Shown piece by piece: positions 1-64,000 of a DNA stretch of 64,000 bases (positions within the stretch are counted from its first letter, which is position 1; every line of letters starts with the position of its first letter). Source of the stretch: Psammoneis japonica (Eukaryota); assembly GCA_008632985.1 (NCBI GenBank), contig QPGO01000137.1, positions 62,001 through 126,000 of the forward strand, read 5' to 3'. Below the pieces are notes generated by a model. That model saw nothing but the letters and a program-made list of their open reading frames with translations. It did not search any database and had not been told where the DNA came from. The translations under genes and the position numbers were made by a program.

Positions 1-1589
1 TAGTCCAATTGGTCCATCAGGTTGTGAACTGTTCATTTGGTTGTCTTTGTCACTGCCGCTGTGGCACCAAATCAAATGTGCTGCCACAACTTGAAAAACA
101 AACAAATTCGATGAACATTCTCAGTCAAGACATTGCGCACTGAACCTCACGCAGATTTCTGCGTGATCATCACAGTGCGTTTTCTGCGCTGGTTGCAATG
201 GCCATCTGCGGTTGTTTTTGACAACTTCTTTTGATTTGACAACTGTGCAAGTGGCGCTGATTGAACATGCCAAGCAGATGTGACATGTGATGCAAATGAC
301 ACAGTGAAATGTTGTGCAGATCTTCCCAAAACAGAGCTGTTGCATTTTTGCTCTTCTGTTGAATCACACAAAGTCATTGCACAAGGCAGGCAAACAAGAT
401 GATTGTGGCACGCCAGCTGTCCTGTGTGCTGATTGAAGTGCGGTGGATTTAACACGCTTGTTTTTGTTTCATTCGCCTGAAGCTCAAGAGGTCAAATTGG
501 CCTGAGAAGCATGTGCACAAGCTTGACAGTGAATGAAATCACTGCGCAAGTCTAAAATTTTTGTTCTGATCAAAACAGAAATGACGCCAGTGCACTGGTC
601 AGAGCATTCCTGTTCAAATGGTGTCACTTTTGTTGTCACAAGTTGGAACTTGGCACTTCTGTGCACCGCCATTGTCATGTTGCATGTCATTTGGTCAGCA
701 ACAACTTCCACATTTTCATGTCTGTCGATGCATGTTTTGTGTTTGTTGTTTGTGGTTTGTCACAGAGATTGCAAAAGCATGGGCTCAAGCTCAAGAAATG
801 AGCTGGTGTGAAGGGCCACCACGTGAACCCCATTTTGCAAATGTGGGTTGGCCTGCTCATCTTTTTGCTGTCTTTTCTGCGTGTGTTTGAGTGAAGGGAG
901 AGGTGTTTCTTTGCCATGATGACTGCACCGGCAGCTGAGTTGTCTGAAGAATGTGATGATTTCAAAGAATGTGATGATGTTGTGAATTGCAACTCTAGAT
1001 GCAATGTTGCCAATTGCAATGGCAGTTGAAAAAAATGATGCCGCTGCAAATCGCAATTGCCACAAAACAGGTTGTTCCATTCTGAAGTGGCGTCCACCTT
1101 GTTGCATGACTTCACGGCAGATTGTGCAACACACGAGCATCAACAGATTCAAGGAGGGAATGATGTGAGCCATGCACCAACAAATCCATCCGGAGTGGCT
1201 CAATTTGAACACGGTGAAAAACACTTGAAGGGTCACGAAAATCCACAATCTGATGGACAGATGACAGACCAAATGTTCGCCAAAAAGGTCACAAATCGGC
1301 ATGCATGAAATTGTCCTGAGTCATGCACGCCAAACATTTCTCTGTTGAGGCGACACACCAGCCTGTTTCTTGAACTTGAGCCTGTGACAAAAGGAGGTGC
1401 CATGCAATTGGCTGAAAGACAAACAATTTTTGACCAGCTGGGCTGGAAAAGTTTGTTGTTCATTTGTTTGTTTTTTTTGCAATGGAAGGTCTCAGGAGTT
1501 TCGTTTCTGGGTGCACCTCCGGGTTCCCCACCAAATTTCTGCCATCATTTTCAAAGACCGTGCCGTGGCCATTCACATGGTCAAGGCAT

Positions 1590-2700
1590 GATTTGGGCAG
1601 CTGACAGAGCAACAACGGCACTGCTGCAGAAAACATTGCATCAATGCAACATCAGAGTGAACTCACGGGCATTGCTGGCTCTGACAAGGTGAGCTGGTGA
1701 ACAGATGATCTGTCTTTTGATGTCGCTGTGTGTGTGTTCTCCTGAAGGTGCTCCTGGCTCCAGTGTCTGGGACTGTCGAGGAGAAAGAAGACACCCAAAT
1801 GCCTTCACGTCACTTGGATGGTGTGATTGATTCAAATCTTGTTGGGTTCAGATGCTCCTTGCATGTGCATGACCGGTCCTTGCTTGAACCAGATGGTGCT
1901 GTGAAAAAGCAGATTTCCGTGCCTTCTCCAAGGCATGAATCGACATCATGCACACAACATGTGGCCACCCGACAAAATGCCATCCATCCAAACAGGCTTC
2001 CCACTTTCACAGGGCAGGATGCAAGAAGGACAAGATTTGGCCAATTGCCGTGAGAGCTCACATTTGCAGACCTTGCTTGGCATCGCGCCAAGGAAATTGA
2101 CAAGATGATGATGGAATCTGTGCAACAAAAGGCAAGAGCACTTGAGTGCTTGGTCAATCAAAGTGCACTGCTGGCCCAACTCCAACACAACATTGAAAAG
2201 TTTGCAATGGAGTTCATGCCAGAAGATGCAAAGGGCGCAATTTCTTTTGAAGTGGCGCCGACCTGCGCTGCTGACCCCTGCCTCACCCAAGTGCTTGTCT
2301 CTGGAGCGGCAGGCTTCATTTTGTCAGGTGATTCTAACTTTGCCATGCATGTTGGGCCAAATGGGAGCACAGTGGGGGATGTGATGCTGAAAGATCTCAA
2401 GCTGACAACCACAAAGGAGCCTGTTTGCTCTTGCAAAGTGCGCGCAGGACATGAGCTGATTGCGGGTCGCGTCCTGCAAATGAAGCTTGGGCACGATGCT
2501 TTCTGTGTGATGGTCATTGCTGCACTCCTGAGATTCCAGTCCTGAGCGGTGTTGAAGATCCAATGGTCAGGGCACTCACAGCTGTTGTGCTTGGTTGCGA
2601 TGTTGTCCCTGGGGGGCTGCGCAAGGGTCTGGGCCCAGTGCCGTCGCGTTGCTGCTGCAGAGGCACTCGGAGTGACCGCACAGCAGTTGTGCAAATCTTG
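1590..2700 (+). pseudogene. XPG/FEN1/EXO1-family (PIN-like) 5' nuclease relic
   Basis: Motifs in the expected order across frames: VIDSNLVGFR (XPG-N-like), FEVAPTCAADPCLTQ...ILSGDSNFAMHVG (XPG-I AP-EAD...DSD-like), and AVVLGCDVVPGGLRKGLGPV at 2581-2640 (H3TH GCD motif). Interrupted by stops and frameshifts. Confidence 0.65.
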
Positions 2701-3114
2701 ACATGAATGGAATGTGAAACGTGTCCAGTTTTCTTGGTTCATCAAACAAGGGTGTCAGGACCAGCTGTGGGATGGACTCTCTGCGCTGACATTTGGGAGG
2801 CATTTTTGTTCCGTGTGTCAGTTTCATGAGCGGCAATTTCGCAATTTCCGCTGATCCTCTCTGACAGACATCATGACATTGCGTGCTGCTGCAAAAAAAA
2901 AATGGCAGTGAGAATCGAGCATTTCGCAAAGCTTGGGCCACAGTTCTCGCGAAACAAGTGCGAGTCCATGTGCCATGCTTCATCACGCATGATGCAGGCT
3001 GAAAGCCCCCGAGGGAACCCGGAAGGGCATCCAGAACCCCAAAGCAAAGAAACGAAGGACAGACACAGGGGCGACTGACAAACCGAACCCGATGGCCATC
3101 ATCAGACCTTTTTC

Positions 3115-3675
3115 ATTGACCACTCAGTGGTTGGTGATTGCAGACTTTTTCGTGTCGGTCCGGCAGTGGGGCAGTCGGGCAGTCGGGTTGTCCGTCTGAA
3201 TTTGAAAGTGTGTCCCTCGGATTTTAGAACGGGATGGGTTGTTTGGTGCAGATGAATTCTTCGGATTCGCAGAATGATCATTGAGGACATGAGAGGTCGT
3301 GGGGACATCCTAAAAAATCGATAAATTCCCTGCGACGGGTGCGTGGCACGGTTTTTCAGGAGAGCTTGAAAGTGCTGTAAAACTGGGATTGCCGGCGTGG
3401 CATGTTGAAAAATGCACTCAGTTGCAAACAAAGACAATTGATCGTGAACTCTACATGAAACAGTCACATTTGGGAAAACATGTCAAACAACAAGTGAGTT
3501 TGTGTGATGCGCCATTGTGGCAATAAATTGGAAAAAAAAGAGTGTCCGTGCACCTTGCTGCAGCCACCGTGCGGTGGCCACACCGCTCAGCCGCTGGGGC
3601 CCCACGCACGTGCAGACAATGCAGCATGCAACGGCACACACCCACACCCACAAAAGTGAAAGACAAGTGGTCAAT
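3115..3675. mobile_element. Non-autonomous TIR element, short relative of the element at 43820-46210
   Basis: Ends are ATTGACCACT...AGTGGTCAAT. 3115-3565 matches about 45770-46210 in reverse complement, and 3610-3681 matches about 43814-43875 in reverse complement. Confidence 0.8.
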
Positions 3676-3745
3676 GCTCCCCGCAGGCCTGGTTCACATT
3701 TTTTGGGGAGGCGGCAACCTCAGCGCAACGACGAAGCCGACAAGG

Positions 3746-5191
3746 ATGGCTGCGGCAATTGACCTTGAGGCGTTTTGCTGCGAGGGCTCTCACAGCAATT
3801 ATGATTCGTTCAAAGCTGGGAACGGGTTCGGCCCCTTCGTCATTCAAAGGAGCACTCTTTGCAACGAAATCGTGGGCTTGGCTTCTCCGATTGTTTCCAT
3901 TCATTTAAGTGGTTGCAAAGGTGCTGGGAAGACCACCCTGTTGAAATTGATCAGCAACGACCTCGTCAAAAATGGAAAGAGAGTCTATTTTTTTAAGAAA
4001 TCCAATGACATTGACATCTGCCAACGCGAAATTGGGTGCATTCTTGCCAAGAAAGAGGAGGCACACTTTCTGATTGATGAAACACAAGTGAATGTGAACT
4101 CGTCAATTTTCACGCTGTTGCTTAAAAATGATGAAGATCACCGCGTCACCACAATTGGAGCAGGTGTTCCTGCCTTCGAAACAGCCTCAAGTTCCTTTGC
4201 ATTGACGATTGCTGCGAATCACTTGTTCTTGACGTTGGAAGATCTTCAAATTGAGGGCGTGATTGACTTTTTAGCCGAGGATGTCATGGAGGCTAGCATT
4301 GGAGGTCGCATTGAGCACCTGCTGGAGACTGTGCGCTTGCATGTTGGAGGACACATCCACCCTTTGATGAGGCTTGCCGAACTGCTTGTGCCCAAACTCA
4401 AGACGGAGGGCCACTCCACCGATCGGGCCATCAGTCACTTGAATTCGGCCAAGTTTCGCACTTTGCTGCCTTTTCGGCTCCTTGCTTCCAGGATCACTCC
4501 AGCTTTGCAAGATGTCAACATCCGCACAGTTTTTTACCCAGAAGAATGTTGCCTTGGTCCAGAGGTTCAGCAACTACAAAAGCGTGGATTCTGTGACTAC
4601 AATGGCAGTGTGACATCGATGTTGCTTTTCGACCTTTATCTTGGGAATGTTGGGACCGCAAATTCCTGTCCTTTCACTGGTCTTAATGCTGGTGTTGTTG
4701 GTGTTCAGGAGCTGCTTTGTTGGGGTGTGCCGCGCATGTCTTGGACACACTACGAAGCCCATGGAGGGGCCGTCAAAGATGCGCTGACATTCGAATTGCT
4801 GAGAAAACTTTCAGACTTCAAGCCGCTAAAAGTTGTGCTTTTCAACCCTAAACTCGTTGCTGCTGGAATGGCAGCACGGCAACCTGACACACATTTTGAC
4901 TCTGCTGCACACTCTTGTGTCGAATGTGTGCTTGCCAAAGACAACACTCGGTCATCCAGACAAGACGTGGAGAAGCACATTTTGCGGTTCTTCACACATG
5001 ACAATGCTCAAACTGCGCACTGTGAAATTCAGGACGCCAACTTCGCAGTCCTGCACTTCCAAGACTGGGGAACGGCTCCAATGCAGCTGCAGGATGAAAT
5101 CTGTCGAAGGTCTTTCAACACAAGAGTCTTTGCTTTCTTGATGAAAACAAAGGAACTCTGTTTGGGTGACACGTGTCTTGCAAGCCATTAA
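3746..5191 (+). CDS. P-loop NTPase plus C-terminal PD-(D/E)xK-like nuclease (Crinkler/RHS-type NTPase-REase architecture); frame open but partly hypermutated, function doubtful
   Basis: Walker A GCKGAGKT, Walker B-like FLIDE, helical GGHIHP segment and C-terminal QPDTHF...VECVL. The ORF track extension to 3542 runs through the upstream TIR element, so ATG 3746 (MAAAIDL) is the likelier start. Confidence 0.6.
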   Translation: MAAAIDLEAFCCEGSHSNYDSFKAGNGFGPFVIQRSTLCNEIVGLASPIVSIHLSGCKGAGKTTLLKLISNDLVKNGKRVYFFKKSNDIDICQREIGCILAKKEEAHFLIDETQVNVNSSIFTLLLKNDEDHRVTTIGAGVPAFETASSSFALTIAANHLFLTLEDLQIEGVIDFLAEDVMEASIGGRIEHLLETVRLHVGGHIHPLMRLAELLVPKLKTEGHSTDRAISHLNSAKFRTLLPFRLLASRITPALQDVNIRTVFYPEECCLGPEVQQLQKRGFCDYNGSVTSMLLFDLYLGNVGTANSCPFTGLNAGVVGVQELLCWGVPRMSWTHYEAHGGAVKDALTFELLRKLSDFKPLKVVLFNPKLVAAGMAARQPDTHFDSAAHSCVECVLAKDNTRSSRQDVEKHILRFFTHDNAQTAHCEIQDANFAVLHFQDWGTAPMQLQDEICRRSFNTRVFAFLMKTKELCLGDTCLASH

Positions 5192-6169
5192 GAAGACCGC
5201 CCCATTTCTTCCCTCTTCGTGGCTCTGAACAGGAAAATTGCCCGAAACAGACAAATTTTTACCTCACTCAGATTAAGTCGAATAGACGGAATCTGTGATG
5301 CACAAAACACGCTGGTGAGAAACAGGCATGCCACAGCCAAAGTGAACCCAACACCAGTCAAGAGTTTTTCTGTGTCTTTTGCCGCAACCTCACGTTCTTG
5401 CTTCATTGATCTGACGCAATGGGCGCACCTGCTTGCCCTGCTTTGACCCGAGATGTGCTTTGTCTGTGAAATCCAAAATGCCCTGTCATGCAAAATGACT
5501 TCTGCAAACTGTTGGGCCTGCTGCCAAAGCACCCCTCTGGAGCAGTGCCACTTTGGCGCATGTTCTTTTGCATTCTTGGGCAACTGCGGCTTCAACTTGA
5601 TGTTTCTGCTTCATTCCCAGCCCTTGGATGTCCAGACAAATGTGCGCGCATGGTTCAAGGTTCAAGATGACAAGCTGTGATGCTGGAACTCCAAGGAAGG
5701 TCAGGTGGTGGCAACTTGTTTTTCAAGGAACAGCCTTGTTAAAAACATCATGTCACACTTCTTGACAGCAAGTGTTGCCATTTGTGCCATGGCATTTGGT
5801 GCTGACTTGACCATCAAATTCTGGCCTTGCACTTTTAAGGATGGATCATCCAGATGAGGCATTTCTTTAATTGGCTCGTGATTTTGCAATTTCCCTGCAC
5901 TTCGCTCGTGTTGTTTTGCGATGCCTCTGAGCACCCCCAAACACATGTGACTGTGTCCAGACCCCATGCATCAGGGCTGTTGGATCCATGTGTGAACTGC
6001 ACATTTCAACCTTCAAATGCCAGTTGTCAGATTTGGTGCAGTTGTCACATTCGACAAACCGCTGTTTTTTTTGCCAAAATCGCACTGCTTGTGGGAGACA
6101 AGCCACAACTTTCCAGGAAAAGCCGACAGTTGGCGTTTGACTGGCCACAGACATGTCTGCAGTCGTCAA

Positions 6170-6601
6170 GGTCATGGTGCGGGTGCAAAAGTGGGCCAGA
6201 TTCTACGTGCGCAGAGCTTGGCATGTTTTCCACACAAATCGCCAAAGTTGGCTCGCCAACTTGAACCCTCTCCAGGACAATGGAAACTTGGACATTTCAC
6301 ATGACAAAGTGTTTTGACTGCTCAATCACACTCTCCTCAACTTGTTTGGGAAGAGAAGTCACAAGTTTTCACAGGTTTCTGAGGACACACAACGAATCTA
6401 ATCAGAAAGGTGCCGAAATCGTGATGTTCGAGTTTTAAAGAGCCACACAAAACGAGTCCAAACACTTTGTCATGTGAAATGTCCAAGTTTCCATCATCCT
6501 GGAGAGGGCTCAAGTTGGTGAGCCAACTTTGGTGATTTGTGTAGAAAACATGCTAAGCTCTGCGTGCGTAGAATCTGGCCCACTTTTGCACCCGCACCAC
6601 C
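6170..6601. mobile_element. Foldback/MITE-like element with about 145 bp TIRs
   Basis: 6176-6319 is the reverse complement of about 6456-6599. Begins GG, ends CC, flanked by TCAA (6166-6169) and TCAA (6602-6605). Confidence 0.8.
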
Positions 6602-6605
6602 TCAA

Positions 6606-7104
6606 GGATGGATCTACATGCTGCGGTCTGTTTTTTGGGAGCTCGCAATTTTTGTAAAAACAACCCGGATGCATCGCAGCAAATGCGCGTGCATTCGCAA
6701 AAAAAATTTCAGTGATTGGTCGAACTTTGTCCATTCGCCAGACACCCCAGAATGCTCAAACGACAGGTGTGACCATGTGCGACTTTTGCCTTGACGACTG
6801 CAGATGTGTCCATGGCCAGTCAAATGCCACTCATCGGCATTTCCCGGAAAGTTGCTGCCAATCTCCCATGAGAAGCCCAATTTTAGCAAAAATTGGCGGT
6901 TTTTTTGACCTGACAACAGGGCATGGGTCGACAAGTGGCATTTGAAGCACTGAACGTGCAGCTCTTGTAGCCATCTGACAGCCCCTGTGAGGGTTTGACG
7001 AACGCAAAAGTGTTCGGGGGTGTTCCGAGGCAGGTCAAAACAACACGGTGAAGTGCGGGAAATGCGAGCCATTTTAAATTAGACCGCAGCACGTAGATCC
7101 ATCC
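6606..7104. mobile_element. About 500 bp non-autonomous TIR element, TTAA-type target
   Basis: TIR GGATGGATCTAC(A/G)TGCTGCGGTCT at both ends, flanked by TCAA (6602-6605) and TTGA (7105-7108). Confidence 0.8.
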
Positions 7105-9989
7105 TTGAGCTAAAGATCGCGCATGGTCACAACCATCGCCAACACATTCCATGATGTCTTTCGAAGGGACAAAGTTCGGCCCATCGCTGAAAACATTTTG
7201 TTGGCGAGCGTGCATCCAGTGCAAGAAATCCGGGTTTTTTCCAAAAAAATGCAAGCTCATGCACAAACAGACCTCATCTTGACGATCCATCCTCAAATCA
7301 TTCTCCTGTTTTGCTGACTCACCAGTGTTGTTAAGGGCGGCCATGCTGCTGGGTCAATTGCTGTCAGACGCTGATTTCAAAAACTTCGCACATTTGGCAA
7401 TTGTGGGGTGGAATTTCCGAGCAACTCTGTTGAGCCAAGCTTTGCTCCAAGATTTTCCTGCCAAAAGGATTTTCCTCACATTTTCCGTGCACTGCCAAAA
7501 AAATGTGCTCTCTGGAGCAGAGAGGAGCGGCACAATCCAGAAATCAGCACTCAAGTCAAGTGCCGCCAAAAAAATCAAAGACTGACATCATGATGTTTTC
7601 TTGCTGAACAGCTCAAAATCTTGTCAATCTGCTTCCACCAACCTGAGAACTGTTTGTTTGTAAGAAAACAAGCTCCCAGTGCAAGAAAATCTCAGTGGTC
7701 ATGCGCGCTGTTGCGCGAGTGAGACCCCATGCAGAACAGGTTGTTTGTGCTTTTCTGCATTCTCCGGAGTGACGTGCAGACCAGACTGAGATTGCCCGTA
7801 GAACGTCAGCACAAACAAGCAAAAAATCTGCTTCATTTTTCTTGTAAAATGGCCAAAATTCACTTTGCTCACCCGACATGATGTCAGTTTTTGAGTTTTT
7901 CAGTGGCACCTTGCTCAAGTTACAAAACAATTTGGCAAAAAAGTCATGAACAACTTGCTGCCCACTGCAACACCCCTCCCTCCTCCAAATTTCATTTTTA
8001 AAGTGGGTTCAGGAACATTCAAAAAAGGGCAATCCATTGCTGGCTGAATCTGGTGAGATGCCGGAAACAAGCTGAATTTGTTGTGCCAACTTTTGTTTTT
8101 CAAAGACATTTTGTTCTTGACAAAAAGTCACAGACAACCCATTGATGTGAACAATGCATTTGTTTGACATCAAGTGTGCAAGTCCTGTTCATCCCAGATT
8201 TTTTTTGTTTGAAGCAACCAGAAACAAGATGTTGGGTGCACACACAATTGTGTTGATGACAGCATTGAGGATGCTTGTTTGAAGATGATGTTTTCTGTCA
8301 AGATCAAGTCTTGAACAAGATTCAATGCTTCCACAAGAAGTCTTGCACTCAGTGCTTCAACACAGTGTCTTGCAACAAAGACTGTGTTCAAGAACTCACC
8401 GCACTTCAGAAAACATGTGGCACATTGCTGTCACACTTGGTGGAAAGCAGATTTTGTCCTTCTGCAGCAAGCAAGCAAATGACTTGCTCAATTGCCTGTC
8501 CCAATGAATTGTTGCAAATGCAAATTTTGACATGCCTGGCAGGATGGTGCTTGCCTTTTGTTTGTTCTTCAACAGTTGGGAACTGCTCAGAAAAACTTGC
8601 TGCCCCGCTGCATGTCAACAATGAGTCTGGCCATCAGGGCTCTTGTGTCACCCAACTGAGAGACCAAGCCACGTCAACAGCAGCAGTCTTGATTGCTTTG
8701 ACTGCAAGGAGGCCACCCAATTTCTGCCATTCTCAATCAAAACAATGAGCTTGCCAAGGCTCTTGGGTGGACACTCTCTGTGCTTGTTGCCACTGTGTTC
8801 ATCATCTGATGCAGCCATGGTGAGAAAATGCTGCCACTGCTTAGATTTTTGGCATGCATTGTTGTTGCTGCCTGTCCTCTTCCTCCTCTCACCAGGTTGA
8901 ATGCATTGGGTGCAAACTGGTGACACAAAGACAACAAACAGTGCAAGAACAACTTGGTGGCAGAGACAACAGATTTGTTGTGGAAGACACACACAGAGCC
9001 AGAGCTGCGATGTCATGAAATGGATGCCAAGGCCACCAAAGAGCAAAAAGAAGCAGTGTCTTGCACATGCAGCAGCCATCCTCATCTCACCAGGTTTGAT
9101 GCACTCTCTGTTTTTTCTTGGCAAACAATCAAGAAGAGAGGCACAACCATGGGGGAGGATTTGGATGGCAGTGAAGCTGCAGCACACAACTGTTGCATGC
9201 ATGTTCATGATTGCACATCATTTGTGTGTCAATTGTGCCACAGTCGTGGACACGTGCAAAGGACAGAACGATCACACAGAGTTGATCAGATGTCGAAAAT
9301 TGCAAATACAATCAATTGACAATGTTGACATCTTGCGTGTCAACAGCAATCGTGTCTGGACAATCTGTTGTCACAAATGCATTCTCCGAAAGGCCTTTTG
9401 TCTGTGGAAGCAGCACAGAAGCTTTGGGCCATTGAGAACTCATTCGGAGAAACCAAAAAATCACAGAGCAAAATTTAATCTCACAATTTTCACTTTTCAT
9501 GCTTGACTCCACTTTCATTTGTGCTCGTTCTTTGAGCACAGTGCATTGTGCATGCACACCACAGAAGGCAAAAACACGGAAAATGAAAATTTTGGCTGAT
9601 GTGCCTTTGCAAATTCTTCCATGAGCAGGCATGAAATGCACTGGTTCTGCTGGAATCGATTTCCGAGTGGAAGCAGCTCAATCCGAACAGTGCCTCAAGA
9701 TGGAACTCCATTTTTCATCTTCAAGACAAAAGGATTTGTTCCAATGCGATCCATTTCAAGCACCTCATGATCAAGGACTCTGCAAGTGCACAGCATTGTC
9801 AAAAATCCTCACCAAGTCATGGTTGGGCAGAATCTCAAGTGTTGAGTCAACCAGGTCCGAGAAATGCATCTGCCATGCAAGGAGAGACCATTGGAGAGAA
9901 TTGGGAGACCGAATCAACGAGCCTTGAGTCTGAAGACCAAGAAGAAAGTGTTGAAAAGTGCCTCAAGAGTCTCTTGTCTCATGTCTTCT

Positions 9990-12970
9990 GAGAAACCACA
10001 CTTCAGAATCAGAGTTGTTATTTTCGAGACAATCTGAAGAAACCAAAGTGCAAAAGGGTGGTTGGAATCAAAGATCCAACCACGGTGCAAGGCAATGCAG
10101 TGGTTGTTCACAAGACAGCACAAAGTCATGAAGCCATCATTGCAGGTCATCACATCAAATTTGCCACCTGCTGCAAGGGAAATCGTTTGTTCCACACTGC
10201 TGTGAAACTAAATGTTTGAGTTTGCAGGCAGGAATTTTCCCTTCAAACGACCGTTCAACATGTGCTTTGCAAACAACACGCGCTTGTTGTCAGTGTCAGC
10301 ACAGCTGGCAGATGTTTGAATGTGAGAAGCAGCGCAGTCTCTCATTTCCACGTCACCAGCATGATCAAGAGCACTGGCCAGGGAGGAAAAAACGCAAGTG
10401 TCATTTTGTCCTTGCAGGAATTTCACAGGTGGACCACTCATCAGCAAGTTGCTGTTTGATGGCATCAACACGTTTCCTTCCGGCAAGGAGCAACAACCAT
10501 CCCATGGCTTCAATTCTTTCAAATCTTTCCACACATCTGGAAACCAAAACTTAAAATTGTGCTCAGCCCAATCCAGGGTTGCATGCATGGGACGGTTCCC
10601 CTCCAAGCTGCAACCAATGAAATCAGCTCCCTGCCCAACAGGTGGAAGTTTTTGAATCTCCACTTCAGTCAATCTCTTCAGTTTGGCAATCTGTGGTGGG
10701 GGTTGCAAATCGATTCCACCTTGTCCTTAATCTCGTTCCTGCATTTTCGATTGAGTTGCTGGGGAACATTTTTGTTTTGTGTTTGGCACGTGTGACAAGG
10801 GCCGCATGCGTGTTCATGGAATGGCCATTCATTGCATTGCAACATTCATCAAACCATGGTTTGCACAACATGACGCCCTTGTTTCCTTCTGGAAAGCAAC
10901 CAAACAAGTGAGGAACAGATCCTTTGGAATCACCAGGATGCTGTTCCCGGCTGCTCCACGTTTTTGGATCAATCCACATGAGTTTTTTAACCTGCAACAT
11001 CTTTTGATTGTCTTCACATGCTTGCTCAAGTTGATCCCTTTCTTCTTTGTGTTGCACGTCTTTGCTCAACTGATGCCATGGAATGGCTCCTTTTGCCCTT
11101 GCCTTCGGCCTGGAGCTGTGAAGGCCAATGAGATCATCATCATTGCTCACTCCAGTGATGTCTTTCATGAGCTCCATCTGGCATCTGTGACTTGTGTCTC
11201 CCACTCTCTCCTTCTTCTCTGCCTTTGTGTCTCTGAGTGCCAAGTCTTCTGCAGCCTTGTCTTTGTCTTCTTCTTCCTCGTCTTCATTTTCCTCCTCGTC
11301 CTCAGTCAATTCATCCATGGCCCCAGCTTGATCTTGCTCCTCCTTGTTTTTGTCTTGCAGCTGCAACCTTGCAGTGCCAGCCTCAGCTTTTTGCAGGTCA
11401 CCCATCTCTTCAGTGCTGTCCTCCTCCTCTTCTGTTTCATCCATGTCTTCAGCACCCTCCTTCACCTCTTCCCTTTCCTCCTCCAACTCTGCCTTCTCAT
11501 TTGCATCCCATGTAAAAGCGTGATGCATGTGACGATGGCAACAAATCCTTCTGCAAAACTTGTGCCATGCAAGCCCAGGAGCTGCCTTGCACCAACCAGC
11601 TGGGTGAGCCGGTGGCTCCTTGCAGCAGTCCTCCCTTTTTGGCCCCTCGGGGAAGTGAACTTCAAAGATGTGCTTGTCATTGTTGACAGCATCCACTGGC
11701 TTGGAGTGTCACTGCGGTGTAGAAGGCTTGCACACCTGGTCCAGCCAACACAGACAGTCTGTGTCTTCATCAACATTGGGCAGCCACATCACATGGTTGT
11801 GCCACCAACCTGTGATGATGTCAAACAATGCCTCCGATGGCAGCATCTCCTTGGGGTCGCACGGCCCAAACGGGAAAATCCTCTGGCAGCCCATTGTGCA
11901 ACAGATGAGCACTTTGCATTTTGTGCAGCTGGGAAGCTTGGCAATGTGCATGTCTTCCTCCATGTCATCGTCTGGCTGTTCAAGCTTCTCCCTTTTGCAA
12001 CACTCATCGTGCAAAATGCAGTCATGGTTGCCAGACACATCGCCCTTCTTCAACTTCTTGCAGTTGGGGCATGGTTTGCGATGCTGCTTTTCATCCACCT
12101 GATTCCTCTGAGCAATTTTGTTGCAAACAGAGTGATGGTTGATGATTGCACCCCAGTGCTGTTTTGCAGATAAAACGGGACGACTTGTTTCACAGCGGAA
12201 CTTGACACATGCAATCCCTTCAAAGCCAACATTTCAAAATGGTTCTTGAATCCCTTCAGAGACTTGATTTGCCACCAACTTTTATGCACAACATTGCCAA
12301 AAGGCAGCCATGCTTTCTGCCTTAAATCTTTGGTCGATTTGTCAGGATCGCAGGCTTCCAGGTCTTGAGTGTTGAGCAAAGATTCCTTGTGGAATCGGAG
12401 CTGGGCATTGAGCAAATGACCAGCAACGCAGGTTCCTTCAGCAAGTGGTTCCTCCCAAAAGCCTTCATTTTGGCTGATCTCTGCTGTGATGTTTTCATGC
12501 TCTGGGCTGGAATGAGGCAATGGCAAAACAATTGCAGAGCTCATTGGAGTGATCGTCTTCCTTGCACACAGGGAAAGAGTGTTGCCTTTGTCCTTCTCCG
12601 TGAGATGCTCCCACTCCTCCCAGTGCTTGCGGACGTCCGCCAGGTCAGAACGTTCACTCATTGTGTCTGTGATGTCCTCGAAACCCAACACTCCCACGAA
12701 GTAAGACTTCAATGTCTTCTGACAATGAAGGTGTGCATCCAGCTTCTTGGCAACGCCACAGCAAATCGCTTGTTGGGCGAGTCCAATCAAAAAAGGACAA
12801 ACACCTCTTGCGCAAAAAATGCGCGTTTCGATGTATCCCGGCGCCCAAGGCACAAGTCGCCAACCTCGACGATGATACGAGCCTCAACAATAACATTCGC
12901 AACAGAAGATAGCGATAAACATCCTCTGTCGCCATTCTCCAGTGTTGCACGTTTCAAAATGAAACCCAAG
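9990..12970 (-). pseudogene. Relic of a large protein with an acidic low-complexity middle and a C-terminal papain-like fold
   Basis: Collinear minus-strand fragments 12050-12853, 11709-12098, 10665-11696 (E/D-rich), 10208-10708 (FLQGQNDTCVFSSLASAL) and 9914-10195 (NNHCIAL..WIFDSN), giving Q-C...H...D spacing. Confidence 0.5.
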
Positions 12971-13153
12971 CTTTCTGCTCACAACTCTGGAGCAAGGTTT
13001 TCAAGGTGGCATGCGTCGGAATGATTGTTGCCTCTTTGCTTGTCAGATTCTGCCATTTGCTCTTGCTCTGAAACCCGAAACCACCAGCACAATTGTTTGG
13101 TGGAGGGCAGTGGTGGAGTTGGTTGCTGGCCGCTCTCTACTCTCTAGCTAGCT

Positions 13154-13662
13154 ATGCCGTTGGAAGTGGCAGTTTGTGCGGCGCTTTTGGCAGTCGCCGC
13201 TCAAACGAGCAGCCAAGCAGAAATCTTTGTTGAAACCATGAGCATCCGAAGAAAGCGGAAGGAGGGAGAAACGCACCAGCAATCCATCTGCAAGGAATTG
13301 AGTATATTCACAAAGCATTTTTGGTCCGAGTCTTGACGTATCCTCTCAACATCGTTCCTTTTGTCGGCACGGCCTTGTGCGCTTCCATCAGTGCTACTTT
13401 TATCGGCTGGGAAATGATGGATCGGCATTTTGATGTCATTTTTCTTCTTTCCAAGTTACAAAGAATAGAAGTCTTTGGAGACGACAAAATAGAGTGCAGG
13501 GTACTGTGGAGTCCCGGTTTAGTCCATCGACGCACGATCAGTCGAGTGAATACGCTCAGTTTGGTTTCATTTGCGCCTTTCTCGAGGCGACGCCCACCCA
13601 TGATTGGACCCGTTGTCTTTTCTCTCACCGGGGCGGCGGCACTCTTTTGCAAGCGATGTTGA
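13154..13662 (+). pseudogene. EI24/CysZ-like membrane protein fragment with frameshifts
   Basis: VLTYPLNIVPFVGTAL...IGWEMMDRHFD, then EYAQFGFICAFLEA and MIGPVVFSLTGAAALF, which lie in different frames. TpA content is normal. Confidence 0.5.
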
Positions 13663-13979
13663 AGAATGATGTAGTATTCCGTCCAGTCGTTTGGTGGACA
13701 ACGAAAAATATTGCCAGTAAGCCAAACTATGGGGCGACACAAGGTTAGTGGTGCAGAAGAACGATTCTTCAATCATCGTAAGATAGATGCAGCATGAGAC
13801 CAGGCAATGATTAGAGGAATAACTAAAGTACATGTATATGCAGCTCTGTGTTCTGATTCTAAATGCGTCACGTTGACTCGTATTGACTTTTTTTGAGTGC
13901 GTATTCGTGACTTTCCCGCTACGTCGTTTGCCCGTCCATTTTGAATTTCTGGCGTCACGTTTGGGAAATAATTGGAGAA

Positions 13980-16900
13980 CTAGTCACTATCAATCCGTTC
14001 AAAGGTAATCTCAGATGCACGTCGATCTTCAAGCGACGAGAAACCGACCAGGTTATAATCATTGACGACAGTCACCCAGTTGCCGCCCGGTGTAACAACT
14101 TGATCTTCATTGTCAACCGCAACCAACGCACGCTTGCACCCGTCCTTGAATTCGTTGTAATACTCTTTGAGAACAAACCATTGAGGGTCACCCCCGCCTC
14201 CCTTTAGATACCCTTCTTCAGACAGCTTGATCCAACGATTGCGTCCGATATTTTTGATGCGAAAGAGGTTTGGGTTGTTCTCGTGCGCAATCAACTTCCA
14301 ATTAATATAGTCGGCAGTAGGACTAGTAAGATCTGTCTTCACCTTGTAGTCAGGCCAACCCTTCATCTGGAGGTATCTATCTCCAATCATGAGGCGGTAG
14401 TTTCCATTTCCGACATTTTTCCCATATCTGCAAGAACCAAAGATGTTCCATGCTCGGTTTGTAAGCTCTGGCTTGAATTCCAATCGTTCCTTAAGCGAGT
14501 CGAAGTCGTCGTCACTGTCGTCGGTCCACTTGACATATTCATCGTCCATGTAGAGGTACCTACCATTATTATGCAAGTAGAACCACATCTTTTCCCCAGT
14601 GCTACCAAAGTAGAATTTCCTCTCCCTGTTCTTGATCCCTCCCACATACTTGTTTTCGTTCGACAGGCAGGCAACTGTAACACCGTCGTCGTAGTACTTG
14701 AAAGGCTTGAGTTGATCTTCAACATAAAGAAACTGGTAATCGTCATCATCAAGCATTGCGTGACTCGCTTCTATCGCTTCCAGCCGGTAGTCGTCTCCTT
14801 GTCCTTTCATCCTCAGGTAGCGATTTTTGGTAGTTCGCAAGTTGTAAGTAAAACCCCTGGAATAAACGAGAAAGGATGCATTACAGCATCAGTTTGAGAA
14901 AGTGACAAAACAGCGAGCACGTTGGAAGTACCGAAAAACGCAAAAGGGAAGACAGTCAAGAATCTCAAGAGGATTCGTACTTACCCACCAAGGAGACCAT
15001 ATTCCTCTCGGTTATGTGGTGCGAATGGAAGGGGCTGACAAGTTTCGGTCTCCCATTCACAAAAGTGATGGACCCCGTAAATGTTCCGACACGCCGCATT
15101 ATCACCGTTGCACTTTTGATACTCGCCTGCAGGGTAGCATGGGTTCTCCCTCGTGCATTCCGTGTAGCACACGCCATCTAGACAGAGACCGCCAGCACAT
15201 TGGTAATCATTCTCACAGCCTGTCTTTCCGGACGGAATCTGTTTCTGTAAGTCCTCAAAGATCTCGACAACGTCGACGTTTGCCATCCTCTTGTGAGCAT
15301 CATCTCCATTCAAGTTATCCCAGTTCTTGAATGACGCTTTGCAATCGTTCCCTTGGTCTCCTTTCGTCTCGTATTGACAGCACGTTAAATCATCCTTCGT
15401 CTTACCCTTTTCCTCGAAGTAAAAGCCGCAGGCAATGAGACAGGCTGCGAGAGAATCATTCTCAACATCATCATCGTTCTTGGAGTCAAACATTAACTTC
15501 TTATCTGGTTTGCATCGTTTTCGCTCGATAAAGCCAAAGCCTACGTCCCTTCGGTCACTTGAGGACCTTTTGGATCCAAAGCTCTTGAAGAGCTTCTTCA
15601 CTCCACTGGATAAGGAACTGTAAGAAGCGGGAGAGACAAGAACTCGACCATACGTAGCTACCGCACTAGTGGCTCCATTGAAAATGCTATTGGCCACTGC
15701 TTCTCCGAAACTAAAGTAGAGAAAAGCAGTTATACAGAGAAGAAGTAAGAGAAACGGAAAAGACGAAACAAGGCCAAGCTCTATAACACACTTACTCGAT
15801 ACCGTCTTCCCAGATTCCCTCACCAAAGCTAAAGTTGAAGATATCAAGGTTTAGTATACAAGTGGCTCGTGTAAAAGAAGAGTTTGTCTGAACCACCCAT
15901 CTCCAATCTTTGTTTGCATGATTGCGACTTACTTTGCGGTTTTCTGTGACCACTCAGCCACCACCTGCTCATTTTTATCCCATTGACGATCACCAAAGTT
16001 CGATGCATAATCGTATCCTGTGTTGACTGCCCGATACGTTGCCTTAGCCGCGCCCTCAGTCAAGTCTGCAAAGAAACTAAAAATTGCCTGGCCACCATTC
16101 CAGTCACAATCAAAACCAACCCTGCTTAATTCATTGTTTATCTTTCCATAGCATTTAATTTTGAAACCGCTTGCCTGTAGAGAGTAGTGTCAGCAGCGTA
16201 TGAGGTACAAGTAAGAAGACTGCAGCTACCCCACTCCCGCCGCTAGCCCTACACTTACCATCAGAAGGAATTCGAAGATCTCTTCCTTCATTGTGATTCC
16301 AAACTTGCTGCTGGCGAACGAGGTCTCATCCACCACCTTGGTACATCCCTCTTGACTCACATTCGAAAAGCCAAAGTCAAGATAATCACAAAGTTTCTTA
16401 GCAATCGTCTTGATGACTGATCCTTCTCCCTCAATTCTCATGTAGGTACCGTGGTCCATTCCTTTGTATCCAGAGTTAGGGGGGATCGTAATACTTGAGA
16501 ACTCGGCCTTGGAGACTTCTATGTCTGGCAGGAATCCGCCTGTAAGAGATTTGAAATTTAGTTTCAAGGTTCCCTCTGCTGTAGTGGCTTGAGGCACGAA
16601 GAGATTATTTCCTCCATTGCCGGGAAGGAAAGTCATTTCACGAATCTTTCTGGCCACATCCTCTGGTGAAGCAGAGTCAAGATCGTCAAGCTCGGCTTGA
16701 AAGTCTTCAACAGCAATCGTGGGGTTAAGGAGCTTGGCCATTGTATCGGCAACACTTGCAAAGTTGTACGCAGTTGAATAGGTACTTGGTAGGTCTACAA
16801 TGTTCAAAAAGTCTAGCGCTGGAGGAAGAAAGGGAATGCTGAGGGATCCCCCAATCCCCAAGAACCAGTGGGCCTGAAAGTCGTCCTGTTTGAACTTTCC

Positions 16901-17653
16901 GTCCTTGAGGTACTTGACTGGAACATCCATGAAGCTGCTATGCGTTGCCAGGGCAACGGAGACCCTCTCGAGTCCAACTCTTGAGGCAACGTAGGCCACG
17001 GTCTTGATGAGACCATGGATCATACTGATGCCATTGCCATGGTTAGCATTAACAAGGGGGTTCAGGTTTGCACCGGCATCGAGAAAGAAGCTTCCACCTG
17101 CAAAAGCATCTCCATTTTCGCACAAACAGGCAGCCACACACTGCTGACTCAGAAAGACATCTCCATTAGCCCCTTCTACCTCAAAGTCAGCAGAGAGAGC
17201 GCCATACTTGACGTCACTGGCAAAGGGGAGAAACAGGCACTGCGCCCCATGGTCTCCACTACCGGCATTCATCTCGAACCCGCTAAAGTCTCCAGCACAA
17301 AACTTGGTTTCCAGAGAAATATCTGTCCATGCGGCTTCATCGTTTGCTTTTTCACCTATCTCTTCCACGATAGGATCAGCAAAGCTCTTAAAGAATCTGA
17401 CAATTTCATCATCAGAGCTCCCTGCGATTGAGTCTACCACACCCTTGGCAGTCTCCAAGGCGATCGCGACGTCTGCTTCGGAAGGCATCTCTGTCGAGCT
17501 AACGCAATCGTAGGCGAACTCCGTGGTGAGACACTCGCCCACATCGAAGATGTTGTTGCCTTCAGCAAAGAAGACATTCTGGCCCGTCTGACGAGAGACT
17601 ACTGCCAGCAAGAAGACGAGTGGATGATGCGGTTTCTTTGGATGAATGATCAT
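13980..17653 (-). CDS. About 1090 aa putative secreted multidomain protein (unknown N-terminal region, Cys-rich module, C-terminal beta-trefoil-like repeats), 5 exons
   Basis: Exons 17653-16259, 16174-15933, 15828-15796, 15710-14985 and 14856-13980 are joined by GTAAGT...AG introns with matching phase (3273 nt in total). Hydrophobic N-terminus; repeated YxLxxxxRYLxMKG-type units at the C-terminus. Confidence 0.75.
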
Positions 17654-18194
17654 CCTGGTTGGGAATGGCCAGTGTTCCTGTTGCGCTTGCTCTTGCTGAC
17701 AGATCGAAGCCAAGCAAAAGTAGTGGAACGAACTGCGAATTATGAGAGCAGCAAGCTTTGTGAAAGTCTTCCGCAAAACGTTTCCCGTTTCCCCTCCGCA
17801 CTAAATGCAACGTTGCTTCTGCTGATTCGAGTTCGGATTTGTGCCGCAAATGACCGGCGAGAGGCATAAATAATGGTTGTTCCTTCTAAGGGGTTAGGGC
17901 TGTAATTTTGTAGAATCAATACTGCAGAATACGAAGGCTACATTACTTTTAAGAATTTAAAGATTATTTATTTAAGTCCACAATCATCCACCCAAATTAA
18001 ATTCACAACACGTTTATAGAGGACATTGGCGAACAGGAAAAGGCCGAAGCGCTCAAGTGACATTATGTGTGTAATTGCAGGAGCAGCTGACACGATGTTA
18101 AATGTTGCCAGACAATCAAGAAAGCGGCACCGGACATCGGAAACCGCTTGAACGGTCTTTGTAAGACGGGCGGTGGTCACGAACGCTTTCTAAC

Positions 18195-21100
18195 AGTGTG
18201 AGAAAAGACCATGAGTTCGGTTTCAGCCACGGAACATTCCTCGGAACTTTCTTTCTGACACCGAACGTTCCACAGAACTCTCTGAAGTTGTCACTGATCG
18301 GCGAATCTTCCGAATCTCAGCTTGATGACGCAATCATGATGATGCAGAAGTTTGCTTCGCTGTTCTCTTCCCCTCTGAGGAGACCAGCACATGAGGCACT
18401 CTGTGCAAGGCAAAGTTTCCACTCACATGAACTTGTGCAACAGCAAAAGGGCAAAAAGATTGAGCCTCCAACTTGGCAGGGGGGGTGCCCATCTCAACAA
18501 CTGACAAGATTTGACCAAGATTTCAGCCTGTTGCACACAATTGTGTGTGCTCTTGGCTCTGTGCATGACACACGATGAAGCTTGCTTTCAAGCCACTCAG
18601 CTCACAAAAACAACAACAGCAGTGCTGATGTTCATGACATGCATCTTTTGGCTCCTGCAACAGTCTCTGCATGGAGACTCATCTGCTGTTTGGATGGCAG
18701 CAAGGGATGTGTTCCAGCTGCACATGGCCCAAAAGGTGCGCGCAACTGACACAAAATGACAAAGGTTCGGAGGTCTCATCCACCTCCAGCTGGCATGTCA
18801 GCAGGGGTGTTTGACCCATTGCTCTGTTCTCAAGCAACTCAAAGTGCCGCCAGCTGTGGGCTCGGATGTGCCGGCACAACTCTGTGGATGTCACAGCCCG
18901 GCAGCTTCTAATCTGCAAGACAGCTCAAGATCTCAAGTCAAGTTTTAAGTCAATTTTAGCTTGGCTTCCAGCTCAAGCTCAGACACTCTCTTCCGCTGCA
19001 CCATGGTGCTCACCATGCAGCAACAAGCCGATGGCTTTGAGCACATTTTGGGCATTGTTCTGAGCTGAGCTGCAGACAGCCCATTGCACTCTGCCCTCAA
19101 CATTGATGGGGGGTTGACTTGTGCCAGAATCTCTTTGCATTTGCTCCAGCTGCAAAACACTCCTGGAGGCATTGATCAGCTTCTGCACTGCAAAAGCACG
19201 TGGAAGCAATGACATCAGTGACAACCCCACCTTGTTCATGCATGAAGAATTTGATGACTGTCATCTCAGCTCTGACTGCATGGCAAACCCCTCTCCTCTG
19301 GCATGGTGCAATCTGCTCCCACTGCTGGCTTGTTGCCCCCCAAACCACGCAACCCAGTGCATGACTTCAAACAAGGTGTCAAACCTGACCCGCTCACCTT
19401 CACGACTCTCAAGTCCAACAAGCAGCGGCACACATGGCACACCTTCATCATTGCACAGGCCTGCTCCTGGGATGTTGACCACATCCTTGATTTGATGTGC
19501 AAGCCCTGTGCACTCAAAAATGCGGCCTTGTTTGCCAAACAGCAGAAGCACATGTTCACTGTTTTTGAATGCATCTTGCAAAATGACACAGGCAAGGCAC
19601 TTGTTTGTGAACATGTTGGCTCCTCTGATGGTCAAGCAGTGTGCTGCAAACTCTCTGAATTCACCCTTGCATCTGCTCATGCATCACTTGAGTCATCAAC
19701 CCTTCTCACACACCTTGCCACTGCTCACCTTTTTGATGGCACCTGAAAGAGCTCCACCCAAGCCTTCATGCTTCACTGGCAAGACCAACTCTGCAAGTGT
19801 GAAGCTCTGGTTCTGACTGCAGACCACTTCTCTGCTGCTGGTCTGTTCCATCAAGAACCAAGCCAAGTGACATTGCTCACAGAACAGCACGAGCCTCTCC
19901 TGCAAGCACTGTTGTGGGCTCCTGCTTTCTGTGGCAGTGCAGTGCAACAGCACTTTTGCACCCAAGATGGCCTCCCAAGCCACACGCCGTGCCATCTGCA
20001 CCCAAGCCTCTGCTGCTTGGCAATCTGCGGTGACTCCTTTTGACTGACAAAGCCCCTTGGACCACTCTGGCAAGAACCCCCCTGGCTCAAAGTCCTCCCA
20101 TGGTGCCACCACTGACACGGAATTTAGTGGCCACACTCATTGTTGTGTCAATGACCACAATGTTGTTTGCTCCACCTCAACGTGCAACTTGATGTGCACG
20201 GGTGCTCCAGTGGATGGTGGCACCAAAGGCAGAGTTTCTGATGATGACATTTGTGTCATCACACATGCTGATTGGCAGGTTGATGTAAAATGCATTGACA
20301 GCCACCATCTTGTCAACATTCTGGTCATCACTTTGTCCAGCGGTGTCGTCCATGCATGGTGTGGACCCATCATTGCCATCCTTCACCAGTGTGCCCATGC
20401 TGGAAAGGGCAAGACAGTGCACTCTTGTGGCCAGCTTGAGTGGTGCAAGCATGACATCAATGACCAGTTGATCAAGGTCCCCAATGGCTGCCTGCAGTGC
20501 ATCACCACCATCAATGGCTGCATCATTCTCATTGACACACCAATGGCAGCCTGCTGCACATTGCCATGCACCTGCACACCAACAACAAATGGGACGATCT
20601 GCCTCTTGTCATTCTTGATGGCAATGATGCCTGAGATTCATCTGTCCTCAAGAGCCACCATTTCACCAACAGCAAAGCAGTGTCCAACCTCCAGGATGAC
20701 CCCACCACCAACCTCTTTGATGAGTTTGGCAACTGTCATCACTGCCATGTCATGAACAATGAGATCCTCCTGAAATCTGATTTTTGCTGTGAGTGCCATG
20801 GGCATGACATCAACCCCAAGAATCCCGACTGTGAGTCCCTGTGCCCCCATTTTGGTTTCCTCCCAAAGAACACTTTTTGCCTCACTTTTGATTGCATGAC
20901 AGTGTGTGCCTGCATGCCTGCCAGCACACACCTGGAAAAAGAGCACAAGTTGCCCAACCTGGCTCTCAATGTCCACCAATGCAACAAACCGGTTGCCACT
21001 GACACCATGTGCTCTCTGACACCCCCACCATCAACTTTGGATGTGCAAGCGCACAGCTCTTTGTTGGCATGGAATCCCTCATCACACATTCAAAACCATG

Positions 21101-21950
21101 GTGTTCTGTCCAAGTTCATCAACAATTGTGCTCAAGTTGAGATCAGCAACAACATCCTTGGCATCCTCCATGCTCTCTTGACATCTGGCTGACAAAGTGA
21201 GCCCCATCAACAGCACCAGAATTTTGCTGAACACATCTGCCAAACTGCAAAGAACATGGCCAACATGCACTGTCATGGATTGCTTTGGCTCCCCGGCCCA
21301 CACCTGGCTCCTTGCTCTCAAGTGCATGTGTTTTGTGCTCAACCACATGGCCTCTGCCAAGCTCCACTGGTGCACCCCCACCAAAGTGCTGTCTGGATTC
21401 ACTCCTGACATCAGCCCCTGGTGGGAACCTGTGCACTGCCACCTGGATGATTCCGACTGGCCACCTGAATCTGGCAAGTTGTGTGGTTGCTTCGTTGGCA
21501 TTTCCAGACATGCGGGTCATCAAATGACTTTCAAGATCCTTTCTGATGACACTCAGATGGTCCTTTGCCAGTCCAACATCCGTCCCACCATCCACGACCC
21601 ATCCACTTGCAATTTGCATCTTCTTGATCCTCCTGTTTAGGAGTCTGATGCTGCACCCATCATCAAATCCCACCACGGCTCTGAGGTTTCACCAGATTCA
21701 GCAGATGGGGAGGGAATCAGGATGCCCAAGATGCCAGTCTTTGACCCTGAAAACATCATTGGATGCACCTTCCTCATGAAGCCACATGAGGATGGACACC
21801 AGTGCTGCAAAGCCCGCATCATCAAGGCTGTTGAGGACTGTGATTGGGAAACAGGCAACAACCCGGAACTTGCAAGACAGGATGATCCTTTTTCGTCAAT
21901 CGCATCATTTCTAAACAGAGTTGAGAAATTGTGTCAGCAAATGAGCAGGG
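18195..21950. other. Hypermutated block B
   Basis: TA is lost abruptly after 18192 and returns at about 21950-22080. Confidence 0.9.
19330..21880 (+). mobile_element. Ty1/copia (CoDi-type) gag-protease-integrase relic
   Basis: Gag-like DFKQGVKPDP...LFAKQQKHMFTVFECILQNDTGKALV; protease-like PVDGGTKGRVSDDD; integrase-like LALNVHQCNKPVATDT and GFTPDISPWWEPV. Many stops and frameshifts. Confidence 0.85.
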
Positions 21951-22551
21951 TTAAAATTTGCAGTTTTAAATGGTCTGTTTCTGTTTTTAGAACCTTTTGA
22001 TTGCCACATCTTCATTCTCTTCACAAGGTTCACACCGTGGTCCCTTCCCACTCTTGTTGAGACGGCACCTTTTGTCCTAGCTCGGTGCCTCTACAATGAA
22101 TCTTTTCACAATGTTTCCAAATTGTGTGAAACCTGTTGATTGTCGTACAATCATTCTCTTTGTCCAATTCTTAGCCATCTCGGTCGTATTCAGGCTTTGC
22201 GTCCCGACAAGGCTCGACTCAGTGCGAAAATAAAGACAGCAATCCAACAGTGAGGATGCATGTCTGTGCGACGATGACGCAGCTATAATACATTGCATAA
22301 CAGGCAATCACCATGCATCTTTTCCAATCGGTATTTCCAATTCGCTATATACGCAAGTGTAGTACGGTTGTCACCTCGCCCTGGAGAGAGGATCATGTGC
22401 AGAGAAACCTCCTAATTGATCTGGCATCTCGAGACAAATCTGCAAAAGGGTAACTGTAACTTGATTGTTTAATCGAATGTGACGCTACTCGTCCACAGAT
22501 CAACATGGTTGGACAAGTGACTTTTGCAAAAGCTCCTCGTCAATCGATTAA

Positions 22552-23950
22552 TCACCACGGGTGTCCCCCATCTTTGAGTGGCAACCAAACCTCACCTCGT
22601 CGTTTTCCCATGCTAAACACGGCATCGTATTGTGCAAATGTAACGGCATCATCGTTTGATTCTTTGTCAAACTCTAGTCCGTCTCGCATGAGGATTTCCC
22701 TGAGCTCTTGCTTTGCCTTGCGTACAACTGGTTCCAAGGCTGCATCCGAGTACTCCCGAATGGCAACAATTCGTTCTGGCACGGTAATTATATTCTTGAC
22801 GCTAGTTGGCGGAGGAGGCGTTGATTCTCCGGGTAACGCAAACGTCAGCGGCCACATCATGGTTTTCGAATCGGAATCATTGACATTCATAATTGCAGGC
22901 GACAAAGGATTTGAGCCTATATAATGTGTACAGCAAGCCAACAAGATAGTGAGCATCTCGCAGAAATCAAATCAACAGCAACCATTATTCGGTTCAAAAG
23001 TGAATTACCTCGCGTTAGGCTTCCAAGACTGGCAAACCCGTCATCCCGTCTTGTATAAGGTATTTGGACTGCGGTAAAACTAGGATACCGCCGAACCTCA
23101 TATCCCTTTCCTCTTCGTAGCAATTCATAAGGCAGCTCGGGGGCTGCACTTGATGCTTCTAATCCTCCTGGTTTTAACTGATTCAAAAAGTCCTGCACGG
23201 CAAATCCCTTGTCTGCAACTTGGTACTTCCCGCCCTCCATCAAGTTCACCGAGTCCCAGTAGTCTTCTTGGAGCGTAATTACTACTTTTCCCGAATCCAA
23301 GGGTGCAACTTTGTAAACGGATATCCCTGTGAAACGAGCCGTCGGTGCCCATGGCAAAATTTTTACTGTCATTTTCAACGTCCATGTTGTGACTATATCC
23401 TTAATGTTTTTCCCTGAAGCATCGACTTCTCCGCCCTTTATGGAATGCAAATTGATTCCAGCACCCTCAAAGAGGAGCTTGCCCAGCAACGTTCGTCCAG
23501 CCAACATGTCGACGTTGTTTCGGTATGCCTCGACTCCGGCCAAACTGCAACAGAGAAAGCGCATGTTGGATGACGATAAGAAGCGCATGCTGGATGACGC
23601 GATAAACTTCAATCTCACCTTGTGAGGGGGTCAATAAATTTCACGTCCTTGCTGTAGAATTCCGTTTTCATTGGATCAAAGAATGAAATATCTAGAGTAC
23701 AGTTTCAACAAAAAGCATGAGCAATAGCGTAAAAATACGAGAATCTGAATTACTTTTTAGACTGCTTACATTCTCGTTCCAACACTCTCTTGAGCTCAGC
23801 GACAGAGCTTTCAACGCCATTTTCTGTCGCCGTCGAAGCATGCAGTGATGATGAGTGATGATGCGGAGGTGGCTGATGAACCGTAAAGGCGTTGGCCACT
23901 GTTGCCCAAAGCATCAAGACTCTGGATAACGGCATCATCATGGTGTTCAT
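22552..23950 (-). CDS. SOUL heme-binding family protein with SnoaL/DUF2358-like N-domain, probably plastid-targeted, multi-exon
   Basis: Signal peptide ending ANA|F; YRNNVDMLAGRT...QEDYWDS; PYELLRRGKGYEVRRYP; FAQYDAVFSMGKRRGEVWLPL. GT-AG introns near 23765, 23620 and 23005 (exact exon edges not fully resolved). Confidence 0.85.
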
Positions 23951-24414
23951 TTTTTTGCACTGTGCGTGTATGATAGCCCCCGTGAAGATTTTCGTCTGTT
24001 TTTTGTCCGTTCGTGCCCACAGGGGCACGAAAGGAGGCTACGTAGGACTGTACCAGCAAATCCTGTAGATGCACGTTTCCATGCCAACAAGATTCATGAA
24101 CCTCTCAAACGAAAAGAGACAATGGCGTCGTTCTGGATCAACGCCGTAGTTGCTACGTCTGAAACCGCAGCGCGCCGCTTTTCTGCTCGTAGACTTGTAC
24201 GCTGTCCTGGTACAAAGGTCATTGTATGCATAGAGTCTACGATGAGGTCATGCTGAAGGAAGAATTCTCGAATTTGAATTCTCAGCAATCAACCGAGTTT
24301 GTGCACTTTCTATTTTTTTATGCTGCCAACCAAGTCTTACAATCACACATCCCTGATTCTACCTGCATAAGACGACACTGAGATTTCAGTCCATACATAA
24401 GTTCACTTGCACCA

Positions 24415-24790
24415 ATGGATGAATCGGCGTTGTACTCGGTGACGACGTCCGAATCAGATTGGGTGGAGCATTTCAATCCAACAGAGGACTTGAATTTTTG
24501 CGACGAGGATCTCCACTTGATTGAGGACAGCTTGATGGATAAGTATGATAGAACCGAGCAGTCAAAGGACCGTCCAAAATGGAAAGTGGACAATGATGGG
24601 AAAGATGTTAAGATTGCCTTTAGCCAAGCTCCCCAAAAGGTGTGGGAGACGGCCAAAGCCGATGAGTGAGTCAGTCAGCAGGACGTACCACGCACGAGCC
24701 GTTGTTCCGAACAAAGTCTGCCAGTCATTGCGTTTGCCAGTTTGGGTGAACTTCCGCGACGTCTTTCGCAGGGCACTGGAACAACTGAAG
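24415..24790 (+). pseudogene. Acidic coding-like fragment of unknown family, truncated at the start of block C
   Basis: 84 aa ORF with protein-like composition and normal TA. It continues out of frame (VWVNFRDVFRRALEQLK) and then merges into TA-free DNA. Confidence 0.3.
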
Positions 24791-27700
24791 GTTGGGACTG
24801 GGAGGCATTTGCCAGTGCAGCAAGCTGAAAGCCTCCTCCTGTCCAAGCTGGATGGCAGTGATTTTTGCACGAGGGCAAGAGATGGTGAAATTGGATGTCT
24901 GCAATTCTGTGGCCAGCGACACACACCATGCATTGGACACACACACACTCATCAAGAAGTGCTGGCACAATCAGGTGCAACCTCATGTCTGCAAATTGAA
25001 TCAAACTGTCTGCACACAAGGTTGAACATTGCAGTGATGGCATCACAACACAATGTGGCATTTGGTGGCTCCTCTGCAACCATGTGGACATCAAATCATT
25101 GTTCTGACAAGCCTGAAAACGACCCAAAAAACGATGTGGCTGGCTGATGTCACTGTTGTGTTCACAGGTGTGGTGTCAGCGATCACATGACATGTTTTTC
25201 TTCAGAAAACCGCATGGAGTTGCCTTCATCTTGCTGTCTGTTGGCGGCAATCTCATTGTTTTTTGTCATTTTCTCTTTCATGGATGCATCATGACAGCTC
25301 CTCAGCACAATTTTTTTGTCAAAAATTGATGGAAGTTTGTCATTGATTGTTGGTTGTCAATGCAGTTTGACACTCTGATGGTGTGTGCCATCAGGCAGGG
25401 TTGATGATGAGTCCCCATTTGCTCACCATGAGTGTCTGCTCCAGGGACATTTGTGCATCTGCAGGAGGCTGCAACAGTTGTGAAAATTTGACATTGGTGA
25501 CCAAATGACACGCCAATGGAAAGATTCAAAAATTGGATTGAACATTCCCTGAAGCTCCAGATGAATTGATGGACAATGATTGGGGTGACCCTGCAGAGTC
25601 CATGGAACCAGACTTGACTCAATGGGAGGCAGATGAGTGCACCCCGGAGAGGCTGGAAAAGTGCCTCGCTGCACAAGTCATGCCACCACATGGTGTTGAA
25701 TTGACTCATGCCGGTGCCATTGCTTGCAAGCATGACAGCAACAGCATCCCTGCAGGTGCAAGGAACTGCAACCCTGTCTTGGACTCCAGGACACATGATG
25801 TGGAATTCCCTGATGGATCCATGGACTGCCACACCACTTGCGCAATTGCAGAGAATCTGTTCTCTCAGAAAGATTCTGAGGGCAATGGTGGTTGCACACC
25901 AGACATTGAAAGAGACAAGCAATTGCCAAAGTGATGCTCATGCTGCAAAAGCTCATGACAGTTGCAGCACAACTGAGGCTGATTGACAAACACTGCCAAA
26001 GATGATGGCTGCACGCTGGGTCAGCAAGTTGAGTGGAAGGGCCGGACAACATGTTGAGGCAGCTGAGTGCACTGTGGAAAAACAAGGCAGCCAGTGAACC
26101 AGCCTTTCACTGGTGGGTCTGCGATGTCTTACATTGAGGGACCAGCATCTTGAAAAAAGTCAAGTTGCATTGCTGGAAATGTGTGCACAAGTTTGACATT
26201 AAACTCTTGAAGTCTGTCAAGCAAGCCTTGGGTGCAGACAATGACAGAACAAGGGCTGACTTTTGGTTCAAAGCCATCAAAAAGGAATTGCAGAATGCCA
26301 TCCCCACATTCAAGTTTCATGATTTGAAGATGCTGCACAAGCTGGCTGCAAGCACATTGGCTGTCACATGGTTTTCAACATCAAAAGCACTCTCCAACAC
26401 AAAGCAAGATTCATGGCTGGGGGGCACCAGACTGAATCCACTGAAGGAACTGACTCATTGTAGTGTGGTGTCATGTGCAACAGCATGAGGATGGCCTTTG
26501 CCATCATGGCTCTCATTGGCCTGAATGTTCTTGAGCACCATTGCACAGAATGCCTGTCTGAACGCACACACACTGAGGAAAAGTGTTGTGCTGCTGCTGG
26601 GCTGGAATTTGGTGTGCGGAATGAAAAACATCTGGCCATCATTGTCTGAGCCTTGTGCCAACTTAACTCATCAGGTGTGAAATTCCAAGAACACCACATG
26701 GTGGCGACTTTGCATGACACTGGATTTGAGTCATGCAAAGCTCTGGATGATGCTTGCAGTGAAGCTGGATGGCTTCAAGTGCTGGGAACATGCACTTGTC
26801 TGTGTGTGAACAGTTTGCTGTGTGTCTCCCATGAACCTCCAAAAGTCATGGACTGTGTGAGCTCTGGGTGCACATTGAAGGATGGAAGTGTCTGCAAACC
26901 AGAAGAGCACCTGGGTGCACAGATCAGAAAGTGTCAGCTGTCTGATGCAGAAGGTGAGATGCACTGGAAGGGTGAGATGCACTGGGCCATGTCCTCTGAC
27001 TGGCACATCAAAAAGGCATTGGCTGATGTTGAAGCAGAATTTAAGAAAACTGAAAGGCACCACCCGATGAAGGTGTTGATGCCCTTGAGCTCAGGACATG
27101 CTGGGCCTGCTTGCAGCAAAAGATTGCTGACAAGTGTGGATGACACAGCAAATTTGCACTCACAAATTCTGAGTGGTGTGGCCTTGTGCTCACTTTTTGG
27201 CTTTTGCACCCAGTTGACATGGTGGCAACAGGAGCAACTGTGCTGGTGTGTTTTTGTGGGCCATGCCTGTGAGTCAGGGCTTTGGCAAGACTCAGTGAAT
27301 GCCAGGCAGCTGGCAAGCAGCAAAGTTCCAACGTGGCCACAAGAGCAAAAACTTGCTCTCTCATCTCATCAGTGTGCAGTGCAATTTTGATGAAAGAAAA
27401 GAATGAGCTTGCTGTGGCTCAACATGGTGCTTGTAAATTGTGCAAGCCTGCAGCACACTTGCCCACTGCAGACTTCTTTCACTCTTGTTTCCAAGCCAGG
27501 TGCTTGCTTTTGCGACAATGATTGTGCCACACTGCAAGCCATTGGGAACACACCCTCTGCTGCTGCACTGAAACTCCTGCGGCACATTGAGAATGGTGCG
27601 GCCACTTTTCAAACTCACCACAAGTTGGGGTGGCATGCTGCTGGGTTTGCTTTGAACCTCAGCTTTGCTAGCACAGCTTTTGCAACATCCACAGATTTTT

Positions 27701-28850
27701 GTTTTTCTTTGGCTTGAATGTCAGCCAACAAAAGTCTGTCAGCTGGTCTGCTGCTGCAGCATGGCACCAGCATCCCTGTTGTGGTGCATTGACTTGCACA
27801 GCTCCACTTTGCTGCAGCATCAGCCTTGACACAAAACTTGCATGTCTTTTTGGCACACCAATCAATTTCCAACCAAGCTGTGCCCATGTGCCATGTTTGT
27901 CATGTGCTCACACCTGTGGTTCAATGAAACATGTGCACAACTCTCATGGGCTTTCTTGTCTGCCTCTGTGATGCAAAATGGGCAGCAGTGGCAAAAGAGA
28001 AAAGAGGCCATTTTGGCTTTTTTTTCAAAACCAAGTTCAGCACCGTTGGGGCAGCCCAGAGTGACAGCTTGTTTAGAGCCCACCTTGGTGCTCAGGTTGC
28101 AACTTTTCTCAAAAAACTTTGCAACACTGACCTTCAGAGACCATGGTGCCTCCAACACTTGAAAGGGGAAAATTTGCTGCCTGTCACCTTCACAGCTGGG
28201 GTCTTTTTGCCTCTTGGAGATCAATCTGCAGACTTTGAAGATCCTGCAGGTGAGCTGCATGCCTTTCACTCCCTCTTGCAGTGCTTCACAAAGGCTTGGT
28301 GCAACACACTCTCTGCAGCGTGCTGTCCTTGCAGTGCTCAGACTTGAAGGCTTGCCATTTGTCATCATCATCATCTGGAGCTTTTTGGTGCAAACCCATT
28401 GTCAACTGCCATCACTCATTGGGACAACAACCTGTTGCCCCAGTTTGTCTTGATGGACACCAACTTGCTGAAGCAGAATGGCACCACCTCAGAATTGACG
28501 GGCTCTGGTGAAAACCTCTTCTGCAGAGCTCCTGACAGATGTCCACGGCACTCTGCTCAGAGCAGTGCTCCTTGAGACTTGGGTCTGTGCTTTGTTGGGG
28601 GTGGGGTGGGCAGTCAAGAATGTGCCATGGCCAAGAAAAACAGTTGTCCAACTGCATGCAGTCTCATCGTTTGGGGCACCAGAGATGTTGTCTTTCAGCG
28701 AAACACGTTTTTTTTTTGTTTCAATGACACTTGAAAGCAGTGTGTAAAGATGAGTTGAACTGTTTAGCAGCACTTTGAGTTGCATGCTTTTCAGTTTGAT
28801 GTGTGGGCGCAAAGCTCAGAAGAAAAGAGGATCACGGACAACTGTCATAG
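24700..28850. other. Hypermutated block C
   Basis: Near absence of TA and CG between about 24800 and 28740. Confidence 0.9.
25330..27100 (+). mobile_element. Ty1/copia pol relic (post-integrase region and reverse transcriptase)
   Basis: NPVLDSRTHDVEFPDG...IAENLFSQKDSEG; EPAFHWWV; HKFDIKLLKSV; FWFKAIKKE; CHMVFNIK; KPEEHLGAQI. Confidence 0.85.
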
Positions 28851-28993
28851 TGTGAAAGCAGTGATGAAGTCCGCTAGTTTTGTTTAGAATGCTAGTCTTG
28901 TAACTGTGTCTTGTGTGTGCAATGTTTGATCAAGAGAATCAATCGCAAATGACACCCTTTCCATCAGCATTTGCACATAAAGTAATAATGTAA

Positions 28994-30093
28994 TTAGACG
29001 TCAGCACCCTCGGGTGATGGATTGGATTGTTTTGATTCTGCCACCCACGCCTTCATTTCGTCGTGGGGAATCGGAATGCCCCACACCATTCCTTGAGGAG
29101 TCTTTTCCATTTCTTCCTTGGTACATTTCCGTAGAGCCAACGTGTTTTGAGCAAATTCAATCGAGCAGATATTGCCATCGCCCGGCATGATGGACATGTA
29201 CTCGGAAGCACTAATTTGATGACGATTCAACACGTGCACGAGCTGGATCACCTTGTGCAATGCCGACTTGTCGTTGCGATCCGCCCTGACGCCGTTTCCC
29301 TTGAGAGGATATCCATACACTTTGGCGCCATTCGCCCAATAGTGTGTTTCCAAGTCTTCAATGATGTACATGCCACCCGGCAAGACACTATTGTTCCATA
29401 ACGAAAACAATGTAAACAGTTCGTGCTCTGGAACATGAGACGCATCGTCTAAAATCACATGAAAGGGTCCCTCTTGAGCAATCAGTTGCATGGTTTCCTT
29501 TTTACTTTGATCTCCACGCAGAACCTTAATGTTTTGCAAGGACGCCGCCTTGCTTTCCACGCCCGTCGACGAACTACCGTAGGCAACGCCAAGAATCTGA
29601 GAGGGATTGGTAAAGTAATTGTTCCACAAGTCTAAACTTTTTCCTTTTTCTGCACCAATCTCCACCATTTTCAATCCATCGATACGACGGTACGGTTCAA
29701 ACCATTTTTCATAAAAGCGTTCATAGTGATGACGATGATACTTGTCGCTTTTCTGTATAAAAAGAGCATGAGACAAAAAATGTTCAAGAAAACGACAGCA
29801 TATATATCGTAACGTCGATGCACAGTACGTACACTTTGAATGAGCAATTCTGTAAATGTAGGCAAATCATCTTCATTCTTTTTCTCATCTGGAGTTGAAG
29901 CACCGGTGATGTTGTTGTTATTAGTCGCTGCTGCTGTTGTCAAGTCGCCGTTGCCGCCGTCGTCGAGCTGCTGATTATGAGAGACCGTGGTGGTGGCGAC
30001 GAGAAGTTGTCTATCATGTACAACGGACACAAGCACAAGAGTGATCAAGTTTGTCACCAACACCCAAAACACAGTGCTGCCTTTGATTGCCAT
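28994..30093 (-). CDS. Membrane-anchored class I SAM-dependent methyltransferase (MycE/ElmMI sugar O-methyltransferase-like), 2 exons
   Basis: Exons 30093-29833 and 29752-28994 with a phase 0 GTACGT...CAG intron. N-terminal TM helix; motifs SDK...HHYERFY, MVEIG, GDQS, ILDDASH and GGMYIIEDL. Confidence 0.85.
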
Positions 30094-30199
30094 TCTGATG
30101 TTGTTTCTGGTGAGCTGCTGTTGATATATGCCACTGCTTCCGCTGGCTGCTGGTCTGTGCCGCTGTTGCTGGATCTTTTTAATGCATCGCAGTGTCCGT

Positions 30200-31700
30200 C
30201 ATTGCTGTGTGCTGTGTTGGATGTTGCGCGCAGGCAGACTGCGTGCAGAACGGCGACGACTCGAGTCTGTCCATCGACGGACAGACGTCCAACGCTCATG
30301 CCGCTTGATGCACACGTTGCTGACCGCCGATTGCCGAGGTCTCTCTGTTGCTGTTGTTGCAACAACAACAAGAAGACAGCTTAAAGGACAGAAGACTGGG
30401 TCCACCCTTGGCGCACCTCGCTCCACTCATCCTGCATTCACTGTGGCAGATCAAGGAGGGGCGGCACCTGCTTTCCCTTGTGCAGTGCCACAGCCGCCCA
30501 GGCAACAGCAGCAGCTCCGACCTTGTCAGGCACCACAGCAACAACCACAAGCAGCTGCACAACAACAGCATGTTGCCACCACACCACCACTGCAACTGAC
30601 CCATCAGGTGCTGCTGGCAGCTGCACCACCAGTGCCACAACCGGCATTTTTGGACCTGTGGCGCTGGGGAGGTGTCCAGCCAAGTGCCCCCCCATCACCA
30701 ACTCTTTGCAGGTGCAACCAAAGACCCTTTGGCAGGGCAATGCACTGCAGCACATGCCGCCTGTGCCATTTCCTTGAAGGGAAATGCTGTGCATGCACCC
30801 CAAGAGCTTGCCTCTGTGGTGTGCCTCAAGTGTCGTGTTGGCAGATGAAGCCAGCACACCAGCTGGGCATCCACCAGACGACATGCACAGTTGCTGCTGC
30901 GCTGCACAACATCCCACATCCTTGGCAATGCCACCATCACTGTTTGACAGCAATGCTTCTTGTTTGTGGGGGAAGTCTGCAATGGAAAGGTGCTCCAATC
31001 TGTCTCGTGGCCCGTCGATGCGCGCCACACATCCGGAGCAACTCAGGCACCTTCCCCTCAATGGCTGGACCAGTTGTTGCTGGCTGCTGACCCCAACTTC
31101 AAGACAGTGGGCCCATTTAATCCCAGCAGCCAAAATGCCAAAGTCATGTGAGTGCATTGTGTCATGTTCCTTTTGAGAAATTGTTGCCCTGCCTGGTGCT
31201 TTTTGACTCGGGTCTCTCAACAGGAGGAGTCATTTGAAAATGTCACGTGAGTCACAATTGACATTTTGCACAAAGAAAAATGCAAAATCATGCAGAAATG
31301 CACACAATGTCATGCAAGAGACTGGTTGGAGCTGACAACTTTGTGGGAACTCAATTGAAATGCCATCTGATCAAAGGCATTTTGATTTGCATGGTGAAGA
31401 TCAACACCTTTGACCAGATGACATTTCAATGTTGATTTCCCAAGAAGTTGACATTCAGATGTAGATGGGTGGACAGACTGGCAACAATTGCTCTTGGTGC
31501 TGTTCTGCACAATTTCTGCACAATGACTCTGGGAGCCGCAATGATTCCAGTTGTCACCTTGTCAAGCTTGGGAGTGCACTGGGGGGGGCATGCAAAATGA
31601 AGGAGAGGCAGTGGGGGTGGCATGTCAACCTTTCATTGATTTGCTCTGCTGCATGCTTGTGTGCTCCACTCTGAGGGCAGTGGCGCCTCCTTGGCAGTTT
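30200..31700. other. Hypermutated block D (unclassified relic with Gln/Pro-rich coding remnant)
   Basis: TA and CG are nearly absent; overlapping long stop-poor ORFs on both strands. Confidence 0.8.
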
Positions 31701-32286
31701 TCTGTTTGCCGCTTAAGATCTCTACACGCAGGGCAGTGGCGCCTCCTCAGCAATTTTTCTTTTCGCAGCTGGAAGAATCCATTCGAAACACGAGCGGTGC
31801 GAGTCTTCAATCTCAGTTCAACGAATGCCATTGAGAACCCACTCATACTCCAAATGCACCAGCTCGTTCGTATACGAGACTGCTGTTGCTGCAGCTCAAA
31901 CCTTGTGATTGCACGATATGATGTCAAAGGGGTGCATGTGGTGGAACTGTTCTTGTGGGGAGGAGGCTCTTGTGTTGCAGGTCGCGTCGACGAGAATAAA
32001 TACCGATGCGACAGTCAATACGTACATGATAGAGATGTAACAAATGAGCAGCATACAACCAAGGGTAACCACCACCGGAACTTATCTTTCAGTTAGTTAC
32101 TTGCTTCGGACTGATGTCGCATCCAGACGATCTAAGTTCAAAGAGACACAAACTCGTCGCCTCCTCACAGTGTTACCGTTTTGTGTCGAATTCTAATCTT
32201 TTCCCGCCACCTTTTGTTGTTTGGCAGTCTTGAGTTCTAATTTGTCTTTCTCGTAGGCAAGTCCCGATGAGTGTCCTTTCTCATTC

Positions 32287-33471
32287 TCAACAAGAGCCAT
32301 ATATTATTGAATAATACCTTCGCATTCGATCTAAAGTCAAGAACGATTCCTCTGCGCGCATTTGTTTCAAATGGAAACTAATGCTAGTCACAGACACTCC
32401 GTCCAGACCGTCTTGCGGGTCCATGCCATGATGTTCCTTCAGCTTGGATTGCAAAATGTTGTGCGGGCTCTTTTCAAAGCTCCACGTTGATTGATACAGT
32501 GCATCCTGCGCATGATACCGAAACGCAGGATCTGATGTGTCTTGGCATTGGATGTTCTTTTGATAGAAACAAATGGCCATGGCATAATCTTCGCCGGGCG
32601 AGGTGAAATTGTGTCGGCATGTGGGCAAGAGTTCCTTGACAAACAACGAGAGCGCGGCTCGGTTCAATGTGTAACCAGAGCCACCACCACAATACGTCTT
32701 TCGAGGTCTTCCAAGGAGGCCAGCAATGGGGCCACCCATGTAGATTGGCTGTGTGTCATCGAGTGTTTCACTGTAGCTCTTCAGGTTTTCAGGAATCACA
32801 AACATGTCATCTCCACCAATGTGAAAATAGTCATAGTCGTCCAGATAGTGGTCGTGTGCATAAGCCCACATACTTCGAACCTTTTGCCACATGTTGATGT
32901 ATGCTTCTGGGCCCAAATGGGTCAAATCGACAGCTCCGACCTGTGGGTCCGTTGCATTGGATGCCGCCATAAAGCCGTCACACCTCTGACCCCATGTTTC
33001 CCGAATGGCTTGCAAAAACTCGTGTCGATTCGAATGTGTGTACACCATGCAGAGCAATTTCTTTCCAGACTCGTTTCTCGGAGACACTACAATTTTCTTG
33101 AGCGCCTTGTAAGCATCCATGCTCCCCTCTGTACCCAACCCTGGGCTCTGTCGACACTTGGGAACCGTGTCTACTGGATGGAAATGAAAGAAAGTTTCAT
33201 CATGAATGTATCCAAGCTTGCCTCGTTCATCTCTGGCACCACCATGAGGATGAGCCTCTGTGGGTGGCTCTTCGAGAGAGTAGACTTGTTGACTCGCTGC
33301 TTCCAGAAATATCACCAGCACCACCACGGAACTAAAGACCATGACAAACGAAGCGACGCATTTCCAAACAACGCGATGAAGAGACCCGGGCTTGCCTCTT
33401 CTTTTGGAAGATGTCGGATTTACACTCGAGTTGACGGGTCGTTGCAGTCGACGACGGCGCGGACTGATCAT
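32287..33471 (-). CDS. GT31 glycoprotein-N-acetylgalactosamine 3-beta-galactosyltransferase-like (C1GALT1-like) type II membrane protein, intact
   Basis: Basic tail plus TM helix; LLCMVYT, ETWGQRCDGF, NMWQKVR, DYDYFHIGGDDMFVIPENL, YCGGGSGYTL, GED and ISFH motifs. Single open frame from ATG 33471. Confidence 0.9.
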   Translation of the reverse strand: MISPRRRRLQRPVNSSVNPTSSKRRGKPGSLHRVVWKCVASFVMVFSSVVVLVIFLEAASQQVYSLEEPPTEAHPHGGARDERGKLGYIHDETFFHFHPVDTVPKCRQSPGLGTEGSMDAYKALKKIVVSPRNESGKKLLCMVYTHSNRHEFLQAIRETWGQRCDGFMAASNATDPQVGAVDLTHLGPEAYINMWQKVRSMWAYAHDHYLDDYDYFHIGGDDMFVIPENLKSYSETLDDTQPIYMGGPIAGLLGRPRKTYCGGGSGYTLNRAALSLFVKELLPTCRHNFTSPGEDYAMAICFYQKNIQCQDTSDPAFRYHAQDALYQSTWSFEKSPHNILQSKLKEHHGMDPQDGLDGVSVTSISFHLKQMRAEESFLTLDRMRRYYSIIYGSC

Positions 33472-33630
33472 GGCTGGATGGTGTAACGATGACAGAAGAC
33501 TCAGAACACCACAACGCACGACAATACAGTACAACAGCGTCGTCTTCGTTTTGGTGCAGAGATCACATACAGTACCTAGGCTTTATTTATCTAGCTAGTA
33601 GTGCTGTCTGTCTACTGCGTCCGTTGACTA

Positions 33631-34140
33631 TGAGGCTACGACTAGCATAAACGTACCTGCCTGTTATACCGGTCAGACATTTTGTATTGGATTTTATGTA
33701 CCCCTTTATTTAACGATAACGGTTGATGCAAAAACAAATAGCAGTTTTTACATGTGTTACATATACAAATGGCTCACAAAAGTCCATACTTTTCAACTAT
33801 TTAGATGATTTTGTAGATTTTACACATTCAACCGTCGATACTCCTTTTGTCAACTCCGTCTTTGAATACTACTTCATATTATATGCTCGAATGTTTGATT
33901 AAATGGCGTGGCGGGCGTGGGCATGACCTTCATTTGAATTCGTACTTATAAAGAGACATTCTATATATTGCATCAGCATTTTGTTCGTTAAGTGCGTAGA
34001 ACAGTACAAATCTTACACAAAAAGTCATATGCAGTCATTCAACATTGTTTTATTTTATGTACGTCATTAATAAATTATACTAATGTTTTTTATTTGTCAA
34101 TTATTATATCATATTGCATTTTATGCTAGTCGTAGCCCCA
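33631..34140. mobile_element. AT-rich MITE with about 21 bp TIRs and TA target duplication (Tc1/mariner-type), not hypermutated
   Basis: TA|TGAGGCTACGACTAGCATAAA ... TTTATGCTAGTCGTAGCCCCA|TA, one mismatch. Confidence 0.85.
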
Positions 34141-36869
34141 TAGGGCCTAAAAACGGATAACTTGAACTCTGCATTTGACATTCGAAACCAGGCAGGCCTG
34201 GAACACTCGGGCATTTTGTCCATTGTTCAGACAAACGAACACAATCCAAATGGGGGGCAATAGGAATCTTTTGAAAATGACCCGTGACGTAGAGAGCATA
34301 AAATAATTAGAGACGCCTGTAGAATCTACACGTTTTTGTACTGAAACTGTTATGTTCACACAATTTGTGCAAGCATTTTTGCAAATGTGTTGAAGAAAAA
34401 TACACCTGATCAGAAAACAGTCAAATCCATTATTTTTCGCAAAGTTAAAATTCACTAAGGACAGACAGACAGACTTGTCTTGGCACTGTCCAACACAATT
34501 TCTACGCAATGACTCTGCAGCGCGAAAGATTGCCGTTGTCGTGCCTCAGTTTTTAGCTCGCATTTTGCAAAAAAAGGCTCATGTTCTAAAACCATCATCT
34601 TGAGCATGCCACGCGACACACGATGTGAGCACTCATGCATGCCATAAAAACGCGTCATCTGTGCGATGCCAAGTCCACACAAGAAGAAATTCTGGCTGCC
34701 GTCAGCCCTGGTTGAATCAGGCGTGGATGGCCATGTGTCTGCAGACGACTTCAGTCATGTGCTTGGTGACATGTGTCGAGATGGGTTGTCAGCTTGTGTG
34801 CCTTGGAAGAAACATCTTTGCTGTTGATTTGATGCCTTGACCTCGGAGGCTCCAAAAGATCAGAGTCTCACAAATCGACGCCTCCTTCGAACACGGAGTT
34901 CATGTCAGCCAGTGACGATGGTGCAGGTGCAGTTGAGAAAATTGCTGCAGAGCTTGTTGCCATCAGCAAGGAAGGCAACAAGAAAAAAAGGTGCATCAAA
35001 AAACAGGCTGCCAGCTGATTTTGAAAAGTTGATGCCGGGTGGAATGAGAGCATTGGAAACCACAGTCGGCTCATGCTGCAAACAAGCACTGGCAGTGCAC
35101 AAGTGGTTTTTCTAAAAACTTTTGGATCTCGGTGCATGGCTGCCCTGGAGCGTTTGGCTGCACAAAAACAAGCACCGGCTCAATGCTTGTCAACATGCAT
35201 CGACTGTTCTCAAAAATGCAGTCTTCCGCCATGAGACCATTGCATCATGTCGATCATTTGACACCTGGAGAAGATGATTTTGAAGCAAGTCAGATGGCGG
35301 CAACCCTCCATTGCACTCACCTGGCTTGTCCAAAGTCACCATGGTTGCCATGTTGCAAGTGCGGCAAACATTGTTTTTGGCAGAAAATCGCGAGCCACAT
35401 TGTCCAAAATTGAGCTAAAAAAGTAGAGACCGACCACCTCAAATGCAATCACCAAATCAAAATGTCTTCAAATCACTAAACAGCAGTGCAAAAATGTGCA
35501 ATTTGGATGTTGCAATCAAAGGAAAATGACCAATCCACACGCAAGTTGGTGACCAGAAGAACATTGTTTTTTAGCAAAAGTTGGACATTTTCCATTTGAC
35601 ATGCTGTTCGCCAACCCTTCAAACAAAAATGTCCCAAAGACAGCTGTGGACGAGTGAGGACATCTGAGGACAAATGAGGACAACTGAGGACAAGAAGTGA
35701 GGACAACAACTGAGGACAATTGAGGACAAACGTGGAGACAAAATCGCATGAGGACAAAAATGAGGACAAAAATGAGGACAAAAGCGCACTGAATCCTGTG
35801 CATGTCTGACCGTTTCACAGTGCAGTGCAGCAGGCAACTCCCGCAGCAGTGTTTTGTGCACTGCACCACAGATGCCAATCACCAACCAATCTGCTGCACC
35901 AATGGACGTGGGTGCATCGAGCACCAGCCAAGCCAACAAATGGCTTTTCCATGCTTGAGCTCATTGCGCTTAGGATCTGCAATGGATGCAGTGCTTCAAG
36001 TGCGGCAGCTGACAATGAATCATCTTTCCATGAAAAGGTCAGCTGGGCTGTTCATTGCATGATGTCTGTGCTGCAGTGGAAAAATGTCGACAAACAATGG
36101 TTGATTTGTTGTCAAAATGACTGTGACCATCAACCATCGTCCCAATTGCTGGTCAACCCACACACACAATGCGGGCGTCATGTGCATCAAGCAATCGACC
36201 CATCAGCCATTGACTGCACGCATGTGTCACATCTCTCATGTCACGCAAATTTGTGTTGTGTCAATGACAGATGCCAGATGAAAATTTGAACCCAATGCTT
36301 GGTTCAAACCCAATGCTTGGTTTGAACTCAATGCTTGTTTTCAACTCAACGGTCTGATGTCCTCCCACACGTGACAGCATCACAAAAAAAAAGTTCACCA
36401 ACCACCATGGCAGAACCCCCCGCATTGTAAGTTTCCTCACCAATGCACAGATGATGCTCACTTTCATTTTGACACATGTGACAACCCATTCTCTCACCAC
36501 TCTTTCACAGGCTGATGCAGGCAAAATGTTGGCTGGGCATTGTTTGCAATGTTGCACTGACAGGAAGCACCATCGCTCTGGCAGTCATGGCAGGAAGCAC
36601 AAACGGCATTGCAAGGGGTGTGCCAAGTCTGCTCTGCCTTCTGTGCACCCATTCTCTCTGTCTTCATGGTCAGACAAGATCAAGGTTGGGTGGCGTTTCC
36701 TCGTGGGTGCAGCTGTTTTGGCTGTTGAAACTCCGCTGTTGGCATTGAGTCCTCAACCTCAACCTGGATTGGACAGGGTTGGTGGGCTGCTTGTCTCCCC
36801 TGCTCCCCCCACAGTGGTTTCCACTGTTGATGCTGCTGCCTTGCACATCCCAGCCACCTCTTCAGCAAT

Positions 36870-39333
36870 CATGATGCCAACGATGCTGATGAGAACAGCA
36901 GCCACACTGCTGCCACCATTGATGAGAACAGCATCAGCTCCCCCACTGTTTGTGTGTTCGCTGATGGTGACCCAAGCAGCAGTGATGACAGCTGTGTTCC
37001 AGTTGCCTCCTTCCTTGCTGCAAACATCAAAGGCACCACTGCTGACCCCACCGACGATCACTTCTTCTTGCCCACGTCTCCCATCCATGCTGCAAAGGAT
37101 TTTCGTCATTTGCACCACTCATTGCCTGCATCTTTGCACCAGACTTCTGTTTTCAACCATGGCATTTTTGTCAAGAAGTTTAATGACAAGTGGTTCAAAC
37201 TGTCCCAAGAAGAAAAATCCGCTCTTGTTGAACAAGGCAAACTGGATGTCGATCACATGCTCAAGCACGTTTCTGAGATTCACCACTGGCCGCAGGCAAA
37301 GCACCAAGGACATCTGTTGGAAACCGGCAAGCATGGTCATGCCCAGTGCAACATCAGATTTTTGATGAGCAGACTTGAGCAGGTTTTTGAAGCTCCCGGT
37401 GTGTCTCCTTCCGTGCATCTTTGTGATCCAAAGATGTTGGTCCACACCAACAACATGGCAGTTCTCCACAACGGAGACCAAGGTGCTGGTGCTTTGGCAA
37501 AGGACATTGATTGGTGCAGTGTCCACAAAGGCATTGATCATGGATGTAAATTCAACTGCATTTCAAAGAAAAAATCTGTGAAATGGCAGAGTCCCACTAA
37601 CTTCTGAAACGTGGGCTTTACCGGTGGCCAATCCAATGGACGAACTACCAGCACTGATGGGCACAGCCGTCCTGGCATGCTTCAAGCCACATGGTTGCCC
37701 AAATCAAAGTCCAAATCAAGCAAACGAGAGCTGAATCCCATCTTTGTTGATGCCATGATTGAGTCTTTGGTGGCTGCCGGATTGTTGGGTGAGATGGCTG
37801 TGTTTGTCCCCAATGGTCAGCACCCTTTTGCCGGTCCCAATCATCCAGATCGTAACACAAAGTTTGGTGGCACTGTTCACCCTGAGGTGGAAATGGACCA
37901 TGCACAATTCAGTCACACCTGGCAATTGCCTGGACGCGATTGAAAAATCACGACAACACCAAGAATGGCGGCAATCAGTCTTTCTTCCATCCAGCCTGAC
38001 CCAGCCACTGGACAATTGAAACATTGCGCAATCAATTGTCAAATGCACAAGGTGTGTGACGACACAGTGAAAAACCAAGATGCCTGCAATCCCATTCTGG
38101 CCAGGTGTGTCAGTGACTGCCAATGATTTGAATCCTCTTGTCACAGCATCGGGAATGGATTGCATGATGGTGAGCAGACCACATGGTTGTCTGGATTTCC
38201 CGCAATCAAAAACAAGTGCAACCTAGACCCAGACGGATGCTCCCAACTTGTCTGTGAGGTGTGCCTTTGTCTGTGCTTGGTGTTTTATCTCAACCACCTG
38301 GAGTTAATTTCCATCCAATGTGCGACACATGCATGTGCTCCAGGTCCACATTTTTTGAGTGTAGCAGCCCAAATGCTGCTTTTGTGGTGGATGAGTTTTT
38401 TGGTTTTTGCTTGTCCAAGATGTTCACCCACTTGTTCCACTTGTGCAAGGAGGAATGTGGTGGATGAGAGGATTTCCGGCATTTTGGAAATGCAGTCAAG
38501 CCCAATGCCAATGTTGTGCCTGAAGACAATTGGAAAGTGGAGGTTCGCGTTCAGGCTGCGGCATGCCTTTGTCTCAGGAAGAGATTTGTTGGGGTGATTC
38601 CTCCTCAGCTCAACCAAATCAAGGCTCACAAGTCATTCCTTCCCCTTCTGAATGACAATGTGAAATGATGCGGGGATTTGCTGGAACTCATGACATTGGC
38701 CAAAAGGCTGCGCTTGGACCACTGCCTTCCTGGATGGCAGTTCAAGCTGTGGTGAAACCTGGAAACACAGCTGTTGGTGCCATCAATTGCAACCCATCTG
38801 TGGATGCATGATTGAACAGTGAACCCAAGATTTGCACCTTTGGAAAGATGCTGCTGCATGTTTTGAGGAGAGAACACAGGCTGGTGGAGCACTGCAGAGA
38901 GAGGTGGTTCGAATTGCACCTTTGCAAGGAGAAGAAACAAGACAACCACAAAGAGCAAGAGTTTTGCAACACATTGTTTAAGGATGCTCCCTTGTTTCAA
39001 CACATTGGCAAAAATGTGCTTGCTGTGCATTTGCCTGGACAAGACAATGCCAGAATGTGCAAGTGTGTCATCAAGTGTTTCCCTCTTGGTGATGAGTTGC
39101 CAGAATGGGACAAGACAGCCAGGCACGTGGACATGTTGGTGGACATGAGTGCAAGTGCCTTGCCAAGTGTGGAGACTTTGAAGTGGTTTGAGTTCCCCAA
39201 AGAACTCATGACTCCCAGACAGCAGTTCACTGTGAAGCATCTGGCAAATCTGTTGGAACCGCTTGGTCATGATGGCATGGATTTGTCACGCAAAGTTCTT
39301 CAAGAGGCAATTGGTCTGCACCTCAAGCACTGA
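36870..39333 (+). pseudogene. Second gene of the MULE, convergent with the transposase; possibly Ulp1/C48 peptidase-like
   Basis: Collinear plus-strand fragments 36954-37607, 37611-37943 and 38812-39333. VFLP...SHWTIETLRN near 37975-38030 is only weakly Ulp1-like. Confidence 0.35.
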
Positions 39334-39429
39334 ATCCATCATTGCAACCAGGCTCAATTGGAGTTTGTTCTTTCAGTGTGTGCTGCACTTGCAATGATTC
39401 ATGTGCATTGCCACTGTGTGTGTTGCCAC

Positions 39430-42400
39430 TCAGTTGGACCATTGCGGCAGATGTGTGTGTGTGTGTCGGCGCTTTGTGTCTCTCTTGCTGCAATTCAACA
39501 CCCAACAAGGTGTGTCATCCTCATCCCGGTTTGACAAAGAAAGATGGAGTGAGTGCATCTTGCCCCACATGTCTGCAAACATCTTGTCTGTTGTTGCAGC
39601 CAAGGGTGCAATGTCCGGCATGTCCACACATGACACATCTTGAGACTCGAACAATCCAATGAGGGTGTTGATCCTGGGGACCAAAATGTTCCATGCACTT
39701 TGATTGCCATTTGCCACCAATTCTTGAGCATCATTTTGAGACCACGCTTTGTAACCAGATTGGCAAGCTTGCTCTAGAAAACCAAATGCCAGGTCTTGGT
39801 CTTCTTCACTGTCATCATTGTTTGTGTTGACATTGGACATTTGTGAAAACCCAGCAGCAGCAGTGTTGAACAATGGCATGGTTGAATTGACAGCCAGCTT
39901 TGCTTGCTCCTTGGAGCAGTTCATCAAAGAGGACATGACATCATGGGGAGTCTCAAATGCAGACTCTTTTGTTGGTGGTTGGCTCGGGGACAATGGACAT
40001 GTCAAAGTGTTCCAGCATCTGGGGACCCTTTACATCATTGTCCAACAAAGATTTGAAAATGTCATCCAGGCCATCCACATGCTTGTCTCCACTGAACGCA
40101 TGGTGGAAGTGCTTGCGCCACCATGCGATGGACACATCATGATGAGAGAAACCTTCAAATTGGTTGCCCAACTCATGCTTCATCATTGACAACTGATGAA
40201 TGCATCCCAGGCCTGTGCATTGGAACTCAGCACAAGAGCAATGAAGGACACGCGCTCCGTCCATTCGCACAACATGCACCCTTTGGAACTTTTTGCACCC
40301 TTTGGAACTTTGGCATGCACTTGAAGAGTGGGTTGCTCACCTCATCATTGTTTTCTGAATCTGGTGGTGCTTGGTCTTCTGGGTTTCCTTGAGAGTTTCT
40401 TTCTTCTTTGCTTGGTGCTTTGCAAACCACTTCCCAAACTGCACTGTTGGGATTGTTGCCTGGACGGCTCGGCATGTGCCTGACCTTGTAGAAATGGATG
40501 GCTTTCCAACGTTGTGCAAGCATGCCCTCACACTTTGTGGCAGTCAGGAGTTTGGATCAAAGGCATTGTGTGTGTGTCATCCTGCTTGATTCACGTGTCA
40601 TTTCTGCAACCTTCACATCCGACTGCATGGCCAGATTTGTTGTGCTTGTTGCAAGGTTTTGCAAAGGAAAGACTGGCATGGCATGACTTTTCATGCCAAA
40701 ATTGGTGCCTTCATGACTCAAGTTGTTTGCTTCTTTGCAATGTTGAATCCATTTCTTTTGGCAACATGCGCAGCTTGCTTCCTTGTCAAAAACTTTGCCA
40801 TGGACAAACTCAAAGAAACAAGTGGGTGTGGATTCAACACCCTTGCAAACTTGGAGAACAAGCGGAGAACAAAGAAACATCAGAAGAAGAGCCTTGGACA
40901 CCATCATTTCCTCCTTGTTCTTGCATCCACCAGGATGCATGAACAAGGGAGTGCAACCACGCCTTTGTTGCGGCAACTAAAAGCTTGAGCTGTTCTCTTG
41001 TGGGGCCAGTGGATGTGCTTTCTTCTCTGGGACAGTGAGTCATCCAACCTTTTTTGACAATGTGCCATCCACATCTTGCTTGGTGTGTTCCAGGCATGTG
41101 CCACCGGATGGCATCACAAAGCTCTCCAATCTCTTGGGAATCACTGTTGGTGAACATCATGTGGATGAGTTGGAGGGAACACTTGTCCAAAAGCATCAGA
41201 AGAGCTGCCTGGAACACCCAGCAAAAGGTTGGTTGAGTCTGGTCTGGCAAGCAGACACGCAGGAAAACAAAGTACGATCCATCCGGTGATCTGGCTGAAA
41301 ATGCAAGGAGTGTCCTCTTCTTGTTGTTGGAGTGAGAAGTTGTGTCCACTTTTACAATGTGAGGCAACATGTGGAACAATCACTTCTTGCCACCAATGGT
41401 CCAGGCAGAACCAATGAAAAGATTGTCGCAAGAGCAAAGCTTGAAGGAATCTTGCTCACATTGGTGCTGTTCTAGCACGTTGGAACACAACTGCTCCAAG
41501 TCTCACACTTGTCTTTTGCCATCAACTCTTGCTTCATTGAACAGCAATGCTGACTGAAATCAAAGATTTTGCTGTCGATCAGGAGTCCAACTGGCATTGG
41601 CACCACTTGCAAGCATGCAACAGTCAATGTTGTCCCAGCTTTCAAAGAAACGCTGCAACTCCATTGTGCCATCCTGGAGAGTGTCATCAGATGGAGGAAT
41701 CAATGGAGCAAGATTTTCTTTGTCAGCTGCTCTCATCATGCACTGGATTTGCAACCTTGTCAAAAAAATCCGCATTGGCCAGAATGTAGTTGCAAACATG
41801 TCCTGCACCCAAATGACCCTTTCTCATGTGCTTCATGGTGGTGATGTCCAATGAACCAAGGTGTCTCACCTTGGCAACAATTTCCTCTGGAAGACAACAC
41901 ATGTGGTTCTCATGACAACAACAAGCATTGCCACAAAAGAAGTGACACCCAAATTGGTTGCACTTGATTTTTGGACAAACCATCCACAGGTGTCTTCAGG
42001 ACCAATGGATTTCATGGTTTGGGTGCAATGAGACTGTCTCTTGTTGCCTTGCTTGCAATTGTTTTGACAACGATGATCTCGGAGGGAGGACTTGTGGTGC
42101 ACCTTTGCTGGAGTTGCTTGAGTGGAGAGTCTGCTGTGTGTCTCTGGCACAAGTGCATTGGAGACAAGATTGGCAAAGGATTCAGCCCAACCCATTGGCT
42201 GCAGTTTCAAATCCTGAAGTGCGGGCAAGAGATCAGATGTCTGTGCACAGCATGCAGCGTGTTGTGTTGGCTTTGCTGCAGCCCTTGACAGGCGGTGGTG
42301 GAGGGGGGCATTTCACATTGTCAAAACAAACAAGAGAACCTTTGTACAGATTTGCCTTTGTGCCGCCACCCAAACACTCAGCGATGTCATCATCAAGAAA

Positions 42401-42885
42401 TTGGGATGGCGGAATTCCCTTGGTGACAACAAGACAGATGGGCATGATGACAGGGCTTTTCCACTTGGACTCCAACCCAGCAAACACCCTGTCAACAACA
42501 CCAAGCATGTTGCAAAGGTTGTTTGGATCATGCAGCAGTGTCTTGTCATTGTCCTGCACTTCCTCACGATCATCAAACAGCTGGTCACCAGCTTGGTGCC
42601 AGCCACCACCCATGTTGTCATTGCAATTTCTTTGTCGGCTTCATGGTTGTGCAAAACAGCAGCAATGGCAGTGCGATGTGTGTTGGCACCATCAGAAAAC
42701 AAGGATTCATCATCATCAACAGCATCTTCCTCCTCTTTGTCATCCAATTCATTGGGATTGTGCTGACGAGGCCCCAGTGGGGGAATGTCAGAGACATCCT
42801 CTTTGTCATCGGTGGGATGACACCCAAATTCATCTGAGGCAACAGAGTTGTCATCCGAGTTGGAATCAAAAAAGGGAACCATGGT
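39430..42885 (-). pseudogene. MULE transposase relic with SWIM zinc finger
   Basis: VKVDTTSHSNNKKRTLL...MFTNSDSQEI...HQARCGWHIV (MULE DDE core with CxWH; 40834-41379); LHCSCAEFQCTGLGCIHQ (SWIM; about 40190-40250); acidic N-terminus at 42313-42885. Confidence 0.85.
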
Positions 42886-43819
42886 GATGATGCTCAAAAT
42901 GATGATGTGCAATGCAGGTCAGGATGGAGTTCAGGGCTTGGATGCGAGTGAGTGGGCATGCCAACAATGACGGTGGTTTTTGATTTCAAATCATGATCAC
43001 ATTTGTCAATGCAGTTGAACACAAATTGGTTGGTTGGGGCGGTGGATGACCTCTGCATGACGTGTGTGGGTTGATCACTGATCAGGACGTTCACATGTTT
43101 TGTCCCAACTGTCCTCAATTGTCCTCAGTTGTCCTCAATTGTCCTCAAATGACCTCAGTTGTCCTCAATTGTCCTCAGGCTGTCCTCATGACATTTTTGT
43201 TTGAAGGGTTGGCAACAAGGGTCATAAATGAAAATTGTCCAATTGTCGCCAAACAATTTTCTTCTTGTTGTCAAGTCATGTGTGGATCGGTCATTTTCTT
43301 GGAAATGCAACATGCAAATTGTGCAGTTTTGAACTGATGTTTTGGGGGGGTCATCCCTGCGTTTGTCCTGGAATTGCTGAGGCATTTAAATGGGATTTTT
43401 TACAGTGCCCATTTTTGAATGCAAAAATTATTTACATTGCACCCAATCACACACAAAATCAAGCACCATGATCAAAGCATGACAATGACGGCAATCTCGA
43501 TGTTTCTCCAAAATGCAGTGGTCCGTCTGCAAACATTTGGTGCATGTGCGACCTTTGACACACAACAAACACAAAATGGACAAGAGTTGCACTTCCACCA
43601 CAGACTTGTGGCTTGATGTTTTCACCATGGTGAAGCACGGTGAAATTCAGGACAAATCATGCAAATCACGAGCTGTTTGGCCAAATTCGAGCTTAAAAAA
43701 GTGGCAAATGACCCCCCTTAAAATGATTCAAAGACATTTTGGTTCAGCAATTGCATTTGGATTGTGTTCGTTTGTCTGAACAATGGACCAAATGCCAAGT
43801 GTTCCTGCTGGCTGGGAGC

Positions 43820-46210
43820 ATTGACCACTTGTCTTTCTTTGTGGGTGTGTGCCATTGCGTGCTGCATTGCCTGCACCATGCACAGAAGCAAGTGGCTGCT
43901 CGCAGGGCCCTGTGGCTGGAATTGATTTTTTGACATTTGGAGTGGATTTCCATGCAAGCAGCACAACACGTCACCAAGTTGAAGTTCATTTTGTTGGAGG
44001 GAAAACAAAAAGCATGAAAATTGTCATGTGCCTGGTCGCTCAACAATGGTGCTTGCAGCTTCTTGAAAATCCCAGGCTTTCAGCACTGCAACCCATGCCC
44101 ACCTCACCAACCCACCTGCAAAGCTCCCTGAGGGCCAAAGTGCAAAAGCCCATCATGTCTGATGTTTGAAAATCATTTGCATTAAAACACATGCATTGTT
44201 GGCTGTTCTTGGATTCTTGCATTCAGAATCAATGGATGCAAGCAGACCTGTCGTTCAGAATCAATGGATGCAAGCAGACCTGTGGGCAGAGCACTGCAAT
44301 GCAAAATTCAACATCAATGATGAGGGGGTCCAGATCATGGGTGGAAAGTTGAAGAAGCAGTGTGGCAGCATCAACGGTGCTTCAAATGTCATGGAAGAGA
44401 ACAGCGATGTTGCTGACCGAGTGAATCTGCACAAAACAGAACACTCATGCAGCCTCAAGCAGGGTGGAAAACAATCATGACAAATGTTTCTTCTTGTCAC
44501 TGTTGGCAAGCCCCATTGACACCTTTGTCCACCAGCAACTGGCAATGAATCTGTGGAAGTGTGGCTGCAAAGTGGAGCTGTCAAGACAAAATTTGGAACA
44601 GCTGCACTTGATTGCACTGAAATGCTGCCCGAATTTTCTGACGCCAATCCAGACATGTTCAACAGTGAAAAATCACAATGAGCAAAGAAGAGACAACAAC
44701 TTTTTGGAGAAAAAGAGAATGATGGGATGTCAGTTGAAGAGTTGGATTCCATCAGGCGACAATGTGCCTTGGTGTGACCACTGTGGGATTCAACTCGAGC
44801 ACGCAGCATTTTTGCACCAACCTTGGTTTGCCCAGATGATGTTGATGTGAAGACAGTTGCACAAGATTGCACTGACATTTTGTCTGCCATTGTCAATCAT
44901 CTTCGTGGCTGCAAGATGGTGTTGCCTGACCAGGATGACAAGAATCCAGCCACCGACTGTGAAAAGGTGTCCATTCAGCATCATGCACATTGCATCGTGG
45001 CAGCGCTTCAGGCTGCACTTGACAACCTCAAGGGGGAAGGAAAAGAGATTGAGGGTGACATGACTTGGGGTGAGTGCTGCAGGCATGCTGCAAAAAGACC
45101 AGAGGAGGATGACATTGCTGTCTGTGCAGCATTCTTGGCATTGGCATTTGGCACAAGCGGGAGATCACTTCCCTCAAAACACCAAACAAGGCAAACCCAC
45201 ACTCCCACCTTTTTGCAGCAACAATCCTGAAGTCAAGAATGCACTTGTTTGGCGTGCAATGCGCAATCTGAAAGATCTTTCAATTGAATTGATGCACAAG
45301 CACCTTCACCAGAAGACAATTCCTGCGCTGCTGCTGAGCGCAAAGAATGATGTTGTGGTGGAAGATGATGACAAATTCAAATTGGTCCATGAATTTGGAC
45401 CCATTGCACTCAACAAGGTTGTCAAAATGTTCAAGGCACACTGTTGTGCTCTTGATTTTGCTTTCAGGTTTGTCAACAGTGTTGCCAAAGGCAATGCTTT
45501 GAGCATTGAGGCATGAATTTTTGAAATCATGCAGCCACTGCAGAAATTGCATGGGGACAAAGATGTGATGGCCAATCACACTCGCTGTGAAGAATTTAGA
45601 GGCAACCACATTTTGCACCACATTGCATGGATTCCTGCACCACAAGGCCTCAGAACAATTCCTGCCATGCCACCAGGGCTGGCATTGGAGTGGCAGGGTG
45701 GCATGGCCACCACACCAGTGATGCAAATGACTGTCATGCATGTTTGATGGCTCGCACCATTTTTGGGGCTGCAGCAAGGTGCACGCACACTCTTTTTTGT
45801 CCAATTTGCTGCCAAAATGGTGCATCACACAAACTCGCTTGTTGTTTGATGTGTTTTTCCAATGTGGCTGTTTGGTGTGCAATTCACAACAAATTCTCTT
45901 TGCACAAAGCTCAGTGCATTTTTCAACAAGCCATGCCCCAGTTTTGCAGCACTTTCAAGCTCTTCTGAAACACAGTTCCATGCACCCATTGCAGGGAATT
46001 TGTCAATTTTTTAGGATGTCTCCATGACCTGGAATGTCCTTGATGATCATTCTCTGAATCACAACAATTTTTTTGCACTGAACAACCCATGCCATTCCAA
46101 ACTCCGAGGGCCACACACTCTCAAATTCACCAGACCAACTGCCTGAATGCCCGACCCCCCAACCGATGGACACAAAACAGTCTGCAATCACCAACCACTG
46201 AGTGGTCAAT
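43820..46210. mobile_element. About 2.4 kb TIR element with a decayed plus-strand ORF (about 44150-45740)
   Basis: Ends ATTGACCACT...AGTGGTCAAT are shared with 3115-3675. Internal coding remnant LPPFCSNNPEVKNALV...LKDLSIELMHKHLH; no catalytic DDE motif recognised. Confidence 0.7.
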
Positions 46211-49200
46211 CATGACAGTGTGCCGGCATGCACCATGTGTGTGACTTGGATGCCTGTCAGTCATGCGTGTGCTGACATCATCTGGGGGCAGCATCTGTTG
46301 GCTTGGTGGCAGGCTCAGGGTTTTGCTGGGGAGTCCCCCAGGGCAGGAAATCAAAAACAGAGGAACGGGGGGGGGGGGGGGTTGATGAGTGCCATGTGTG
46401 TTGGCAGCACCTGTGTGATGGAAGTGGCTCACAACCCATTTCTCCAGACACAAAATGAACTGGGGGCCCCCTGTCCCCCCAAAAACCCTGAGCCTGCTTG
46501 GTGCTGGGGTTGCTGATGCTGATGCCACTCACCTGACAAGTGGGAATGAAGAAGACTGTGGCTGGTGACTCCTCTTGTGACATTGCACTGAACATGACTC
46601 CAAAGCACATTGTCAAAGTGCTTGGGGCGCAAATCAATGACCACAAGGATCGCAGGATGCGTGCACTGCTTTCAGCTTGCATCAGTCAGCACCTTTCAGA
46701 AGGCCAGTTGTTTGCTTCTTTGGCATGCAATGCAAGCTTCTGACAAATGCAGCTTGTCTGGAATGGAATTTTTTCTCACATCCATTTTGTCCTCAATGTG
46801 GGTTCTCGAGCTTTGCTGCAGCAAGGCACTGTGATTGGCACCACGCCAGCCTTGGTGCTGTTCCCACCCCCTGTTTTTTTTTCTTGAACATCTTTTTTTT
46901 TGCTGGTGGCAAACCCAATGTTTGCATCTGGATGTTGGCCCATGTTGCATTTGGCACAATCAATGCCAGTGCATTGTTCATCTGTGAAACTGCAGTGTGT
47001 CAAAAATGTGTGCTCTGTGCACAAAAAACCATTGAACGGGAAGAACCTGTGTGCAATTGTGTGCCTTCAAACACAAATGTTTGACATTTCAAATTTTCCA
47101 CAACTTGTCAAAACTCAATGACAGTGGCGACTGTGTGAGCAGCACAACATGCTCCATCAACAACCATGAACTCACCATGACACTTGCATGTGTCAACAGC
47201 TTGGCCACAATCAACCTCACATGTGCGCACCTTGCTGTGCTTTGAAATTGATTGATCGCAGAGTGAAAACAGCTGAAATGTTCAATTTGTTGCCCATTGC
47301 TGTTTGACTGCACAAGCCAACAACAAGCCTGTTGCATTCATGCATGTCAATTCTGCTGCACATGAGTTCACAAGATGTGACACACTGTTGATTGTTGTGG
47401 CTCTCTTGAAGGCAACACCATTGAGAAAACAGCAACAGAGTCACCATGGCAAGGTGGTTTCCACGGTTTCTGGTTGTGGCAGACCCCCGCCATGGCAAAA
47501 TTGTGCTGAAACTGAGTTGTGCTTGTTGAGTTGGCATGGCTGTTGCATCCCACCATTCTTGGCAGCAGGGCCGGCAGCAAAAATCAACTGCAATTTGGCA
47601 GGGAAAAAATGGCTGAGGGCACTGTTGGTTGCCACCCAAGTCAATGTCTGCAGTGGAAATTGCCTGCACTTTTTTCTTGCTTGCAGGGGCTGTTGTTTCT
47701 TTTCCAACAACAGCTTTGCATTTCCTTGACACCAAATCATCTCTTTCACTCAAACAAGTTTCAACAGTGATGAGCAAGAACTCATGATGTTTCCCCTCCT
47801 TAAAACGCATTGTCTGAGCAACAGAAGTGACACATTCAATGGAGTGCCCAATGTGCCATTTGTCTGCTGCAGCAAATTTGTTCTGATCTTGTTCTGTTCT
47901 TCAGAAACATGTGTGGCTCAAAGCACCCTGCAATCTTGTTTCAAAGCAACACCTGCACTTGCCACTTCCAAAAGTGTGGGAAATTTGTTGTTGTCTTGTT
48001 CTCTCAGTCACTCACTCATGATGCTGGCTCACACAAGCAACATCTGGGGCTCAGTGTCTCTGTGTCACTTGATGTGTTCCAGCCCCAGGTGACATGCAAA
48101 ACAACACACCATTTGGGGCAATGTGCTCCTCATGCATGGAGAATGTTCACAAAACATGCTCAAACAGATGCGTTTTCAAACTGAGATGTGGAGTGCAAAC
48201 ACTCAAACAATTTTTTTTTGTTGGTGCTCAAGGAGTCTTCATGGGACACATCAAAATTTCTGTTGAATCAGCGCTGATTGTTCAATGGCACATTGGCCAT
48301 GACAAGGCCTTTGCAGGTGGAACACCTGACACCAGTGAACATTGTGAAGAAAAGTTTCTGTGGCCATCCAGAACAGCAAAGCAATGGCGCACGAGTCTTC
48401 AAGATTTTGGTCAAAAATCATTTTTGCATTGTTGTGGCTTGTTTGTTGCAATGAAAAACATTGACAGCACACAAACAGCGACATTGCTGCACTGATGCAA
48501 GTTTTGTCAGTGTTGCAAAACATTCATGCTTGGATGAGCCCATGGTTTTGATGGGGTGGAGGCATGGCCACAAGTCAGAGGCTGCACAAAAATCATGTAA
48601 ACATGTCATTTTTGGCTTGTGCTTGGTTCATGCACAGCTGGAGCAATTTGGTTGAAAGTGATTTCCGTGCCTGGCACAGAGCAGAGGCAGTGTGTGGCAG
48701 TGCATGACACAGCTTTGGCAGGGTCAGTCTTTTTTCATTTTTGGGCCCGAAGTTGCATTGACACAGACAACAAGTGAGGCTGTTCATGAAGAGCTCATTG
48801 TTGAGAAACAACATCGGGACATGTGCTTCCACAAGATTTTTGAAATTCTGTGTGTGATTGCACTGGATTTCTGCAAGGAAGAACTGCCAACACAAAACAT
48901 CAGCAACCATCAGCAAAACACAGTGTTCATTGGACACCATTTTCTCAAAATCTTTTGGGGATCATGACTCAGTCTCATGGCCATGTGAGTGCAAGTTTTG
49001 CCTGACAAGTGAAAATGTGCTTTAGACTGGGTCATGCCCCCATTGAGCACAATGACTGGCATTGGAAGAGCACCGTGGTCCCCCATGCTTCACTGTGTTG
49101 TTTCATTGTCAAAAGGGCATGTGTCAGACCATTTTGCTCATGAGTCACCACTCGTGACTTAGAGCCCAAAAGTTTTCCTGCACAGAAAATGCACCAGGAG

Positions 49201-49585
49201 CCCAGTTGTCTTCTGTTTGCTCCCATTTTGGGAGTGTGGGTGAACAGATCTGCCAGCACCTGACACCAGCATTTGTGTTTGTGAAGCAAGAAACAAACAA
49301 CTGTGAAACCTTCTGCAGCACTGCAAAACAGCATTGTGAATTTGTTCCTCCACCTCGTTGCCATTGTTTCATTGGGATGTCAAGGGTTTTTTGAGTGGAC
49401 AATGCAGGGGGAGAGCCATTTGTGAAAATCTTGTCTGGGGCATTGAAGCACCTGACAGCTGACTGTCAGAATCTGCTGACAACATTCGCCAAGGTGCTTG
49501 GACTGACAAAGAGCTCAGAGTTGTTGCTGTGAAGTAAACTCACAAATTGTGAATGCAGTGGAGCAATTCTCCATTTTGCACAGAG

Positions 49586-49980
49586 CAGACGCGTTCCAGG
49601 TCTAGGTAGGTGGGACCTCGCACTACTGAACTGTGACATCGACAGTTTTTTGAATCACGTCGTATGTCGCGCACGTAGATTTCTACGTGATTTTTTCGAT
49701 ATTTTGTGTCATTTTACGGTACACTTATTGAGCGATCCGTCCAACTTTTGACATTTTTTGTTACAGCGCGATTCTATAATGTCTTAAGAATCGCGTAGGG
49801 CAGGCGCATTTGCAGAAACGTCGAGTGGCAAGAGGCATAATTGCACCACAAACTTGGCAGTTCATTTGATGTTGAAGATAAACACATCCATTAATTAAAT
49901 TCTCGTACTGCGGAGCTCGCACGTAGAATTCTACGGGCCCAATGTCACACGGAGTCCCACCTAGGACTGGAACCCGTCAG
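49586..49980. mobile_element. About 395 bp MITE retaining TpA and CpG inside block E
   Basis: Left GACGCGTTCCAGGTCTAGGTAGGTGGGAC versus right GTCCCACCTAGGACTGGAACCCGTC. The interior has many TA and CG, unlike both flanks. Confidence 0.8.
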
Positions 49981-50179
49981 CATTGCATGCATCACTTTCA
50001 ATGCTCAATGGAGGGATTTTGAATGCTTTGCACTCCTTTTGAATTGCAGTTGATTGGGTTTGTTGACAGGGGGGCATTGGATTTAATGTTTGCAATGTCC
50101 TCATGACTGAATGTCCTCAAATGCCACATTGTTTGATGCTCCCTCTCATTTGGGACATGGGGCAATTGCCCTTGAACAC

Positions 50180-51600
50180 AACTCAGCCAATCAAAAATAA
50201 AGTCTTCACTTTTGGGACACTGCACTTGACACCCAGCAGACTCTGAGCAAGCCTTGCTGCCCCATCACTGGCAGACACAATGAGAGCAGAACATCTGCGC
50301 TCGCCAGCTTTGTGAGACAATTGGCAAATTGCTCCTTTGTGTTGATGGGATGGGCAGAGATTTCTCCCTTGGACACATGGTCTCTGAAGTGATGCAGCTT
50401 TGCATTCAAGTGTTTGTTTCTTGGACAGCAGCATTTGTGGGTCCTTGCAATTCAAAAGCTCTGCTGTTGCCCTCAAACACACAACAATGAACCATCTGCT
50501 TGCAGGTGTGCACCAGGAGCCTGTTGTGCTTCATTTCCTTGAGCAACTGCATGACAGGAACTTTGCTTCTCAATGCATGTGATGAGCCAGTGTCTGGCTT
50601 GTTTCTGCCTGCACAGATTCCAACTCAGGTGTGGTGCAGCATGCATGCAGACAAAAGGTCATTTTTGTCATGCCCTTTGTGACATTCAAAGGCTGCAACA
50701 CGTCGCCGTGATGCATTGGCTCTTGTTGGCAGCTGTGTGTTGCACTCCTCCCCATGTGTCACGCGTCCATGCGGCTCTTTGCCAACGTGCACTGACACTG
50801 CACAGTTTTGGCAGAACAGTGTGGGTGTGCACGAAGGAACACACAGAACTGCACAGAGTTTTGTGCGTTCGACAGTGATCAACGTTGCTGCAGACAACTC
50901 CCACTCAGGGTTTCGAACCCCCAGCCTCCTGCCTGATGGTTGCGATGAACCACTCCGCTGTGAATTCACAACGCAGCATGCATGCAGACAAAAGGTTGTT
51001 TTTGTCACGCCCTTTGTGACATTTAAAGGCTGCAACACGTCGCCGTGATGCATTGACTCTTGTTGGCAGCTGTGTGTTGCAGCGGCACAAAGTCCTTCAA
51101 ATTTTCTTCACCAACCTCAAACCCCTTTGGTGTTTGCACATAAATCTTGCACTCTGCTGGAGCCTGTGGGAAAGCCAAAACATGATCCAGCTGCTTGGCG
51201 TGCCAGTTGTGCACTGCTGTCATGGCAAATGGCATGGCGCTGAGTTCCGGGATGCCGCTGGGGCACATGTTTTGCCGCTGTGGACCCCTTCTCTCATTCT
51301 GGATCTTTCTGTGTTCAGTCTTGCCTTCCATTTCTTGACAGCATGGGCAAGGACATCCCACTTTCATTTCATCTGCTGCGCAGCTGGGGAAGTGTCTTTT
51401 TTTTGTCAGCCACTGCTGATCTTGGAACATTGGCAAAATTTTCATTTTTCATTTGTGCCTCAACCTCTTTGCACATTGCCTTGATGAGTTCCTTGCAAAT
51501 CTTGTTGTTTCATCACTTGGTGTGTTGTGTGCATGGTGTTGGGGACTGTTGGAGCTTTGCACATGTCAGAAGAGCACAGGATTGGTGTCATCCAAGATGG
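50180..51600 (-). mobile_element. Ty1/copia RT-RNase H relic of another lineage, interrupted
   Basis: WHAKQLDHVLAFPQAPAECKIYVQTPKGFE (RT) and KHLNAKLHHFRDHV...INTKEQFANCLTK (RNase H C-terminus). Confidence 0.8.
50636..51081 (+). repeat. About 109 bp direct repeat pair (50636-50744 and 50973-51081), possibly LTR-derived
   Basis: Near-identical copies 337 bp apart. Differences include ATTTAAAG/ATTCAAAG and GTCACGCC/GTCATGCC. Confidence 0.8.
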
Positions 51601-51749
51601 GTGATTCATCATGATGCACAGAGAAATGGCTGCTGGCAAAAATGTCTCTCCCTCAATGCCCCCTTTGGCATCTGCACTGAGCTCAGCTGCCATTGCTTGT
51701 GCCAGCCACTCAACTGGTCAGCTCTGTCACACCCTGATCTTGTGCTCAC

Positions 51750-52430
51750 CTCTTGTGTCCTTCTTGGCACTCTGGGCAGATCAGACTTGCCCTCCTGCTG
51801 TGGAGGTTCTTCTTTTGCGGCCCTCAACAACCTGGAGGTCCTGAGTGCTGATGCACAGAATGCCCATCTGAGTGCACACACCAAGGAAAAGTGTTGCACT
51901 GCTGCTGGACTGGGGTTTGGTGAGCAGAATGAAGGAAGGCCAGCCACAATTGTCCCAGCCTTGCAGGGACTCAAGTTGTCAGGTGCACAATTCCAAGAAC
52001 ATGTGGTGGCAACTTTGCATGAGACAGTGGATTTGAGTCATGCAGAGCAGATCCAGATGTCTGGATGAGGCCTGCAGTTGAGCCAGATGGCTTCAAGTGC
52101 TGGGAGCATGCACTTGTTCATGTGTGGACAATTCACCATGCATCTCCCATGAACCTCCAAAAGTCATGGACTGTGTGAGCTCTGGGTGCACATTGAAGGA
52201 TGGAAGTGTCTGCAAACCAGAAGAGCACCTGGGTGCACAGATCAGAAAATGTCAGCTGTCTGATGCAGAGGGTGAGATGTGCTGGGCCATGTCCTCTAAC
52301 TTGCACATTGAAAGGGCATTGGCTGATGTTGAAGTGGAGCTCAAGAAAACTGGGGGGCACCTTCCGACAAAGGCACTCACATTCTTGAGCTCAGGACACA
52401 GGCCTGAACTGGACAGTTCACTGGAGCTGG
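51750..52430 (+). mobile_element. Copia RT fragment, close relative of 26520-27100
   Basis: Long near-identical stretch CATGAACCTCCAAAAGTCATGGACTGTGTGAGCTCTGGG...GAGCTCAGGACA in both places. Confidence 0.85.
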
Positions 52431-52479
52431 CTTGTTTGGAGCCAACATCCAATCCATGGCCTGCAAATCCTCAAGGAAT

Positions 52480-54000
52480 CAAGGAACCACCTGCACCAGA
52501 GGGAGCTTGCAGGTCCTTGAGATTGCTCTGTAAGACCTCCACTTGCACACCAAGCTTGTTGGCCTCCCAGCCCAGATTTTGCTCATGCTTCTGTCCATGG
52601 TCTGGATCTGATTCTGGACTGCCTCCAACTTGTCCATGACAGTTGTTGCACCTCCAGCTCCAACCGCATTTGCATTGCCCACACCCTGGGCTTCAAGGTC
52701 AACTGGCTGATTCACCACTCATCAGAGCTGTCCACCCATTTCACATTTGAAGGCACCAAACTTGGCCTCTGACACCTTGTTGCATGCCTCATGAAAGATG
52801 CCTGGAACCTGATGCTTCAAACCCTTGGCCCATGCTGACACCACTCTGGTGAGCTGGTTCTCCAGTTTTACCCTGGCTTGCACCATGCCAGATTGCCTCC
52901 TGCACAGCTCCTGGGGGTGCTTCTCCAGTCACCCAAGCAGTCAAATTTGCCACTGCACCCCACAGGGTGGGGGCAACAATGTCAGACAAGAGACTGGGAG
53001 GTGGCTTGCCCACTGTGGCTTCAAGTTGCTCAACCTTCCTGCCCACCATCACCAGGGTTTGTTCTGAATCCTCTGCAGACTCCCATGCAAAGGTGCTCAG
53101 ATCAACCACTGCTTTCCCAACCTCAGTGAGAGCTGGCTCCATCCTTGAGATGACATGCCCCAGAGTCCTCACATCCTTGGTGAGCCAGTCTGAAGAACTG
53201 CACATGAGGCGCTGATGCAGGGTGAACTCTCCAATGGGGTCAGAGTCATCCCCATGCACTCCTTCCCACTTGCTGTCCTTTTTCCTCAGAGTTTTGAAGT
53301 CAGAAGCTTTGCAAAACTGGGCCGCTGGCTCCTTCACTCCCACCCTGGTGGCCATGTCTTTTGCCTCTGTCACTGCTGGGAAATGCTGGTGCCACTCGAG
53401 CAAAGCCTTCCCACTTGCCAAGCAGGTTGGACAAAATCTTGGCCACCTTGACTGTGGGGTCCACAAACCCAGTGTCCATGGACTTCAAGATGACCACATG
53501 CCCTTGGTTTGGGACAACCATGGCACCACCCTTGTAATTGACAAGGCACTCTGCTGCACATTTCAAACAAAAGGTTGCCCCGACTCCCTTGATGCCCAAA
53601 CACTTGCCATCTTGGGAGGAAACAAACACAACTTTGTGACCAGGAACTGCGGGTGACTGCTGGGATGCACCTTTTCCTGAGTCACCATTGGGGAACCCAA
53701 AATGCCTGGGCTCAGATCTAATGAATTAGAGGGCAGTGCTGTTCCGCCCAATGTCTCTTTGGCTGAAGTGCCCACAGCAACATCGTCCTCAAAAACAGGA
53801 CACCTCCGGAATGACCCGGAGGATCTTCCTCCTCCAGCGATGCTTCTCCAAGTTCTGTCTTGTCAACTGGCTCAACCACCACTTCAATGTCATCAGAATG
53901 ACCCTCGGAAGTGAGCCCCGAGTTCAATGACTGAGCAGCATGACCCACCCACCCACCCGCCCCTCTCCCGATGCCCGTGCGTGGGTTCTTGCAAAAGAGA
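52480..54000 (-). pseudogene. Relic ORF, possibly gag-like ORF1 of a tyrosine-recombinase (DIRS/Ngaro-type) retroelement
   Basis: Fragments CLGIKGVGATFCLK..AECLV and IVAPTLWGAVANL with a coiled-coil-like end. The family assignment is from memory only. Confidence 0.3.
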
Positions 54001-54791
54001 AGAATGAGAAGAGTGAGATGAGAGCAGTGCAGGGATGCAACCCTCATCCTCAAGTTGACACCCAATGACAAGGAACACATCATCATTGAAACCATCTTTT
54101 GAAGAAATCAGACACAGGAGAGAACAGCCAGAGAGAGAAAGAGAAAATTTCAACTTTGTTGGCTTCGCTTGATCCAGCCATGCTGATCCAGGCGTTCATG
54201 TCTCAAAAGAGCTGGAAGAGGCTGAAGTGGCCTCCATTGAAGCTCACATGAATGCTTGGGGGGGGCTTGGGGGGGGGGGGGGGACCCTTGCATTCATGGG
54301 ATGACGAAGGTTCGGTTTGTCACAATTGCGAGGACCAGGATCAGCCTCCGAAGATCAGGCGGGCGTGCTCTTGGAGCATCGTCTCCATCTATCCATCTAC
54401 TTGAACATCCATCTGTCTACTCTCTAGCTGGCAGAGAGTAGCTGGAGAGGGCCCTGCCGCTGTCTAAACTACTTGGGTGCCGCACCACGAACATGAAAGA
54501 GGGAGTCCGGTGTACGTGTGTGCAGCACGTACCGCACAGTCGTCTGCTCTCTATCTGCTCTACTGTGGCAGCTACAGCAGTGCAGTGCATGGAGCCAGCT
54601 AGCCACTCTAGCTAGCCAGGGCCTAGAGAGTAGCTGCTGCCACTCTCTCTAGAGCAGTGGCCAGTCATGTGCTCCTCTGTGCCACCCAAACTAAAGAGTC
54701 AATGCTGCAGGCCTAGACATGTGTTTCTCTTGTCTCATGCTGCACAAATCAATGCTTCTGCTATCCTCCACGAGTCACGAGCGACATCCCA

Positions 54792-55292
54792 CTATAAAAA
54801 ATATGAACACATTTTATGAATCTCCCTCGAAAATGCCAACTGCGCCTTGGCAGGCGAACTGGCTTGCGCATCCACCATGTGCTGCTGCACAAGCTCCAAA
54901 AAGTCGTCGCATTCCTCGGCAGCGTTCACAATGGACACTCCGGGCTGCGAAAAGACAATCTCGTGCTTGGCATCGGAGTCCGCCATTTTGATGTGAATCT
55001 TGCACACGCTTTCCTTCTTTCTACTTCCGAGCCATCTGTCACCAGGAACCTTGGCCTTGGCAATGTCACACGAATTGATGTGACGCGGGGTGCTTTTGCC
55101 CGACACGCTGCGAATCAACAGGCGCTTCGTCGTCAAGGAAATGAGGACGCGCTCGTCTTTCCCCAAACGGCGATGGAGCGCTTGAGTTCCTTCTCGCCGG
55201 AGGTGCTTCGGGTAATTCAAGGACAGCCAACATGGCATTTTAGGTACACGATGGTTGTATGAGAAGAGAAATTTCAAATGATATGAGTCCAA
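54792..55292 (-). CDS. Coding fragment of unknown function (possible PH-like fold)
   Basis: 166 aa ORF with protein-like composition and CpG retained; no clear start and no RbgA similarity. Confidence 0.35.
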   Translation of the reverse strand: MDSYHLKFLFSYNHRVPKMPCWLSLNYPKHLRREGTQALHRRLGKDERVLISLTTKRLLIRSVSGKSTPRHINSCDIAKAKVPGDRWLGSRKKESVCKIHIKMADSDAKHEIVFSQPGVSIVNAAEECDDFLELVQQHMVDAQASSPAKAQLAFSREIHKMCSYFL

Positions 55293-55399
55293 TGTAGCGC
55301 CTCTCCGGATTGCATTGATCGCGGTCCTCGGGAAAAATGTGAGCGCATGGGTTGTGCCTTATCCAGAACCTAGGATAATAAAATTTTTTGAAATCTGAA

Positions 55400-56242
55400 C
55401 GGCTTTTCATCATAAGCCAAGACTAACGCAGCATCTTGGTCCTCCATGTTTGCGGGGATAATACCTGGACTATCCCGTCGTTCCTTAGGCCACGTCGTTG
55501 ACGTCGCTTCTGAACATAGCGCCCGCCTTGTAAGTGACTTTGGTAAGGGCAAAAATCCCCTGTCCCTGTTTGGCGTTGACAGATAAGACCGAGTGAAACG
55601 GCGACACACTACTCGAGTTTGGTGTCTTGTAGTTACCGCCCTTGGTTTGTTGATATTTTGCTTGCTGCGCTTGATTGGCTACTTGTGCATTGACCTCTCC
55701 ATCCCATCGCTCGACACCTAATGGACAGCGGAGACACTTGATCGGCATGGGTCAATACAACAATACGAGGTTTGCCCGAACACCACTCTGCCACACGCGG
55801 ATCAGACGTGGCTTGTACCGCACGAGCATCCCGCGCTTCGACAATGACATCCACGGCTCGTAGCATTTCCGCCAATTGACGTTCCGCCTTGGAAATGTGA
55901 CTGGGATACCAATTTGCAGAGGGAAGCTTGTATCCAGAACGCTCGTAAATGGCGTCTCCTTCGCTACTTTGAGTGGGCGTGTCGCTGTAGAGCCGAGATG
56001 TTTGTAGCGCAGATTTCTCGGCGAACGGGTGTTCTTCTGCTCACTGAAAATGCACGGAAAAAACAGCTTGGTATACTTCTTGCTGAGCCAGCCATTGTTT
56101 GTGGTGAATACATCAAGCCTTGAGTGACTACGCGGATAGAAGCAGTACCGCGATGTTTGTTCTGCACAATGTTCTCTGGCGTGATGAAACCATGAGCTTT
56201 GCGAGCTGCAAAAGAGGACCAAAACTTGCTCTTCTTCTTCAA
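55400..56242 (-). pseudogene. RbgA/YlqF-family circularly permuted GTPase, frameshifted and lacking the P-loop segment
   Basis: WYPSHISKAERQLAEMLRAVDVIVEARDAR, KPRIVVLTHAD, VNAKQGQGI, then the RRG region joined directly to DSPGIIP. GxPNVGKS is absent. Confidence 0.7.
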
Positions 56243-56589
56243 AGTTTTAGAGACTTTATTATCGAAGAATAAACAATGATCAACAGCTCAACGCATAACG
56301 CACCCTTGAATGAAATTTTGTCCAAATGCCAGGGTGCATGTCAATTTTGTCAACGCACCCGCTCAATGTTTTTTTCAATTTTCTCTTGTCATTCGGTCAG
56401 TAACACGAGAACTTAGAATGCTTACTTCATGCTTGTATACTCGACTCAGTTTCAAAATTTCGAAAACCAGACCCAACGTCCCTGTACAGTAGATCCTTTC
56501 CCCCTACCGTATCTTGCCCGTGTTCTTATGGGCTCACAATATATTGCCAAAGGTGCAACAAGAAGAAGTTTACACAGCAGCATCGCACA

Positions 56590-57711
56590 ATGCGGTTCAT
56601 CTTACCGGCGGTTAATCTCATCATCACCCTCTTGTGCCTCACGCCTCGGGCTGTTGAAGCGAACGAGGCTGGCGTAATAAATCTATGTGACTTCTGTTCT
56701 ACGGCACCCCTTTGCTTCGGTAGTGAGGGTTTTTGCAACTTTCAAGAGCAATGCTGCACAATAACTACACCCTTTTCGGTGTGCAGACAGAATGCTCGGG
56801 ACGACTGTGAAAATACCGCAAGTCGTTGCAATCGAAGGTGCGATCGCATTGCAACACGTTCGGCTCGCTTTGCGTGTCAAACACAGTGTGCTGCCAACGA
56901 GAGAGACTGCCAAACGTCTGTTTCTAGGTGCAGCACATGCGCGTGCTTGCTTGTTGGTGAAGGCTGTGGAGATCAATGCGATTCTCGCCGCCTCAATCAG
57001 GAAGCGCGACACCGTCTTCAACTTGAGGAGCCCAACGATGTTAGTGACGAGTGTTTACAAAAGCCCCACATCACCAGTGTCGGTTTTGATGAGGGCCACC
57101 TTTCTATCTTTGCCCTGCCCGAAGATTGGCCTGAAGGAAAGGAACTTGAAGATGCCACGGATGGGGACTGCTTGCCCCTTGTCTTCCACCAGGCCTTTAC
57201 ATCGGAGAAGCAGATGCTTCCACGAAGCCCCAACTCGTATCTTGACGGAGCCTTGTTTCCATTGGGAAGATACAAGTTGGTTGATGTTTTGGAAGCTTAC
57301 GACAAGTTTGACACTGCTGATTCGGAATGGGATGTTGTCACAAACAACTGCGCAAACCTTGTCCTTGAGATAATGTTCTCCCTTGGCCTTGAAGCTGAGG
57401 ATGCGGGACTTGACTGGATCAAAGCCCAACTAATGTCCACAGATGTAAATATCAGGAAAGTACTACAGTGGGTTTTGGAGAGTCCAAACTTTGACTTGTT
57501 GGAATTTGATGAAGAAGATGACCCCGATACAATCGAGGAGCAGGTGATTGAAGCCTTGGTGGACACCTACGTTGACAACTATAAGTCAACGAAAGGCAAG
57601 GGCAAGGGCAAGAAGTCATCCAAGAAGTCCGGGAAGGGAGGGAAGTTATCCAAGACGTCATCCAAGAAGTCCGGGAAGGGAGGAAAGGGAGAAAAGGGAA
57701 AGAAAGTGTAA
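56590..57711 (+). CDS. Secreted protein: Cys-rich N-domain, RRL motif, putative permuted papain-like (PPPDE-type) domain, Lys/Ser/Gly-rich silaffin-like tail
   Basis: Signal peptide; densely spaced Cys; SRRLNQ and HRLQ; GHLSIF...WDVVTNNCANLV; tail KKSSKKSGKGGK repeated. Confidence 0.85.
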   Translation: MRFILPAVNLIITLLCLTPRAVEANEAGVINLCDFCSTAPLCFGSEGFCNFQEQCCTITTPFSVCRQNARDDCENTASRCNRRCDRIATRSARFACQTQCAANERDCQTSVSRCSTCACLLVGEGCGDQCDSRRLNQEARHRLQLEEPNDVSDECLQKPHITSVGFDEGHLSIFALPEDWPEGKELEDATDGDCLPLVFHQAFTSEKQMLPRSPNSYLDGALFPLGRYKLVDVLEAYDKFDTADSEWDVVTNNCANLVLEIMFSLGLEAEDAGLDWIKAQLMSTDVNIRKVLQWVLESPNFDLLEFDEEDDPDTIEEQVIEALVDTYVDNYKSTKGKGKGKKSSKKSGKGGKLSKTSSKKSGKGGKGEKGKKV

Positions 57712-58169
57712 AGAAAAATGGAACCGGGGAACATGGTGCCATGCTGTGGTTGGGGCAAATTGTTGTCGCGTAATCTCAAAGTTGGATCATGCCTTCGCTC
57801 TTGTAGTGCGGATGTGGCAATCCGTGTACAAGTCTATGCTCCTGTAGCACATAGCAGCACAGAACAATTTTCTGTTAATCGCGCGATAGGTGTCGTTTCA
57901 CTTCATCCTCTCTAGACAGTAGAGAAGCGCTTACTGGCATTGACTTTGATTTCTAGAGAAGCTGTCAGCTTCGACCATAGCTAGATGGTCTTACAAATAT
58001 TCAGTTCACTCCCCTGTTGACGGTCTTGGAGTCTTCGGCATGAATGAGAAGCGAAGCAGTTACCAAGAACGCTTTGAGATCCACTGCACTCTGTTGATGC
58101 TTCTGAAAAAAAGCCAATGACCAGGACTCAGTTTTCTTACAACAGCATTCTGTAGACAAGCTGCGGTTT

Positions 58170-58990
58170 CACAAATGGCCATGGCACAATCTTCACCAGG
58201 CAAGGTGGCATTGTGTTGGCATGTTGGCAAGAATTTCTTGAAAAACAACAAGAGTGTGACTCGGGTCAATGTGCAACCAGAACCATTGCCACAGTTTCTC
58301 TTTTGAGGTCTTTCAAGGAGGCTGACAGTGGGGCCACCCATGCAGATTGGCTTTGTGTCATCAAGTGTTTCACTGTGGCTCTTTAGATTTTTGAGAATCA
58401 CAAACATGTCATCTCTGCCAGTGTGAAAATGGTCACTTTCATCCAGACAGTGGTTGTGTGCACAAGCCCACACACTTTGAACCTTTTGCCACATGTTGAT
58501 GTGTGCTTCTGGGCCCAAATGGGTCAAATCAACATCTCTGACCTGTGGGTCCATTGTGTTGAATGCCACCACAAAGCTGTCACACCTGCAAACCCATGTT
58601 TCCCAAACAGCTTGCAAAACTCCTGTCAACTCAAAAGCGCACACTCCATGCAGAGCAATTTCCACTCATTTGTTGCAGACATGACAATTTTCTTGAGTGC
58701 CTTGCAAGCATTCATGCTCCCCTCTGTGCCCAACCCAGGGCTCTGTCAGTGCTTGTTGGAAATCATGTTTGCTGAACAGGAATGAAAGAAAGTTGCATCA
58801 CAAGCATGCCTCACCTTGCCTTGTTGATCTCTGGCACCACCATGAGGACAAGTCTCCATGGGCAGCTCTTGGAGAGAGCAGATGACTTGTTGTTGACTCG
58901 CTGGTTTCTTGCACAGCTCTGTGTCTGCTTGGGAGCTGTTGTTCCACATGGCTGGTTCCAAGAACATTGCCAGGAGCACCACTGAGCCAA
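58170..58990 (-). pseudogene. Hypermutated partial duplicate of the GT31 gene at 32287-33471
   Basis: Collinear nucleotide match to about 32570-33340. GPEAHINMWQKVQSVWACAHNHCLD versus GPEAYINMWQKVRSMWAYAHDHYLD. Confidence 0.95.
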
Positions 58991-60139
58991 AGAGTTGGTC
59001 TCCAAAAAGTGATTTGGTGATGGCAAGGCTGCGGAAGCTTTGCAGGCCCCCAGTTGCACAGGGGCAGTGGCATGATGGGTGAGGCCAAAATGGTGCCACA
59101 GGGGGGGTCAATGGGTTTTCTCATGTTTGACAAGTGCCAACTCAAGTGCAATTTGACCAACCTCTGTTGTTTTCATGTGACCCCATGTGATTCCTGTGGC
59201 ACCTGCAAAAGCCCAGCAGGAGCTGAGGCATCAATGCGCAGAACTCCCAAATTAACTTTGCTGTCCTGCTCCACAAGTGATGCAGATTGCTCCTGGTTCT
59301 CTAACTTCTGCTTTCCACCCACTGGCCTTCCACATGTGCCCTCTTTTTCAGTGACACCAAATTCTGTGAGATTCTTGTGTCTGCTCTTTTTCTCCCACAG
59401 CGGTCTGGCTTGACTCAATGACAACAAACATTTCTACTTGTGTCTCTCAAAATGCACACATCTTGCAAAAAAACACATTTTCCATTGCCTTTTTCTTCTT
59501 CCCACAACTTTTTGATGTTGCGACAGCTGCTGCCACCTTTTCACAATCCATGACAAACAAATTTGGAGTTGCCACAATGCCCCTTGGGCTTTGATGCATC
59601 CAGTGTTTCCATCTCTTCTTTTCCTCTCAGTTTTGTTGCACACTCTGGAAAATTTTAATTTCCATTGTCCAATTTCTGTTTGCAGTTTCCAGGACATGCT
59701 GCTTTGAACATTGTCTGTTTGCTTGTGGAGCAACTGCAATGGTGCAGATTTGCCATGGGTGGCTCTTTGGCTCCCAAAAGCAAACCCACCATGTGCAGAG
59801 GCTCTGGTCACAGTTGCACAAACAGAAAGCATTTTTAGAATGCAGTCAAGAGCTCAGCCACTGCTGCTCCATCCCCCCAGTGGTGTCATCAGCCCCAATG
59901 GATTTTGCCCTGACTCAACAAGGTTTTGGTGCAGATGGCAATTGCATGGCAGCCAGGGACACATGGCATTTTGTCATGTTTTCAGACAGACCTGATTGTG
60001 CGAGACTCCTTTGCATGGATTGAATCTCTGCAAGACATCAATTGTTCATTGCAGACAATTTGCAACAAATGCATGTGCCAAATGAACATGCAATCAATGA
60101 TTTAAAATTCAACACACACTCAGCAAACATCCACATGTT

Positions 60140-60745
60140 TCAGCAGCACAATTTCATTGTTTGGCAATTCTCCTTTTGCCATGGAGACAAAATTTCTTTC
60201 TCCTTTTGTTGTGGAAACAAAATTTTGTTGTTGACAACAAACAACAACAAACAGTGACAAACGGAGACAAATGCAAAATGACTCATCCAAGACACAACAA
60301 CACAAATGGAGACAGAGACAAAACAGATGGAGACAATGGAGACAAATTGGTCAAAACTGAGACAAAAAATGGGCTCTTTAACTCCATGCTGTGCCACAGC
60401 AGTGCTGGCAGTGCTTGCAGCAGTTTCAATTTATGGCTTGGCAGATGTCGGTGCCGTTGCATGTCCATCTGTCCTGTCATCAATGAATCTGTTGGTTTTG
60501 TCTCCAACTGGCAGGTGCCAGTGCCATCATGTGTCTGTCTGTCCTGTCATTGGTCAATCCGTTGGTTTTGTCTTGGTCTGTCTCATCAGAGACAAGATTT
60601 TCCTGTCTGTCTCCCCACTCATCTCTGTTTGTCTCCATTTGTTGTCGACAACAAAATTTTGTCTCCACCATTTGTCTCACCACAAAATGTGCTCCCATTT
60701 CAAAAACAGAGACAAATCGCCAAACAAAGGAGACTTGCTCACTAA
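60140..60745. mobile_element. Decayed foldback/MITE with GAGACAA subterminal repeats
   Basis: GTGGAAACAAAATTTTGTTGTTGACAACAAA (about 60211) is the reverse complement of TTTGTTGTCGACAACAAAATTTTGTCTCCAC (about 60638). GAGACAA repeats on the left, TTGTCTC on the right. Confidence 0.6.
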
Positions 60746-62186
60746 ATGACAAAGTGGCGCACATGTTGATGGGCAACATTGGCTGTGGTGGGGCCACTTG
60801 GTCGTGCACATTTGGGCTTGATGTGACTGTCCAACTGGCCATGCCCTGCAGGAATGGCTGTCAGTGGTTGGTGGAGCACAAGCAGAAGTTCAAAGCAAAA
60901 AACATGTGTGGGTCAAAATGTTGCAAAATGACACAAGAAAAAACCCAACTTGACCCAGGAATGCAGTGCATGAACATTGTCCAATTGCACTGATCTTCTC
61001 TGGAAATGCCGACCAGCAGAACAGTGAGTGGCACTTGCATTGCTTGCCATGGCATTGTTGCACATTTTGCCATTGTGCTGCAGTTTGCACAAGAAGGACT
61101 GGGCTCTGTTTTGCCAACAGCAGGTCTTTTTTGGCAACAGTGGATGTTTTGCTGTGTTGAATCTGAAGACATTTTGAGAAGCACTTTGCAATGACCCCAT
61201 TCAGTGCACATCAAAGGCACAAGAAAATTTGGTGACACACAAAAGCCTCAGAGACCAACTCAAATTCACATTGCCTGCAGACCAAATGGGTCGTGCACTG
61301 GCAAAAATCCACTGCCTGTGAAGCACAGCACTGGAAAAGGGAGACAAGCAAGAAGGAGCCAAGGTTGGAACAAACAAGTGAAGAAGACACATGAGAAGAG
61401 ATTGAGCAAGGATGCAGGGCAATGCAATGAAATGTGGTCCCAGAAATTCTGGAAATGCATCTGCCACATGGAAGAAGCTATCATGATGGACAGAACAGTC
61501 GATGAGTTGACAATGGAGAATGATGACAACCTTGATGAAGAGCAGGAGTTGTGGTTTGCTGCAGAAGCATTGCAGACAGCAGTGCAGTTGATGTTTGGTG
61601 GTGATTTGCAGCCAAAAAATGAGTCATTGGGGGGGGGGTGTTGGTTGGCTCCCCAAAGAGGAGGTGGTGAGCAAACAAGCAGCCAGGGGTGCCAAGCAAG
61701 ATGGTTGATGGTGAAAGGGATTGGGTGGATGCCAGCATCATTCAAAGAGGTGATCACAGTTGTTCCACATTGTGTTTTGTGGGTGCCATAAAATTTCCAC
61801 TTGGTGCTCGCATGGTGTGTGTGCCTTTTGTGACTCTCGCATGCCTTGTTAGCACAAACAGCAGGGCCGTTTCGTGCGGCGTCATTCACCAAGGGATGCG
61901 GAAGGAATGACAGACGCCTGTTGTAGATACACAGTAAGCTCAGAACCGCTTTTCGATTTTAAAATAAGTGCTACTCCATAGTGCGTTCAGCAGTTCTCTA
62001 GCTTACAGTAATCTTTGAACCTAGTTTAGTGCGGTATGTTGAATGTTTCGAATGCTTGTCTCTAGAGCATAGTCTTGATCTTGCATCAGAGAGACGAAGG
62101 GGTGCAAAATTCAGAAGCAGAAATGTGGATGCAGACCACGGCAATGCATTTCTAACAGAAACCTCAAGCTAGCTAGCTAAAAAAGC

Positions 62187-63059
62187 CTATTCCTTGATTT
62201 GTCGGATTCTCGGGCCTTTCATTTTCTGAATCGAATTCCAGATACCGTCCAGAGCAATCTGGGTTCTTTCTTCTGCTGACTTTGCCTGTAAAAGCTGAGG
62301 TCGAATTTCTCGTGCCACAGTCAGCGCTGGAGATGCATTAATGAGGGCGCCAACCCAGAATGCACACTCGGATGGCTGTTCCCACGATGGCAACGGGCCA
62401 AGTTCCTTCAGCAGCTTGTCCACTTGCGCTCGAGATAGCTCTTCTTTGGCTAGTTGAACCCACATGTCCACAAGACTCTTGGATTCATCCAAATTGACAT
62501 TGGGATGAGTGAATTCTCTAGCCATTTGCATGGCGCGTGTCATGCTCATGGGATCGGCTGCCGTATCGGCTGCATCTTCTGTTGCAGAGGTGAGAAATGT
62601 AACTCGAGCTTCGCTCCATCCAGCCTCGTTCTCGGCGACTGTTTCGGGACGAATACGAAATCGACGAGTGGCTTTGACTGTCACCTCAACCGAATCCTTG
62701 TTTTCTATAATGTGCGGTTTCCCTAGAATCTCGACAAGTACTCCCACGCCTCCCCAACCTCCGAGAATGCCAAACTGCGGTGTTTCCTCTTGCAGTCTTG
62801 CTCGAACAAGAGGCAAGTCGTTAACGATAATGGTTGCTGTTTGACGCGGTAAAATGCAAAAGTCTTTCATCACGACCAACGGGAGGCTACTTTCTGCAAT
62901 ACCATCTATTCTTTTCTGAAGAGACGCCATGGAAAAACCATTATTGTTCGACAGATGAATCCGAGTTTCTGGTCGTCGAAATGGTGACAACGGAGCAAAG
63001 GCAGAAACTGTATTCAGCCCGAAAATCAAAAAGCAACTGAACAAACAGTGGTAGCTCAT
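62187..63059 (-). CDS. Lon N-terminal (PUA-like substrate-binding) domain protein with bipartite plastid targeting signal
   Basis: MSYH...NTVSA|FAP; LPLVVM..CILPRQ, GVGVLVEI, VKATRRFRI, AFWVGALIN and EIRPQLL..SAEER. ATG at 63059. Confidence 0.8.
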   Translation of the reverse strand: MSYHCLFSCFLIFGLNTVSAFAPLSPFRRPETRIHLSNNNGFSMASLQKRIDGIAESSLPLVVMKDFCILPRQTATIIVNDLPLVRARLQEETPQFGILGGWGGVGVLVEILGKPHIIENKDSVEVTVKATRRFRIRPETVAENEAGWSEARVTFLTSATEDAADTAADPMSMTRAMQMAREFTHPNVNLDESKSLVDMWVQLAKEELSRAQVDKLLKELGPLPSWEQPSECAFWVGALINASPALTVAREIRPQLLQAKSAEERTQIALDGIWNSIQKMKGPRIRQIKE

Positions 63060-63801
63060 ACTGTAATGTGTTTTGGGTGCCGAGCCGAAGAATGAATGGA
63101 AATTCGTTGCCTCATTGGCATCGGCATGTTGGCATCCTGCTTGCTCATGTTTTTCGAATGCTTTCGTTCTTTTTCCGTTTCTGGCTGATGACGTGTCACA
63201 GAAGAAGCACCAACAGCTAAATGCCATATCCAAACAAACCCGGATGTCATACTTATGGCAAAACAAACCCGGACAATGCCTGGTGCCCGCGGCGGCGACC
63301 AAACTTTCGGATGACCAACTTTCGCGTTGCGGCAGCTCAAGGCTTTGGCATTGCAGTCGCCGTCACGTCCAATTGTTGCAAAAAGATTTGAATCTTGTAG
63401 CAGCGGTGTCTATCACGCCACGATGAGACCAATGGCGTTCTTGCGGGCTCCTTGGCAAACACAAGAAAGCCGAGCAAAACGTAGTCGTAGTAGGTTCTTC
63501 TTCGTGTCAGACGATGCATCTTTCTGATCTTCAAATTACACATCAATGCTACTGCTGTCGTTGATAAGCATCGGCTTGATGTAATCGTACAGGTAACCAT
63601 TAAGCCCAAACCATGATCCGTTAGACGGTTTGAAGAGGTAGGCATACCTTGACTTTAAACTATTCTCACCTACAGTATTTATCTTTTGGGAACACATCAA
63701 TGATATTTCCATAGGATCAATGCAACTCATAGCATGTAACATTGCATTCTTGATAGCTCTGTTCGCTGCATTTGGTACAATCGCGCATGGAACCAAACTC
63801 T

Positions 63802-64000
63802 CTACACCAAGAAATACCTGGAACCACTCCCTGTTGTCACGACTTCGCCTCCCGCCACCGTGCCTTTCGCAATCGGACTTGTTGTGACGCGCTCGCCTTC
63901 GGAGAAAGCTTCTGATCCACTGATAAAGCCAGAGATCGATCCATCCCTATTGCGTTTCCAGTTCACAATGGTTGGCACACCTTTCGGGGCCTGCATCGAC
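63802..64000 (-). CDS. 3' end of a gene running off the window (uncharacterised domain)
   Basis: Open frame ...VPTIVNWKRNRDGSISGFISGS...VTTSPI...TGSGSRYFLV ending in a stop. Confidence 0.65.
   Translation of the reverse strand, partial: SMQAPKGVPTIVNWKRNRDGSISGFISGSEAFSEGERVTTSPIAKGTVAGGEVVTTGSGSRYFLV

What the first reader, a model, noticed from the sequence alone, without database searches (positions are those of the whole stretch)
1..61920. Candidate new genome-defence system: 'reverse-RIP' TpA to TpG/CpA hypermutation of repeats in a diatom-like genome
Seen: six sharply bounded blocks (about 45 kb) have almost no TpA. Wherever their content can be identified it is transposons or duplicated or relic genes, while the intact genes between them have normal TpA. 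Conserved Tyr positions of copia and GT31 proteins read His (CAY) or Cys (TGY). Established: fungal RIP and 5mC deamination cause C:G to T:A changes, and RIP creates TpA; neither removes it. Inference: a repeat- or heterochromatin-directed A:T to G:C mutator acts here alongside CpG decay, and both funnel into TpG/CpA, so GC content hardly changes and GC or RIP scans would miss it. Candidate mechanisms are DNA adenine deamination by a TadA/ADAT-like enzyme, mutagenic processing of a modified A or T, or pol-eta-type error-prone repair after 5mC deamination. I know of no description of this process but could not search the literature.
Basis: partly seen in the sequence, partly recalled or inferred. 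Interest (0 to 1): 0.97.

Follow-up and report, generated by a model that had tools for sequence, protein, structure and literature searches.

The report
TpA-erasing hypermutation in diatom repeats
In this diatom genome, repeat and dead-gene DNA has had nearly every TA step and most CG steps rewritten to TG or CA, the footprint of a targeted A-to-G mutator that I found reported only once, in an unrelated alga.

Summary
Seven HMM segments (45,095 of 64,000 bp; six blocks, one split by a young MITE) hold 147 TpA (obs/exp 0.05) and CpG at 0.29, with TpG/CpA at 1.8. The gene islands between them read 0.57, 0.90 and 1.2. The four YpR values sum to 3.93 against 3.91, so TA and CG were converted into TG/CA. 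An intact GT31 gene and its dead copy give direction: 0 of 22 TA survive (12 CA, 6 TG) and 1 of 31 CG; 0 of 15 Tyr remain, 11 now His/Cys. Repeat copies resolved the same sites independently: CA versus TG makes up 45 of 67 adjacent double transitions. High-depth accurate-read contigs reproduce the bases, so a base-calling artefact is unlikely. New here: flank dependence (RTAY hot, TTAA cold), which predicts the mutated strand in 13 of 15 cases. Eight searches found nothing for diatoms, CpG coupling or flank rules. The enzyme is unknown; a TadA/ADAT-type DNA adenine deaminase is my leading guess. The copia Tyr claim could not be reproduced.

The parts
1..12833 (.). Depleted block 1 (TA obs/exp 0.076, CpG 0.48). 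Heterogeneous: 3001-8000 is only partly depleted (TA 0.10-0.17, CpG 0.43-0.82).
3542..5191 (+). Open 549-codon frame, a relic or decaying copy of an AAA/STAND-like P-loop NTPase gene. Tyr is 1.1% against 1.9-4.0% in 10 homologues. At 12 columns where at least 5 of 10 homologues have Tyr, it reads Y2, H4, C3, F3.
12834..18191 (.). Normal island with four long ORFs on the minus strand (13308-17776). TA 0.57, CpG 0.87.
18192..21911 (.). Depleted block 2 (6 TA in 3,720 bp; TA 0.027, CpG 0.21).
21912..24686 (.). Normal island with a DUF2358/SOUL-like ORF at 22917-23618(-).
24687..28744 (.). Depleted block 3 (8 TA; TA 0.03, CpG 0.16). 26542-27098 is a repeat copy of 51852-52398.
28745..30180 (.). 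Normal island with ORF 28994-29776(-).
30181..31713 (.). Depleted block 4 (3 TA). Its left rim, 30181-30340, is TA-free but still CpG-rich.
31714..34645 (.). Normal island around the intact GT31 gene.
32287..33534 (-). Intact GT31-type galactosyltransferase gene (415 aa). Its best relatives are diatom proteins at 45-48% identity. It is the parent-type copy used to give the mutations a direction.
34646..49534 (.). Depleted block 5 (42 TA in 14,889 bp; TA 0.04, CpG 0.26). Read depth is multi-copy over 44001-49312.
40837..41379 (-). MULE transposase domain relic (Pfam PF10551, E 1.6e-8, 35.3 bits against cut-off 27.6).
49588..49978 (.). MITE-like element with imperfect terminal inverted repeats of about 30 nt. 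Composition is normal (23 TA, 27 CG). Summed read depth is about 124,000 against about 60 for single-copy DNA. It is a young insert inside the depleted DNA.
49963..54389 (.). Depleted block 6 (10 TA; TA 0.038, CpG 0.20). Contains a very high-copy piece (50636-51081), a weak RVT_2 trace at 51026-51448(-), and the repeat copy 51852-52398.
54390..58153 (.). Normal island with ORFs 54792-55292(-), 55752-56222(-) and 56590-57711(+).
58154..61788 (.). Depleted block 7 (11 TA; TA 0.042, CpG 0.10). Read depth is mostly single-copy.
58150..58994 (-). Dead, truncated GT31 copy (aa 66-329 of the parent type, one frameshift, two in-frame stops). DNA identity to 32548-33339 is 80%. Its detectable homology ends within about 20 bp of the D/N border.
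61789..64000 (.). Normal island with a LON-substrate-binding-domain ORF at 62187-63302(-).

Best explanation
The blocks are repeat, transposon-relic and dead-gene DNA of a diatom nuclear genome. They have undergone, in place, a regionally confined and dinucleotide-specific hypermutation.

(1) A:T>G:C transitions occur only at TpA. Either strand's A is hit, giving TpG or CpA. There is a clear flank rule: TA followed by T or C is most vulnerable and TAA least, so RTAY is hot and TTAA cold.

(2) CpG>TpG/CpA decay occurs in almost the same domains.

Genes and their short flanks are spared, with borders sharp to tens of bases. The signature is the same as the TpA-only hypermutation measured in Bigelowiella natans.

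Shown here: the conversions, their direction, their independence among copies, the flank rule and the borders.

Inferred: that the agent is an enzyme directed to silenced chromatin. My leading guess is a TadA/ADAT2-type deaminase converting adenine to hypoxanthine in DNA, with the CpG loss coming from deamination of 5-methylcytosine on methylated repeats. Also inferred: that the net effect is to disable mobile and duplicated DNA.

Roughly 0.9 that the mutational process is real and region-targeted. Roughly 0.35-0.4 that the agent is an adenine deaminase.
For: Composition. D against N: TA 0.05 v 0.57, CG 0.29 v 0.90, TG 1.81 v 1.21, CA 1.78 v 1.23. The YpR sum is 3.93 v 3.91, and the other 12 dinucleotides differ by at most 0.14.

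Direction. In the intact GT31 gene against its relic, 22 TA sites give 0 kept, 12 CA, 6 TG and 4 other. 31 CG sites give 1 kept, 15 CA, 11 TG and 4 other (the shorter BLAST-delimited alignment gives 19 and 30 sites with the same pattern). Transitions per site are 17/38 in TA and 27/60 in CG, against 26/313 at other A/T and 34/294 at other G/C. A>G by 5' base: TA 19/44, AA 9/103, CA 17/137, GA 6/110.

Protein level. GT31 relic Tyr 0/15 kept, 11 now His/Cys. NTPase ORF: 7 of 12 conserved-Tyr columns read His/Cys.

Mutation came after copying. In four aligned pairs, CA-versus-TG makes up 45 of 67 adjacent double transitions. In the pair 51852-52398 / 26542-27098 it is 20, against 9.6 expected for all eight types together if sites were independent.

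In the very high-copy piece, part of the family depth (12-69% at four sites) carries TA where the window copy has CA or TG.

Flank rule. Surviving TA in D against TA in N: TTAA 5.45x, CTAA/TTAG 2.9x, ATAC/GTAT 0.05x, ATAT 0 against 46; chi-square 144.7, 9 df. The rule predicts which strand changed in 13 of 15 non-tied relic sites, p 0.0037.

Both strands are hit about equally (TG 1.81, CA 1.78), so the process acts on DNA.

Real bases. Run X1 contigs at word depth 40-66 cover six pieces within the D blocks (7,695 nt) with 21 other letters.

Precedent. In the B. natans mutation-accumulation lines, 230 of 231 single-nucleotide mutations in the two viral regions were A>G or T>C, and all of these fell on TpA, at about 1000x the background rate.

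U at -1 is also the stated preference of fungal A-to-I editing (abstract start in the listing, PMC11156358).
Against: No enzyme, no methylation data and no whole genome were available, so the targeting cue and the chemistry are not shown.

Ongoing activity is not shown. A roughly 390-bp MITE present at about 2,000 times single-copy depth sits inside a block with normal TA and CpG. Repetitiveness alone therefore does not trigger prompt mutation, and the process could be old or episodic.

Only one paralogue of the GT31 pair is mutated.

TE identity of most of the 45 kb is unproven. Pfam found one significant domain in 224 ORFs of at least 90 aa and none in 115 shorter ones.

The +1 order T>C>G>A does not match what I recall of ADAR (3' G preferred), and it matches ADAT2/3 tRNA substrates only in part.

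The platform of run X1 is not on record and it may be the assembly's own sample, so it is not fully independent.

CpG loss and TA loss are partly uncoupled. At 3001-8000, TA is 0.10-0.17 with CpG 0.43-0.82, and TA-free rims 100-280 bp wide keep their CpG. One agent for both is therefore not favoured.
Confidence: 0.6

Rival explanations
1. The target is thymine, not adenine. A TET/JBP-like dioxygenase oxidises the 5-methyl group of T in TpA (to 5hmU or 5fU), and of 5mC in CpG, within silenced chromatin. The oxidised bases mispair with G (or with A for the cytosine products), giving T>C at TpA and C>T at CpG. One chemistry on 5-methylpyrimidine-purine steps would explain both losses.
For: Both erased dinucleotides are 5-methylpyrimidine-purine steps if CpG is methylated, and their domains nearly coincide. 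The flank rule is symmetric. 'A followed by T>C>G>A' is the same data as 'T preceded by A>G>C>T', so the sequence cannot tell the two targets apart. The mispairing of 5-formyluracil with G is recalled, not from a call.
Against: TA loss and CpG loss are partly uncoupled (3001-8000, and the block rims). No evidence for such bases or enzymes in this organism was available. The only experimental precedent proposes adenine deamination, also without proof.
Confidence: 0.15
2. Error-prone patch repair. Deamination of 5mC makes T:G mismatches, and non-canonical mismatch repair with a pol-eta-type polymerase resynthesises patches and misinserts opposite T at WA motifs. TA loss would then be a by-product of CpG decay.
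For: TA and CpG depletion share domains. The pol-eta WA hotspot includes TA (recalled).
Against: Specificity is for TA only: A>G is 19/44 at TA against 9/103 at AA, and AA obs/exp is higher in D than in N (1.26 v 1.16). TA is lost faster and further than CpG, including where CpG is largely kept. In B. natans the mutations are TpA-only, and the preprint does not mention CpG (0 occurrences).
Confidence: 0.07
3. RNA-level A-to-I editing (ADAR-like, or fungal TAD-type) of transposon transcripts followed by reverse transcription, so that elements arrive already mutated.
For: U at -1 is the preferred context of known A-to-I RNA editing (preprint Discussion; listing abstract). Element-delimited sharp borders would follow naturally.
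Against: Both strands are hit equally (TG 1.81 v CA 1.78), and the strand is set by local flanks (13/15). A single sense strand would be expected instead. The targets include a DNA-transposon relic (MULE) and gene relics. TA loss is essentially complete. The +1 order is the reverse of the ADAR 3' G preference (recalled).
Confidence: 0.03
4. Sequencing or assembly artefact: a modified base at TpA and CpG is miscalled, or a polishing error occurred.
For: Systematic miscalls at modified motifs are known for some long-read base-callers (recalled). The platform of run X1 is not on record.
Against: k-mer contigs of run X1 at depth 40-66 reproduce 7,695 nt within the D blocks with 21 differences. Noisy reads could not give this. 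The GT31 relic also carries transversions, indels, a frameshift and background transitions, so it is old diverged sequence and not a miscalled twin. CA-versus-TG discordance between copies needs real, independent changes.
Confidence: 0.03
5. Intrinsic composition: the blocks are foreign or viral DNA, or DNA under selection against TpA and CpG, and were never mutated in place.
For: Some viruses avoid UpA and CpG (titles seen in the listing).
Against: The relic derives from a resident diatom gene family, and every TA of the parent-type copy is changed in it. The relics are non-functional (stops and a frameshift). The YpR mass balance matches conversion. No viral domain was found.
Confidence: 0.02

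Closest known systems
TpA-specific hypermutation of integrated NCLDV and virophage DNA in Bigelowiella natans (Mettrop et al., bioRxiv 10.64898/2026.01.13.699255; abstract, Results and Discussion read)
   Same: Transitions TpA>TpG/CpA on both strands, confined to particular non-host-like regions. Long-term footprint of low TpA with high CpA+TpG in clusters enriched for RT and DDE domains. An adenine deaminase (ADAT2-like) is proposed.
   Different: That case is a chlorarachniophyte (Rhizaria); this one is a diatom (stramenopile). There the depletion is mostly partial (NCLDV region Rho TpA 0.45; 124 clusters defined at Rho <=0.43). Here it is near-total (0.03-0.08) over 70% of a 64-kb window. 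CpG, flanking-base preference and diatoms are not mentioned in the main text; its supplementary tables were not seen. Conversely, that study has measured rates (about 6e-7 per site per generation), and here no rate is measured.
Repeat-induced point mutation (RIP) of ascomycete fungi
   Same: Heavy, sharply bounded transition mutation of repeated and duplicated DNA that destroys coding capacity and spares unique genes.
   Different: RIP is C:G>T:A, mostly at CpA, and so creates TpA and lowers GC. Here TpA is destroyed, CpA is gained and GC is unchanged. Here only one of two paralogues is mutated, and a roughly 2,000-copy MITE is untouched.
CpG decay by deamination of 5-methylcytosine on methylated transposons
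   Same: Explains the CpG>TpG/CpA half of the signal. Diatom TEs carry repressive marks (passage read in PMC4504042).
   Different: It cannot remove TpA. Methylation of these blocks was not measured.
A-to-I deaminases with a 5' U/T preference: ADAR, fungal A-to-I mRNA editing, TadA/ADAT2-3 on U33-A34 of tRNA, and TadA-derived adenine base editors
   Same: The edited A is preceded by U/T and the outcome reads as A>G.
   Different: The natural ones act on RNA. A natural enzyme that edits chromosomal DNA at TpA has not been demonstrated. The +1 order found here (T>C>G>A) is not the ADAR order (recalled). Family assignments are recalled apart from the preprint's discussion and one listing abstract.
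APOBEC3-type cytidine-deaminase hypermutation of retroelements
   Same: A host mutator that disables mobile DNA with a short sequence context.
   Different: It gives C>T at TC/CC on one strand of cDNA. Here non-CpG C>T shows only a mild spread by 5' base: TC 14/79, AC 10/85, CC 8/82, GC 5/75.

Membership tests
B. natans-type TpA hypermutation | Mutations are A:T>G:C transitions confined to TpA, giving TpG or CpA | tested here: met
   0 of 22 parent-type TA kept in the relic, 18 now CA/TG. A>G is 19/44 at TA against 5-12% after other bases.
B. natans-type TpA hypermutation | Confined to discrete regions of foreign or mobile origin while host genes keep normal TpA | tested here: inconclusive
   The regional confinement is clear. 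The content is MULE, a weak RT trace, gene relics and multi-copy repeats. No viral gene was found, and most of the 45 kb is unidentifiable.
B. natans-type TpA hypermutation | De novo rate about 1000x background, measured in mutation-accumulation lines | not testable with these tools
   Only a footprint is available. Saturation (all TA lost while background transitions are 8-12%) gives only a lower bound.
Fungal RIP | C:G>T:A transitions, mainly CpA>TpA, raising TpA and AT content | tested here: not met
   TpA 0.05 and CpA 1.78 in the blocks. GC 48.2% against 46.7%.
Fungal RIP | Triggered by duplication, with both copies mutated | tested here: not met
   The intact GT31 copy has normal TA while the relic has none. 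A very high-copy MITE is unmutated, though at about 390 bp it may lie below a length threshold.
5mC-driven CpG decay | CpG>TpG/CpA in methylated DNA | tested here: inconclusive
   The conversion is shown (30 of 31 CG lost, 26 to CA/TG). Methylation was not measurable.
ADAR-type RNA hyperediting fixed through reverse transcription | A>G on one (sense) strand of retro-copied sequence, with 3' G preferred | tested here: not met
   TG and CA gained equally. The strand is set by flanks (13/15). The +1 order is T>C>G>A.
Pol-eta WA-motif repair mutagenesis | A>G at both TA and AA | tested here: not met
   TA 19/44 against AA 9/103.
TadA/ADAT-family DNA adenine deaminase as the agent | A deaminase gene present, nuclear, and active on TpA in DNA | not testable with these tools
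   No genome is held for this window. There is no deaminase gene in the window (Pfam).

The most novel reading that the evidence does not exclude
Diatoms and chlorarachniophytes share an old, dedicated genome-defence pathway. In it a natural DNA adenine deaminase with RTAY specificity is guided to silenced chromatin and, together with 5mC deamination, erases both self-complementary YpR steps (TpA and CpG) from mobile, viral and duplicated DNA. This would be a 'reverse RIP' that leaves GC content unchanged and has therefore gone unseen. It would be the first natural chromosomal A-to-G editor, and it would be present across at least the SAR supergroup.
Probability: 0.3. Interest if true: 0.92.

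Novelty: new variant of a known kind. Interest (0 to 1): 0.8.

Why it matters
- The only experimental report of TpA-directed hypermutation is one 2026 preprint on a chlorarachniophyte. Finding its saturated end state in a diatom would extend it to a second major lineage, one of great ecological weight. It would show the process can reshape most of a genomic region, not just two viral inserts.
- No natural enzyme is known to edit adenine in chromosomal DNA; the adenine base editors were engineered (recalled). The flank rule found here (RTAY hot, TTAA cold) is a concrete specificity to look for in candidate enzymes.
- There is a practical consequence. The mutated DNA is nearly invisible to homology tools: one significant Pfam domain in 45 kb. 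It is also invisible to GC or RIP indices. It has almost no TAA/TAG stops (79 and 38 against 1,126 TGA), so it throws up long false ORFs. Repeat annotation and gene prediction in such genomes will therefore be biased.
- It gives a clean natural system for asking how a mutator is confined to within tens of bases of active genes.

Tried and rejected
- Whole-genome analysis: no genome is held for this window.
- TE identification by Pfam. 224 of the 275 stop-to-stop ORFs of at least 90 aa were scanned, namely those lying in the depleted blocks. 115 ORFs of 40-89 aa from three blocks were also scanned. Only MULE passed its cut-off. RVT_2, HNH_5, Zn_ribbon_4 and C4 were sub-threshold.
- Homologue searches with the RVT_2 trace and the MULE piece ('longer') found nothing. 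A Tyr-fate test on copia or MULE proteins was therefore not possible.
The Atlas gave only AAA_35-like and Crinkler-associated neighbours.
- RNA evidence: no RNA holder was listed for the stretch.
- Rfam and tRNA scans of the window and of the high-copy region found nothing. My by-eye impression of a tRNA-like piece near 50.9 kb is dropped.
- Same signature in other diatom-like DNA. 79 metagenomic loci around GT31 relatives show none at the strict threshold (0 of 4,688 windows). One shows a mild 1.2-kb block (L076). These contigs are gene-rich and poor in repeats, so this serves as a control and is not evidence of absence elsewhere.
- Tetranucleotide gain analysis agrees with the flank rule in 5 of 6 flank classes, but it is confounded by CpG-derived products and by the unknown ancestral composition. 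I give it little weight.
- Terminal repeats that would delimit the blocks as single elements: none convincing.
- Earlier findings of this scan: nothing on this genome. The one hit on 'TpA depletion' concerns a phage and does not bear on this.
- Literature: eight searches found only the B. natans preprint for this signature and nothing for diatoms. Two further attempts failed on term syntax.

Full report
**1. Observation**

The window as a whole has TpA obs/exp 0.21, CpG 0.46, TpG 1.64 and CpA 1.62. A two-state HMM on TA positions splits it into seven depleted (D) segments: 1-12833, 18192-21911, 24687-28744, 30181-31713, 34646-49534, 49963-54389 and 58154-61788. Together they cover 45,095 bp. 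Seven normal (N) segments cover 18,905 bp.

| | TA count | TpA | CpG | TpG | CpA | GC |
|---|---|---|---|---|---|---|
| D | 147 | 0.05 | 0.29 | 1.81 | 1.78 | 48.2% |
| N | 762 | 0.57 | 0.90 | 1.21 | 1.23 | 46.7% |

The other twelve dinucleotides differ by at most 0.14 between D and N. The four YpR values sum to 3.93 in D and 3.91 in N. This is what transitions that turn TA and CG into TG and CA would produce.

As a control I fetched 79 metagenomic loci (512 kb) around relatives of the window's GT31 gene.
- 463 of their 465 1-kb windows have TpA obs/exp of at least 0.3, with median 0.67 and minimum 0.195.
- 0 of their 4,688 600-bp windows have TA at or below a tenth of expectation, against 369 of 635 in the window.

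Borders are sharp. TA recurs every 20-40 bp up to the border and is then absent for 200-700 bp.

**2. Organism and content**

The intact ORF 32287-33534(-) is a GT31-type galactosyltransferase. It has 278 relatives, and the best are at 45-48% identity. Those that carry names are from diatoms: Nitzschia, Amphora, Bacillariaceae, Skeletonema, Thalassiosira and Cylindrotheca. Long uninterrupted ORFs fill every N island.

The D blocks are almost opaque to homology.
- Of 224 stop-to-stop ORFs of at least 90 aa in them, one has a significant Pfam domain: MULE transposase, 40837-41379(-), E 1.6e-8.
- Three have sub-threshold hits. One is RVT_2 at 51026-51448(-), E 0.0048.
- 115 shorter ORFs gave nothing credible.
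- Two homologue searches from these pieces found nothing.

What can be identified otherwise:
- a truncated dead GT31 copy at 58150-58994(-);
- an open but decaying AAA/STAND-like NTPase frame at 3542-5191(+), with 186 homologues, the best at 54% identity;
- internal repeat pairs;
- multi-copy read depth over 44-52.6 kb.

**3. Direction of change**

I aligned the relic with the intact paralogue (785 aligned sites, 80% identity).

| Parent-type sites | n | kept | CA | TG | other |
|---|---|---|---|---|---|
| TA | 22 | 0 | 12 | 6 | 4 |
| CG | 31 | 1 | 15 | 11 | 4 |

The shorter BLAST-delimited alignment gives 19 TA and 30 CG sites with the same pattern.

Transitions per site:
- in TA: 17/38
- in CG: 27/60
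- other A/T: 26/313
- other G/C: 34/294

A>G by the 5' base is 19/44 after T, against 9/103 after A, 17/137 after C and 6/110 after G. The specificity is therefore for TpA, not for WA.

TG>CA and CA>TG double changes (9 and 6) fit a two-step path through the unstable TA or CG states.

At the protein level:
- None of 15 aligned Tyr survives in the relic. 4 are His and 7 are Cys. The relic also has a frameshift and two Arg>stop changes.
- In the NTPase frame, 12 columns have Tyr in at least 5 of 10 homologues. There the window reads Tyr 2, His 4, Cys 3 and Phe 3.
- Its Tyr content is 1.1%, against 1.9-4.0% in the homologues.

**4. Mutation after copying, not a TA-free consensus**

In four aligned pairs, CA-versus-TG accounts for 45 of 67 adjacent double transitions (20, 5, 4 and 16). 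In the pair 51852-52398 / 26542-27098 the 20 such sites compare with 9.6 expected for all eight double-transition types together if sites were independent.

Twenty discordant sites in 534 bp imply about forty ancestral TA+CG sites. That is close to the density in N-type DNA. Most conversions in these two copies therefore happened after they separated.

In the very high-copy piece around 50.7-50.9 kb, part of the family's read depth carries TA where the window copy has CA or TG. The fractions are 5,299 of 17,122; 11,292 of 16,320; 2,604 of 21,220; and 6,093 of 12,201.

One search lists 40 differences, with 170 more not shown. 33 of the 40 lie in D:
- 8 are four CA>TG doubles;
- 9 are TA in one copy against CA/TG in the other;
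- 4 are CG against CA/TG;
- 12 are other changes.

This is a 'best supported' subset, so I use it only as illustration.

**5. Are the bases real?**

Run X1 is held as k-mer contigs, dated 2019, with the library not on record. It holds 0.89 of the sampled words. It covers six pieces within the D blocks totalling 7,695 nt, with 21 other letters, at word depth 40-66. It covers N pieces equally well.

Noisy long reads could not yield such contigs, so a base-caller artefact is unlikely. X1 may be the assembly's own sample, so it supports the bases but is not an independent strain. The transversions, indels and background divergence of the relics also show old, real sequence.

**6. A flank rule (new here)**

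Surviving TA in D, relative to TA in N, by tetranucleotide with both strands pooled:

| Context | Ratio D/N |
|---|---|
| TTAA | 5.45 |
| CTAA/TTAG | 2.9 |
| GTAA/TTAC | 1.27 |
| CTAC/GTAG | 0.85 |
| CTAG | 0.74 |
| ATAA/TTAT | 0.58 |
| ATAG/CTAT | 0.22 |
| GTAC | 0.19 |
| ATAC/GTAT | 0.05 |
| ATAT | 0 (0 against 46) |

The heterogeneity is strong (chi-square 144.7, 9 df). The values are roughly additive per strand. They rank the base 3' of the target A as T>C>G>A. Equivalently, they rank the base 5' of a target T as A>G>C>T.

An independent test uses the relic. Which strand changed (TG or CA) is predicted correctly at 13 of 15 non-tied sites, p 0.0037.

Survivors may include newly regenerated TA, so the ratios are not pure survival rates. 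The preprint's main text mentions no flanking preference.

**7. Relation of TA loss to CpG loss**

The two domains share borders to within about 200 bp, but TA loss is the more complete and reaches further.
- Rims 100-280 bp wide are TA-free yet keep their CpG, for example 30181-30340.
- At 3001-8000, TpA is 0.10-0.17 while CpG is still 0.43-0.82.
- CpG survival varies little with flanks: 0.2-0.6 of the N level.

I read this as two processes aimed at the same chromatin rather than one enzyme. The CpG half is plausibly 5mC deamination. Repressive histone marks on diatom TEs are documented (passage read in PMC4504042). TE methylation in diatoms is recalled, not taken from a call.

**8. What is targeted**

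Targeting is not by repetitiveness as such. A MITE-like element of about 390 bp at 49588-49978 has imperfect terminal inverted repeats. Its summed depth is about 124,000, against about 60 for single-copy DNA. Yet it has normal TA (23) and CpG (27) inside a depleted block. It is either young, too short, or exempt.

Only one of the two GT31 paralogues is hit. The relic's detectable homology ends at about 58150-58171, within about 20 bp of the D/N border at 58153. A 47-nt tandem repeat straddles another border, and only its D-side copy is stripped of TA and CG (31655-31701 against 31711-31757).

So the unit of action follows sequence or chromatin units very closely. Whether the process is active today is not shown.

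**9. Mechanism**

The equal gain of TG and CA, and the choice of strand by local flanks, place the event on double-stranded chromosomal DNA with each strand hit independently. That argues against RNA editing followed by reverse transcription.

TA-only specificity argues against pol-eta WA repair. Non-CpG C>T shows no strong 5' context, which argues against an APOBEC-like agent.

Two options remain:
- (a) Deamination of adenine at 5'-TA. This is favoured because known A-to-I enzymes prefer U/T at -1 (listing abstract), and because the tRNA substrate U33-A34-C35 of TadA is a TAY context (recalled).
- (b) Oxidation or another modification of thymine at TpA that mispairs with G.

The sequence cannot separate them, because the flank rule is strand-symmetric.

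**10. Literature and novelty**

Eight full-text searches returned one relevant work: Mettrop et al., bioRxiv 10.64898/2026.01.13.699255. I read its abstract, Results and Discussion but not its supplements.
- In B. natans mutation-accumulation lines, 230 of 231 single-nucleotide mutations in two integrated viral regions were A>G or T>C, and all of these fell on TpA. The rate was about 6e-7, against 3.5e-10 elsewhere.
- 124 genomic clusters were TpA-poor and CpA+TpG-rich.
- An ADAT2-like candidate enzyme was proposed.

The kind of process is therefore known, from a single preprint in a different lineage. I found nothing on diatoms, on coupling with CpG loss, or on flank preference.

I rate this a new variant of a known kind, of high interest. 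It is a saturated, block-wise instance in a stramenopile, with a defined extended motif and very sharp borders.

**11. Limits**

- One 64-kb window.
- No genome, RNA, methylation or rate data.
- TE identity of most of the D sequence is unproven.
- The directional test rests on one parent-relic pair, and the protein-level test on two gene families.
- The sequencing platform of the supporting run is unknown.

Noticed in passing
window 49588-49978: MITE-like element of about 390 bp with imperfect terminal inverted repeats of about 30 nt. TA (23) and CpG (27) are normal. Summed read depth is about 124,000 against about 60 for single-copy DNA, which suggests thousands of copies. It is inserted in TA-free DNA.
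   Followed up: partly
window 50636-51081: Two 109-bp direct repeats (95% identical, 50636-50744 and 50973-51081) flank a piece with summed depth of about 62,900. It has no TA but keeps CpG fairly well. There is no Rfam or tRNA match.
   Followed up: partly
window 31655-31757: A 47-nt tandem repeat straddles a block border. The copy on the depleted side (31655-31701) has lost the TA and CG that the copy 10 bp away on the normal side (31711-31757) keeps.
   Followed up: partly
window block edges, e.g. 30181-30340, 18192-18360, 12550-12833: Rims 100-280 bp wide that are already TA-free but still carry normal CpG density. The TA-depleted domain is slightly wider than the CpG-depleted one.
   Followed up: partly
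window, all depleted blocks: TAA (79) and TAG (38) are nearly absent while TGA is frequent (1,126). The blocks therefore contain many long spurious ORFs, such as 10779-12173 (464 aa) with no family match. This is a trap for gene predictors.
   Followed up: partly
window 6175-6319 / 6455-6599: A 145-bp inverted repeat, 93% identical, with a 135-bp spacer, inside the partly depleted part of block 1.
   Followed up: no
window 60211-60257 / 60622-60668: A 47-nt inverted repeat (83% complementary) 364 nt apart, with short tandem repeats around it. It may be another small TIR element, this one already TA-free.
   Followed up: no
L076 4001-5200: A microbial-mat metagenome contig carrying a distant GT31 relative has a block of about 1.2 kb with a milder form of the same signature (TpA 0.21-0.26, CpG 0.25-0.44, TpG/CpA 1.6-2.0). 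This hints that another organism may show the same thing.
   Followed up: partly
window 13980-17776 and 54792-57711: Several intact long ORFs in the normal islands have no Pfam family. They include Cys-rich, signal-peptide-like proteins (14981-15847, 56590-57711) and a Lys/Gly/Ser-rich tail at the end of 56590-57711.
   Followed up: no

Follow-up and report, generated by a model that had tools for sequence, protein, structure and literature searches.

TA-erased blocks and ordinary islands

The window, the whole 64-kb stretch of DNA analysed here, carries an intact-looking GT31 (C1GALT1/Fringe-like) open frame. It has 224 relatives, of which the named ones are all from diatoms (best identity 45-48%), and an atlas score of 0.98 to a galactosyltransferase cluster; Pfam gave no match to this frame. 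It lies in one of seven islands of ordinary composition, separated by seven blocks from which TA has been nearly erased. Splitting the window with a two-state HMM assigned 45,495 bp (71% of the window) to the blocks, with 153 TA and a TpA observed/expected ratio (o/e) of 0.027-0.076, and 18,505 bp to the islands, with 756 TA and a TpA o/e of 0.50-0.78. The main features are as follows, with the strand where one applies:

1..12833, TA-erased block: 67 TA, TpA o/e 0.076, CpG 0.48, CpA/TpG 1.66
18192..21911, TA-erased block: 6 TA in 3720 bp, TpA o/e 0.027, CpG 0.21
24622..28744, TA-erased block: 9 TA, TpA o/e 0.033, CpG 0.17; includes repeat copy 26504-27100
30181..31845, TA-erased block: 5 TA, TpA o/e 0.054, CpG 0.41
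32290..33582, minus strand, the intact-looking GT31 open frame, in an island: unmutated reference of a pair
34646..49602, TA-erased block, the largest: 43 TA in 14,957 bp, TpA o/e 0.041, CpG 0.26; contains the next feature
40837..41379, minus strand, relic of a MULE (Mutator-like) transposase: PF10551, E = 1.6e-8, 35.3 bits (cut-off 27.6)
49963..54389, TA-erased block: 10 TA, TpA o/e 0.038, CpG 0.20; includes repeat copy 51815-52400
58154..61923, TA-erased block: 13 TA, TpA o/e 0.048, CpG 0.14; starts 17 bp ahead of the next feature
58171..58930, plus strand, hypermutated GT31 fragment copy, in a block: same window orientation as 32569-33330

In these seven blocks, TpA depletion (TpA/ApT of 0.01-0.2) and CpA/TpG gain (o/e 1.66-2.05) occur together in clustered windows. 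CpG is also depleted (o/e 0.14-0.48), and TA and CpG counts co-vary (Spearman 0.75). In each block the two strands carry a similar load of changes (TG fraction 0.508, dispersion 1.02), and no strand-coordinated runs of CA or TG were found in the saturated blocks (runs z = +2.9, dispersion 1.02). Within the first block, positions 3001-8000 are only partially erased, with 48 TA and a CpG content close to normal. As a control, we used 80 diatom-type metagenome loci around GT31 relatives (473 kb, 830 one-kb windows), in which the TpA o/e has a median of 0.67 and a 1% quantile of 0.33, far above the 0.03-0.08 of the blocks. None of the 830 windows contained a TA-erased block, and the one window below 0.25 showed no CA/TG gain; the control contigs are repeat-poor, so their lack of blocks does not speak against the process in other diatoms.

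Contigs of the public sequencing run X1 (share 0.79; two further runs of the same sample gave almost nothing, and no RNA run was listed) were compared with the window at 40 of 270 difference places. Four single-copy block contigs from X1 are identical to the window (0 differences), indicating that the blocks are no assembly artefact. These data confirm that the TA-poor blocks are real. Most block DNA is repetitive: 17 of 22 depth bins are multi-copy in blocks against 0 of 7 in islands, although parts of the blocks are single-copy. In block 1..12833, 14/19 bins are multi-copy, with a summed depth of 192 to 17,665 compared with about 60 for single copy, and the part of block 18192..21911 covered by X1 reaches 1254-6587. 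The affected targets are of any origin, comprising a DNA-transposon relic, a host-gene fragment and single-copy block DNA.

The 45 kb of blocks hold 148 open frames of at least 110 aa, of which 146 had no Pfam match; the MULE relic is one of the two that did. None of the window's frames yielded a deaminase domain. TAA and TAG occur in the blocks at 1.74 and 0.82 per kb per strand, as against 9.67 and 9.16, and the blocks are rich in long, meaningless open frames because these stops have been erased and no in-frame stops have been newly made. Such dead DNA, open over long distances in six frames, is an annotation risk, since gene callers will mistake it for genes.

Flank dependence of the surviving TAs

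With the islands serving as a proxy for the original word content of the blocks, TA survival was found to depend strongly on the flanking bases. YTAR accounts for 84 of the 152 TAs in blocks compared with 142 of 749 in islands, in agreement with the initial annotation, which had described the survivors as mainly YTAR, and RTAY is near extinct (4/152 vs 198/749). Blocks and islands differ over the three flank classes with a chi-square of 102 (p = 6.8e-23), and survival relative to the islands is 0.24 for YTAR, 0.064 for YTAY/RTAR and 0.008 for RTAY. Strong blocks alone (YTAR/mixed/RTAY of 60/40/4, p = 1.5e-18) and the half-mutated 3001-8000 alone (23/24/0, p = 1.3e-7) gave the same picture, and the YTAR share is 0.50-1.00 in 9/9 block pieces against 0.18-0.23 in 7/7 islands.

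The YTAR words, all listed as resistant in the initial annotation, are nevertheless unequal: survival is 0.44 for TTAA and 0.23-0.25 for TTAG and CTAA, but only 0.06 for CTAG. Among surviving TAs, A occupies +1 in 52% and +2 in 53% of cases, whereas the flanks of block TG are uniform (A 23-26%), and an A at +2 protects TA 2-3 fold. This protection, combined with the rate ranking given below, makes TTAA and TTTAAA the resistant contexts, and not CTAG. The unconverted ratio is 0.089 for TACG, a figure confounded by CpG decay, compared with 0.020-0.026 for TACT/TACC.

These counts were fitted with a half-site model, in which each strand is attacked independently at a rate set by the base 3′ of A (four parameters for 16 NTAN cells). 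The decay version yielded rates of T 2.82 > C 1.79 > G 1.14 > A 0.39, with bootstrap intervals of 2.34-3.53, 1.54-2.19, 0.87-1.40 and 0.18-0.64, respectively. Its fit is good (residual deviance 8.6), and the result is unchanged after normalising to all N-YR-N words. Equal depletion of all NTAN tetramers, the outcome proposed at the outset as fatal to a flank preference, is not observed (likelihood ratio 172.5 on 3 df). A steady-state version ranked the bases identically (T 1 : C 0.26 : G 0.12 : A 0.05) but fitted less well (deviance 24.1 vs 8.6); because many "survivors" may be re-created TAs, the absolute rate ratios are uncertain and may be either these or 1 : 0.63 : 0.40 : 0.14. At 0.064, survival of the mixed class nearly equals the geometric mean of the other two values (0.24 and 0.008), which speaks against a palindromic duplex site being recognised. 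Recognition of RTAY as such a site was rejected, as the mixed class matches two half-sites multiplied together and the direction of change follows the half-site.

Direction of change in repeat copies and in a fresh patch

The GT31 pair (32569-33330 in the island, 58171-58930 in the block) is 80.8% identical, and 95.3% identical in purine/pyrimidine code, with the mutations in one copy only. None of its 20 TA sites is kept; 11 became CA and 6 TG. The 11 RTAR sites changed to CA (8), TG (2) and CT (1), so the earlier estimate of T>C in about 9 of 11 was recounted as exactly 9/11. Likewise, RTAY sites went either way as described (CA 3, TG 3, TT 1), and CTAC became TG once and GA once. YTAR is absent from the pair, which is therefore silent on resistance. 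CG sites became CA (15) or TG (11), and 2 were kept.

Two repeat pairs were also compared. One of them, P2 (26504-27100 and 51815-52400), contains 24 CA/TG discordant sites. The other is an inverted pair with 79.5% identity, or 89.5% in R/Y code:

3115..3565, repeat copy: inverted partner of 45767-46210, used for polarised sites, with a summed depth of about 5400
45767..46210, repeat copy, more heavily mutated: inverted partner of 3115-3565

The change went in the direction predicted by the 3′ flank at 30 of 41 polarised sites (p = 0.002) and in the opposite direction at 11, so the second outcome that would have spoken against the initial annotation, a direction independent of the flanking bases, is not observed either. 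Log-likelihoods were -23.7 for the 3′ flank, -28.4 for no preference and -45.4 for the 5′ flank. Six extra X1 sites split 3:3. The sign of the product excess agrees with the rates in 5/6 non-palindromic flank classes, and that of class A..G/C..T is wrong.

Loss could be followed directly in one place:

16767..17601, patch of fresh TA to CA/TG differences between the window and a single-copy X1 contig, inside the orphan frame 16229-17800 (minus strand)

This X1 contig of 5962 bp differs from the window at 11 positions, all inside the patch of about 850 bp, and 10 of the 11 are TA to TG/CA, with the window TA taken, by assumption, as ancestral. The changes affect 10/25 TAs in the patch and 0/192 in the rest of the contig (Fisher 6e-11). 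Counted per half-site, they amount to 4/8 for TAT, 4/16 for TAC, 2/18 for TAG and 0/8 for TAA, or 8/24 for TAY vs 2/26 for TAR (p = 0.035). The resulting ranking, T > C > G > A, matches that of the survivors and provides independent support for it. Since X1 may come from the same source sample as the window, what the patch shows may be allelic variation and not a new event. The order of products along it (TG, four CA, five TG; P = 10/210) is too weak to build on. For the single-copy frame in which the patch lies, neither relatives nor an atlas match (best 0.77) were found.

Survivors, direction and fresh patch all support an enzyme-like preference that depends on which base lies 3′ of the mutated A. 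The preference for T-A-pyrimidine put forward in the initial annotation holds in its dependence on the 3′ base, but a pyrimidine/purine distinction is too coarse (2dLL = 46.3 on 2 df in favour of four rates) and leaves out the +2 A.

Proposed mechanism, rival explanations and known systems

Taken together, these results are probably due to a DNA-level mutator that acts in repeat-rich, CpG-depleted domains and turns TpA into TpG or CpA, strand by strand at 5′-T-A-N-3′, with N ranked T > C > G >> A. It would be confined to such domains, probably methylated and silenced, of a diatom-type nuclear genome, and would attack the strands separately at a rate governed by the base 3′ of A, lowered a further 2-3 fold by A at +2. 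Given strand-separate action, survival of a duplex TA is the product of two half-site survivals. RTAY would be lost first, in either direction, RTAR would become RCAR and YTAY would become YTGY, while TTAA and TTTAAA would last longest. Ordinary CpG decay would proceed in the same blocks, more slowly than TA loss, and both would funnel Y-R steps into CA/TG, with CA and TG interchanging via short-lived TA or CG. As to the chemistry, the most likely candidate is an enzyme that deaminates adenine in DNA to hypoxanthine, which would be read as G.

A>G at T-A-Y is equivalent to T>C at R-T-A on the other strand, so that the sequence cannot tell the attacked base. A thymine-modifying or -oxidising activity at 5′-[A>G>C>>T]-T-A-3′ (e.g. 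a TET/JBP-type dioxygenase producing 5hmU/5fU), whose product pairs with G to give T>C, is formally identical to adenine deamination in every sequence test, and oxidised thymines (5hmU/5fU) do mispair. We nonetheless regard it as unlikely: it has no positive evidence, and the sole measured analogue, in Bigelowiella natans, is read by its authors as A-deamination, also without proof (Mettrop et al., bioRxiv 10.64898/2026.01.13.699255).

It is less likely still that the survivor pattern stems from context-biased creation of TA, such as C>T at T-C-A giving TTA, rather than from destruction. The GT31 block copy shows many C>T changes away from CpG (CA 19/133, CC 12/93, CT 6/84), so many block TAs may be re-created, and the sole TA of this copy is a TTAG that reads TCAG in the island. 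However, loss is seen directly in the patch, with the bases in the same order, the direction of loss is flank-dependent, and RTAY is 0/48 in 3001-8000, whose TAs must mostly be original.

RNA-level A-to-I editing of mobile-element RNA (ADAR-like on dsRNA, or ADAT-like), fixed via reverse transcription, appears very improbable. The blocks are multi-copy, and U at -1 is favoured by ADAR and dominant in fungal ADAT2/ADAT3 (Tad2/Tad3) mRNA editing as described in PMC9600606, recalling the strong T at -1 and the influence of neighbouring bases seen here. In that account, however, the fungal enzymes, which favour hairpin loops, are enriched for A/G and depleted for C/U at +1, and ADAR favours G/A, the reverse of the +1 order T > C > G >> A found in genomic DNA (PMC9600606). 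Moreover, both strands are about equally affected in every block, and the DNA-transposon relic, the host-gene fragment, single-copy block DNA and the single-copy frame are hit as well. Error-prone repair synthesis by a pol-eta-like polymerase is already contradicted and has hardly any probability left: pol eta produces A>G at WA, but AA>AG, which the initial annotation had named as its mark, is not raised (5/92 at AA and 5/103 at GA vs 18/40 at TA in the GT31 pair), and 10/11 patch changes are at TA. Least probable of all, and likewise contradicted, is the absence of any mutator (selection against UpA/TpA, gene conversion biased towards GC, or an artefact of sequencing or base calling), since, general as mild TpA under-representation is in the control, the blocks lie far under its 1% quantile, the loss reaches both strands of decayed non-coding repeats, the change picks out particular words with no general AT-to-GC shift, and X1 contigs reproduce the block sequence exactly.

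The favoured DNA-level mutator resembles an inverted form of repeat-induced point mutation (RIP). RIP, in ascomycete fungi, makes TpA from CpA/TpG, creates stop codons and hits both copies. Shared features are dinucleotide-specific transition hypermutation that ruins repeats, sharp compositional blocks beside normal genes and a link to cytosine methylation. Here, by contrast, TpA is lost, TAA/TAG are erased and the GT31 pair is mutated in one copy only. RIP is also named in the B. natans preprint (10.64898/2026.01.13.699255) and in PMC9998398.

The literature search found no paper on TpA-specific hypermutation in diatoms, the sole printed analogue it turned up being the 2026 B. natans preprint. 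De novo TpA to TpG/CpA hypermutation was measured there in integrated viral DNA, for which the authors put forward a defence role comparable to RIP, naming an ADAT2-like adenosine deaminase as a possible enzyme (10.64898/2026.01.13.699255). According to the preprint, the changes are, as here, almost only A>G/T>C at TpA, regional, with TpA loss coupled to CpA and TpG gain, and transposon-type domains are enriched in TpA-poor sequences (10.64898/2026.01.13.699255). The hosts differ: B. natans is a rhizarian, and the relatives of the window's genes come from diatoms. The depletion given in the preprint is mild (Rho 0.45 in the NCLDV region, 5% cut-off 0.43) compared with 0.03-0.08 here; its account of these regions does not report the CpG decay seen in the blocks, and its main text uses the terms flank, context and trinucleotide 0 times and contains neither the +1/+2 signature nor the per-strand model (10.64898/2026.01.13.699255).

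TA loss saturated over most of 64 kb of a diatom-type genome suggests that a genome defence is widespread, and has gone unrecognised, among major marine primary producers. A bolder proposal, which we put forward only tentatively and think rather doubtful as a whole, is that diatoms possess an active "inverse RIP", a natural A:T to G:C chromosomal editor that works strand-wise at 5′-T-A-[T>C>G>>A], targets silenced repeats, acts fast enough for a kb-sized burst to separate two data sets from a single organism, and is the same system as in the chlorarachniophyte B. natans, an old genome defence of SAR lineages. If so, the flank fingerprint would be the key to the enzyme, the first natural DNA adenine editor. 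The rule itself (T > C > G >> A at +1, a base other than A at +2, each strand on its own) serves as a quantitative fingerprint that argues against ADAR-like, fungal-ADAT-like and pol-eta-like mechanisms. It is directly comparable with the 231 de novo B. natans mutations and with recombinant candidate enzymes, and could assist the search for a natural enzyme that edits A to G in DNA. Such an enzyme would have practical interest; to our knowledge, the adenine base editors now used all derive from laboratory-evolved TadA.

TadA itself acts on an A with 5′ U/T and 3′ C (the U-A-C-G anticodon loop), and evolved variants deaminate A in single-stranded DNA; we know of no natural DNA-acting TadA. The link to TadA drawn in the initial annotation stays conjectural: T at -1 is shared, but TACG is not the best word here, though CpG decay confounds it, and at +1 C comes only second to T (1.79 vs 2.82).

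Erased blocks and ordinary islands

In 2-kb steps, the TpA observed/expected ratio (o/e) of the window, whose overall G+C content is 47%, was bimodal, lying at either 0.01-0.19 or 0.3-0.66; in the low-TpA steps, CpA and TpG were up to 1.5-2.1 and CpG was down to 0.09-0.67. A two-state HMM on TA positions separated seven TA-erased blocks from seven ordinary islands.

Composition of blocks and islands (length; TA count; TpA o/e; CpG o/e)
Blocks: 45,495 bp; 153; 0.027-0.076; 0.14-0.48
Islands: 18,505 bp; 756; 0.50-0.78; 0.83-1.44

Per 500 bp, the numbers of TA and CG rose and fell together (Spearman 0.75). In an intermediate stretch, 3001-8000, 48 TAs remain and CpG is close to normal, so TA appears to be lost earlier than CpG. 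CpG survival in blocks depended on flanks, from 0.56-0.57 at CCGG and GCGC to 0.26 at TCGA and 0.22 at ACGA/TCGT (chi-square 36, p = 4e-5), G+C-rich flanks being protective. As an outside control, we took 80 metagenome loci that code for proteins related to the GT31 protein of the window; across their 830 one-kb windows, median TpA o/e was 0.67 (1% quantile 0.33), and the only one of the 830 below 0.25 lacked the CA/TG gain.

Contigs of X1, the only public sequencing run in which the stretch is present, were aligned to positions 1-20000 of the window. The 3538 contigs placed, with a single-copy depth of ~56-76, showed 227 transitions and 43 transversions. Summed depth reached 192 to 17,665 in 17 of 22 block bins, indicating multi-copy sequence, against 56.4 in 7/7 island bins. 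Four single-copy block contigs displayed no difference from the window, demonstrating that the TA-poor sequence is not an assembly or base-calling artefact.

Stop words per kb per strand, blocks versus islands, were 1.74 and 9.67 for TAA, 0.82 and 9.16 for TAG, and 25.2 and 19.05 for TGA. Because TAA and TAG are erased, the blocks hold 148 open frames of at least 110 aa in 45 kb, overlapping in several of the six frames; no Pfam match was found for 146 of them, and over-calling by gene finders is to be expected in such DNA. Two frames have informative relatives:

32290-33582 (-): 224 relatives, the named ones all diatoms (Amphora, Nitzschia, Thalassiosira, Skeletonema, Seminavis, Entomoneis, Mayamaea; best identity 45-48%), annotated at source as glycoprotein-N-acetylgalactosamine 3-beta-galactosyltransferase; concordant atlas score of 0.98 to Fringe/Galactosyl_T clusters; no match in a Pfam search
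62190-63362: LON substrate-binding domain; best named relative from Seminavis robusta (47% identity)

The relatives' names and the atlas score make the label GT31 (a CAZy number), used in the initial annotation, a reasonable one. As judged from protein comparison, the window comes from a genome of diatom type, not from Bigelowiella natans, and has no close relative in the collection. Four other segments stood out:

3527-5188 (+): 554-aa frame in the half-mutated stretch, whose resemblance to P-loop/STAND NTPases is weak (sub-threshold hit to PF25199, E = 9.7e-5); single-copy by X1 depth (64.6), with multi-copy flanks
6175-6319 / 6455-6599 and 5891-6172 / 6788-7062: nested inverted repeats (complementarity 93% and about 70-78%) that build a large palindromic structure within the half-mutated stretch, possibly transposon termini or a foldback element
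8672-10672: very abundant repeat family (summed X1 depth 2989-17,665 versus ~60 for single-copy sequence), whose other copies keep CG or TA at several window TG/CA places, among the 40 of 270 difference places listed
33501-34500: A+T-rich (37% G+C) and TA-rich (84 TA per kb, o/e 0.84) stretch between the GT31 gene and the largest erased block, with an extreme contrast across the boundary at 34645

Survival of TA by flanking base

Survival was calculated as the block-to-island ratio for all 16 NTAN words.

Survival of TA in blocks relative to islands
TTAA: 0.44
TTAG: 0.25
CTAA: 0.23
TTAC: 0.11
GTAA: 0.10
GTAG, CTAC: 0.07
CTAG: 0.06
TTAT: 0.056
ATAA: 0.044
CTAT, GTAC: 0.023
ATAG: 0.011
ATAC: 0.007
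ATAT: 0 of 46 island-equivalents
GTAT: 0 of 38 island-equivalents
YTAR class: 0.24 (84 in blocks, 142 in islands)
YTAY class: 0.065 (28, 176)
RTAR class: 0.063 (36, 233)
RTAY class: 0.008 (4, 198)

Survival was thus unequal among classes (chi-square 102, p = 6.8e-23), and the YTAR share was 0.50-1.00 in 9/9 block pieces versus 0.18-0.23 in 7/7 islands. Dividing TA by the total of N-(TA+CA+TG+CG)-N words, which is invariant under the mutation process, left the flank pattern unchanged. The initial annotation had described the survivors as mainly YTAR, naming CTAG among the resistant words; the class holds, with the exception of CTAG.

We modelled these counts by letting each strand's A be lost at a rate r set solely by its 3' neighbour, so that survival of N1-TA-N4 is exp(-(r[N4] + r[complement of N1])). 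With four parameters, the model fits all 16 counts (residual deviance 8.6).

Fitted rate by 3' neighbour (95% interval from 300 bootstraps over 1-kb chunks)
T: 2.82 (2.34-3.53)
C: 1.79 (1.54-2.19)
G: 1.14 (0.87-1.40)
A: 0.39 (0.18-0.64)

The order T > C > G > A was kept in at least 99.7% of bootstraps, and four rates outperformed a single rate (2dLL = 172.5, 3 df). They also outperformed a pyrimidine/purine dichotomy (2dLL = 46.3, 2 df): of the T-A-pyrimidine preference proposed initially, the dependence on the 3' base stands, but the two-way split gives way to a graded series. Since many block TAs might have been re-created, we also fitted a steady-state model, which gave T 1 : C 0.26 : G 0.12 : A 0.05 with a deviance of 24.1, poorer than the decay fit. 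The ranking is therefore robust; the magnitude of the ratios is not.

Survival of the mixed classes was close to the geometric mean of the YTAR and RTAY values, as predicted for independent half-sites and not for a palindromic duplex recognition site, which we rejected. Beyond the first base, A occupied +2 in 53-54% of survivor half-sites, versus 30-31% at island TAs and 26% at TG flanks of the same blocks; the effect at +3 was weak (p = 2e-4), and none was seen at +4. The unconverted ratio was 0.34 for TA|AA, 0.10-0.16 for TA|AC, AT and AG, and 0.02-0.03 for TA|TT, TC, TG, CT and CC.

Direction of change and a fresh patch

Survival alone equates a 3' preference on one strand with a 5' preference on the other, and it is the direction of change that separates them. 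The GT31 pair comprises:

32569-33330: island copy, within the frame 32290-33582 (-)
58171-58930 (+): hypermutated block copy

The two copies are 80.8% identical, or 95.3% in a purine/pyrimidine code. The block copy kept 0/20 TAs (11 became CA, 6 TG and 3 other) and 2/31 CpGs. RTAR sites became CA in 8 cases, TG in 2 and CT in 1, CTAC became TG once and GA once, and RTAY went both ways (CA 3, TG 3), bearing out the directions first read from this pair, mostly T>C at RTAR. In 12 pooled repeat pairs, polarised by taking the TA-bearing copy as ancestral, the 3'-flank prediction was met at 21/28 sites in non-palindromic words; patch sites (see below) added 6/7 and other X1 sites 3/6, giving 30/41 overall (p = 0.002). 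The 3'-flank model reached a log-likelihood of -23.7, against -28.4 without any preference and -45.4 if the 5' flank sets the direction. With the survivor classes, these directions confirm the initial observation as a whole.

Comparing product excess with the fitted rates, the excess of NTGN over NCAN in blocks had the predicted sign in 5/6 flank classes (T..C, 72% TG; T..T, 67% TG; A..A and G..A, 67-72% CA), class A..G/C..T running contrary to prediction. Direction and composition together yield the rule T-A-[T>C>G>>A], written for the strand on which A is replaced by G.

A 5962-bp X1 contig (12712-18673, island) carried 11 differences from the window, all confined to a patch within 16768-17601. 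Ten of them are window TA versus X1 TG (6) or CA (4), the remaining one being TG to CG; 10/25 TAs changed in the patch versus 0/192 in the rest of the contig (Fisher 6e-11).

Changed TAs in the patch, taking the window TA as ancestral (an assumption)
RTAY: 4/6
YTAY: 4/7
RTAR: 1/5
YTAR: 1/7
Half-site TAT: 4/8
Half-site TAC: 4/16
Half-site TAG: 2/18
Half-site TAA: 0/8

TAY half-sites changed in 8/24 cases versus 2/26 for TAR (p = 0.035), and this order matches the survivor ranking, from separate sites and another type of data. X1 may be the window's source sample, and the patch may then represent allelic variation and not a fresh mutation. Its products run TG, CA, CA, CA, CA, TG, TG, TG, TG, TG (P = 10/210), only a lead towards strand coordination; no strand-coordinated CA/TG runs were seen in saturated blocks. 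The patch lies in a 524-aa frame, 16229-17800 (-), with no relatives, no Pfam family and a best atlas score of 0.77 (no match), which may be young or foreign sequence at the onset of erasure, or an off-target. Among the 40 of 270 difference places listed, the other single-copy differences were all Y-R transitions: window TG or CA versus CG at 2610 and 4221, TG versus TA at 5160, and TA versus CA at 12283.

Many aligned Y-R steps are discordant between copies, CA facing TG, which takes two transitions within the dinucleotide: 17 in the GT31 pair, where a rough hand calculation from substitution rates predicts ~10, and 24/124 in a second pair (26504-27100 vs 51815-52400). Such swaps fit repeated passage via unstable TA or CG, or an ancestral TA/CG resolved independently in each copy. 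Both pairs lie in the same order in 26504-33330 and 51815-58930, at offsets of 25.3 and 25.6 kb, the 5.5 kb between them showing no similarity between copies; an old segmental duplication whose interior was replaced could explain this, as could a coincidence of transposon fragments.

Candidate chemistries and known systems

We infer the enzyme and its chemistry from these sequence patterns, in which T-directed chemistry at R-T-A would be inseparable from A-deamination at T-A-Y. Bacterial TadA acts in the context U-A-C-G. The suggested link to TadA is only a loose fit: here C is second best at +1 and TACG is not the favoured word, although the latter is confounded by CpG decay. According to PMC9600606, fungal ADAT2/3 editing of mRNA shows a strong preference for U at -1, with A/G enriched and C/U depleted at +1; for ADAR, G at -1 is unfavourable and G/A at +1 slightly favourable. 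The T at -1 found here thus agrees with the ADAT type, whereas the +1 preference is reversed relative to both. RNA editing fixed through reverse transcription is unlikely, since both strands are equally affected (TG fraction 0.508, dispersion 1.02) and the mutated DNA includes a MULE DNA-transposase relic (E = 1.6e-8), a host-gene fragment and single-copy sequence. Pol eta, which favours WA, is excluded: A>G changes in the GT31 pair occurred at 18/40 TA, 5/92 AA, 5/103 GA and 18/133 CA, without the excess of AA>AG proposed as its signature. The initial interpretation is partly supported: the enzyme-like 3' preference is retained, refined to a graded +1 preference with a further effect at +2, on independent strands.

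A full-text literature search for analogues returned one match, a 2026 preprint on Bigelowiella natans (Mettrop et al., bioRxiv 10.64898/2026.01.13.699255), and no diatom report of TpA hypermutation was found. Of the 231 de novo mutations that the preprint describes in two integrated viral regions, 230 are A>G/T>C, all at TpA; it also counts 124 TpA-poor clusters across the genome and puts forward an ADAT2-like candidate. In a term search of its main text, flank, context and trinucleotide were absent. The phenomenon is of a kind printed once, in another lineage, and what is new here is the flank fingerprint, the occurrence at saturation in DNA of diatom type, and a fresh patch of kilobase size. 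Diatom transposons carry 5mC methylation, which fits the CpG decay in blocks and is silent on TpA, and some diatoms have a RID-related DNMT4 described as of unknown function (PMC9998398). Fungal RIP works in the opposite direction and makes stop codons, which are erased here.

Follow-up and report, generated by a model that had tools for sequence, protein, structure and literature searches.

The open reading frame (ORF) at positions 3746–5191 of the window, by which we mean the whole 64-kb stretch of Psammoneis japonica (diatom) DNA analysed here, is probably one target of a window-wide, directional process that turns TpA into TpG or CpA. This assessment covers the process itself and the place of the ORF among its targets jointly. 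An initial annotation had described the frame as still open at these coordinates, and both coordinates and frame are correct, with 481 codons followed by TAA.

3746..5191, + strand: single-copy ORF, partly hypermutated, with 16 TpA (observed/expected ratio, O/E, 0.165) and 57 CpG (O/E 0.68) by dinucleotide count

The composition of the entire window is distorted in the same sense. Overall, TpA stands at an O/E of 0.21 and CpG at 0.46, while TG and CA both reach 1.6, and approximately 70% of the window has a TpA O/E of about 0.06. The depleted blocks, which add up to 44 kb, have O/E values of 0.06 for TpA, 0.30 for CpG, 1.82 for TG and 1.77 for CA at a GC content of 48.1%, whereas the islands (16.5 kb) retain a TpA O/E of 0.58 and a CpG O/E of 0.91 at 46.6% GC. 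All other dinucleotides differ little between blocks and islands. By mass balance, about 70 TpA plus CpG per kb have been lost and about 74 TG plus CA per kb gained. A map of TpA at 500-nt resolution reveals that the edges of the blocks are sharp. Two duplicated segments within the window show how the sequence has changed.

32569..33302, − strand: near-normal copy, within ORF 32290–33582; its partner at 58171–58906 is hypermutated
58171..58906, − strand: hypermutated copy of 32569–33302, TpA O/E 0.02, CpG O/E 0.07
26542..27098: duplicated segment with its partner at 51852–52398; both copies hypermutated

The first pair, one member of which is near-normal, gives the direction of the change as TpA to TpG or CpA. 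Sixteen of its 19 TpA sites are altered in the hypermutated copy, ten to CA and six to TG, and among 31 CpG sites 15 became CA and 11 became TG. The second pair differs by many swaps between TG and CA, which indicates that each copy was mutated independently after the duplication. The paralogue pairs also diverge by indels and other substitutions.

Within ORF 3746–5191, T or C precedes all 16 of the TpA that are left, in agreement with the claim that RTA is absent from it. These sites fall into seven YTAY and nine YTAR, with neither RTAR nor RTAY represented. By comparison, RTA accounts for 166 of 331 TpA on the sense strand of ten long ORFs in the window's normal-composition islands (Fisher P = 2.7e-5, binomial P = 1.5e-5). 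It likewise accounts for 20 of 38 TpA in L001, a homologue with 43% identity and the sole, short homologous locus from a metagenome scan, whose DNA we used as a normal-composition control. The bases before the six remaining Tyr codons are T, C, T, C, T and C, all pyrimidines as originally noted. TpA in Tyr codons show no advantage in survival over the rest (6 of about 16 compared with 9 of about 33; P = 0.52), and six of the eight Tyr codons conserved in the three closest homologues are lost.

The proposal that Tyr was lost through TA→CA/TG, leaving former Tyr codons as His (CAY) or Cys (TGY), is borne out by an alignment with 22 homologues. His or Cys occupies residues 107, 199, 205, 383, 391 and 426, where the homologues conserve Tyr. 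Each of the five motifs singled out in the initial annotation contains a His or Cys that can be compared with the homologues: Tyr is found in 73% of the 22 homologues at H107 (AHFLIDE), in 91% at H205 (GGHIHP), in 68% at H383 (DTHF; Phe in the rest) and in 86% at C391 (SCVE). At C472 (ELCLG) the homologues are 55% Tyr and 45% Phe, with Phe in the three closest; here the codon is TAT (Tyr) in X1, the one public DNA run with the locus, kept as contigs and possibly related to the material from which the window was sequenced. The Tyr content of the protein is 1.2% compared with 1.9–4.1% in the homologues, and its His (4.2%) and Cys (3.5%) contents are both the highest among the 23 sequences.

Taking P0002 and P0003 as outgroups to the ORF and its closest homologue, P0001, we assigned 43 residue changes to the branch of the ORF and 20 to that of P0001. 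If a change counts as TpA- or CpG-type as soon as one such route can be drawn, 13 of the 43 are TpA-type and 12 CpG-type, and the others consist of 16 single-base and 2 multi-base changes. The 18 changes of neither type approximate the 20 on the P0001 branch. The excess is made up of TpA- and CpG-type changes alone. Tyr→His/Cys replacements make up 6 of the 43 changes, as against none of the 20.

Comparison of the depleted blocks with the islands defines a flanking-base rule. Relative to the islands, TpA survives at 0.265 in YTAR, 0.072 in RTAR, 0.070 in YTAY and 0.014 in RTAY; as the block boundaries were drawn from the TpA map itself, these magnitudes are approximate, while the ranking of the context classes is unaffected. 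At the level of tetranucleotides the extremes are TTAA (0.48) and ATAT, with none remaining out of 42. These values agree with a multiplicative model in which each strand counts separately and susceptibility is set by the base 5′ of T (A>G>C>T); this is why RTAY is lost first and TTAA last. TAG and TAA are the most resistant contexts (TTAG 0.30), the process favouring a pyrimidine after A. The rule is a bias and not absolute, since a pyrimidine precedes the codon in three of seven Tyr→His changes. It is mainly this general preference, rather than a strand bias, that explains why no RTA is left in the ORF.

The initial annotation had read the survival of YTAY but not RTAR as a possible sign of strand-biased rounds of mutation. 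The asymmetry does depart from the expectation of normal ORFs (P ~ 0.03), but the count of seven YTAY against no RTAR is largely an effect of the reading frame, because an in-frame TAR is a stop codon and six of the seven YTAY are Tyr codons. A cluster of differences between X1 and the window, described below, contains three runs among ten events (P ~ 0.05 by enumeration), which points in the same direction and is not decisive. The case for strand-biased rounds is therefore weak.

Loss of TpA runs ahead of CpG decay and is separable from it, as had been suggested for the ORF, where about 33% of the expected TpA are left compared with about 75% of the CpG. When the window is divided into 128 intervals of 500 nt, seven combine a TpA O/E below 0.15 with a CpG O/E of at least 0.5, while none of the 128 combines a TpA O/E of at least 0.35 with a CpG O/E below 0.5. 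The state in which TpA has gone first spans 8 kb, of which the ORF is just a part.

1..8000: TpA nearly erased (O/E 0.00–0.24 per 500 nt), CpG moderately reduced (0.27–0.85)

The two processes also obey different flanking-base rules, in line with the claim that they are independent: CpG survival ranges from 0.17 to 0.58 with weak dependence on context. The description of the ORF as having lost TpA without losing CpG holds only in part. CpG loss lags, but 12 of the 43 lineage-specific changes are compatible with CpG→TpG/CpA, compared with 13 of TpA-type, and one of them, R159H, is a CpG→CpA change that is polymorphic with respect to X1. The CpG component resembles 5-methylcytosine decay in methylated repeats, in that CpG becomes TpG or CpA in the same regions, more slowly and with weak context dependence. 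What sets the ORF and its surroundings apart from such decay is the removal of TpA, earlier and under another flanking rule. Deamination of 5-methylcytosine would thus accompany the process rather than cause it, because TpA is beyond its reach, TpA loss comes first and the rules differ.

ORF 3746–5191 lies within a 2.3-kb unique island that has high-copy repeats on both sides.

3115..3690: high-copy repeat adjoining the ORF, ~60–80 nt before its ATG
45767..46210: inverted copy of 3115–3690, more heavily mutated, 80% identity
5937..7337: high-copy repeats on the downstream side, depth 1000–3400 in X1
6175–6319 / 6455–6599: inverted-repeat (foldback) structure, part of 5937..7337

In X1, the ORF has a depth of 64.6, which corresponds to a single copy, whereas its flanks reach ~1000–5000. 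The summed contig depth of the upstream repeat is ~5000, against ~60 for single-copy parts. A tblastn search of the window found no paralogue of the ORF. The upstream repeat and its inverted copy differ in their degree of mutation, with TpA O/E values of 0.19 and 0.03 and CpG O/E values of 0.89 and 0.23, respectively.

The X1 contigs match depleted single-copy stretches of the window almost exactly: contigs of 950 and 1411 nt show no difference, one of 1778 nt shows 1 and one of 2270 nt shows 3. The differences that do occur are of the same type as those described above. Of the 15 listed for single-copy contigs, 12 are between TpA and TG/CA and the other three between CpG and TG/CA. A purine stands 5′ of the T in nine of the 12 TpA events. 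Two of the differences fall within the ORF, and a cluster is found elsewhere.

codon 472, 5159..5161, + strand: TGT (Cys) in the window, TAT (Tyr) in X1, a TA→TG change between two data sets from one organism
codon 159, 4220..4222, + strand: CAC (His) in the window, CGC (Arg) in X1
16768..17601, − strand: ten sites within ORF 16229–17800(−) at which the window has TA and X1 has TG/CA

The three closest homologues have Arg at residue 159, which places the CpG→CpA change on the window allele. The differences run both ways, with TG in the window and TA in X1 at one place and TA in the window and TG or CA in X1 at another. On the 5962-nt contig that carries the cluster, all 11 differences lie within 16768–17601, and ten of these are TA in the window and TG or CA in X1, the direction here being assumed to be that of the process as a whole; a search for homologues of ORF 16229–17800 by which the cluster could be polarised found none. 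The cluster affects 10 of 27 TpA sites, compared with none of the 190 on the rest of this contig (P = 1.6e-10), adjoins a repeat boundary at ~18.0 kb and changes the protein at Y345H, Y341C, Y297C, S288G, M260V, I148T and V67A, in addition to three synonymous changes. The comparison with X1 suggests that the process acted recently.

The protein encoded by ORF 3746–5191 contains a Walker A (GCKGAGKTT) and a Walker B (FLIDETQ) motif, and its N-terminal domain is, judging by profile and model-based comparisons, a STAND/AAA+-type P-loop NTPase. The Pfam family nSTAND_NTPase5 matches all 23 family members, the window protein at 22.8 bits, below the curated cut-off of 34. A profile search of solved structures yielded P-loop matches only, over residues 31–150. 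Searches with the full-length predicted model (Foldseek and VIA-align) are dominated by the ATPase domain: VIA-align matches a wheat NLR resistosome at Z 14.3 (rmsd 3.9, 273 aligned) and other STAND and Orc/Cdc6 ATPases at Z 11–13. In keeping with STAND NTPases with nuclease effectors (NLR/Avs-type), the first 300–380 residues can be superposed on two NLR resistosomes, at Z 14.3 and 13.2, and likewise on Avs5 (Z 11.3) and archaeal AAA+ ATPases. Unlike these NLR/Avs-type proteins, however, the protein is without a sensor repeat domain.

The C-terminal domain, for which Pfam returned no match, is an alpha/beta domain with a conserved PD...E motif (model pLDDT 74) and is predicted to be probably restriction-endonuclease-like. 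Its structural matches are weak, all below Z 8, with PaqCI at 6.1 and CdiA-CT nucleases at 5.8. SfsA, NucC, Cap4 and several restriction enzymes are further matches, and about half of the 50 listed are nucleases by title; the Avs4 nuclease is among the restriction-endonuclease-fold enzymes that the domain resembles. P380-D381 and E393 are invariant. In contrast to canonical (D/E)xK nucleases, the best of which reaches Z 6.1, Lys is not conserved in the family and its position is taken by Val (consensus YVECV). The ORF belongs to a diatom gene family, which includes MMETSP entry P0020 in a diatom transcriptome collection, and no relatives of the family in viral contigs were present among 45 pattern matches.

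The protein keeps 87 of 95 highly conserved residues, with the Walker A, Walker B and PD...E motifs intact. On this basis it could still be functional and under selection, in which case the view of the ORF as a target being destroyed would be too strong. The open frame adds little weight to either reading: it is not evidence of selection, because a TA→TG/CA spectrum cannot create stops, and among CpG changes only CGA→TGA can. Hypermutated DNA is rich in long open frames for the same reason, and its density of TAA plus TAG is 2.8 per kb of strand compared with 19 in normal DNA. The window has 79 stop-to-stop ORFs with a length of 150 aa or more. One of them, ORF 3746–5191, was scanned with Pfam separately, and among the other 78 three matched (MULE, DUF2358 and a LON substrate-binding domain). 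The MULE transposase remnant is located in depleted DNA. Scans of the window with Rfam and for tandem repeats yielded nothing relevant.

We propose that a regionally targeted process converts TpA to TpG or CpA, equivalent to A→G on either strand, and that a slower CpG→TpG/CpA decay acts in the same regions. Together, the two would have made ~70% of the window TG/CA-rich and poor in TpA and CpG, leaving compact gene islands untouched. Targeting may follow repeat-associated silent chromatin and spill over into adjacent unique DNA; the ORF, in its unique island between high-copy repeats, would have been drawn into the targeted zone in this way. The CpG decay would be deamination of 5-methylcytosine. 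As for the chemistry of TpA loss, adenine deamination in 5′-T-A-Y-3′ by a TadA/ADAT-like enzyme acting on DNA is our leading guess from sequence context, yet taken alone we would put it at somewhat below an even chance. Substrates of eukaryotic ADAT2/3 mostly have a purine after A34, which is the opposite of the T-A-Y preference. Adenine deamination, as presumed here, and a strong preference for U/T before A are features of TadA/ADAT and of TadA-derived DNA editors, although the natural enzymes act on tRNA and the substrate here would be DNA. Wild-type TadA is reported to depend on a UACG motif and TadA-8e to prefer UA (PMC12296453), which fits T-A-Y, whereas fungal editing is reported to prefer UAG/UAA, the opposite of it (PMC11156358).

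Among other explanations, modification of the thymine in 5′-R-T-A-3′ ranks first, even if we consider it unlikely. For instance, 5-hydroxymethyluracil made by a TET/JBP-type dioxygenase would mispair with G at replication and yield T→C. CpG decay through deamination of 5-methylcytosine would then be its sibling, affecting the second of the two pyrimidines that carry a C5 modification within a YpR step. T→C at R-T-A is indistinguishable in sequence from A→G at T-A-Y, the rule can equally be expressed as a purine 5′ of T, and both eroded dinucleotides are pyrimidine-purine steps that become TG or CA. In dinoflagellates, 5-hydroxymethyluracil is concentrated at TpA and TpC. However, the flanking rules and kinetics of TpA and CpG loss differ, and in open-access PMC and bioRxiv the literature on 5-hydroxymethyluracil with diatoms concerns, by title, dinoflagellates only. 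RNA-level A-to-I hyper-editing by an ADAR-like enzyme, followed by reverse transcription and reintegration, would make the edited copies retrocopies. ADAR prefers G after the edited A, and in depleted DNA a preference for T before A is found but not one for G after it, TAG being among the more resistant contexts (TTAG 0.30). Such enzymes do favour U before the edited A (bioRxiv 10.64898/2026.01.13.699255), and depleted DNA is mostly repeats. Nevertheless, ORF 3746–5191 is single-copy and in place between repeats, both strands are mutated, unique non-coding DNA is depleted as well, and no reverse transcriptase was found among the Pfam matches (3 of 78 long ORFs). This makes retrocopies very improbable.

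A sequencing artefact, in which TpA and CpG are modified in silent regions and miscalled as TG and CA so that the ORF would truly encode Tyr, is more doubtful still. Strand-dependent miscalls could in principle generate the alternation of TG and CA between paralogues. Yet X1 agrees with the depleted single-copy stretches and differs from the window in both directions, the paralogues carry the indels and other substitutions predicted by real divergence, and there is a precedent from Illumina mutation-accumulation data in Bigelowiella natans (bioRxiv 10.64898/2026.01.13.699255). The least probable explanation, in our view scarcely credible, is ordinary divergence, with His, Cys and rare TpA reflecting lineage-specific protein evolution and codon usage. 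In its favour are the conserved residues that the protein keeps, the open frame and the presence of His in some homologues at columns 199 and 425. Against it stand the absence of RTA (0 of 16, compared with 50% in normal ORFs), the equal TpA deficiency of the non-coding flanks in 1–8000, a number of branch changes twice that of P0001 with an excess of TpA- or CpG-type alone, and the TAT and CGC that X1 keeps at codons 472 and 159. Two further candidates were rejected: a VSP- or TDG-like repair bias at T:G mismatches would regenerate CpG instead of eroding it, and GC-biased gene conversion disagrees with an unchanged GC content and a dinucleotide-specific effect.

The process inferred for the window is reminiscent of one described in the chlorarachniophyte B. 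natans, where regional and intermittent A→G/T→C hypermutation at TpA is reported to target integrated viral DNA and an ADAT2-like deaminase was proposed (Mettrop et al., bioRxiv 10.64898/2026.01.13.699255). Both systems share A→G/T→C at TpA giving TpG/CpA and regional clusters depleted in TpA and enriched in CpA and TpG, some of those reported from B. natans with transposon domains, and in both single-copy DNA can be a target. The differences are equally clear. The host here is a diatom, a stramenopile, and the target is a gene of a diatom family without viral-contig relatives, whereas B. natans is reported to target viral DNA. The TpA O/E of ~0.06 over ~70% of the window compares with 0.45 given for the NCLDV region of B. 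natans. Slower CpG decay accompanies TpA loss here, while the main text of the preprint does not mention CpG, and the flanking rule A>G>C>T has no counterpart in that main text, where the words 'flanking' and 'trinucleotide' do not occur.

Repeat-induced point mutation (RIP) of ascomycetes is likewise regional, riddles repeats with dinucleotide-specific transitions, mutates duplicated copies independently and appears to leak into adjacent unique genes. However, RIP turns CpA into TpA (C→T), with a fall in GC, whereas here TpA is destroyed and no stop codons are created. The excess of TpA and AT-rich DNA that mark RIP are absent, GC being 48.1% in depleted blocks and 46.6% in islands. With respect to duplication as a RIP-like trigger, ORF 3746–5191 is single-copy, and one duplicated pair has one mutated copy and another has two. 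In open-access PMC and bioRxiv we found no report of TpA loss or of a RIP-like process in diatoms.

TpA-specific hypermutation has been reported once before, in the 2026 preprint on a chlorarachniophyte, and the diatom adds a second, unrelated algal lineage. The far larger footprint seen here suggests that the process is widespread and able to shape whole genomes. It is separable from methyl-CpG decay, the flanking-base rule is a requirement that any candidate enzyme must reproduce, and the allelic differences make the process experimentally tractable. For annotation, the finding is a warning that damaged genes stay open, so that in genomes of this kind an open frame says little about function. 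As a tentative and, on balance, rather unlikely extension, diatoms may possess an active genome defence based on DNA adenine deamination at T-A-Y, probably by a TadA/ADAT-derived enzyme. It would operate in bursts, each spanning a few hundred bases and mostly confined to one strand, and be aimed at repeat-associated silent chromatin. Such a defence would have made most of the non-genic DNA of this genome TG/CA-rich and would still be active, as seen in allelic clusters and in spill-over into neighbouring genes. If true, then together with Bigelowiella this would make TpA hypermutation an ancient SAR-wide trait and a stop-codon-free counterpart of fungal RIP.

TpA is depleted in the window as a whole (observed/expected ratio, O/E, 0.21), as is CpG (0.46), and TG and CA both reach about 1.6. 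A composition map in 500-nt windows separates islands of normal composition from a depleted remainder.

Composition classes of the window (O/E values)
Normal-composition islands, 13.5–18, 22–24.5, 29–30, 32–34.5, 49.5–50, 54.5–58 and 62–64 kb: TpA 0.58, CpG 0.91
Depleted remainder, 44 kb: TpA 0.06, CpG 0.30, TG 1.82, CA 1.77

GC content is 48.1% in depleted and 46.6% in island DNA, and the remaining dinucleotides are almost unchanged. The combined loss of TpA and CpG (about 70 per kb) equals the gain of TG and CA (about 74 per kb). Internal duplicates give the direction of change. The segment 32569–33302, within ORF 32290–33582 (−), is near normal and its copy at 58171–58906 is fully hypermutated, with 10 of 19 TpA changed to CA and 6 to TG, and 15 of 31 CpG changed to CA and 11 to TG. 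In the pair 26542–27098/51852–52398, both copies are mutated, and the many adjacent TG↔CA swaps between them show that one ancestral dinucleotide was hit separately in each copy. Two direct-repeat pairs, between 26542–33302 and 51852–58906 at a spacing of 25.3–25.6 kb, suggest an old segmental duplication. Other features of the window are:

40837–41379 (−), MULE transposase domain remnant (E=1.6e-8) inside a strongly depleted block, the window's only recognisable transposon protein
35639–35783 and 43100–43177, short tandem arrays built on a 10–12-nt unit (TTGTCCTCAA and its complement), inverted relative to each other and separated by 7.5 kb within the largest depleted block
62190–63362 (−), host-type LON substrate-binding domain gene in a normal island, best named match Seminavis robusta (47% identity), which, taken with the relatives of ORF 3746–5191 described below, assigns the window to a diatom or a close relative with no near kin among the proteins searched

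The survival of TpA, measured in depleted blocks relative to islands, depends on both neighbouring bases (R, purine; Y, pyrimidine).

TpA survival by flanking bases
YTAR: 0.265
RTAR: 0.072
YTAY: 0.070
RTAY: 0.014
TTAA: 0.48
TTAG/CTAA: 0.25–0.30
TTAC/GTAA: 0.09–0.13
CTAG, CTAC/GTAG: 0.06–0.07
TTAT/ATAA: 0.05–0.06
ATAC/GTAT/GTAC: 0.01–0.02
ATAT: 0 (0 of 42 left)

A model that assigns one factor to each strand, according to the base preceding its T, fits these values closely, with protection in the order T>C>G>A. On either strand, the target is thus 5'-R-T-A-3' changed as T→C or, equivalently, 5'-T-A-Y-3' changed as A→G. CpG loss obeys a different rule: survival ranges from 0.17 to 0.58, and AT-rich flanks have only a mild effect.

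Across the 128 windows of the 500-nt map, the O/E values of TpA and CpG are correlated (rho 0.78) in a nested relation. Both are low in 74 windows. TpA falls below 0.15 with CpG of at least 0.5 in seven, six of them within 1–7500, and none of the 128 combines TpA of at least 0.35 with CpG below 0.5. The whole of 1–8000 is in this 'TpA-first' state. The nesting indicates that TpA conversion is faster than CpG decay and no by-product of it, in agreement with the initial annotation, which had proposed a faster or independent process.

That proposal came from ORF 3746–5191 (+), an uninterrupted frame of 481 codons plus TAA. It holds 16 TpA (O/E 0.165) and 57 CpG (O/E 0.68). As had been noticed by eye, it contains no plus-strand RTA: T or C stands before every TpA (seven YTAY, nine YTAR), including those of the six remaining Tyr codons (T, C, T, C, T, C). 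In ten long ORFs from the window's islands, RTA makes up 166 of 331 sense-strand TpA (P=1.5e-5 against 0 of 16), and in the DNA of L001, a metagenome homologue 43% identical, 20 of 38 (TpA O/E 0.50, CpG 1.17). The TpA pattern of the ORF is therefore atypical of coding DNA in the same genome. Normal ORFs would yield 9.3 RTAR, 17.3 YTAY, 7.1 YTAR and 15.3 RTAY per 1446 nt, against the observed 0, 7, 9 and 0, and this is an intermediate stage of the flanking-base rule. The stop codon itself lies within TTAA, the most resistant context.

A homologue search of a large protein collection returned 27 relatives, 22 of which were aligned with the ORF protein (23 sequences). Those that carry a name come from diatoms (Nitzschia inconspicua, Bacillariaceae sp. 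and a Synedra transcriptome), and the closest, P0001, is 65% identical. No relatives of the family were found in viral contigs.

ORF residues and the corresponding columns in the alignment with 22 homologues
His107: 73% Tyr
His199: 64% Tyr
His205: 91% Tyr
His383: 68% Tyr, remainder Phe
Cys391: 86% Tyr
Cys426: 95% Tyr
Cys472: 55% Tyr, 45% Phe

The initial annotation had guessed from peptide motifs that such His and Cys residues replaced Tyr. These guesses were right: Tyr predominates at the columns concerned, the ORF protein has 1.2% Tyr compared with 1.9–4.1% in homologues, and its His and Cys contents are each the highest of the 23 sequences. With P0002 and P0003 as outgroups on an assumed tree, 43 lineage-specific residue changes fall on the ORF branch and 20 on that of P0001.

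Changes on the ORF branch (counted as TpA- or CpG-type wherever such a route exists)
One TA→TG/CA step suffices: 13 of 43
One CpG→TG/CA step suffices: 12 of 43
Other single-base change: 16 of 43
More than one base needed: 2 of 43

Since the 18 other changes match the 20 of P0001, the excess is wholly of the TpA and CpG types; Tyr→His/Cys accounts for 6 of 43 changes and for 0 of 20 in P0001. The description 'TpA loss without CpG loss' was consequently overstated. CpG is indeed largely kept (O/E 0.68), but 12 residue changes are CpG-type, one of them polymorphic. At columns at least 90% conserved, the ORF protein keeps 87 of 95 residues and its closest relatives 92–93 of about 96; by codon reading, five of the eight deviations are TpA- or CpG-type. 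TpA in Tyr codons survive no better (6 of about 16 expected) than others (9 of about 33; P=0.52), so that purifying selection against the process is not apparent.

The gene had been called an NTPase–nuclease. Both Walker motifs, A (GCKGAGKTT) and B (FLIDETQ), are preserved. The P-loop matches in Pfam all stay below threshold, as does nSTAND_NTPase5 (22.8 bits where 34 are required), which all 23 family members match. AlphaFold modelling on the alignment of 23 sequences (mean pLDDT 84.5) yields an N-terminal part that superimposes on known ATPases, and Foldseek agrees.

Structural matches of residues 1 to 300–380
NLR resistosomes: Z 14.3 (rmsd 3.9, 273 aligned) and Z 13.2
Avs5: Z 11.3
Archaeal AAA+ ATPases: Z about 11
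Orc/Cdc6: structural superposition

The C-terminal 147 residues, modelled separately (pLDDT 74), best match restriction-endonuclease-fold nucleases, among them PaqCI (Z 6.1), CdiA-CT nucleases (5.8), the Avs4 nuclease, SfsA, NucC, Cap4, Can2 and several type II enzymes. Roughly half of the best 50 matches listed are such nucleases by title, but all 50 have Z below 8. P380-D381 and E393 are invariant in the family, but the canonical Lys position is Val. The predicted nuclease half is thus plausible but not established.

That the frame is 'still open', as had been stressed, holds for all 481 codons but is weak evidence for function, as the TpA process makes no stops. By the genetic code, TA→TG/CA cannot convert a sense codon to a stop: TAA→TGA leaves a stop in place, TAG gives TGG or CAG, and a change that spans a codon boundary puts G at the first or C at the third position. 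The sole stop-creating CpG change is CGA→TGA. TAA plus TAG accordingly fall from 19 per kb of strand in normal DNA to 2.8 in depleted DNA, where long overlapping frames without family match occur. One such pair is probably spurious, a product of the scarcity of TAA and TAG:

10755–12170 (+), 472 aa, and 10668–11708 (−), 347 aa, overlapping opposite-strand frames in depleted DNA without family match
11001–12000, strong skews (GC −0.19, AT −0.30)

We aligned the contigs of X1, one public DNA run, to 1–20000 of the window; single-copy contigs have depths of 56–70. The ORF lies within one 2270-nt contig (3667–5936, depth 64.6), and in its flanks the summed depth rises to about 5000 (2669–4002) and 1000–3400 (5337–7337). 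It is thus a unique 2.3-kb island between high-copy repeats, the upstream one stopping 60–80 nt short of its ATG. Two observations concern these repeats:

6175–6319/6455–6599, nested inverted repeats (inner arms 93% complementary; outer arms 5889–6171/6789–7063) inside the high-copy repeat (X1 depth about 3400), which may be a foldback or MITE-like element
3687, upstream repeat end, fused in one X1 contig to sequence matching 19310, so that other copies run into the repeat bordering the 13.5–18 kb gene island

In depleted unique stretches X1 differs at 0 of 950, 1 of 1778, 3 of 2270 and 0 of 1411 nt. This near-exact agreement with a single run, possibly related to the window's source and kept as contigs that hide minor alleles, argues against an assembly artefact. 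The differences listed (40 of 131) include, among the three on the ORF contig, those at codon 472 (window TGT, Cys; X1 TAT, Tyr) and codon 159 (window CAC, His; X1 CGC, Arg, as in the three closest homologues). Among those listed, the T follows a purine in 9 of the 12 TpA events in single-copy contigs.

A 5962-nt X1 contig over the gene island (12712–18673) has all of its 11 differences within 16768–17601, inside ORF 16229–17800 (−) and adjoining the repeat boundary near 18.0 kb. Ten are TA in the window and TG/CA in X1, affecting 10 of 27 TpA sites there and none of the other 190 in this contig (P=1.6e-10). Seven of the ten are non-synonymous (Y345H, Y341C, Y297C, S288G, M260V, I148T and V67A predicted in X1), three of them Tyr→His/Cys. 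This orphan ORF has no Pfam hit. A search found no homologues of it, so we infer the direction from window TA to X1 TG/CA; in X1 it looks like a fresher hit than ORF 3746–5191. Along the + strand the ten events run A>G once, T>C four times and A>G five times. This three-run order (about P=0.05, by enumeration of 210 possible arrangements) hints that the process works on one strand at a time, and the strand-biased rounds suggested by the initial annotation are unproven.

Searches of open-access PMC and bioRxiv yielded no description of either TpA loss or a RIP-like process for diatoms. The same signature is described in one preprint on Bigelowiella natans mutation-accumulation lines (bioRxiv 10.64898/2026.01.13.699255). 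There, 231 of 302 new substitutions lie in an integrated giant-virus region and a virophage region; all but one of the 231 are A→G/T→C, all these at TpA. The events occur in some lines only, at a rate of about 6e-7 per site and generation. Windows poor in TpA and rich in CpA and TpG form 124 clusters in the genome, and the authors propose an ADAT2-like adenine deaminase. The main text makes no mention of CpG, flanking bases or diatoms. The present case differs in lineage and extent (in most of the window TpA O/E is about 0.06, compared with 0.45 in the virus region as given there), and in its coupling to CpG decay, the hit on a host-family gene and a defined flanking rule.

Sequence does not separate A→G at T-A-Y from T→C at R-T-A. 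Adenine deamination at T-A-Y, perhaps by a TadA-type enzyme, is the favoured chemistry, given the B. natans proposal, the intrinsic U/T preference of TadA-type enzymes before A and the dependence of wild-type TadA on UACG (PMC12296453). The run pattern of the X1 cluster also speaks for it and would suit a processive enzyme on single-stranded DNA. Most eukaryotic ADAT2/3 substrates carry a purine after A34. Fungal ADAT-type mRNA editing favours UAG/UAA (PMC11156358). Both preferences count against adenine deamination, and thymine modification with 5hmU-type mispairing may be an alternative route. The geometry, with the ORF between high-copy repeats and the X1 cluster abutting a repeat boundary, suggests that repeat-associated silent chromatin could target the process, which would spill over into flanking unique DNA.

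A process of this kind is known so far from one 2026 preprint, to which the present case adds. The finding supplies testable constraints on the mechanism of TpA conversion and points to a widespread genome-shaping mechanism.

Follow-up and report, generated by a model that had tools for sequence, protein, structure and literature searches.

TpA-specific hypermutation has so far been described once, in a 2026 preprint on a chlorarachniophyte in which its long-term footprint is faint. There, in mutation-accumulation lines of Bigelowiella natans, two silent viral inserts gained 231 mutations, of which 230 were A>G or T>C and lay at TpA without exception, arising at ~1000 times the baseline per generation and episodically between lines; the long-term signature is reported as a Rho TpA of 0.45 in the NCLDV region, with a cluster cut-off of 0.43 or below (Mettrop et al., bioRxiv 10.64898/2026.01.13.699255). 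Fungal RIP likewise makes heritable, dinucleotide-specific transitions that destroy duplicated or mobile DNA and leaves compositional blocks beside normal genes. In ascomycetes it depends on a RID/DNMT4-type enzyme and a premeiotic stage, converts CpA to TpA and so enriches TpA, and mutates both copies, mainly inside the duplicated stretch. Decay of CpG through 5-methylcytosine (5mC), seen in the vertebrate bulk genome as opposed to its CpG islands and in methylated diatom transposons, produces TpG and CpA while unmethylated gene-associated islands keep CpG. Editing of retroelements by APOBEC (on cDNA) or ADAR (on double-stranded RNA) fixes context-specific deamination marks in genomic copies of mobile elements, as strand-coordinated clusters made before integration.

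Here we analyse a window of 64,000 bases of diatom DNA (the whole stretch under study) in which a damaged glycosyltransferase (GT31) copy lies some distance from its intact parent. Like the B. natans inserts, it carries TpA to TpG/CpA transitions, restricted to TpA among A/T sites and limited to certain regions, presumably silent or foreign, in otherwise ordinary sequence, with long-term loss of TpA, gain of CpA and TpG, and transposon-type domains among the depleted sequences. It differs in host (a stramenopile, not a rhizarian), in strength (TA observed/expected (o/e) 0.04 over 65% of the window, against a mild Rho TpA of 0.45) and in its accompanying loss of CpG, a dinucleotide never mentioned in the preprint's main text (28 of 30 lost in the copy; CG o/e 0.23 in depleted DNA). 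That main text also gives no flank order, whereas here a flank order emerges and a host-gene duplicate is among the targets; and its rate was measured in mutation-accumulation lines, whereas ours is inferred from sequence. Given the CpG component and the difference in signature strength, this process and that of B. natans may have nothing to do with each other.

In contrast to RIP, TpA is erased rather than in excess, the parent is spared and the affected block extends past the duplicated stretch. The CpG to TpG/CpA change of 5mC decay is present with the expected excess of products (25 of 30 sites; TG/CA o/e 1.82–1.85), but it covers only half of the signal: TA is depleted further than CG, and segments 2910–5293 and 6391–7210 are TA-depleted (o/e 0.18) with CG nearly normal (0.78). 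We know of no 5mC mechanism that removes TpA. Unlike APOBEC or ADAR marks, the changes are unclustered, fall on both strands, arose in place and cover presumably non-transcribed flanks. Open-access papers and bioRxiv yielded no diatom account of TpA/CpG-depleted domains or of RIP-like mutation.

The GT31 pair

At E <= 0.001 the intact protein matches 362 homologues. The best matches share 44–48% identity and come from raphid pennate diatoms; many of the 362 are named by their source as glycoprotein-N-acetylgalactosamine 3-beta-galactosyltransferase 1. A phmmer search of PDB sequences matches residues 129–316 to chain A of 7q4i (E 1.2e-22), the solved C1GALT1 that bears the same enzyme name (PDB). 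Pfam models (hmmscan, E <= 0.01) match no family in either the 394-residue protein or the copy, and PF02434 (the Fringe-like/galactosyltransferase model) is precomputed on some of the homologues; because a Pfam match is absent, it is the PDB and homologue matches that place the protein in the C1GALT1-like GT31 group. Conserved catalytic-core residues are retained: all 23 columns that are invariant across 33 aligned homologues are kept in the intact gene, among them D165, G220-D221, G263, G266-Y267 and E294-D295. We take the Asp pair of this protein to be its metal-binding motif. The coding sequence has a TA o/e of 0.43 and a CG o/e of 0.85, and its non-coding flanks (TA 0.79 and 0.55, CG 1.03 and 0.96) resemble those of other gene islands, so the first-pass annotation was right to call this paralogue untouched and, in that respect, unlike a RIP partner; outgroup residues (below) back the same conclusion.

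The copy lacks the first 44 and the last 93 residues of the intact protein (Table 1). A tblastn search with that protein recovers it as two segments, 58617–58171 (68% identity, residues 153–301) and 58994–58647 (48% identity, residues 45–142), which differ in frame because of a 1-base deletion. Further indels are a loss of 6 bases after 58662 and gains of 3 at 58748–58750 and 6 at 58883–58888. Its in-frame stop is itself a CpG-to-CpA change when read on the plus strand, and only 3 CG remain between 58170 and 58994. The copy is thus a pseudogene fragment, truncated and frameshifted, that derives from a C1GALT1-like GT31 gene, and this upholds the earlier proposal that a host-gene duplicate, and not only transposable elements, is a target. 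The sequence is host-derived, though it may have been captured by a mobile element; a search around the copy revealed no convincing terminal repeats or LTRs. The sequence represents real DNA: in public DNA run X1, a 2271-base contig matches 58067–60337 with 6 letters different at depth 66; X1 has a word depth of ~60 for single-copy DNA and is possibly the same sample as the window assembly, and so tests the assembly, not the biology.

Table 1. Coordinates of the GT31 pair and of the compositional segments that hold them
Feature	Position	Strand	Basis and remarks
Intact single-exon GT31 (C1GALT1-like) gene	32287..33471	-	ORF and translation; 394 residues plus stop; 'before' state
Normal-composition island around intact gene	31708..34666	.	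Segmentation; ~1.2 kb 5' and 0.6 kb 3' non-coding flank
Normal gene island adjoining the copy's domain	54303..58074	.	Segmentation
TA/CG-depleted domain holding the copy	58075..61831	.	HMM; TA 14 (o/e 0.05), CG 21 (o/e 0.10), TG/CA o/e 1.87
Pseudogene fragment of GT31 gene (copy)	58170..58994	-	tblastn of intact protein and DNA alignment; residues 45-301 of 394
Sole TpA remaining in copy	58384..58385	.	TTAG context; newly formed from parental CA
1-base deletion site in copy	58615..58616	-	Against intact base 33014; alignment gap list and tblastn frame change
In-frame TGA stop of copy	58746..58748	-	ORF list and tblastn; opposite Arg107 (CGA) of intact gene

Spectrum and polarity of the changes

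Local alignment of the intact gene (32566–33304) with the copy (58168–58908) gives 732 aligned bases, 598 of them identical (81.7%). None of the 19 TpA of the intact stretch is kept, 10 having become CA, 6 TG and 3 something else (TT, CT, GA); only 2 of 30 CpG survive, with 14 changed to CA, 11 to TG and 3 otherwise. Among TpA and CpG lost by a single step, 41 of 44 became TG or CA. These counts agree closely with the first-pass annotation, which had claimed loss of all 19 TpA (about 16–17 as TG or CA), conversion of most CpG to TG or CA and a single remaining TA in TTAG context; its five quoted example strings are likewise all present. The same annotation turned on TpA being substituted more often than other A/T sites, and it is: transitions affect 17 of 38 bases in TpA against 23 of 326 elsewhere among A/T (Fisher p 9.5e-9), and the majority of those 23 lie within TG<->CA double switches. 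For CpG the figures are 26 of 62 bases against 35 of 306 other C/G (Fisher p 9.7e-8). Were the 134 substitutions placed randomly, the chance of hitting all 19 TpA would be 8e-10.

Outcomes were 17 on the plus strand and 24 on the minus strand, in 23 runs against 20.9 expected (runs test): the changes are strand-symmetric and unclustered, and represent many independent events on both strands. Divergence of ~12% at sites outside pyrimidine-purine steps shows that the copy is old. A hand calculation from bounds on the gene pair alone puts the rate at no less than ~13 times background, a figure that does not imply a fast burst.

Polarity had been argued from family-typical tyrosines, with outgroup diatoms as the proposed check, and 60 outgroup homologues mostly carry Tyr, not His or Cys, at the sites concerned. 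Tyr is present at Y144 in 54 of the 60, at Y191 in 53, Y204 in 47, Y209 in 45 and Y267 in 59, with lower counts at Y260 (35), Y244 (32), Y213 (33, plus 27 Phe) and Y88 (29); in the copy these nine sites read Cys, His, Ser or Asn. At the 14 TG<->CA double switches the outgroups bear out the residue of the intact gene, as at His74, His90 and His98 (CAT to TGT), Gly220, Gly263 and Thr145. Judged by these residues, the copy is evidently the derived state, and His and Cys are not ancestral. The MULE transposase described below points in the same direction with low power: an exhaustive search found 402 relatives (a word-index search among longer proteins found none), Tyr is the commonest residue in only two alignment columns, and in each of them the query reads His (CAC).

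Domains, gene islands and sequence context

Segmentation of the window with a two-state HMM yields 9 segments that are depleted and 9 that are normal or intermediate; the edges are sharp and located to ~100 bp or less. Depleted DNA amounts to 41,377 of the 64,000 bases (~65%; TA o/e 0.04, CG 0.23, TG/CA 1.82–1.85) and normal gene islands to 22.6 kb. Long ORFs occur in every normal island, and some of these ORFs carry Pfam domains (SOUL, DUF2358, LON substrate-binding). Pfam matched five of the 127 ORFs of at least 130 residues, one family each: one is in depleted DNA (the MULE transposase, 40837–41379), three are in normal islands, and a weak match is in an intermediate segment. Scanning the window for Rfam families and tRNAs gave no hits. 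The non-coding flanks of islands have TA o/e of 0.55–0.79 and CG of 0.78–1.03, against TA of 0.37–0.48 in coding parts; next to the copy's domain, ORF 56404–57708 (plus strand) has a TA o/e of 0.48 and its 3' flank (57709–58074) 0.68.

The copy sits at the edge of a 3.8-kb depleted domain whose left edge lies within ~100 bp of the homology end at 58170. On the other side homology to GT31 ends at 58994 and depletion continues to 61831, at least 2.8 kb further. Word depth over most of this domain is 66–113, making it mostly single-copy at >= 90% likeness. A depleted domain holds a 391-bp MITE-like non-coding element that is unmutated (TA o/e 0.79, CG 1.4) and very high-copy, with a summed word depth of ~124,000 against ~60 for single-copy DNA. 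The extent of the copy's domain, its single-copy character and this spared element favour regional over homology-limited targeting, as the first-pass annotation had suggested; chromatin would be the putative cue. TG versus CA strand skew ranges from -0.06 to +0.12 per domain with no pattern. Spacing of surviving CpG peaks at 180–185 bp (z ~4.0), a height that 17.5% of shuffles equal (family-wise p 0.175).

The ratio (TG+CA)/(2*TA) is 41.5 in depleted and 1.9 in normal DNA, which is an equilibrium ratio rather than a per-generation rate, and the corresponding ratio for CG is 8.5 against 1.5. Surviving TpA depend strongly on their flanks (chi-square p 1.8e-22): the ratio of depleted to normal counts, for which parity is 2.1, falls from 0.77 for TTAA through 0.39 for CTAA/TTAG, 0.23 for GTAA/TTAC and 0.085 for ATAA/TTAT to 0.01 for ATAC/GTAT, while ATAT occurs 46 times in normal DNA and never in depleted DNA. 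By trinucleotide, loss follows the order TAT > TAC, TAG > TAA. Surviving CpG are shifted to G/C-flanked contexts, as expected if deamination requires local opening of the DNA.

A second repeat pair (26542 and 51852), both members of which lie in depleted DNA, shows 20 TG<->CA double differences, accounting for 40 of its 72 transitions, as predicted if ancestral TA and CG were resolved independently in each member. The changes arose in place, after duplication. Depletion of the high-copy family at 50671–51337 across many near-identical copies implies that some elements also spread when already depleted.

Elsewhere, the surroundings of GT31 homologues at 80 metagenome loci (419.5 kb, 722 one-kb windows) contained no window with the signature, one having a TA o/e of 0.195 with normal CG. 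The process is not general to the relatives sampled in these loci, though such contigs are gene-rich, which makes this weak evidence.

Mechanism and alternatives

We favour, with a probability of about 0.7, a regional, strand-symmetric transition process acting at the DNA level on silent DNA, in which the copy is a dead GT31 duplicate and the chemistry is as follows. A dead, truncated duplicate of the gene at 32287–33471 would have come to lie in silent, non-genic DNA; the depleted domains are presumably silent. In such DNA of this diatom both self-complementary pyrimidine-purine steps, TpA and CpG, would be converted to TpG/CpA, and gene islands would escape, their promoters and untranslated flanks with them. 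Chromatin or transcriptional state, not sequence homology, would be the cue. The CpG half probably comes from silent chromatin being methylated and its 5-methylcytosine deaminated. For TpA, the process would be of the same kind as the TpA-only hypermutation of B. natans; its most likely agent is a TadA/ADAT-type enzyme that deaminates adenine preceded by T. T is also the favoured 3' neighbour in this window, which differs from that in natural ADAT/TadA tRNA substrates. A TadA variant that edits adenine in DNA prefers a YAC context (PMC13109818), and diatom transposons are CpG-methylated by DNMT5a, as reported in PMC9998398.

Because TpA reads the same on both strands, attack on A and attack on T fit the data equally well. 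The same regional process could therefore run on thymine, with a TET/JBP-type oxygenase converting the T of TpA (and the 5mC of CpG) to 5hmU or 5fU that mispairs with G, giving T>C. TpA>CpA and TpA>TpG would then be one event on opposite strands, and T and 5mC are both 5-methylpyrimidines before a purine. 5-Formyluracil does mispair with G. Dinoflagellate TET/JBP enzymes are reported to make 5hmU that is enriched on repeats and silences transposons (PMC11572971), and TET2 variants to oxidise T to hmU and fU, an activity enhanced by mC (PMC11804724). We regard this route as rather unlikely: both the TET/JBP gene and the modified base are putative in this organism, oxidised 5mC alone would not yield C>T, and a deaminase is what the only experimental study of TpA-specific hypermutation proposes (10.64898/2026.01.13.699255). 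A homology-triggered, RIP-like process that recognised duplicated DNA by pairing and mutated it, the functional parent being spared only because selection removed mutated alleles, is quite improbable. In its favour, the copy arose by duplication, repeats make up other depleted stretches as well, and some diatoms encode DNMT4 enzymes akin to fungal RID, with function unknown (PMC9998398). The parent, however, shows no loss at weakly selected sites, its coding sequence and its flanks (which lie outside the duplicated part) both being normal; TpA was destroyed, with none of 19 kept and one newly formed, and CA and TG are the products, whereas RIP makes TpA from CpA; depletion runs well beyond the homology through mostly single-copy DNA; and the high-copy 391-bp element is unmutated.

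The normal islands all contain long ORFs, as they would if a genome-wide bias acted everywhere, with no targeting, and genes kept TA and CG through purifying selection on coding sequence. That account is very improbable, given that island non-coding flanks are richer in TA than coding parts and normal in CG, that the boundaries are sharp and that a non-coding insert stays normal within a depleted domain. Nor do we find it credible that ADAR-like A-to-I editing of a transcript, followed by reverse transcription and insertion, made the mutations before integration. The preprint gives ADAR a 5' U preference (10.64898/2026.01.13.699255), and with an intronless parent a retrocopy would be indistinguishable by structure; the random order of changes on the two strands largely refutes this, CpG is lost too, depletion runs kilobases outside the gene fragment, and the copy lacks both mRNA ends. 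An artefact of sequencing or assembly, such as systematic miscalls at modified bases, is hardly tenable. TpA and CpG could each be a methylation motif and the library type of X1 is not on record, but X1 contigs (depth ~60, from what is possibly the source sample) reproduce the depleted sequence, one of them (covering 52671–54494) spans the depleted/normal junction at 54302, and the copy's indels, transversions and TG<->CA double changes are not expected from miscalls.

Under the regional, DNA-level process that we favour, a further reading can be offered tentatively, its parts taken jointly at somewhat less than even odds: that this heritable, domain-targeted editing of two motifs is a genome defence, with a dedicated enzyme at 5'-TA working alongside CpG methylation. 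As candidate enzyme one would expect a natural deaminase of adenine in DNA, or a thymine oxidase, with the order TAT > TAC, TAG > TAA, and most non-genic DNA would be rewritten, host-gene duplicates included. If so, TpA hypermutation could be an ancient or recurrent defence across SAR (Stramenopiles, Alveolates, Rhizaria) instead of a peculiarity of one chlorarachniophyte, and base-editing work would take an interest in an enzyme of natural origin that edits chromosomal adenine (or thymine). The diatom footprint is extreme and genome-shaping, belongs to another supergroup lineage and is coupled to CpG loss. The natural before/after pair fixes polarity, spectrum and in-place timing without an experiment, and its single-copy, host-derived target is an argument against repeat sensing. 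Trinucleotide specificity offers a testable handle on a candidate enzyme, as the sharp domain edges do when set against chromatin marks.

A consequence for annotation follows from the composition itself. Depleted DNA has 175 TAA and TAG against 2124 TGA, compared with 768 against 875 in normal DNA, and domains nearly without TAA and TAG give rise to long false ORFs, which calls for caution from annotators: 96 of the 127 ORFs of at least 130 residues lie mostly within depleted domains.

The GT31 gene and its mutated copy

The intact C1GALT1-like GT31 ORF hits the solved C1GALT1 structure 7q4i (E = 1.2e-22), and 362 homologues were found at E ≤ 0.001, with identity no higher than 44–48% even for the best; the named ones belong to raphid pennate or other diatoms, a common label being glycoprotein-N-acetylgalactosamine 3-beta-galactosyltransferase. 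A Pfam search of this ORF gave 0 matches. Its copy covers parent residues 45–301 alone and is split over two frames by a 1-base deletion at 58615/58616; with three further indels and an in-frame TGA (58746–58748) at Arg107, CGA in the parent, it is a dead gene fragment. A search for terminal repeats flanking the copy found none.

Local alignment pairs 32566–33304 of the intact gene with 58168–58908 of the copy, 598 of 732 aligned bases being identical (81.7%). None of the 19 TpA sites of the intact stretch is retained (10 became CA, 6 TG, 3 otherwise) and 2 of its 30 CpG sites are (14 to CA, 11 to TG, 3 other), bearing out the counts and example strings of the first-pass annotation, which had described a copy stripped of TpA and of most CpG. 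The copy holds three CpG in total and one TpA (58384, TTAG context), which is new and derived from CA. With 134 substitutions placed randomly, the probability of striking all 19 TpA is 8e-10. Transitions affect 17/38 TpA bases versus 23/326 other A/T (Fisher p = 9.5e-9), the comparison that the same annotation had proposed as a check, and 26/62 CpG bases versus 35/306 other C/G (p = 9.7e-8). For this pair alone TpA retention is below 0.146 at 95%, which by hand calculation gives 0.96 or more events for each TpA base versus 0.073 for each other A/T base, a rate at least about 13-fold higher. The duplication is old, with differences at 44 of 374 sites outside pyrimidine–purine steps.

Polarity was read by aligning the intact protein with the best 60 of its 362 homologues and comparing the copy by codon. 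Tyr is frequent in these outgroups at Y267 (59/60), Y144 (54/60), Y191 (53/60), Y204 (47/60), Y209 (45/60), Y260 (35/60), Y213 (33/60, with Phe in 27/60), Y244 (32/60) and Y88 (29/60), nine sites where the copy instead encodes Cys, His, Ser or Asn; at Tyr 64, 121, 215, 233, 296 and 303 the outgroups are not Tyr-dominated and the sites are uninformative on polarity. His or Cys is the common state among the 60 at none of the intact Tyr sites. The intact gene thus keeps the family-typical Tyr residues, as had been claimed from the sequence, an ancestral His/Cys state was looked for and is nowhere the common one, and the copy is the derived sequence.

A further 14 sites differ as TG versus CA, two transitions apiece. 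At His74, His90 and His98 (parent CAT, copy TGT), as at Gly220, Gly263 and Thr145, the outgroups share the residue of the intact gene, therefore the copy lineage underwent both transitions there; several third-position/first-position switch sites could instead be old CpG resolved differently by lineage. The double switches fit a scheme in which TA or CG first arises by background transition and is then quickly converted to TG or CA; single transitions with a TA or CG as their lasting product are nearly lacking, at one each. The 41 single-step events of the pair (17 on the plus strand, 24 on the minus) follow each other in random strand order along the gene (23 runs versus 20.9 expected). This order and the 17 to 24 split do not suit a single processive run along one strand or an RNA; they point to many separate events on double-stranded DNA.

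Features of the window (minus and plus denote strand)
Feature	Coordinates	Description
Intact GT31 ORF	32287-33471	minus; 394 residues
GT31 copy	58170-58994	minus
Depleted segment holding the copy	58075-61831	HMM segment
Intermediate segments	2910-5293, 6391-7210	TA o/e 0.18, CG o/e 0.78
Open frame of intermediate segments	3527-5188	plus; 554 residues
Second repeat pair	26542-27098 / 51852-52398	84% identical
Third pair	3115-3565 / 45767-46210
MULE transposase remnant	40837-41379	minus
Imperfect palindrome	6175-6599	~430 bp
MITE-like element	49587-49977	391 bp; TA o/e 0.79, CG 1.4
Abundant depleted repeat	50636-51337 (also given 50671-51337)	summed X1 depth ~58,000
Direct repeat within it	50636-50744 + 50973-51081	109 bp; 95% identity
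Small element	60182-60668	47-nt inverted repeats at ends
High X1 depth	60676-61342	up to ~340

A mosaic of depleted and normal DNA

One-kb counts and a two-state HMM over the 64 kb assign 41,377 bases of the window to depleted DNA (observed/expected (o/e) TA 0.04, CG 0.23, CA 1.82, TG 1.85; G+C 0.48) and 22,622 to normal or intermediate DNA (normal TA 0.56, CG 0.92; G+C 0.47), with little difference in the remaining dinucleotides. The left edge of the segment holding the copy falls at most ~100 bp from the end of parent homology, and segment edges in general are equally sharp (~100 bp). Every normal island has long ORFs, and Pfam-domain ORFs number three in normal islands versus one in depleted DNA. 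That one, a MULE transposase remnant, is the only Pfam-recognisable transposon ORF there, and has His (CAC) at both columns where Tyr is commonest among 80 relatives. An imperfect palindrome, 78% identical to its own reverse complement, lies at a depleted-segment edge.

A genome-wide mutation bias, with genes kept by selection, is not supported: in three island genes the non-coding 5′ and 3′ flanks show TA o/e of 0.55–0.79 (CG 0.78–1.03), with TA above the 0.37–0.48 of their coding sequence. Coding alone thus does not explain the normal composition of the islands; the mutation acts by region and leaves them alone.

We compared the window with contigs from X1, a public DNA run (single-copy word depth ~60) that is possibly the source sample, so that agreement tests the assembly and gives no independent biology. 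A 2271-base contig reproduces 58067–60337 at depth 66 with 6 letters different, and another spans the depleted/normal junction at 54302; the copy's domain is real DNA, mostly single-copy at ≥90% likeness. Between 44001 and 64000, mismatches between the window and the long X1 pieces affect 21/7686 depleted bases and 3/3957 island bases (p = 0.03). The copy's domain also holds a small element with 70-bp tandem units inside inverted repeats that are 83% complementary, and X1 depth rises near it.

Two further pairs show change in place. The second pair, both members within depleted DNA, has 20 TG↔CA double differences (40 of 72 transitions), each copy having resolved ancestral TA and CG independently after duplication. 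The third, in which 5/6 TpA and 13/19 CpG became TG or CA, is a smaller instance of the contrast between intact gene and copy; its depleted member, in fully depleted DNA, is a paralogous fragment of intermediate-segment sequence.

Sequence context and tempo

TpA survivors in depleted DNA are a non-random sample of contexts. Depleted/normal ratios (parity 2.1 given the two lengths) fall from TTAA (0.77) through CTAA/TTAG (0.39), GTAA/TTAC (0.23), CTAC/GTAG (0.10), CTAG (0.09), ATAA/TTAT (0.085), GTAC (0.04), ATAG/CTAT (0.014) and ATAC/GTAT (0.01) to ATAT (0; 0 versus 46), and by our arithmetic multiplying one independent term per strand reproduces them to about threefold. With both strands pooled, the base 3′ of A is 119 times A, 47 times G, 40 times C and 12 times T in depleted DNA, versus 364, 347, 434 and 381 for normal DNA (chi-square p = 1.8e-22); the order of attack is TAT > TAC, TAG > TAA. 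The intermediate segments have the same order (p = 7e-6) and indicate that TpA loss may precede CpG loss; their open frame has a weak STAND NTPase match (E = 9.7e-5, below the curated cut-off). Surviving CpG shift from A/T-flanked towards G/C-flanked (p = 3.6e-6), and a hint of ~180–185 bp spacing among them (z about 4 at that period) is not significant, 17.5% of shuffles reaching such a maximum over the periods scanned.

Assuming near-equilibrium, the per-base TpA transition rate is ~41 times the reverse in depleted DNA versus 1.9 in islands, and for CpG 8.5 versus 1.5. One element inside a depleted domain retains normal composition: MITE-like because of its terminal inverted repeats, it has a summed X1 word depth of ~124,000 versus ~60 for single-copy DNA and appears to be young, very abundant and unmutated. 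This speaks against a copy-number trigger, at any rate where elements are short or recent, and shows that depletion needs time after insertion. Another repeat is both abundant and itself TA/CG-depleted, therefore some families multiply already depleted, as this one seems to have done; most variants between its contigs are transitions, adjacent CA>TG pairs included.

Candidate mechanisms and open frames

These comparisons show that the transitions at TpA and CpG are regional, made in place, strand-symmetric and context-specific; their chemistry and cue we infer. Fungal RIP (repeat-induced point mutation) fails on three points tested: its spectrum differs, mutation is not in both copies, the intact GT31 being unaffected, and the changes run beyond the duplicated segment. 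Loss of CpG from methylated DNA explains half of the pattern; in diatoms, transposons are reported as CpG-methylated via DNMT5a, and a RID-like DNMT4 of unknown function occurs in some diatoms (PMC9998398). We found no description of TpA/CpG-depleted diatom domains in open-access papers and bioRxiv, and the signature occurs in 0/722 windows from 80 metagenome loci around GT31 homologues.

The nearest account, from a 2026 preprint, is TpA hypermutation in Bigelowiella natans, where two silent viral-origin inserts are described as mutating ~1000 times faster than the remaining genome, every change being at TpA and 230 of the 231 being A>G or T>C; the genome carries a mild trace (TpA loss, CpA and TpG gain), and an ADAT2-like adenine deaminase is proposed (bioRxiv 10.64898/2026.01.13.699255). 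Its main text presents no CpG effect, flank order or diatom. Deamination of adenine after T, which would yield the TpA transitions, is the most economical reading; B. natans is its sole experimental precedent, and a TadA variant reportedly prefers YAC on DNA (PMC13109818). Attack on thymine, such as TET/JBP oxidation to 5hmU/5fU by an enzyme also acting on 5mC, fits equally well, because TpA is identical on both strands; TET/JBP-related enzymes are reported to mark dinoflagellate transposons (PMC11572971), and TET2 variants to oxidise T more with mC present (PMC11804724).

On both strands of the depleted segments (41.4 kb), TAA occurs 123 times and TAG 52 times versus 2124 for TGA. With TAA and TAG near-absent, long open frames arise in all six frames: 96 of 127 ORFs of at least 130 residues lie mostly within depleted DNA, a trap for gene prediction.
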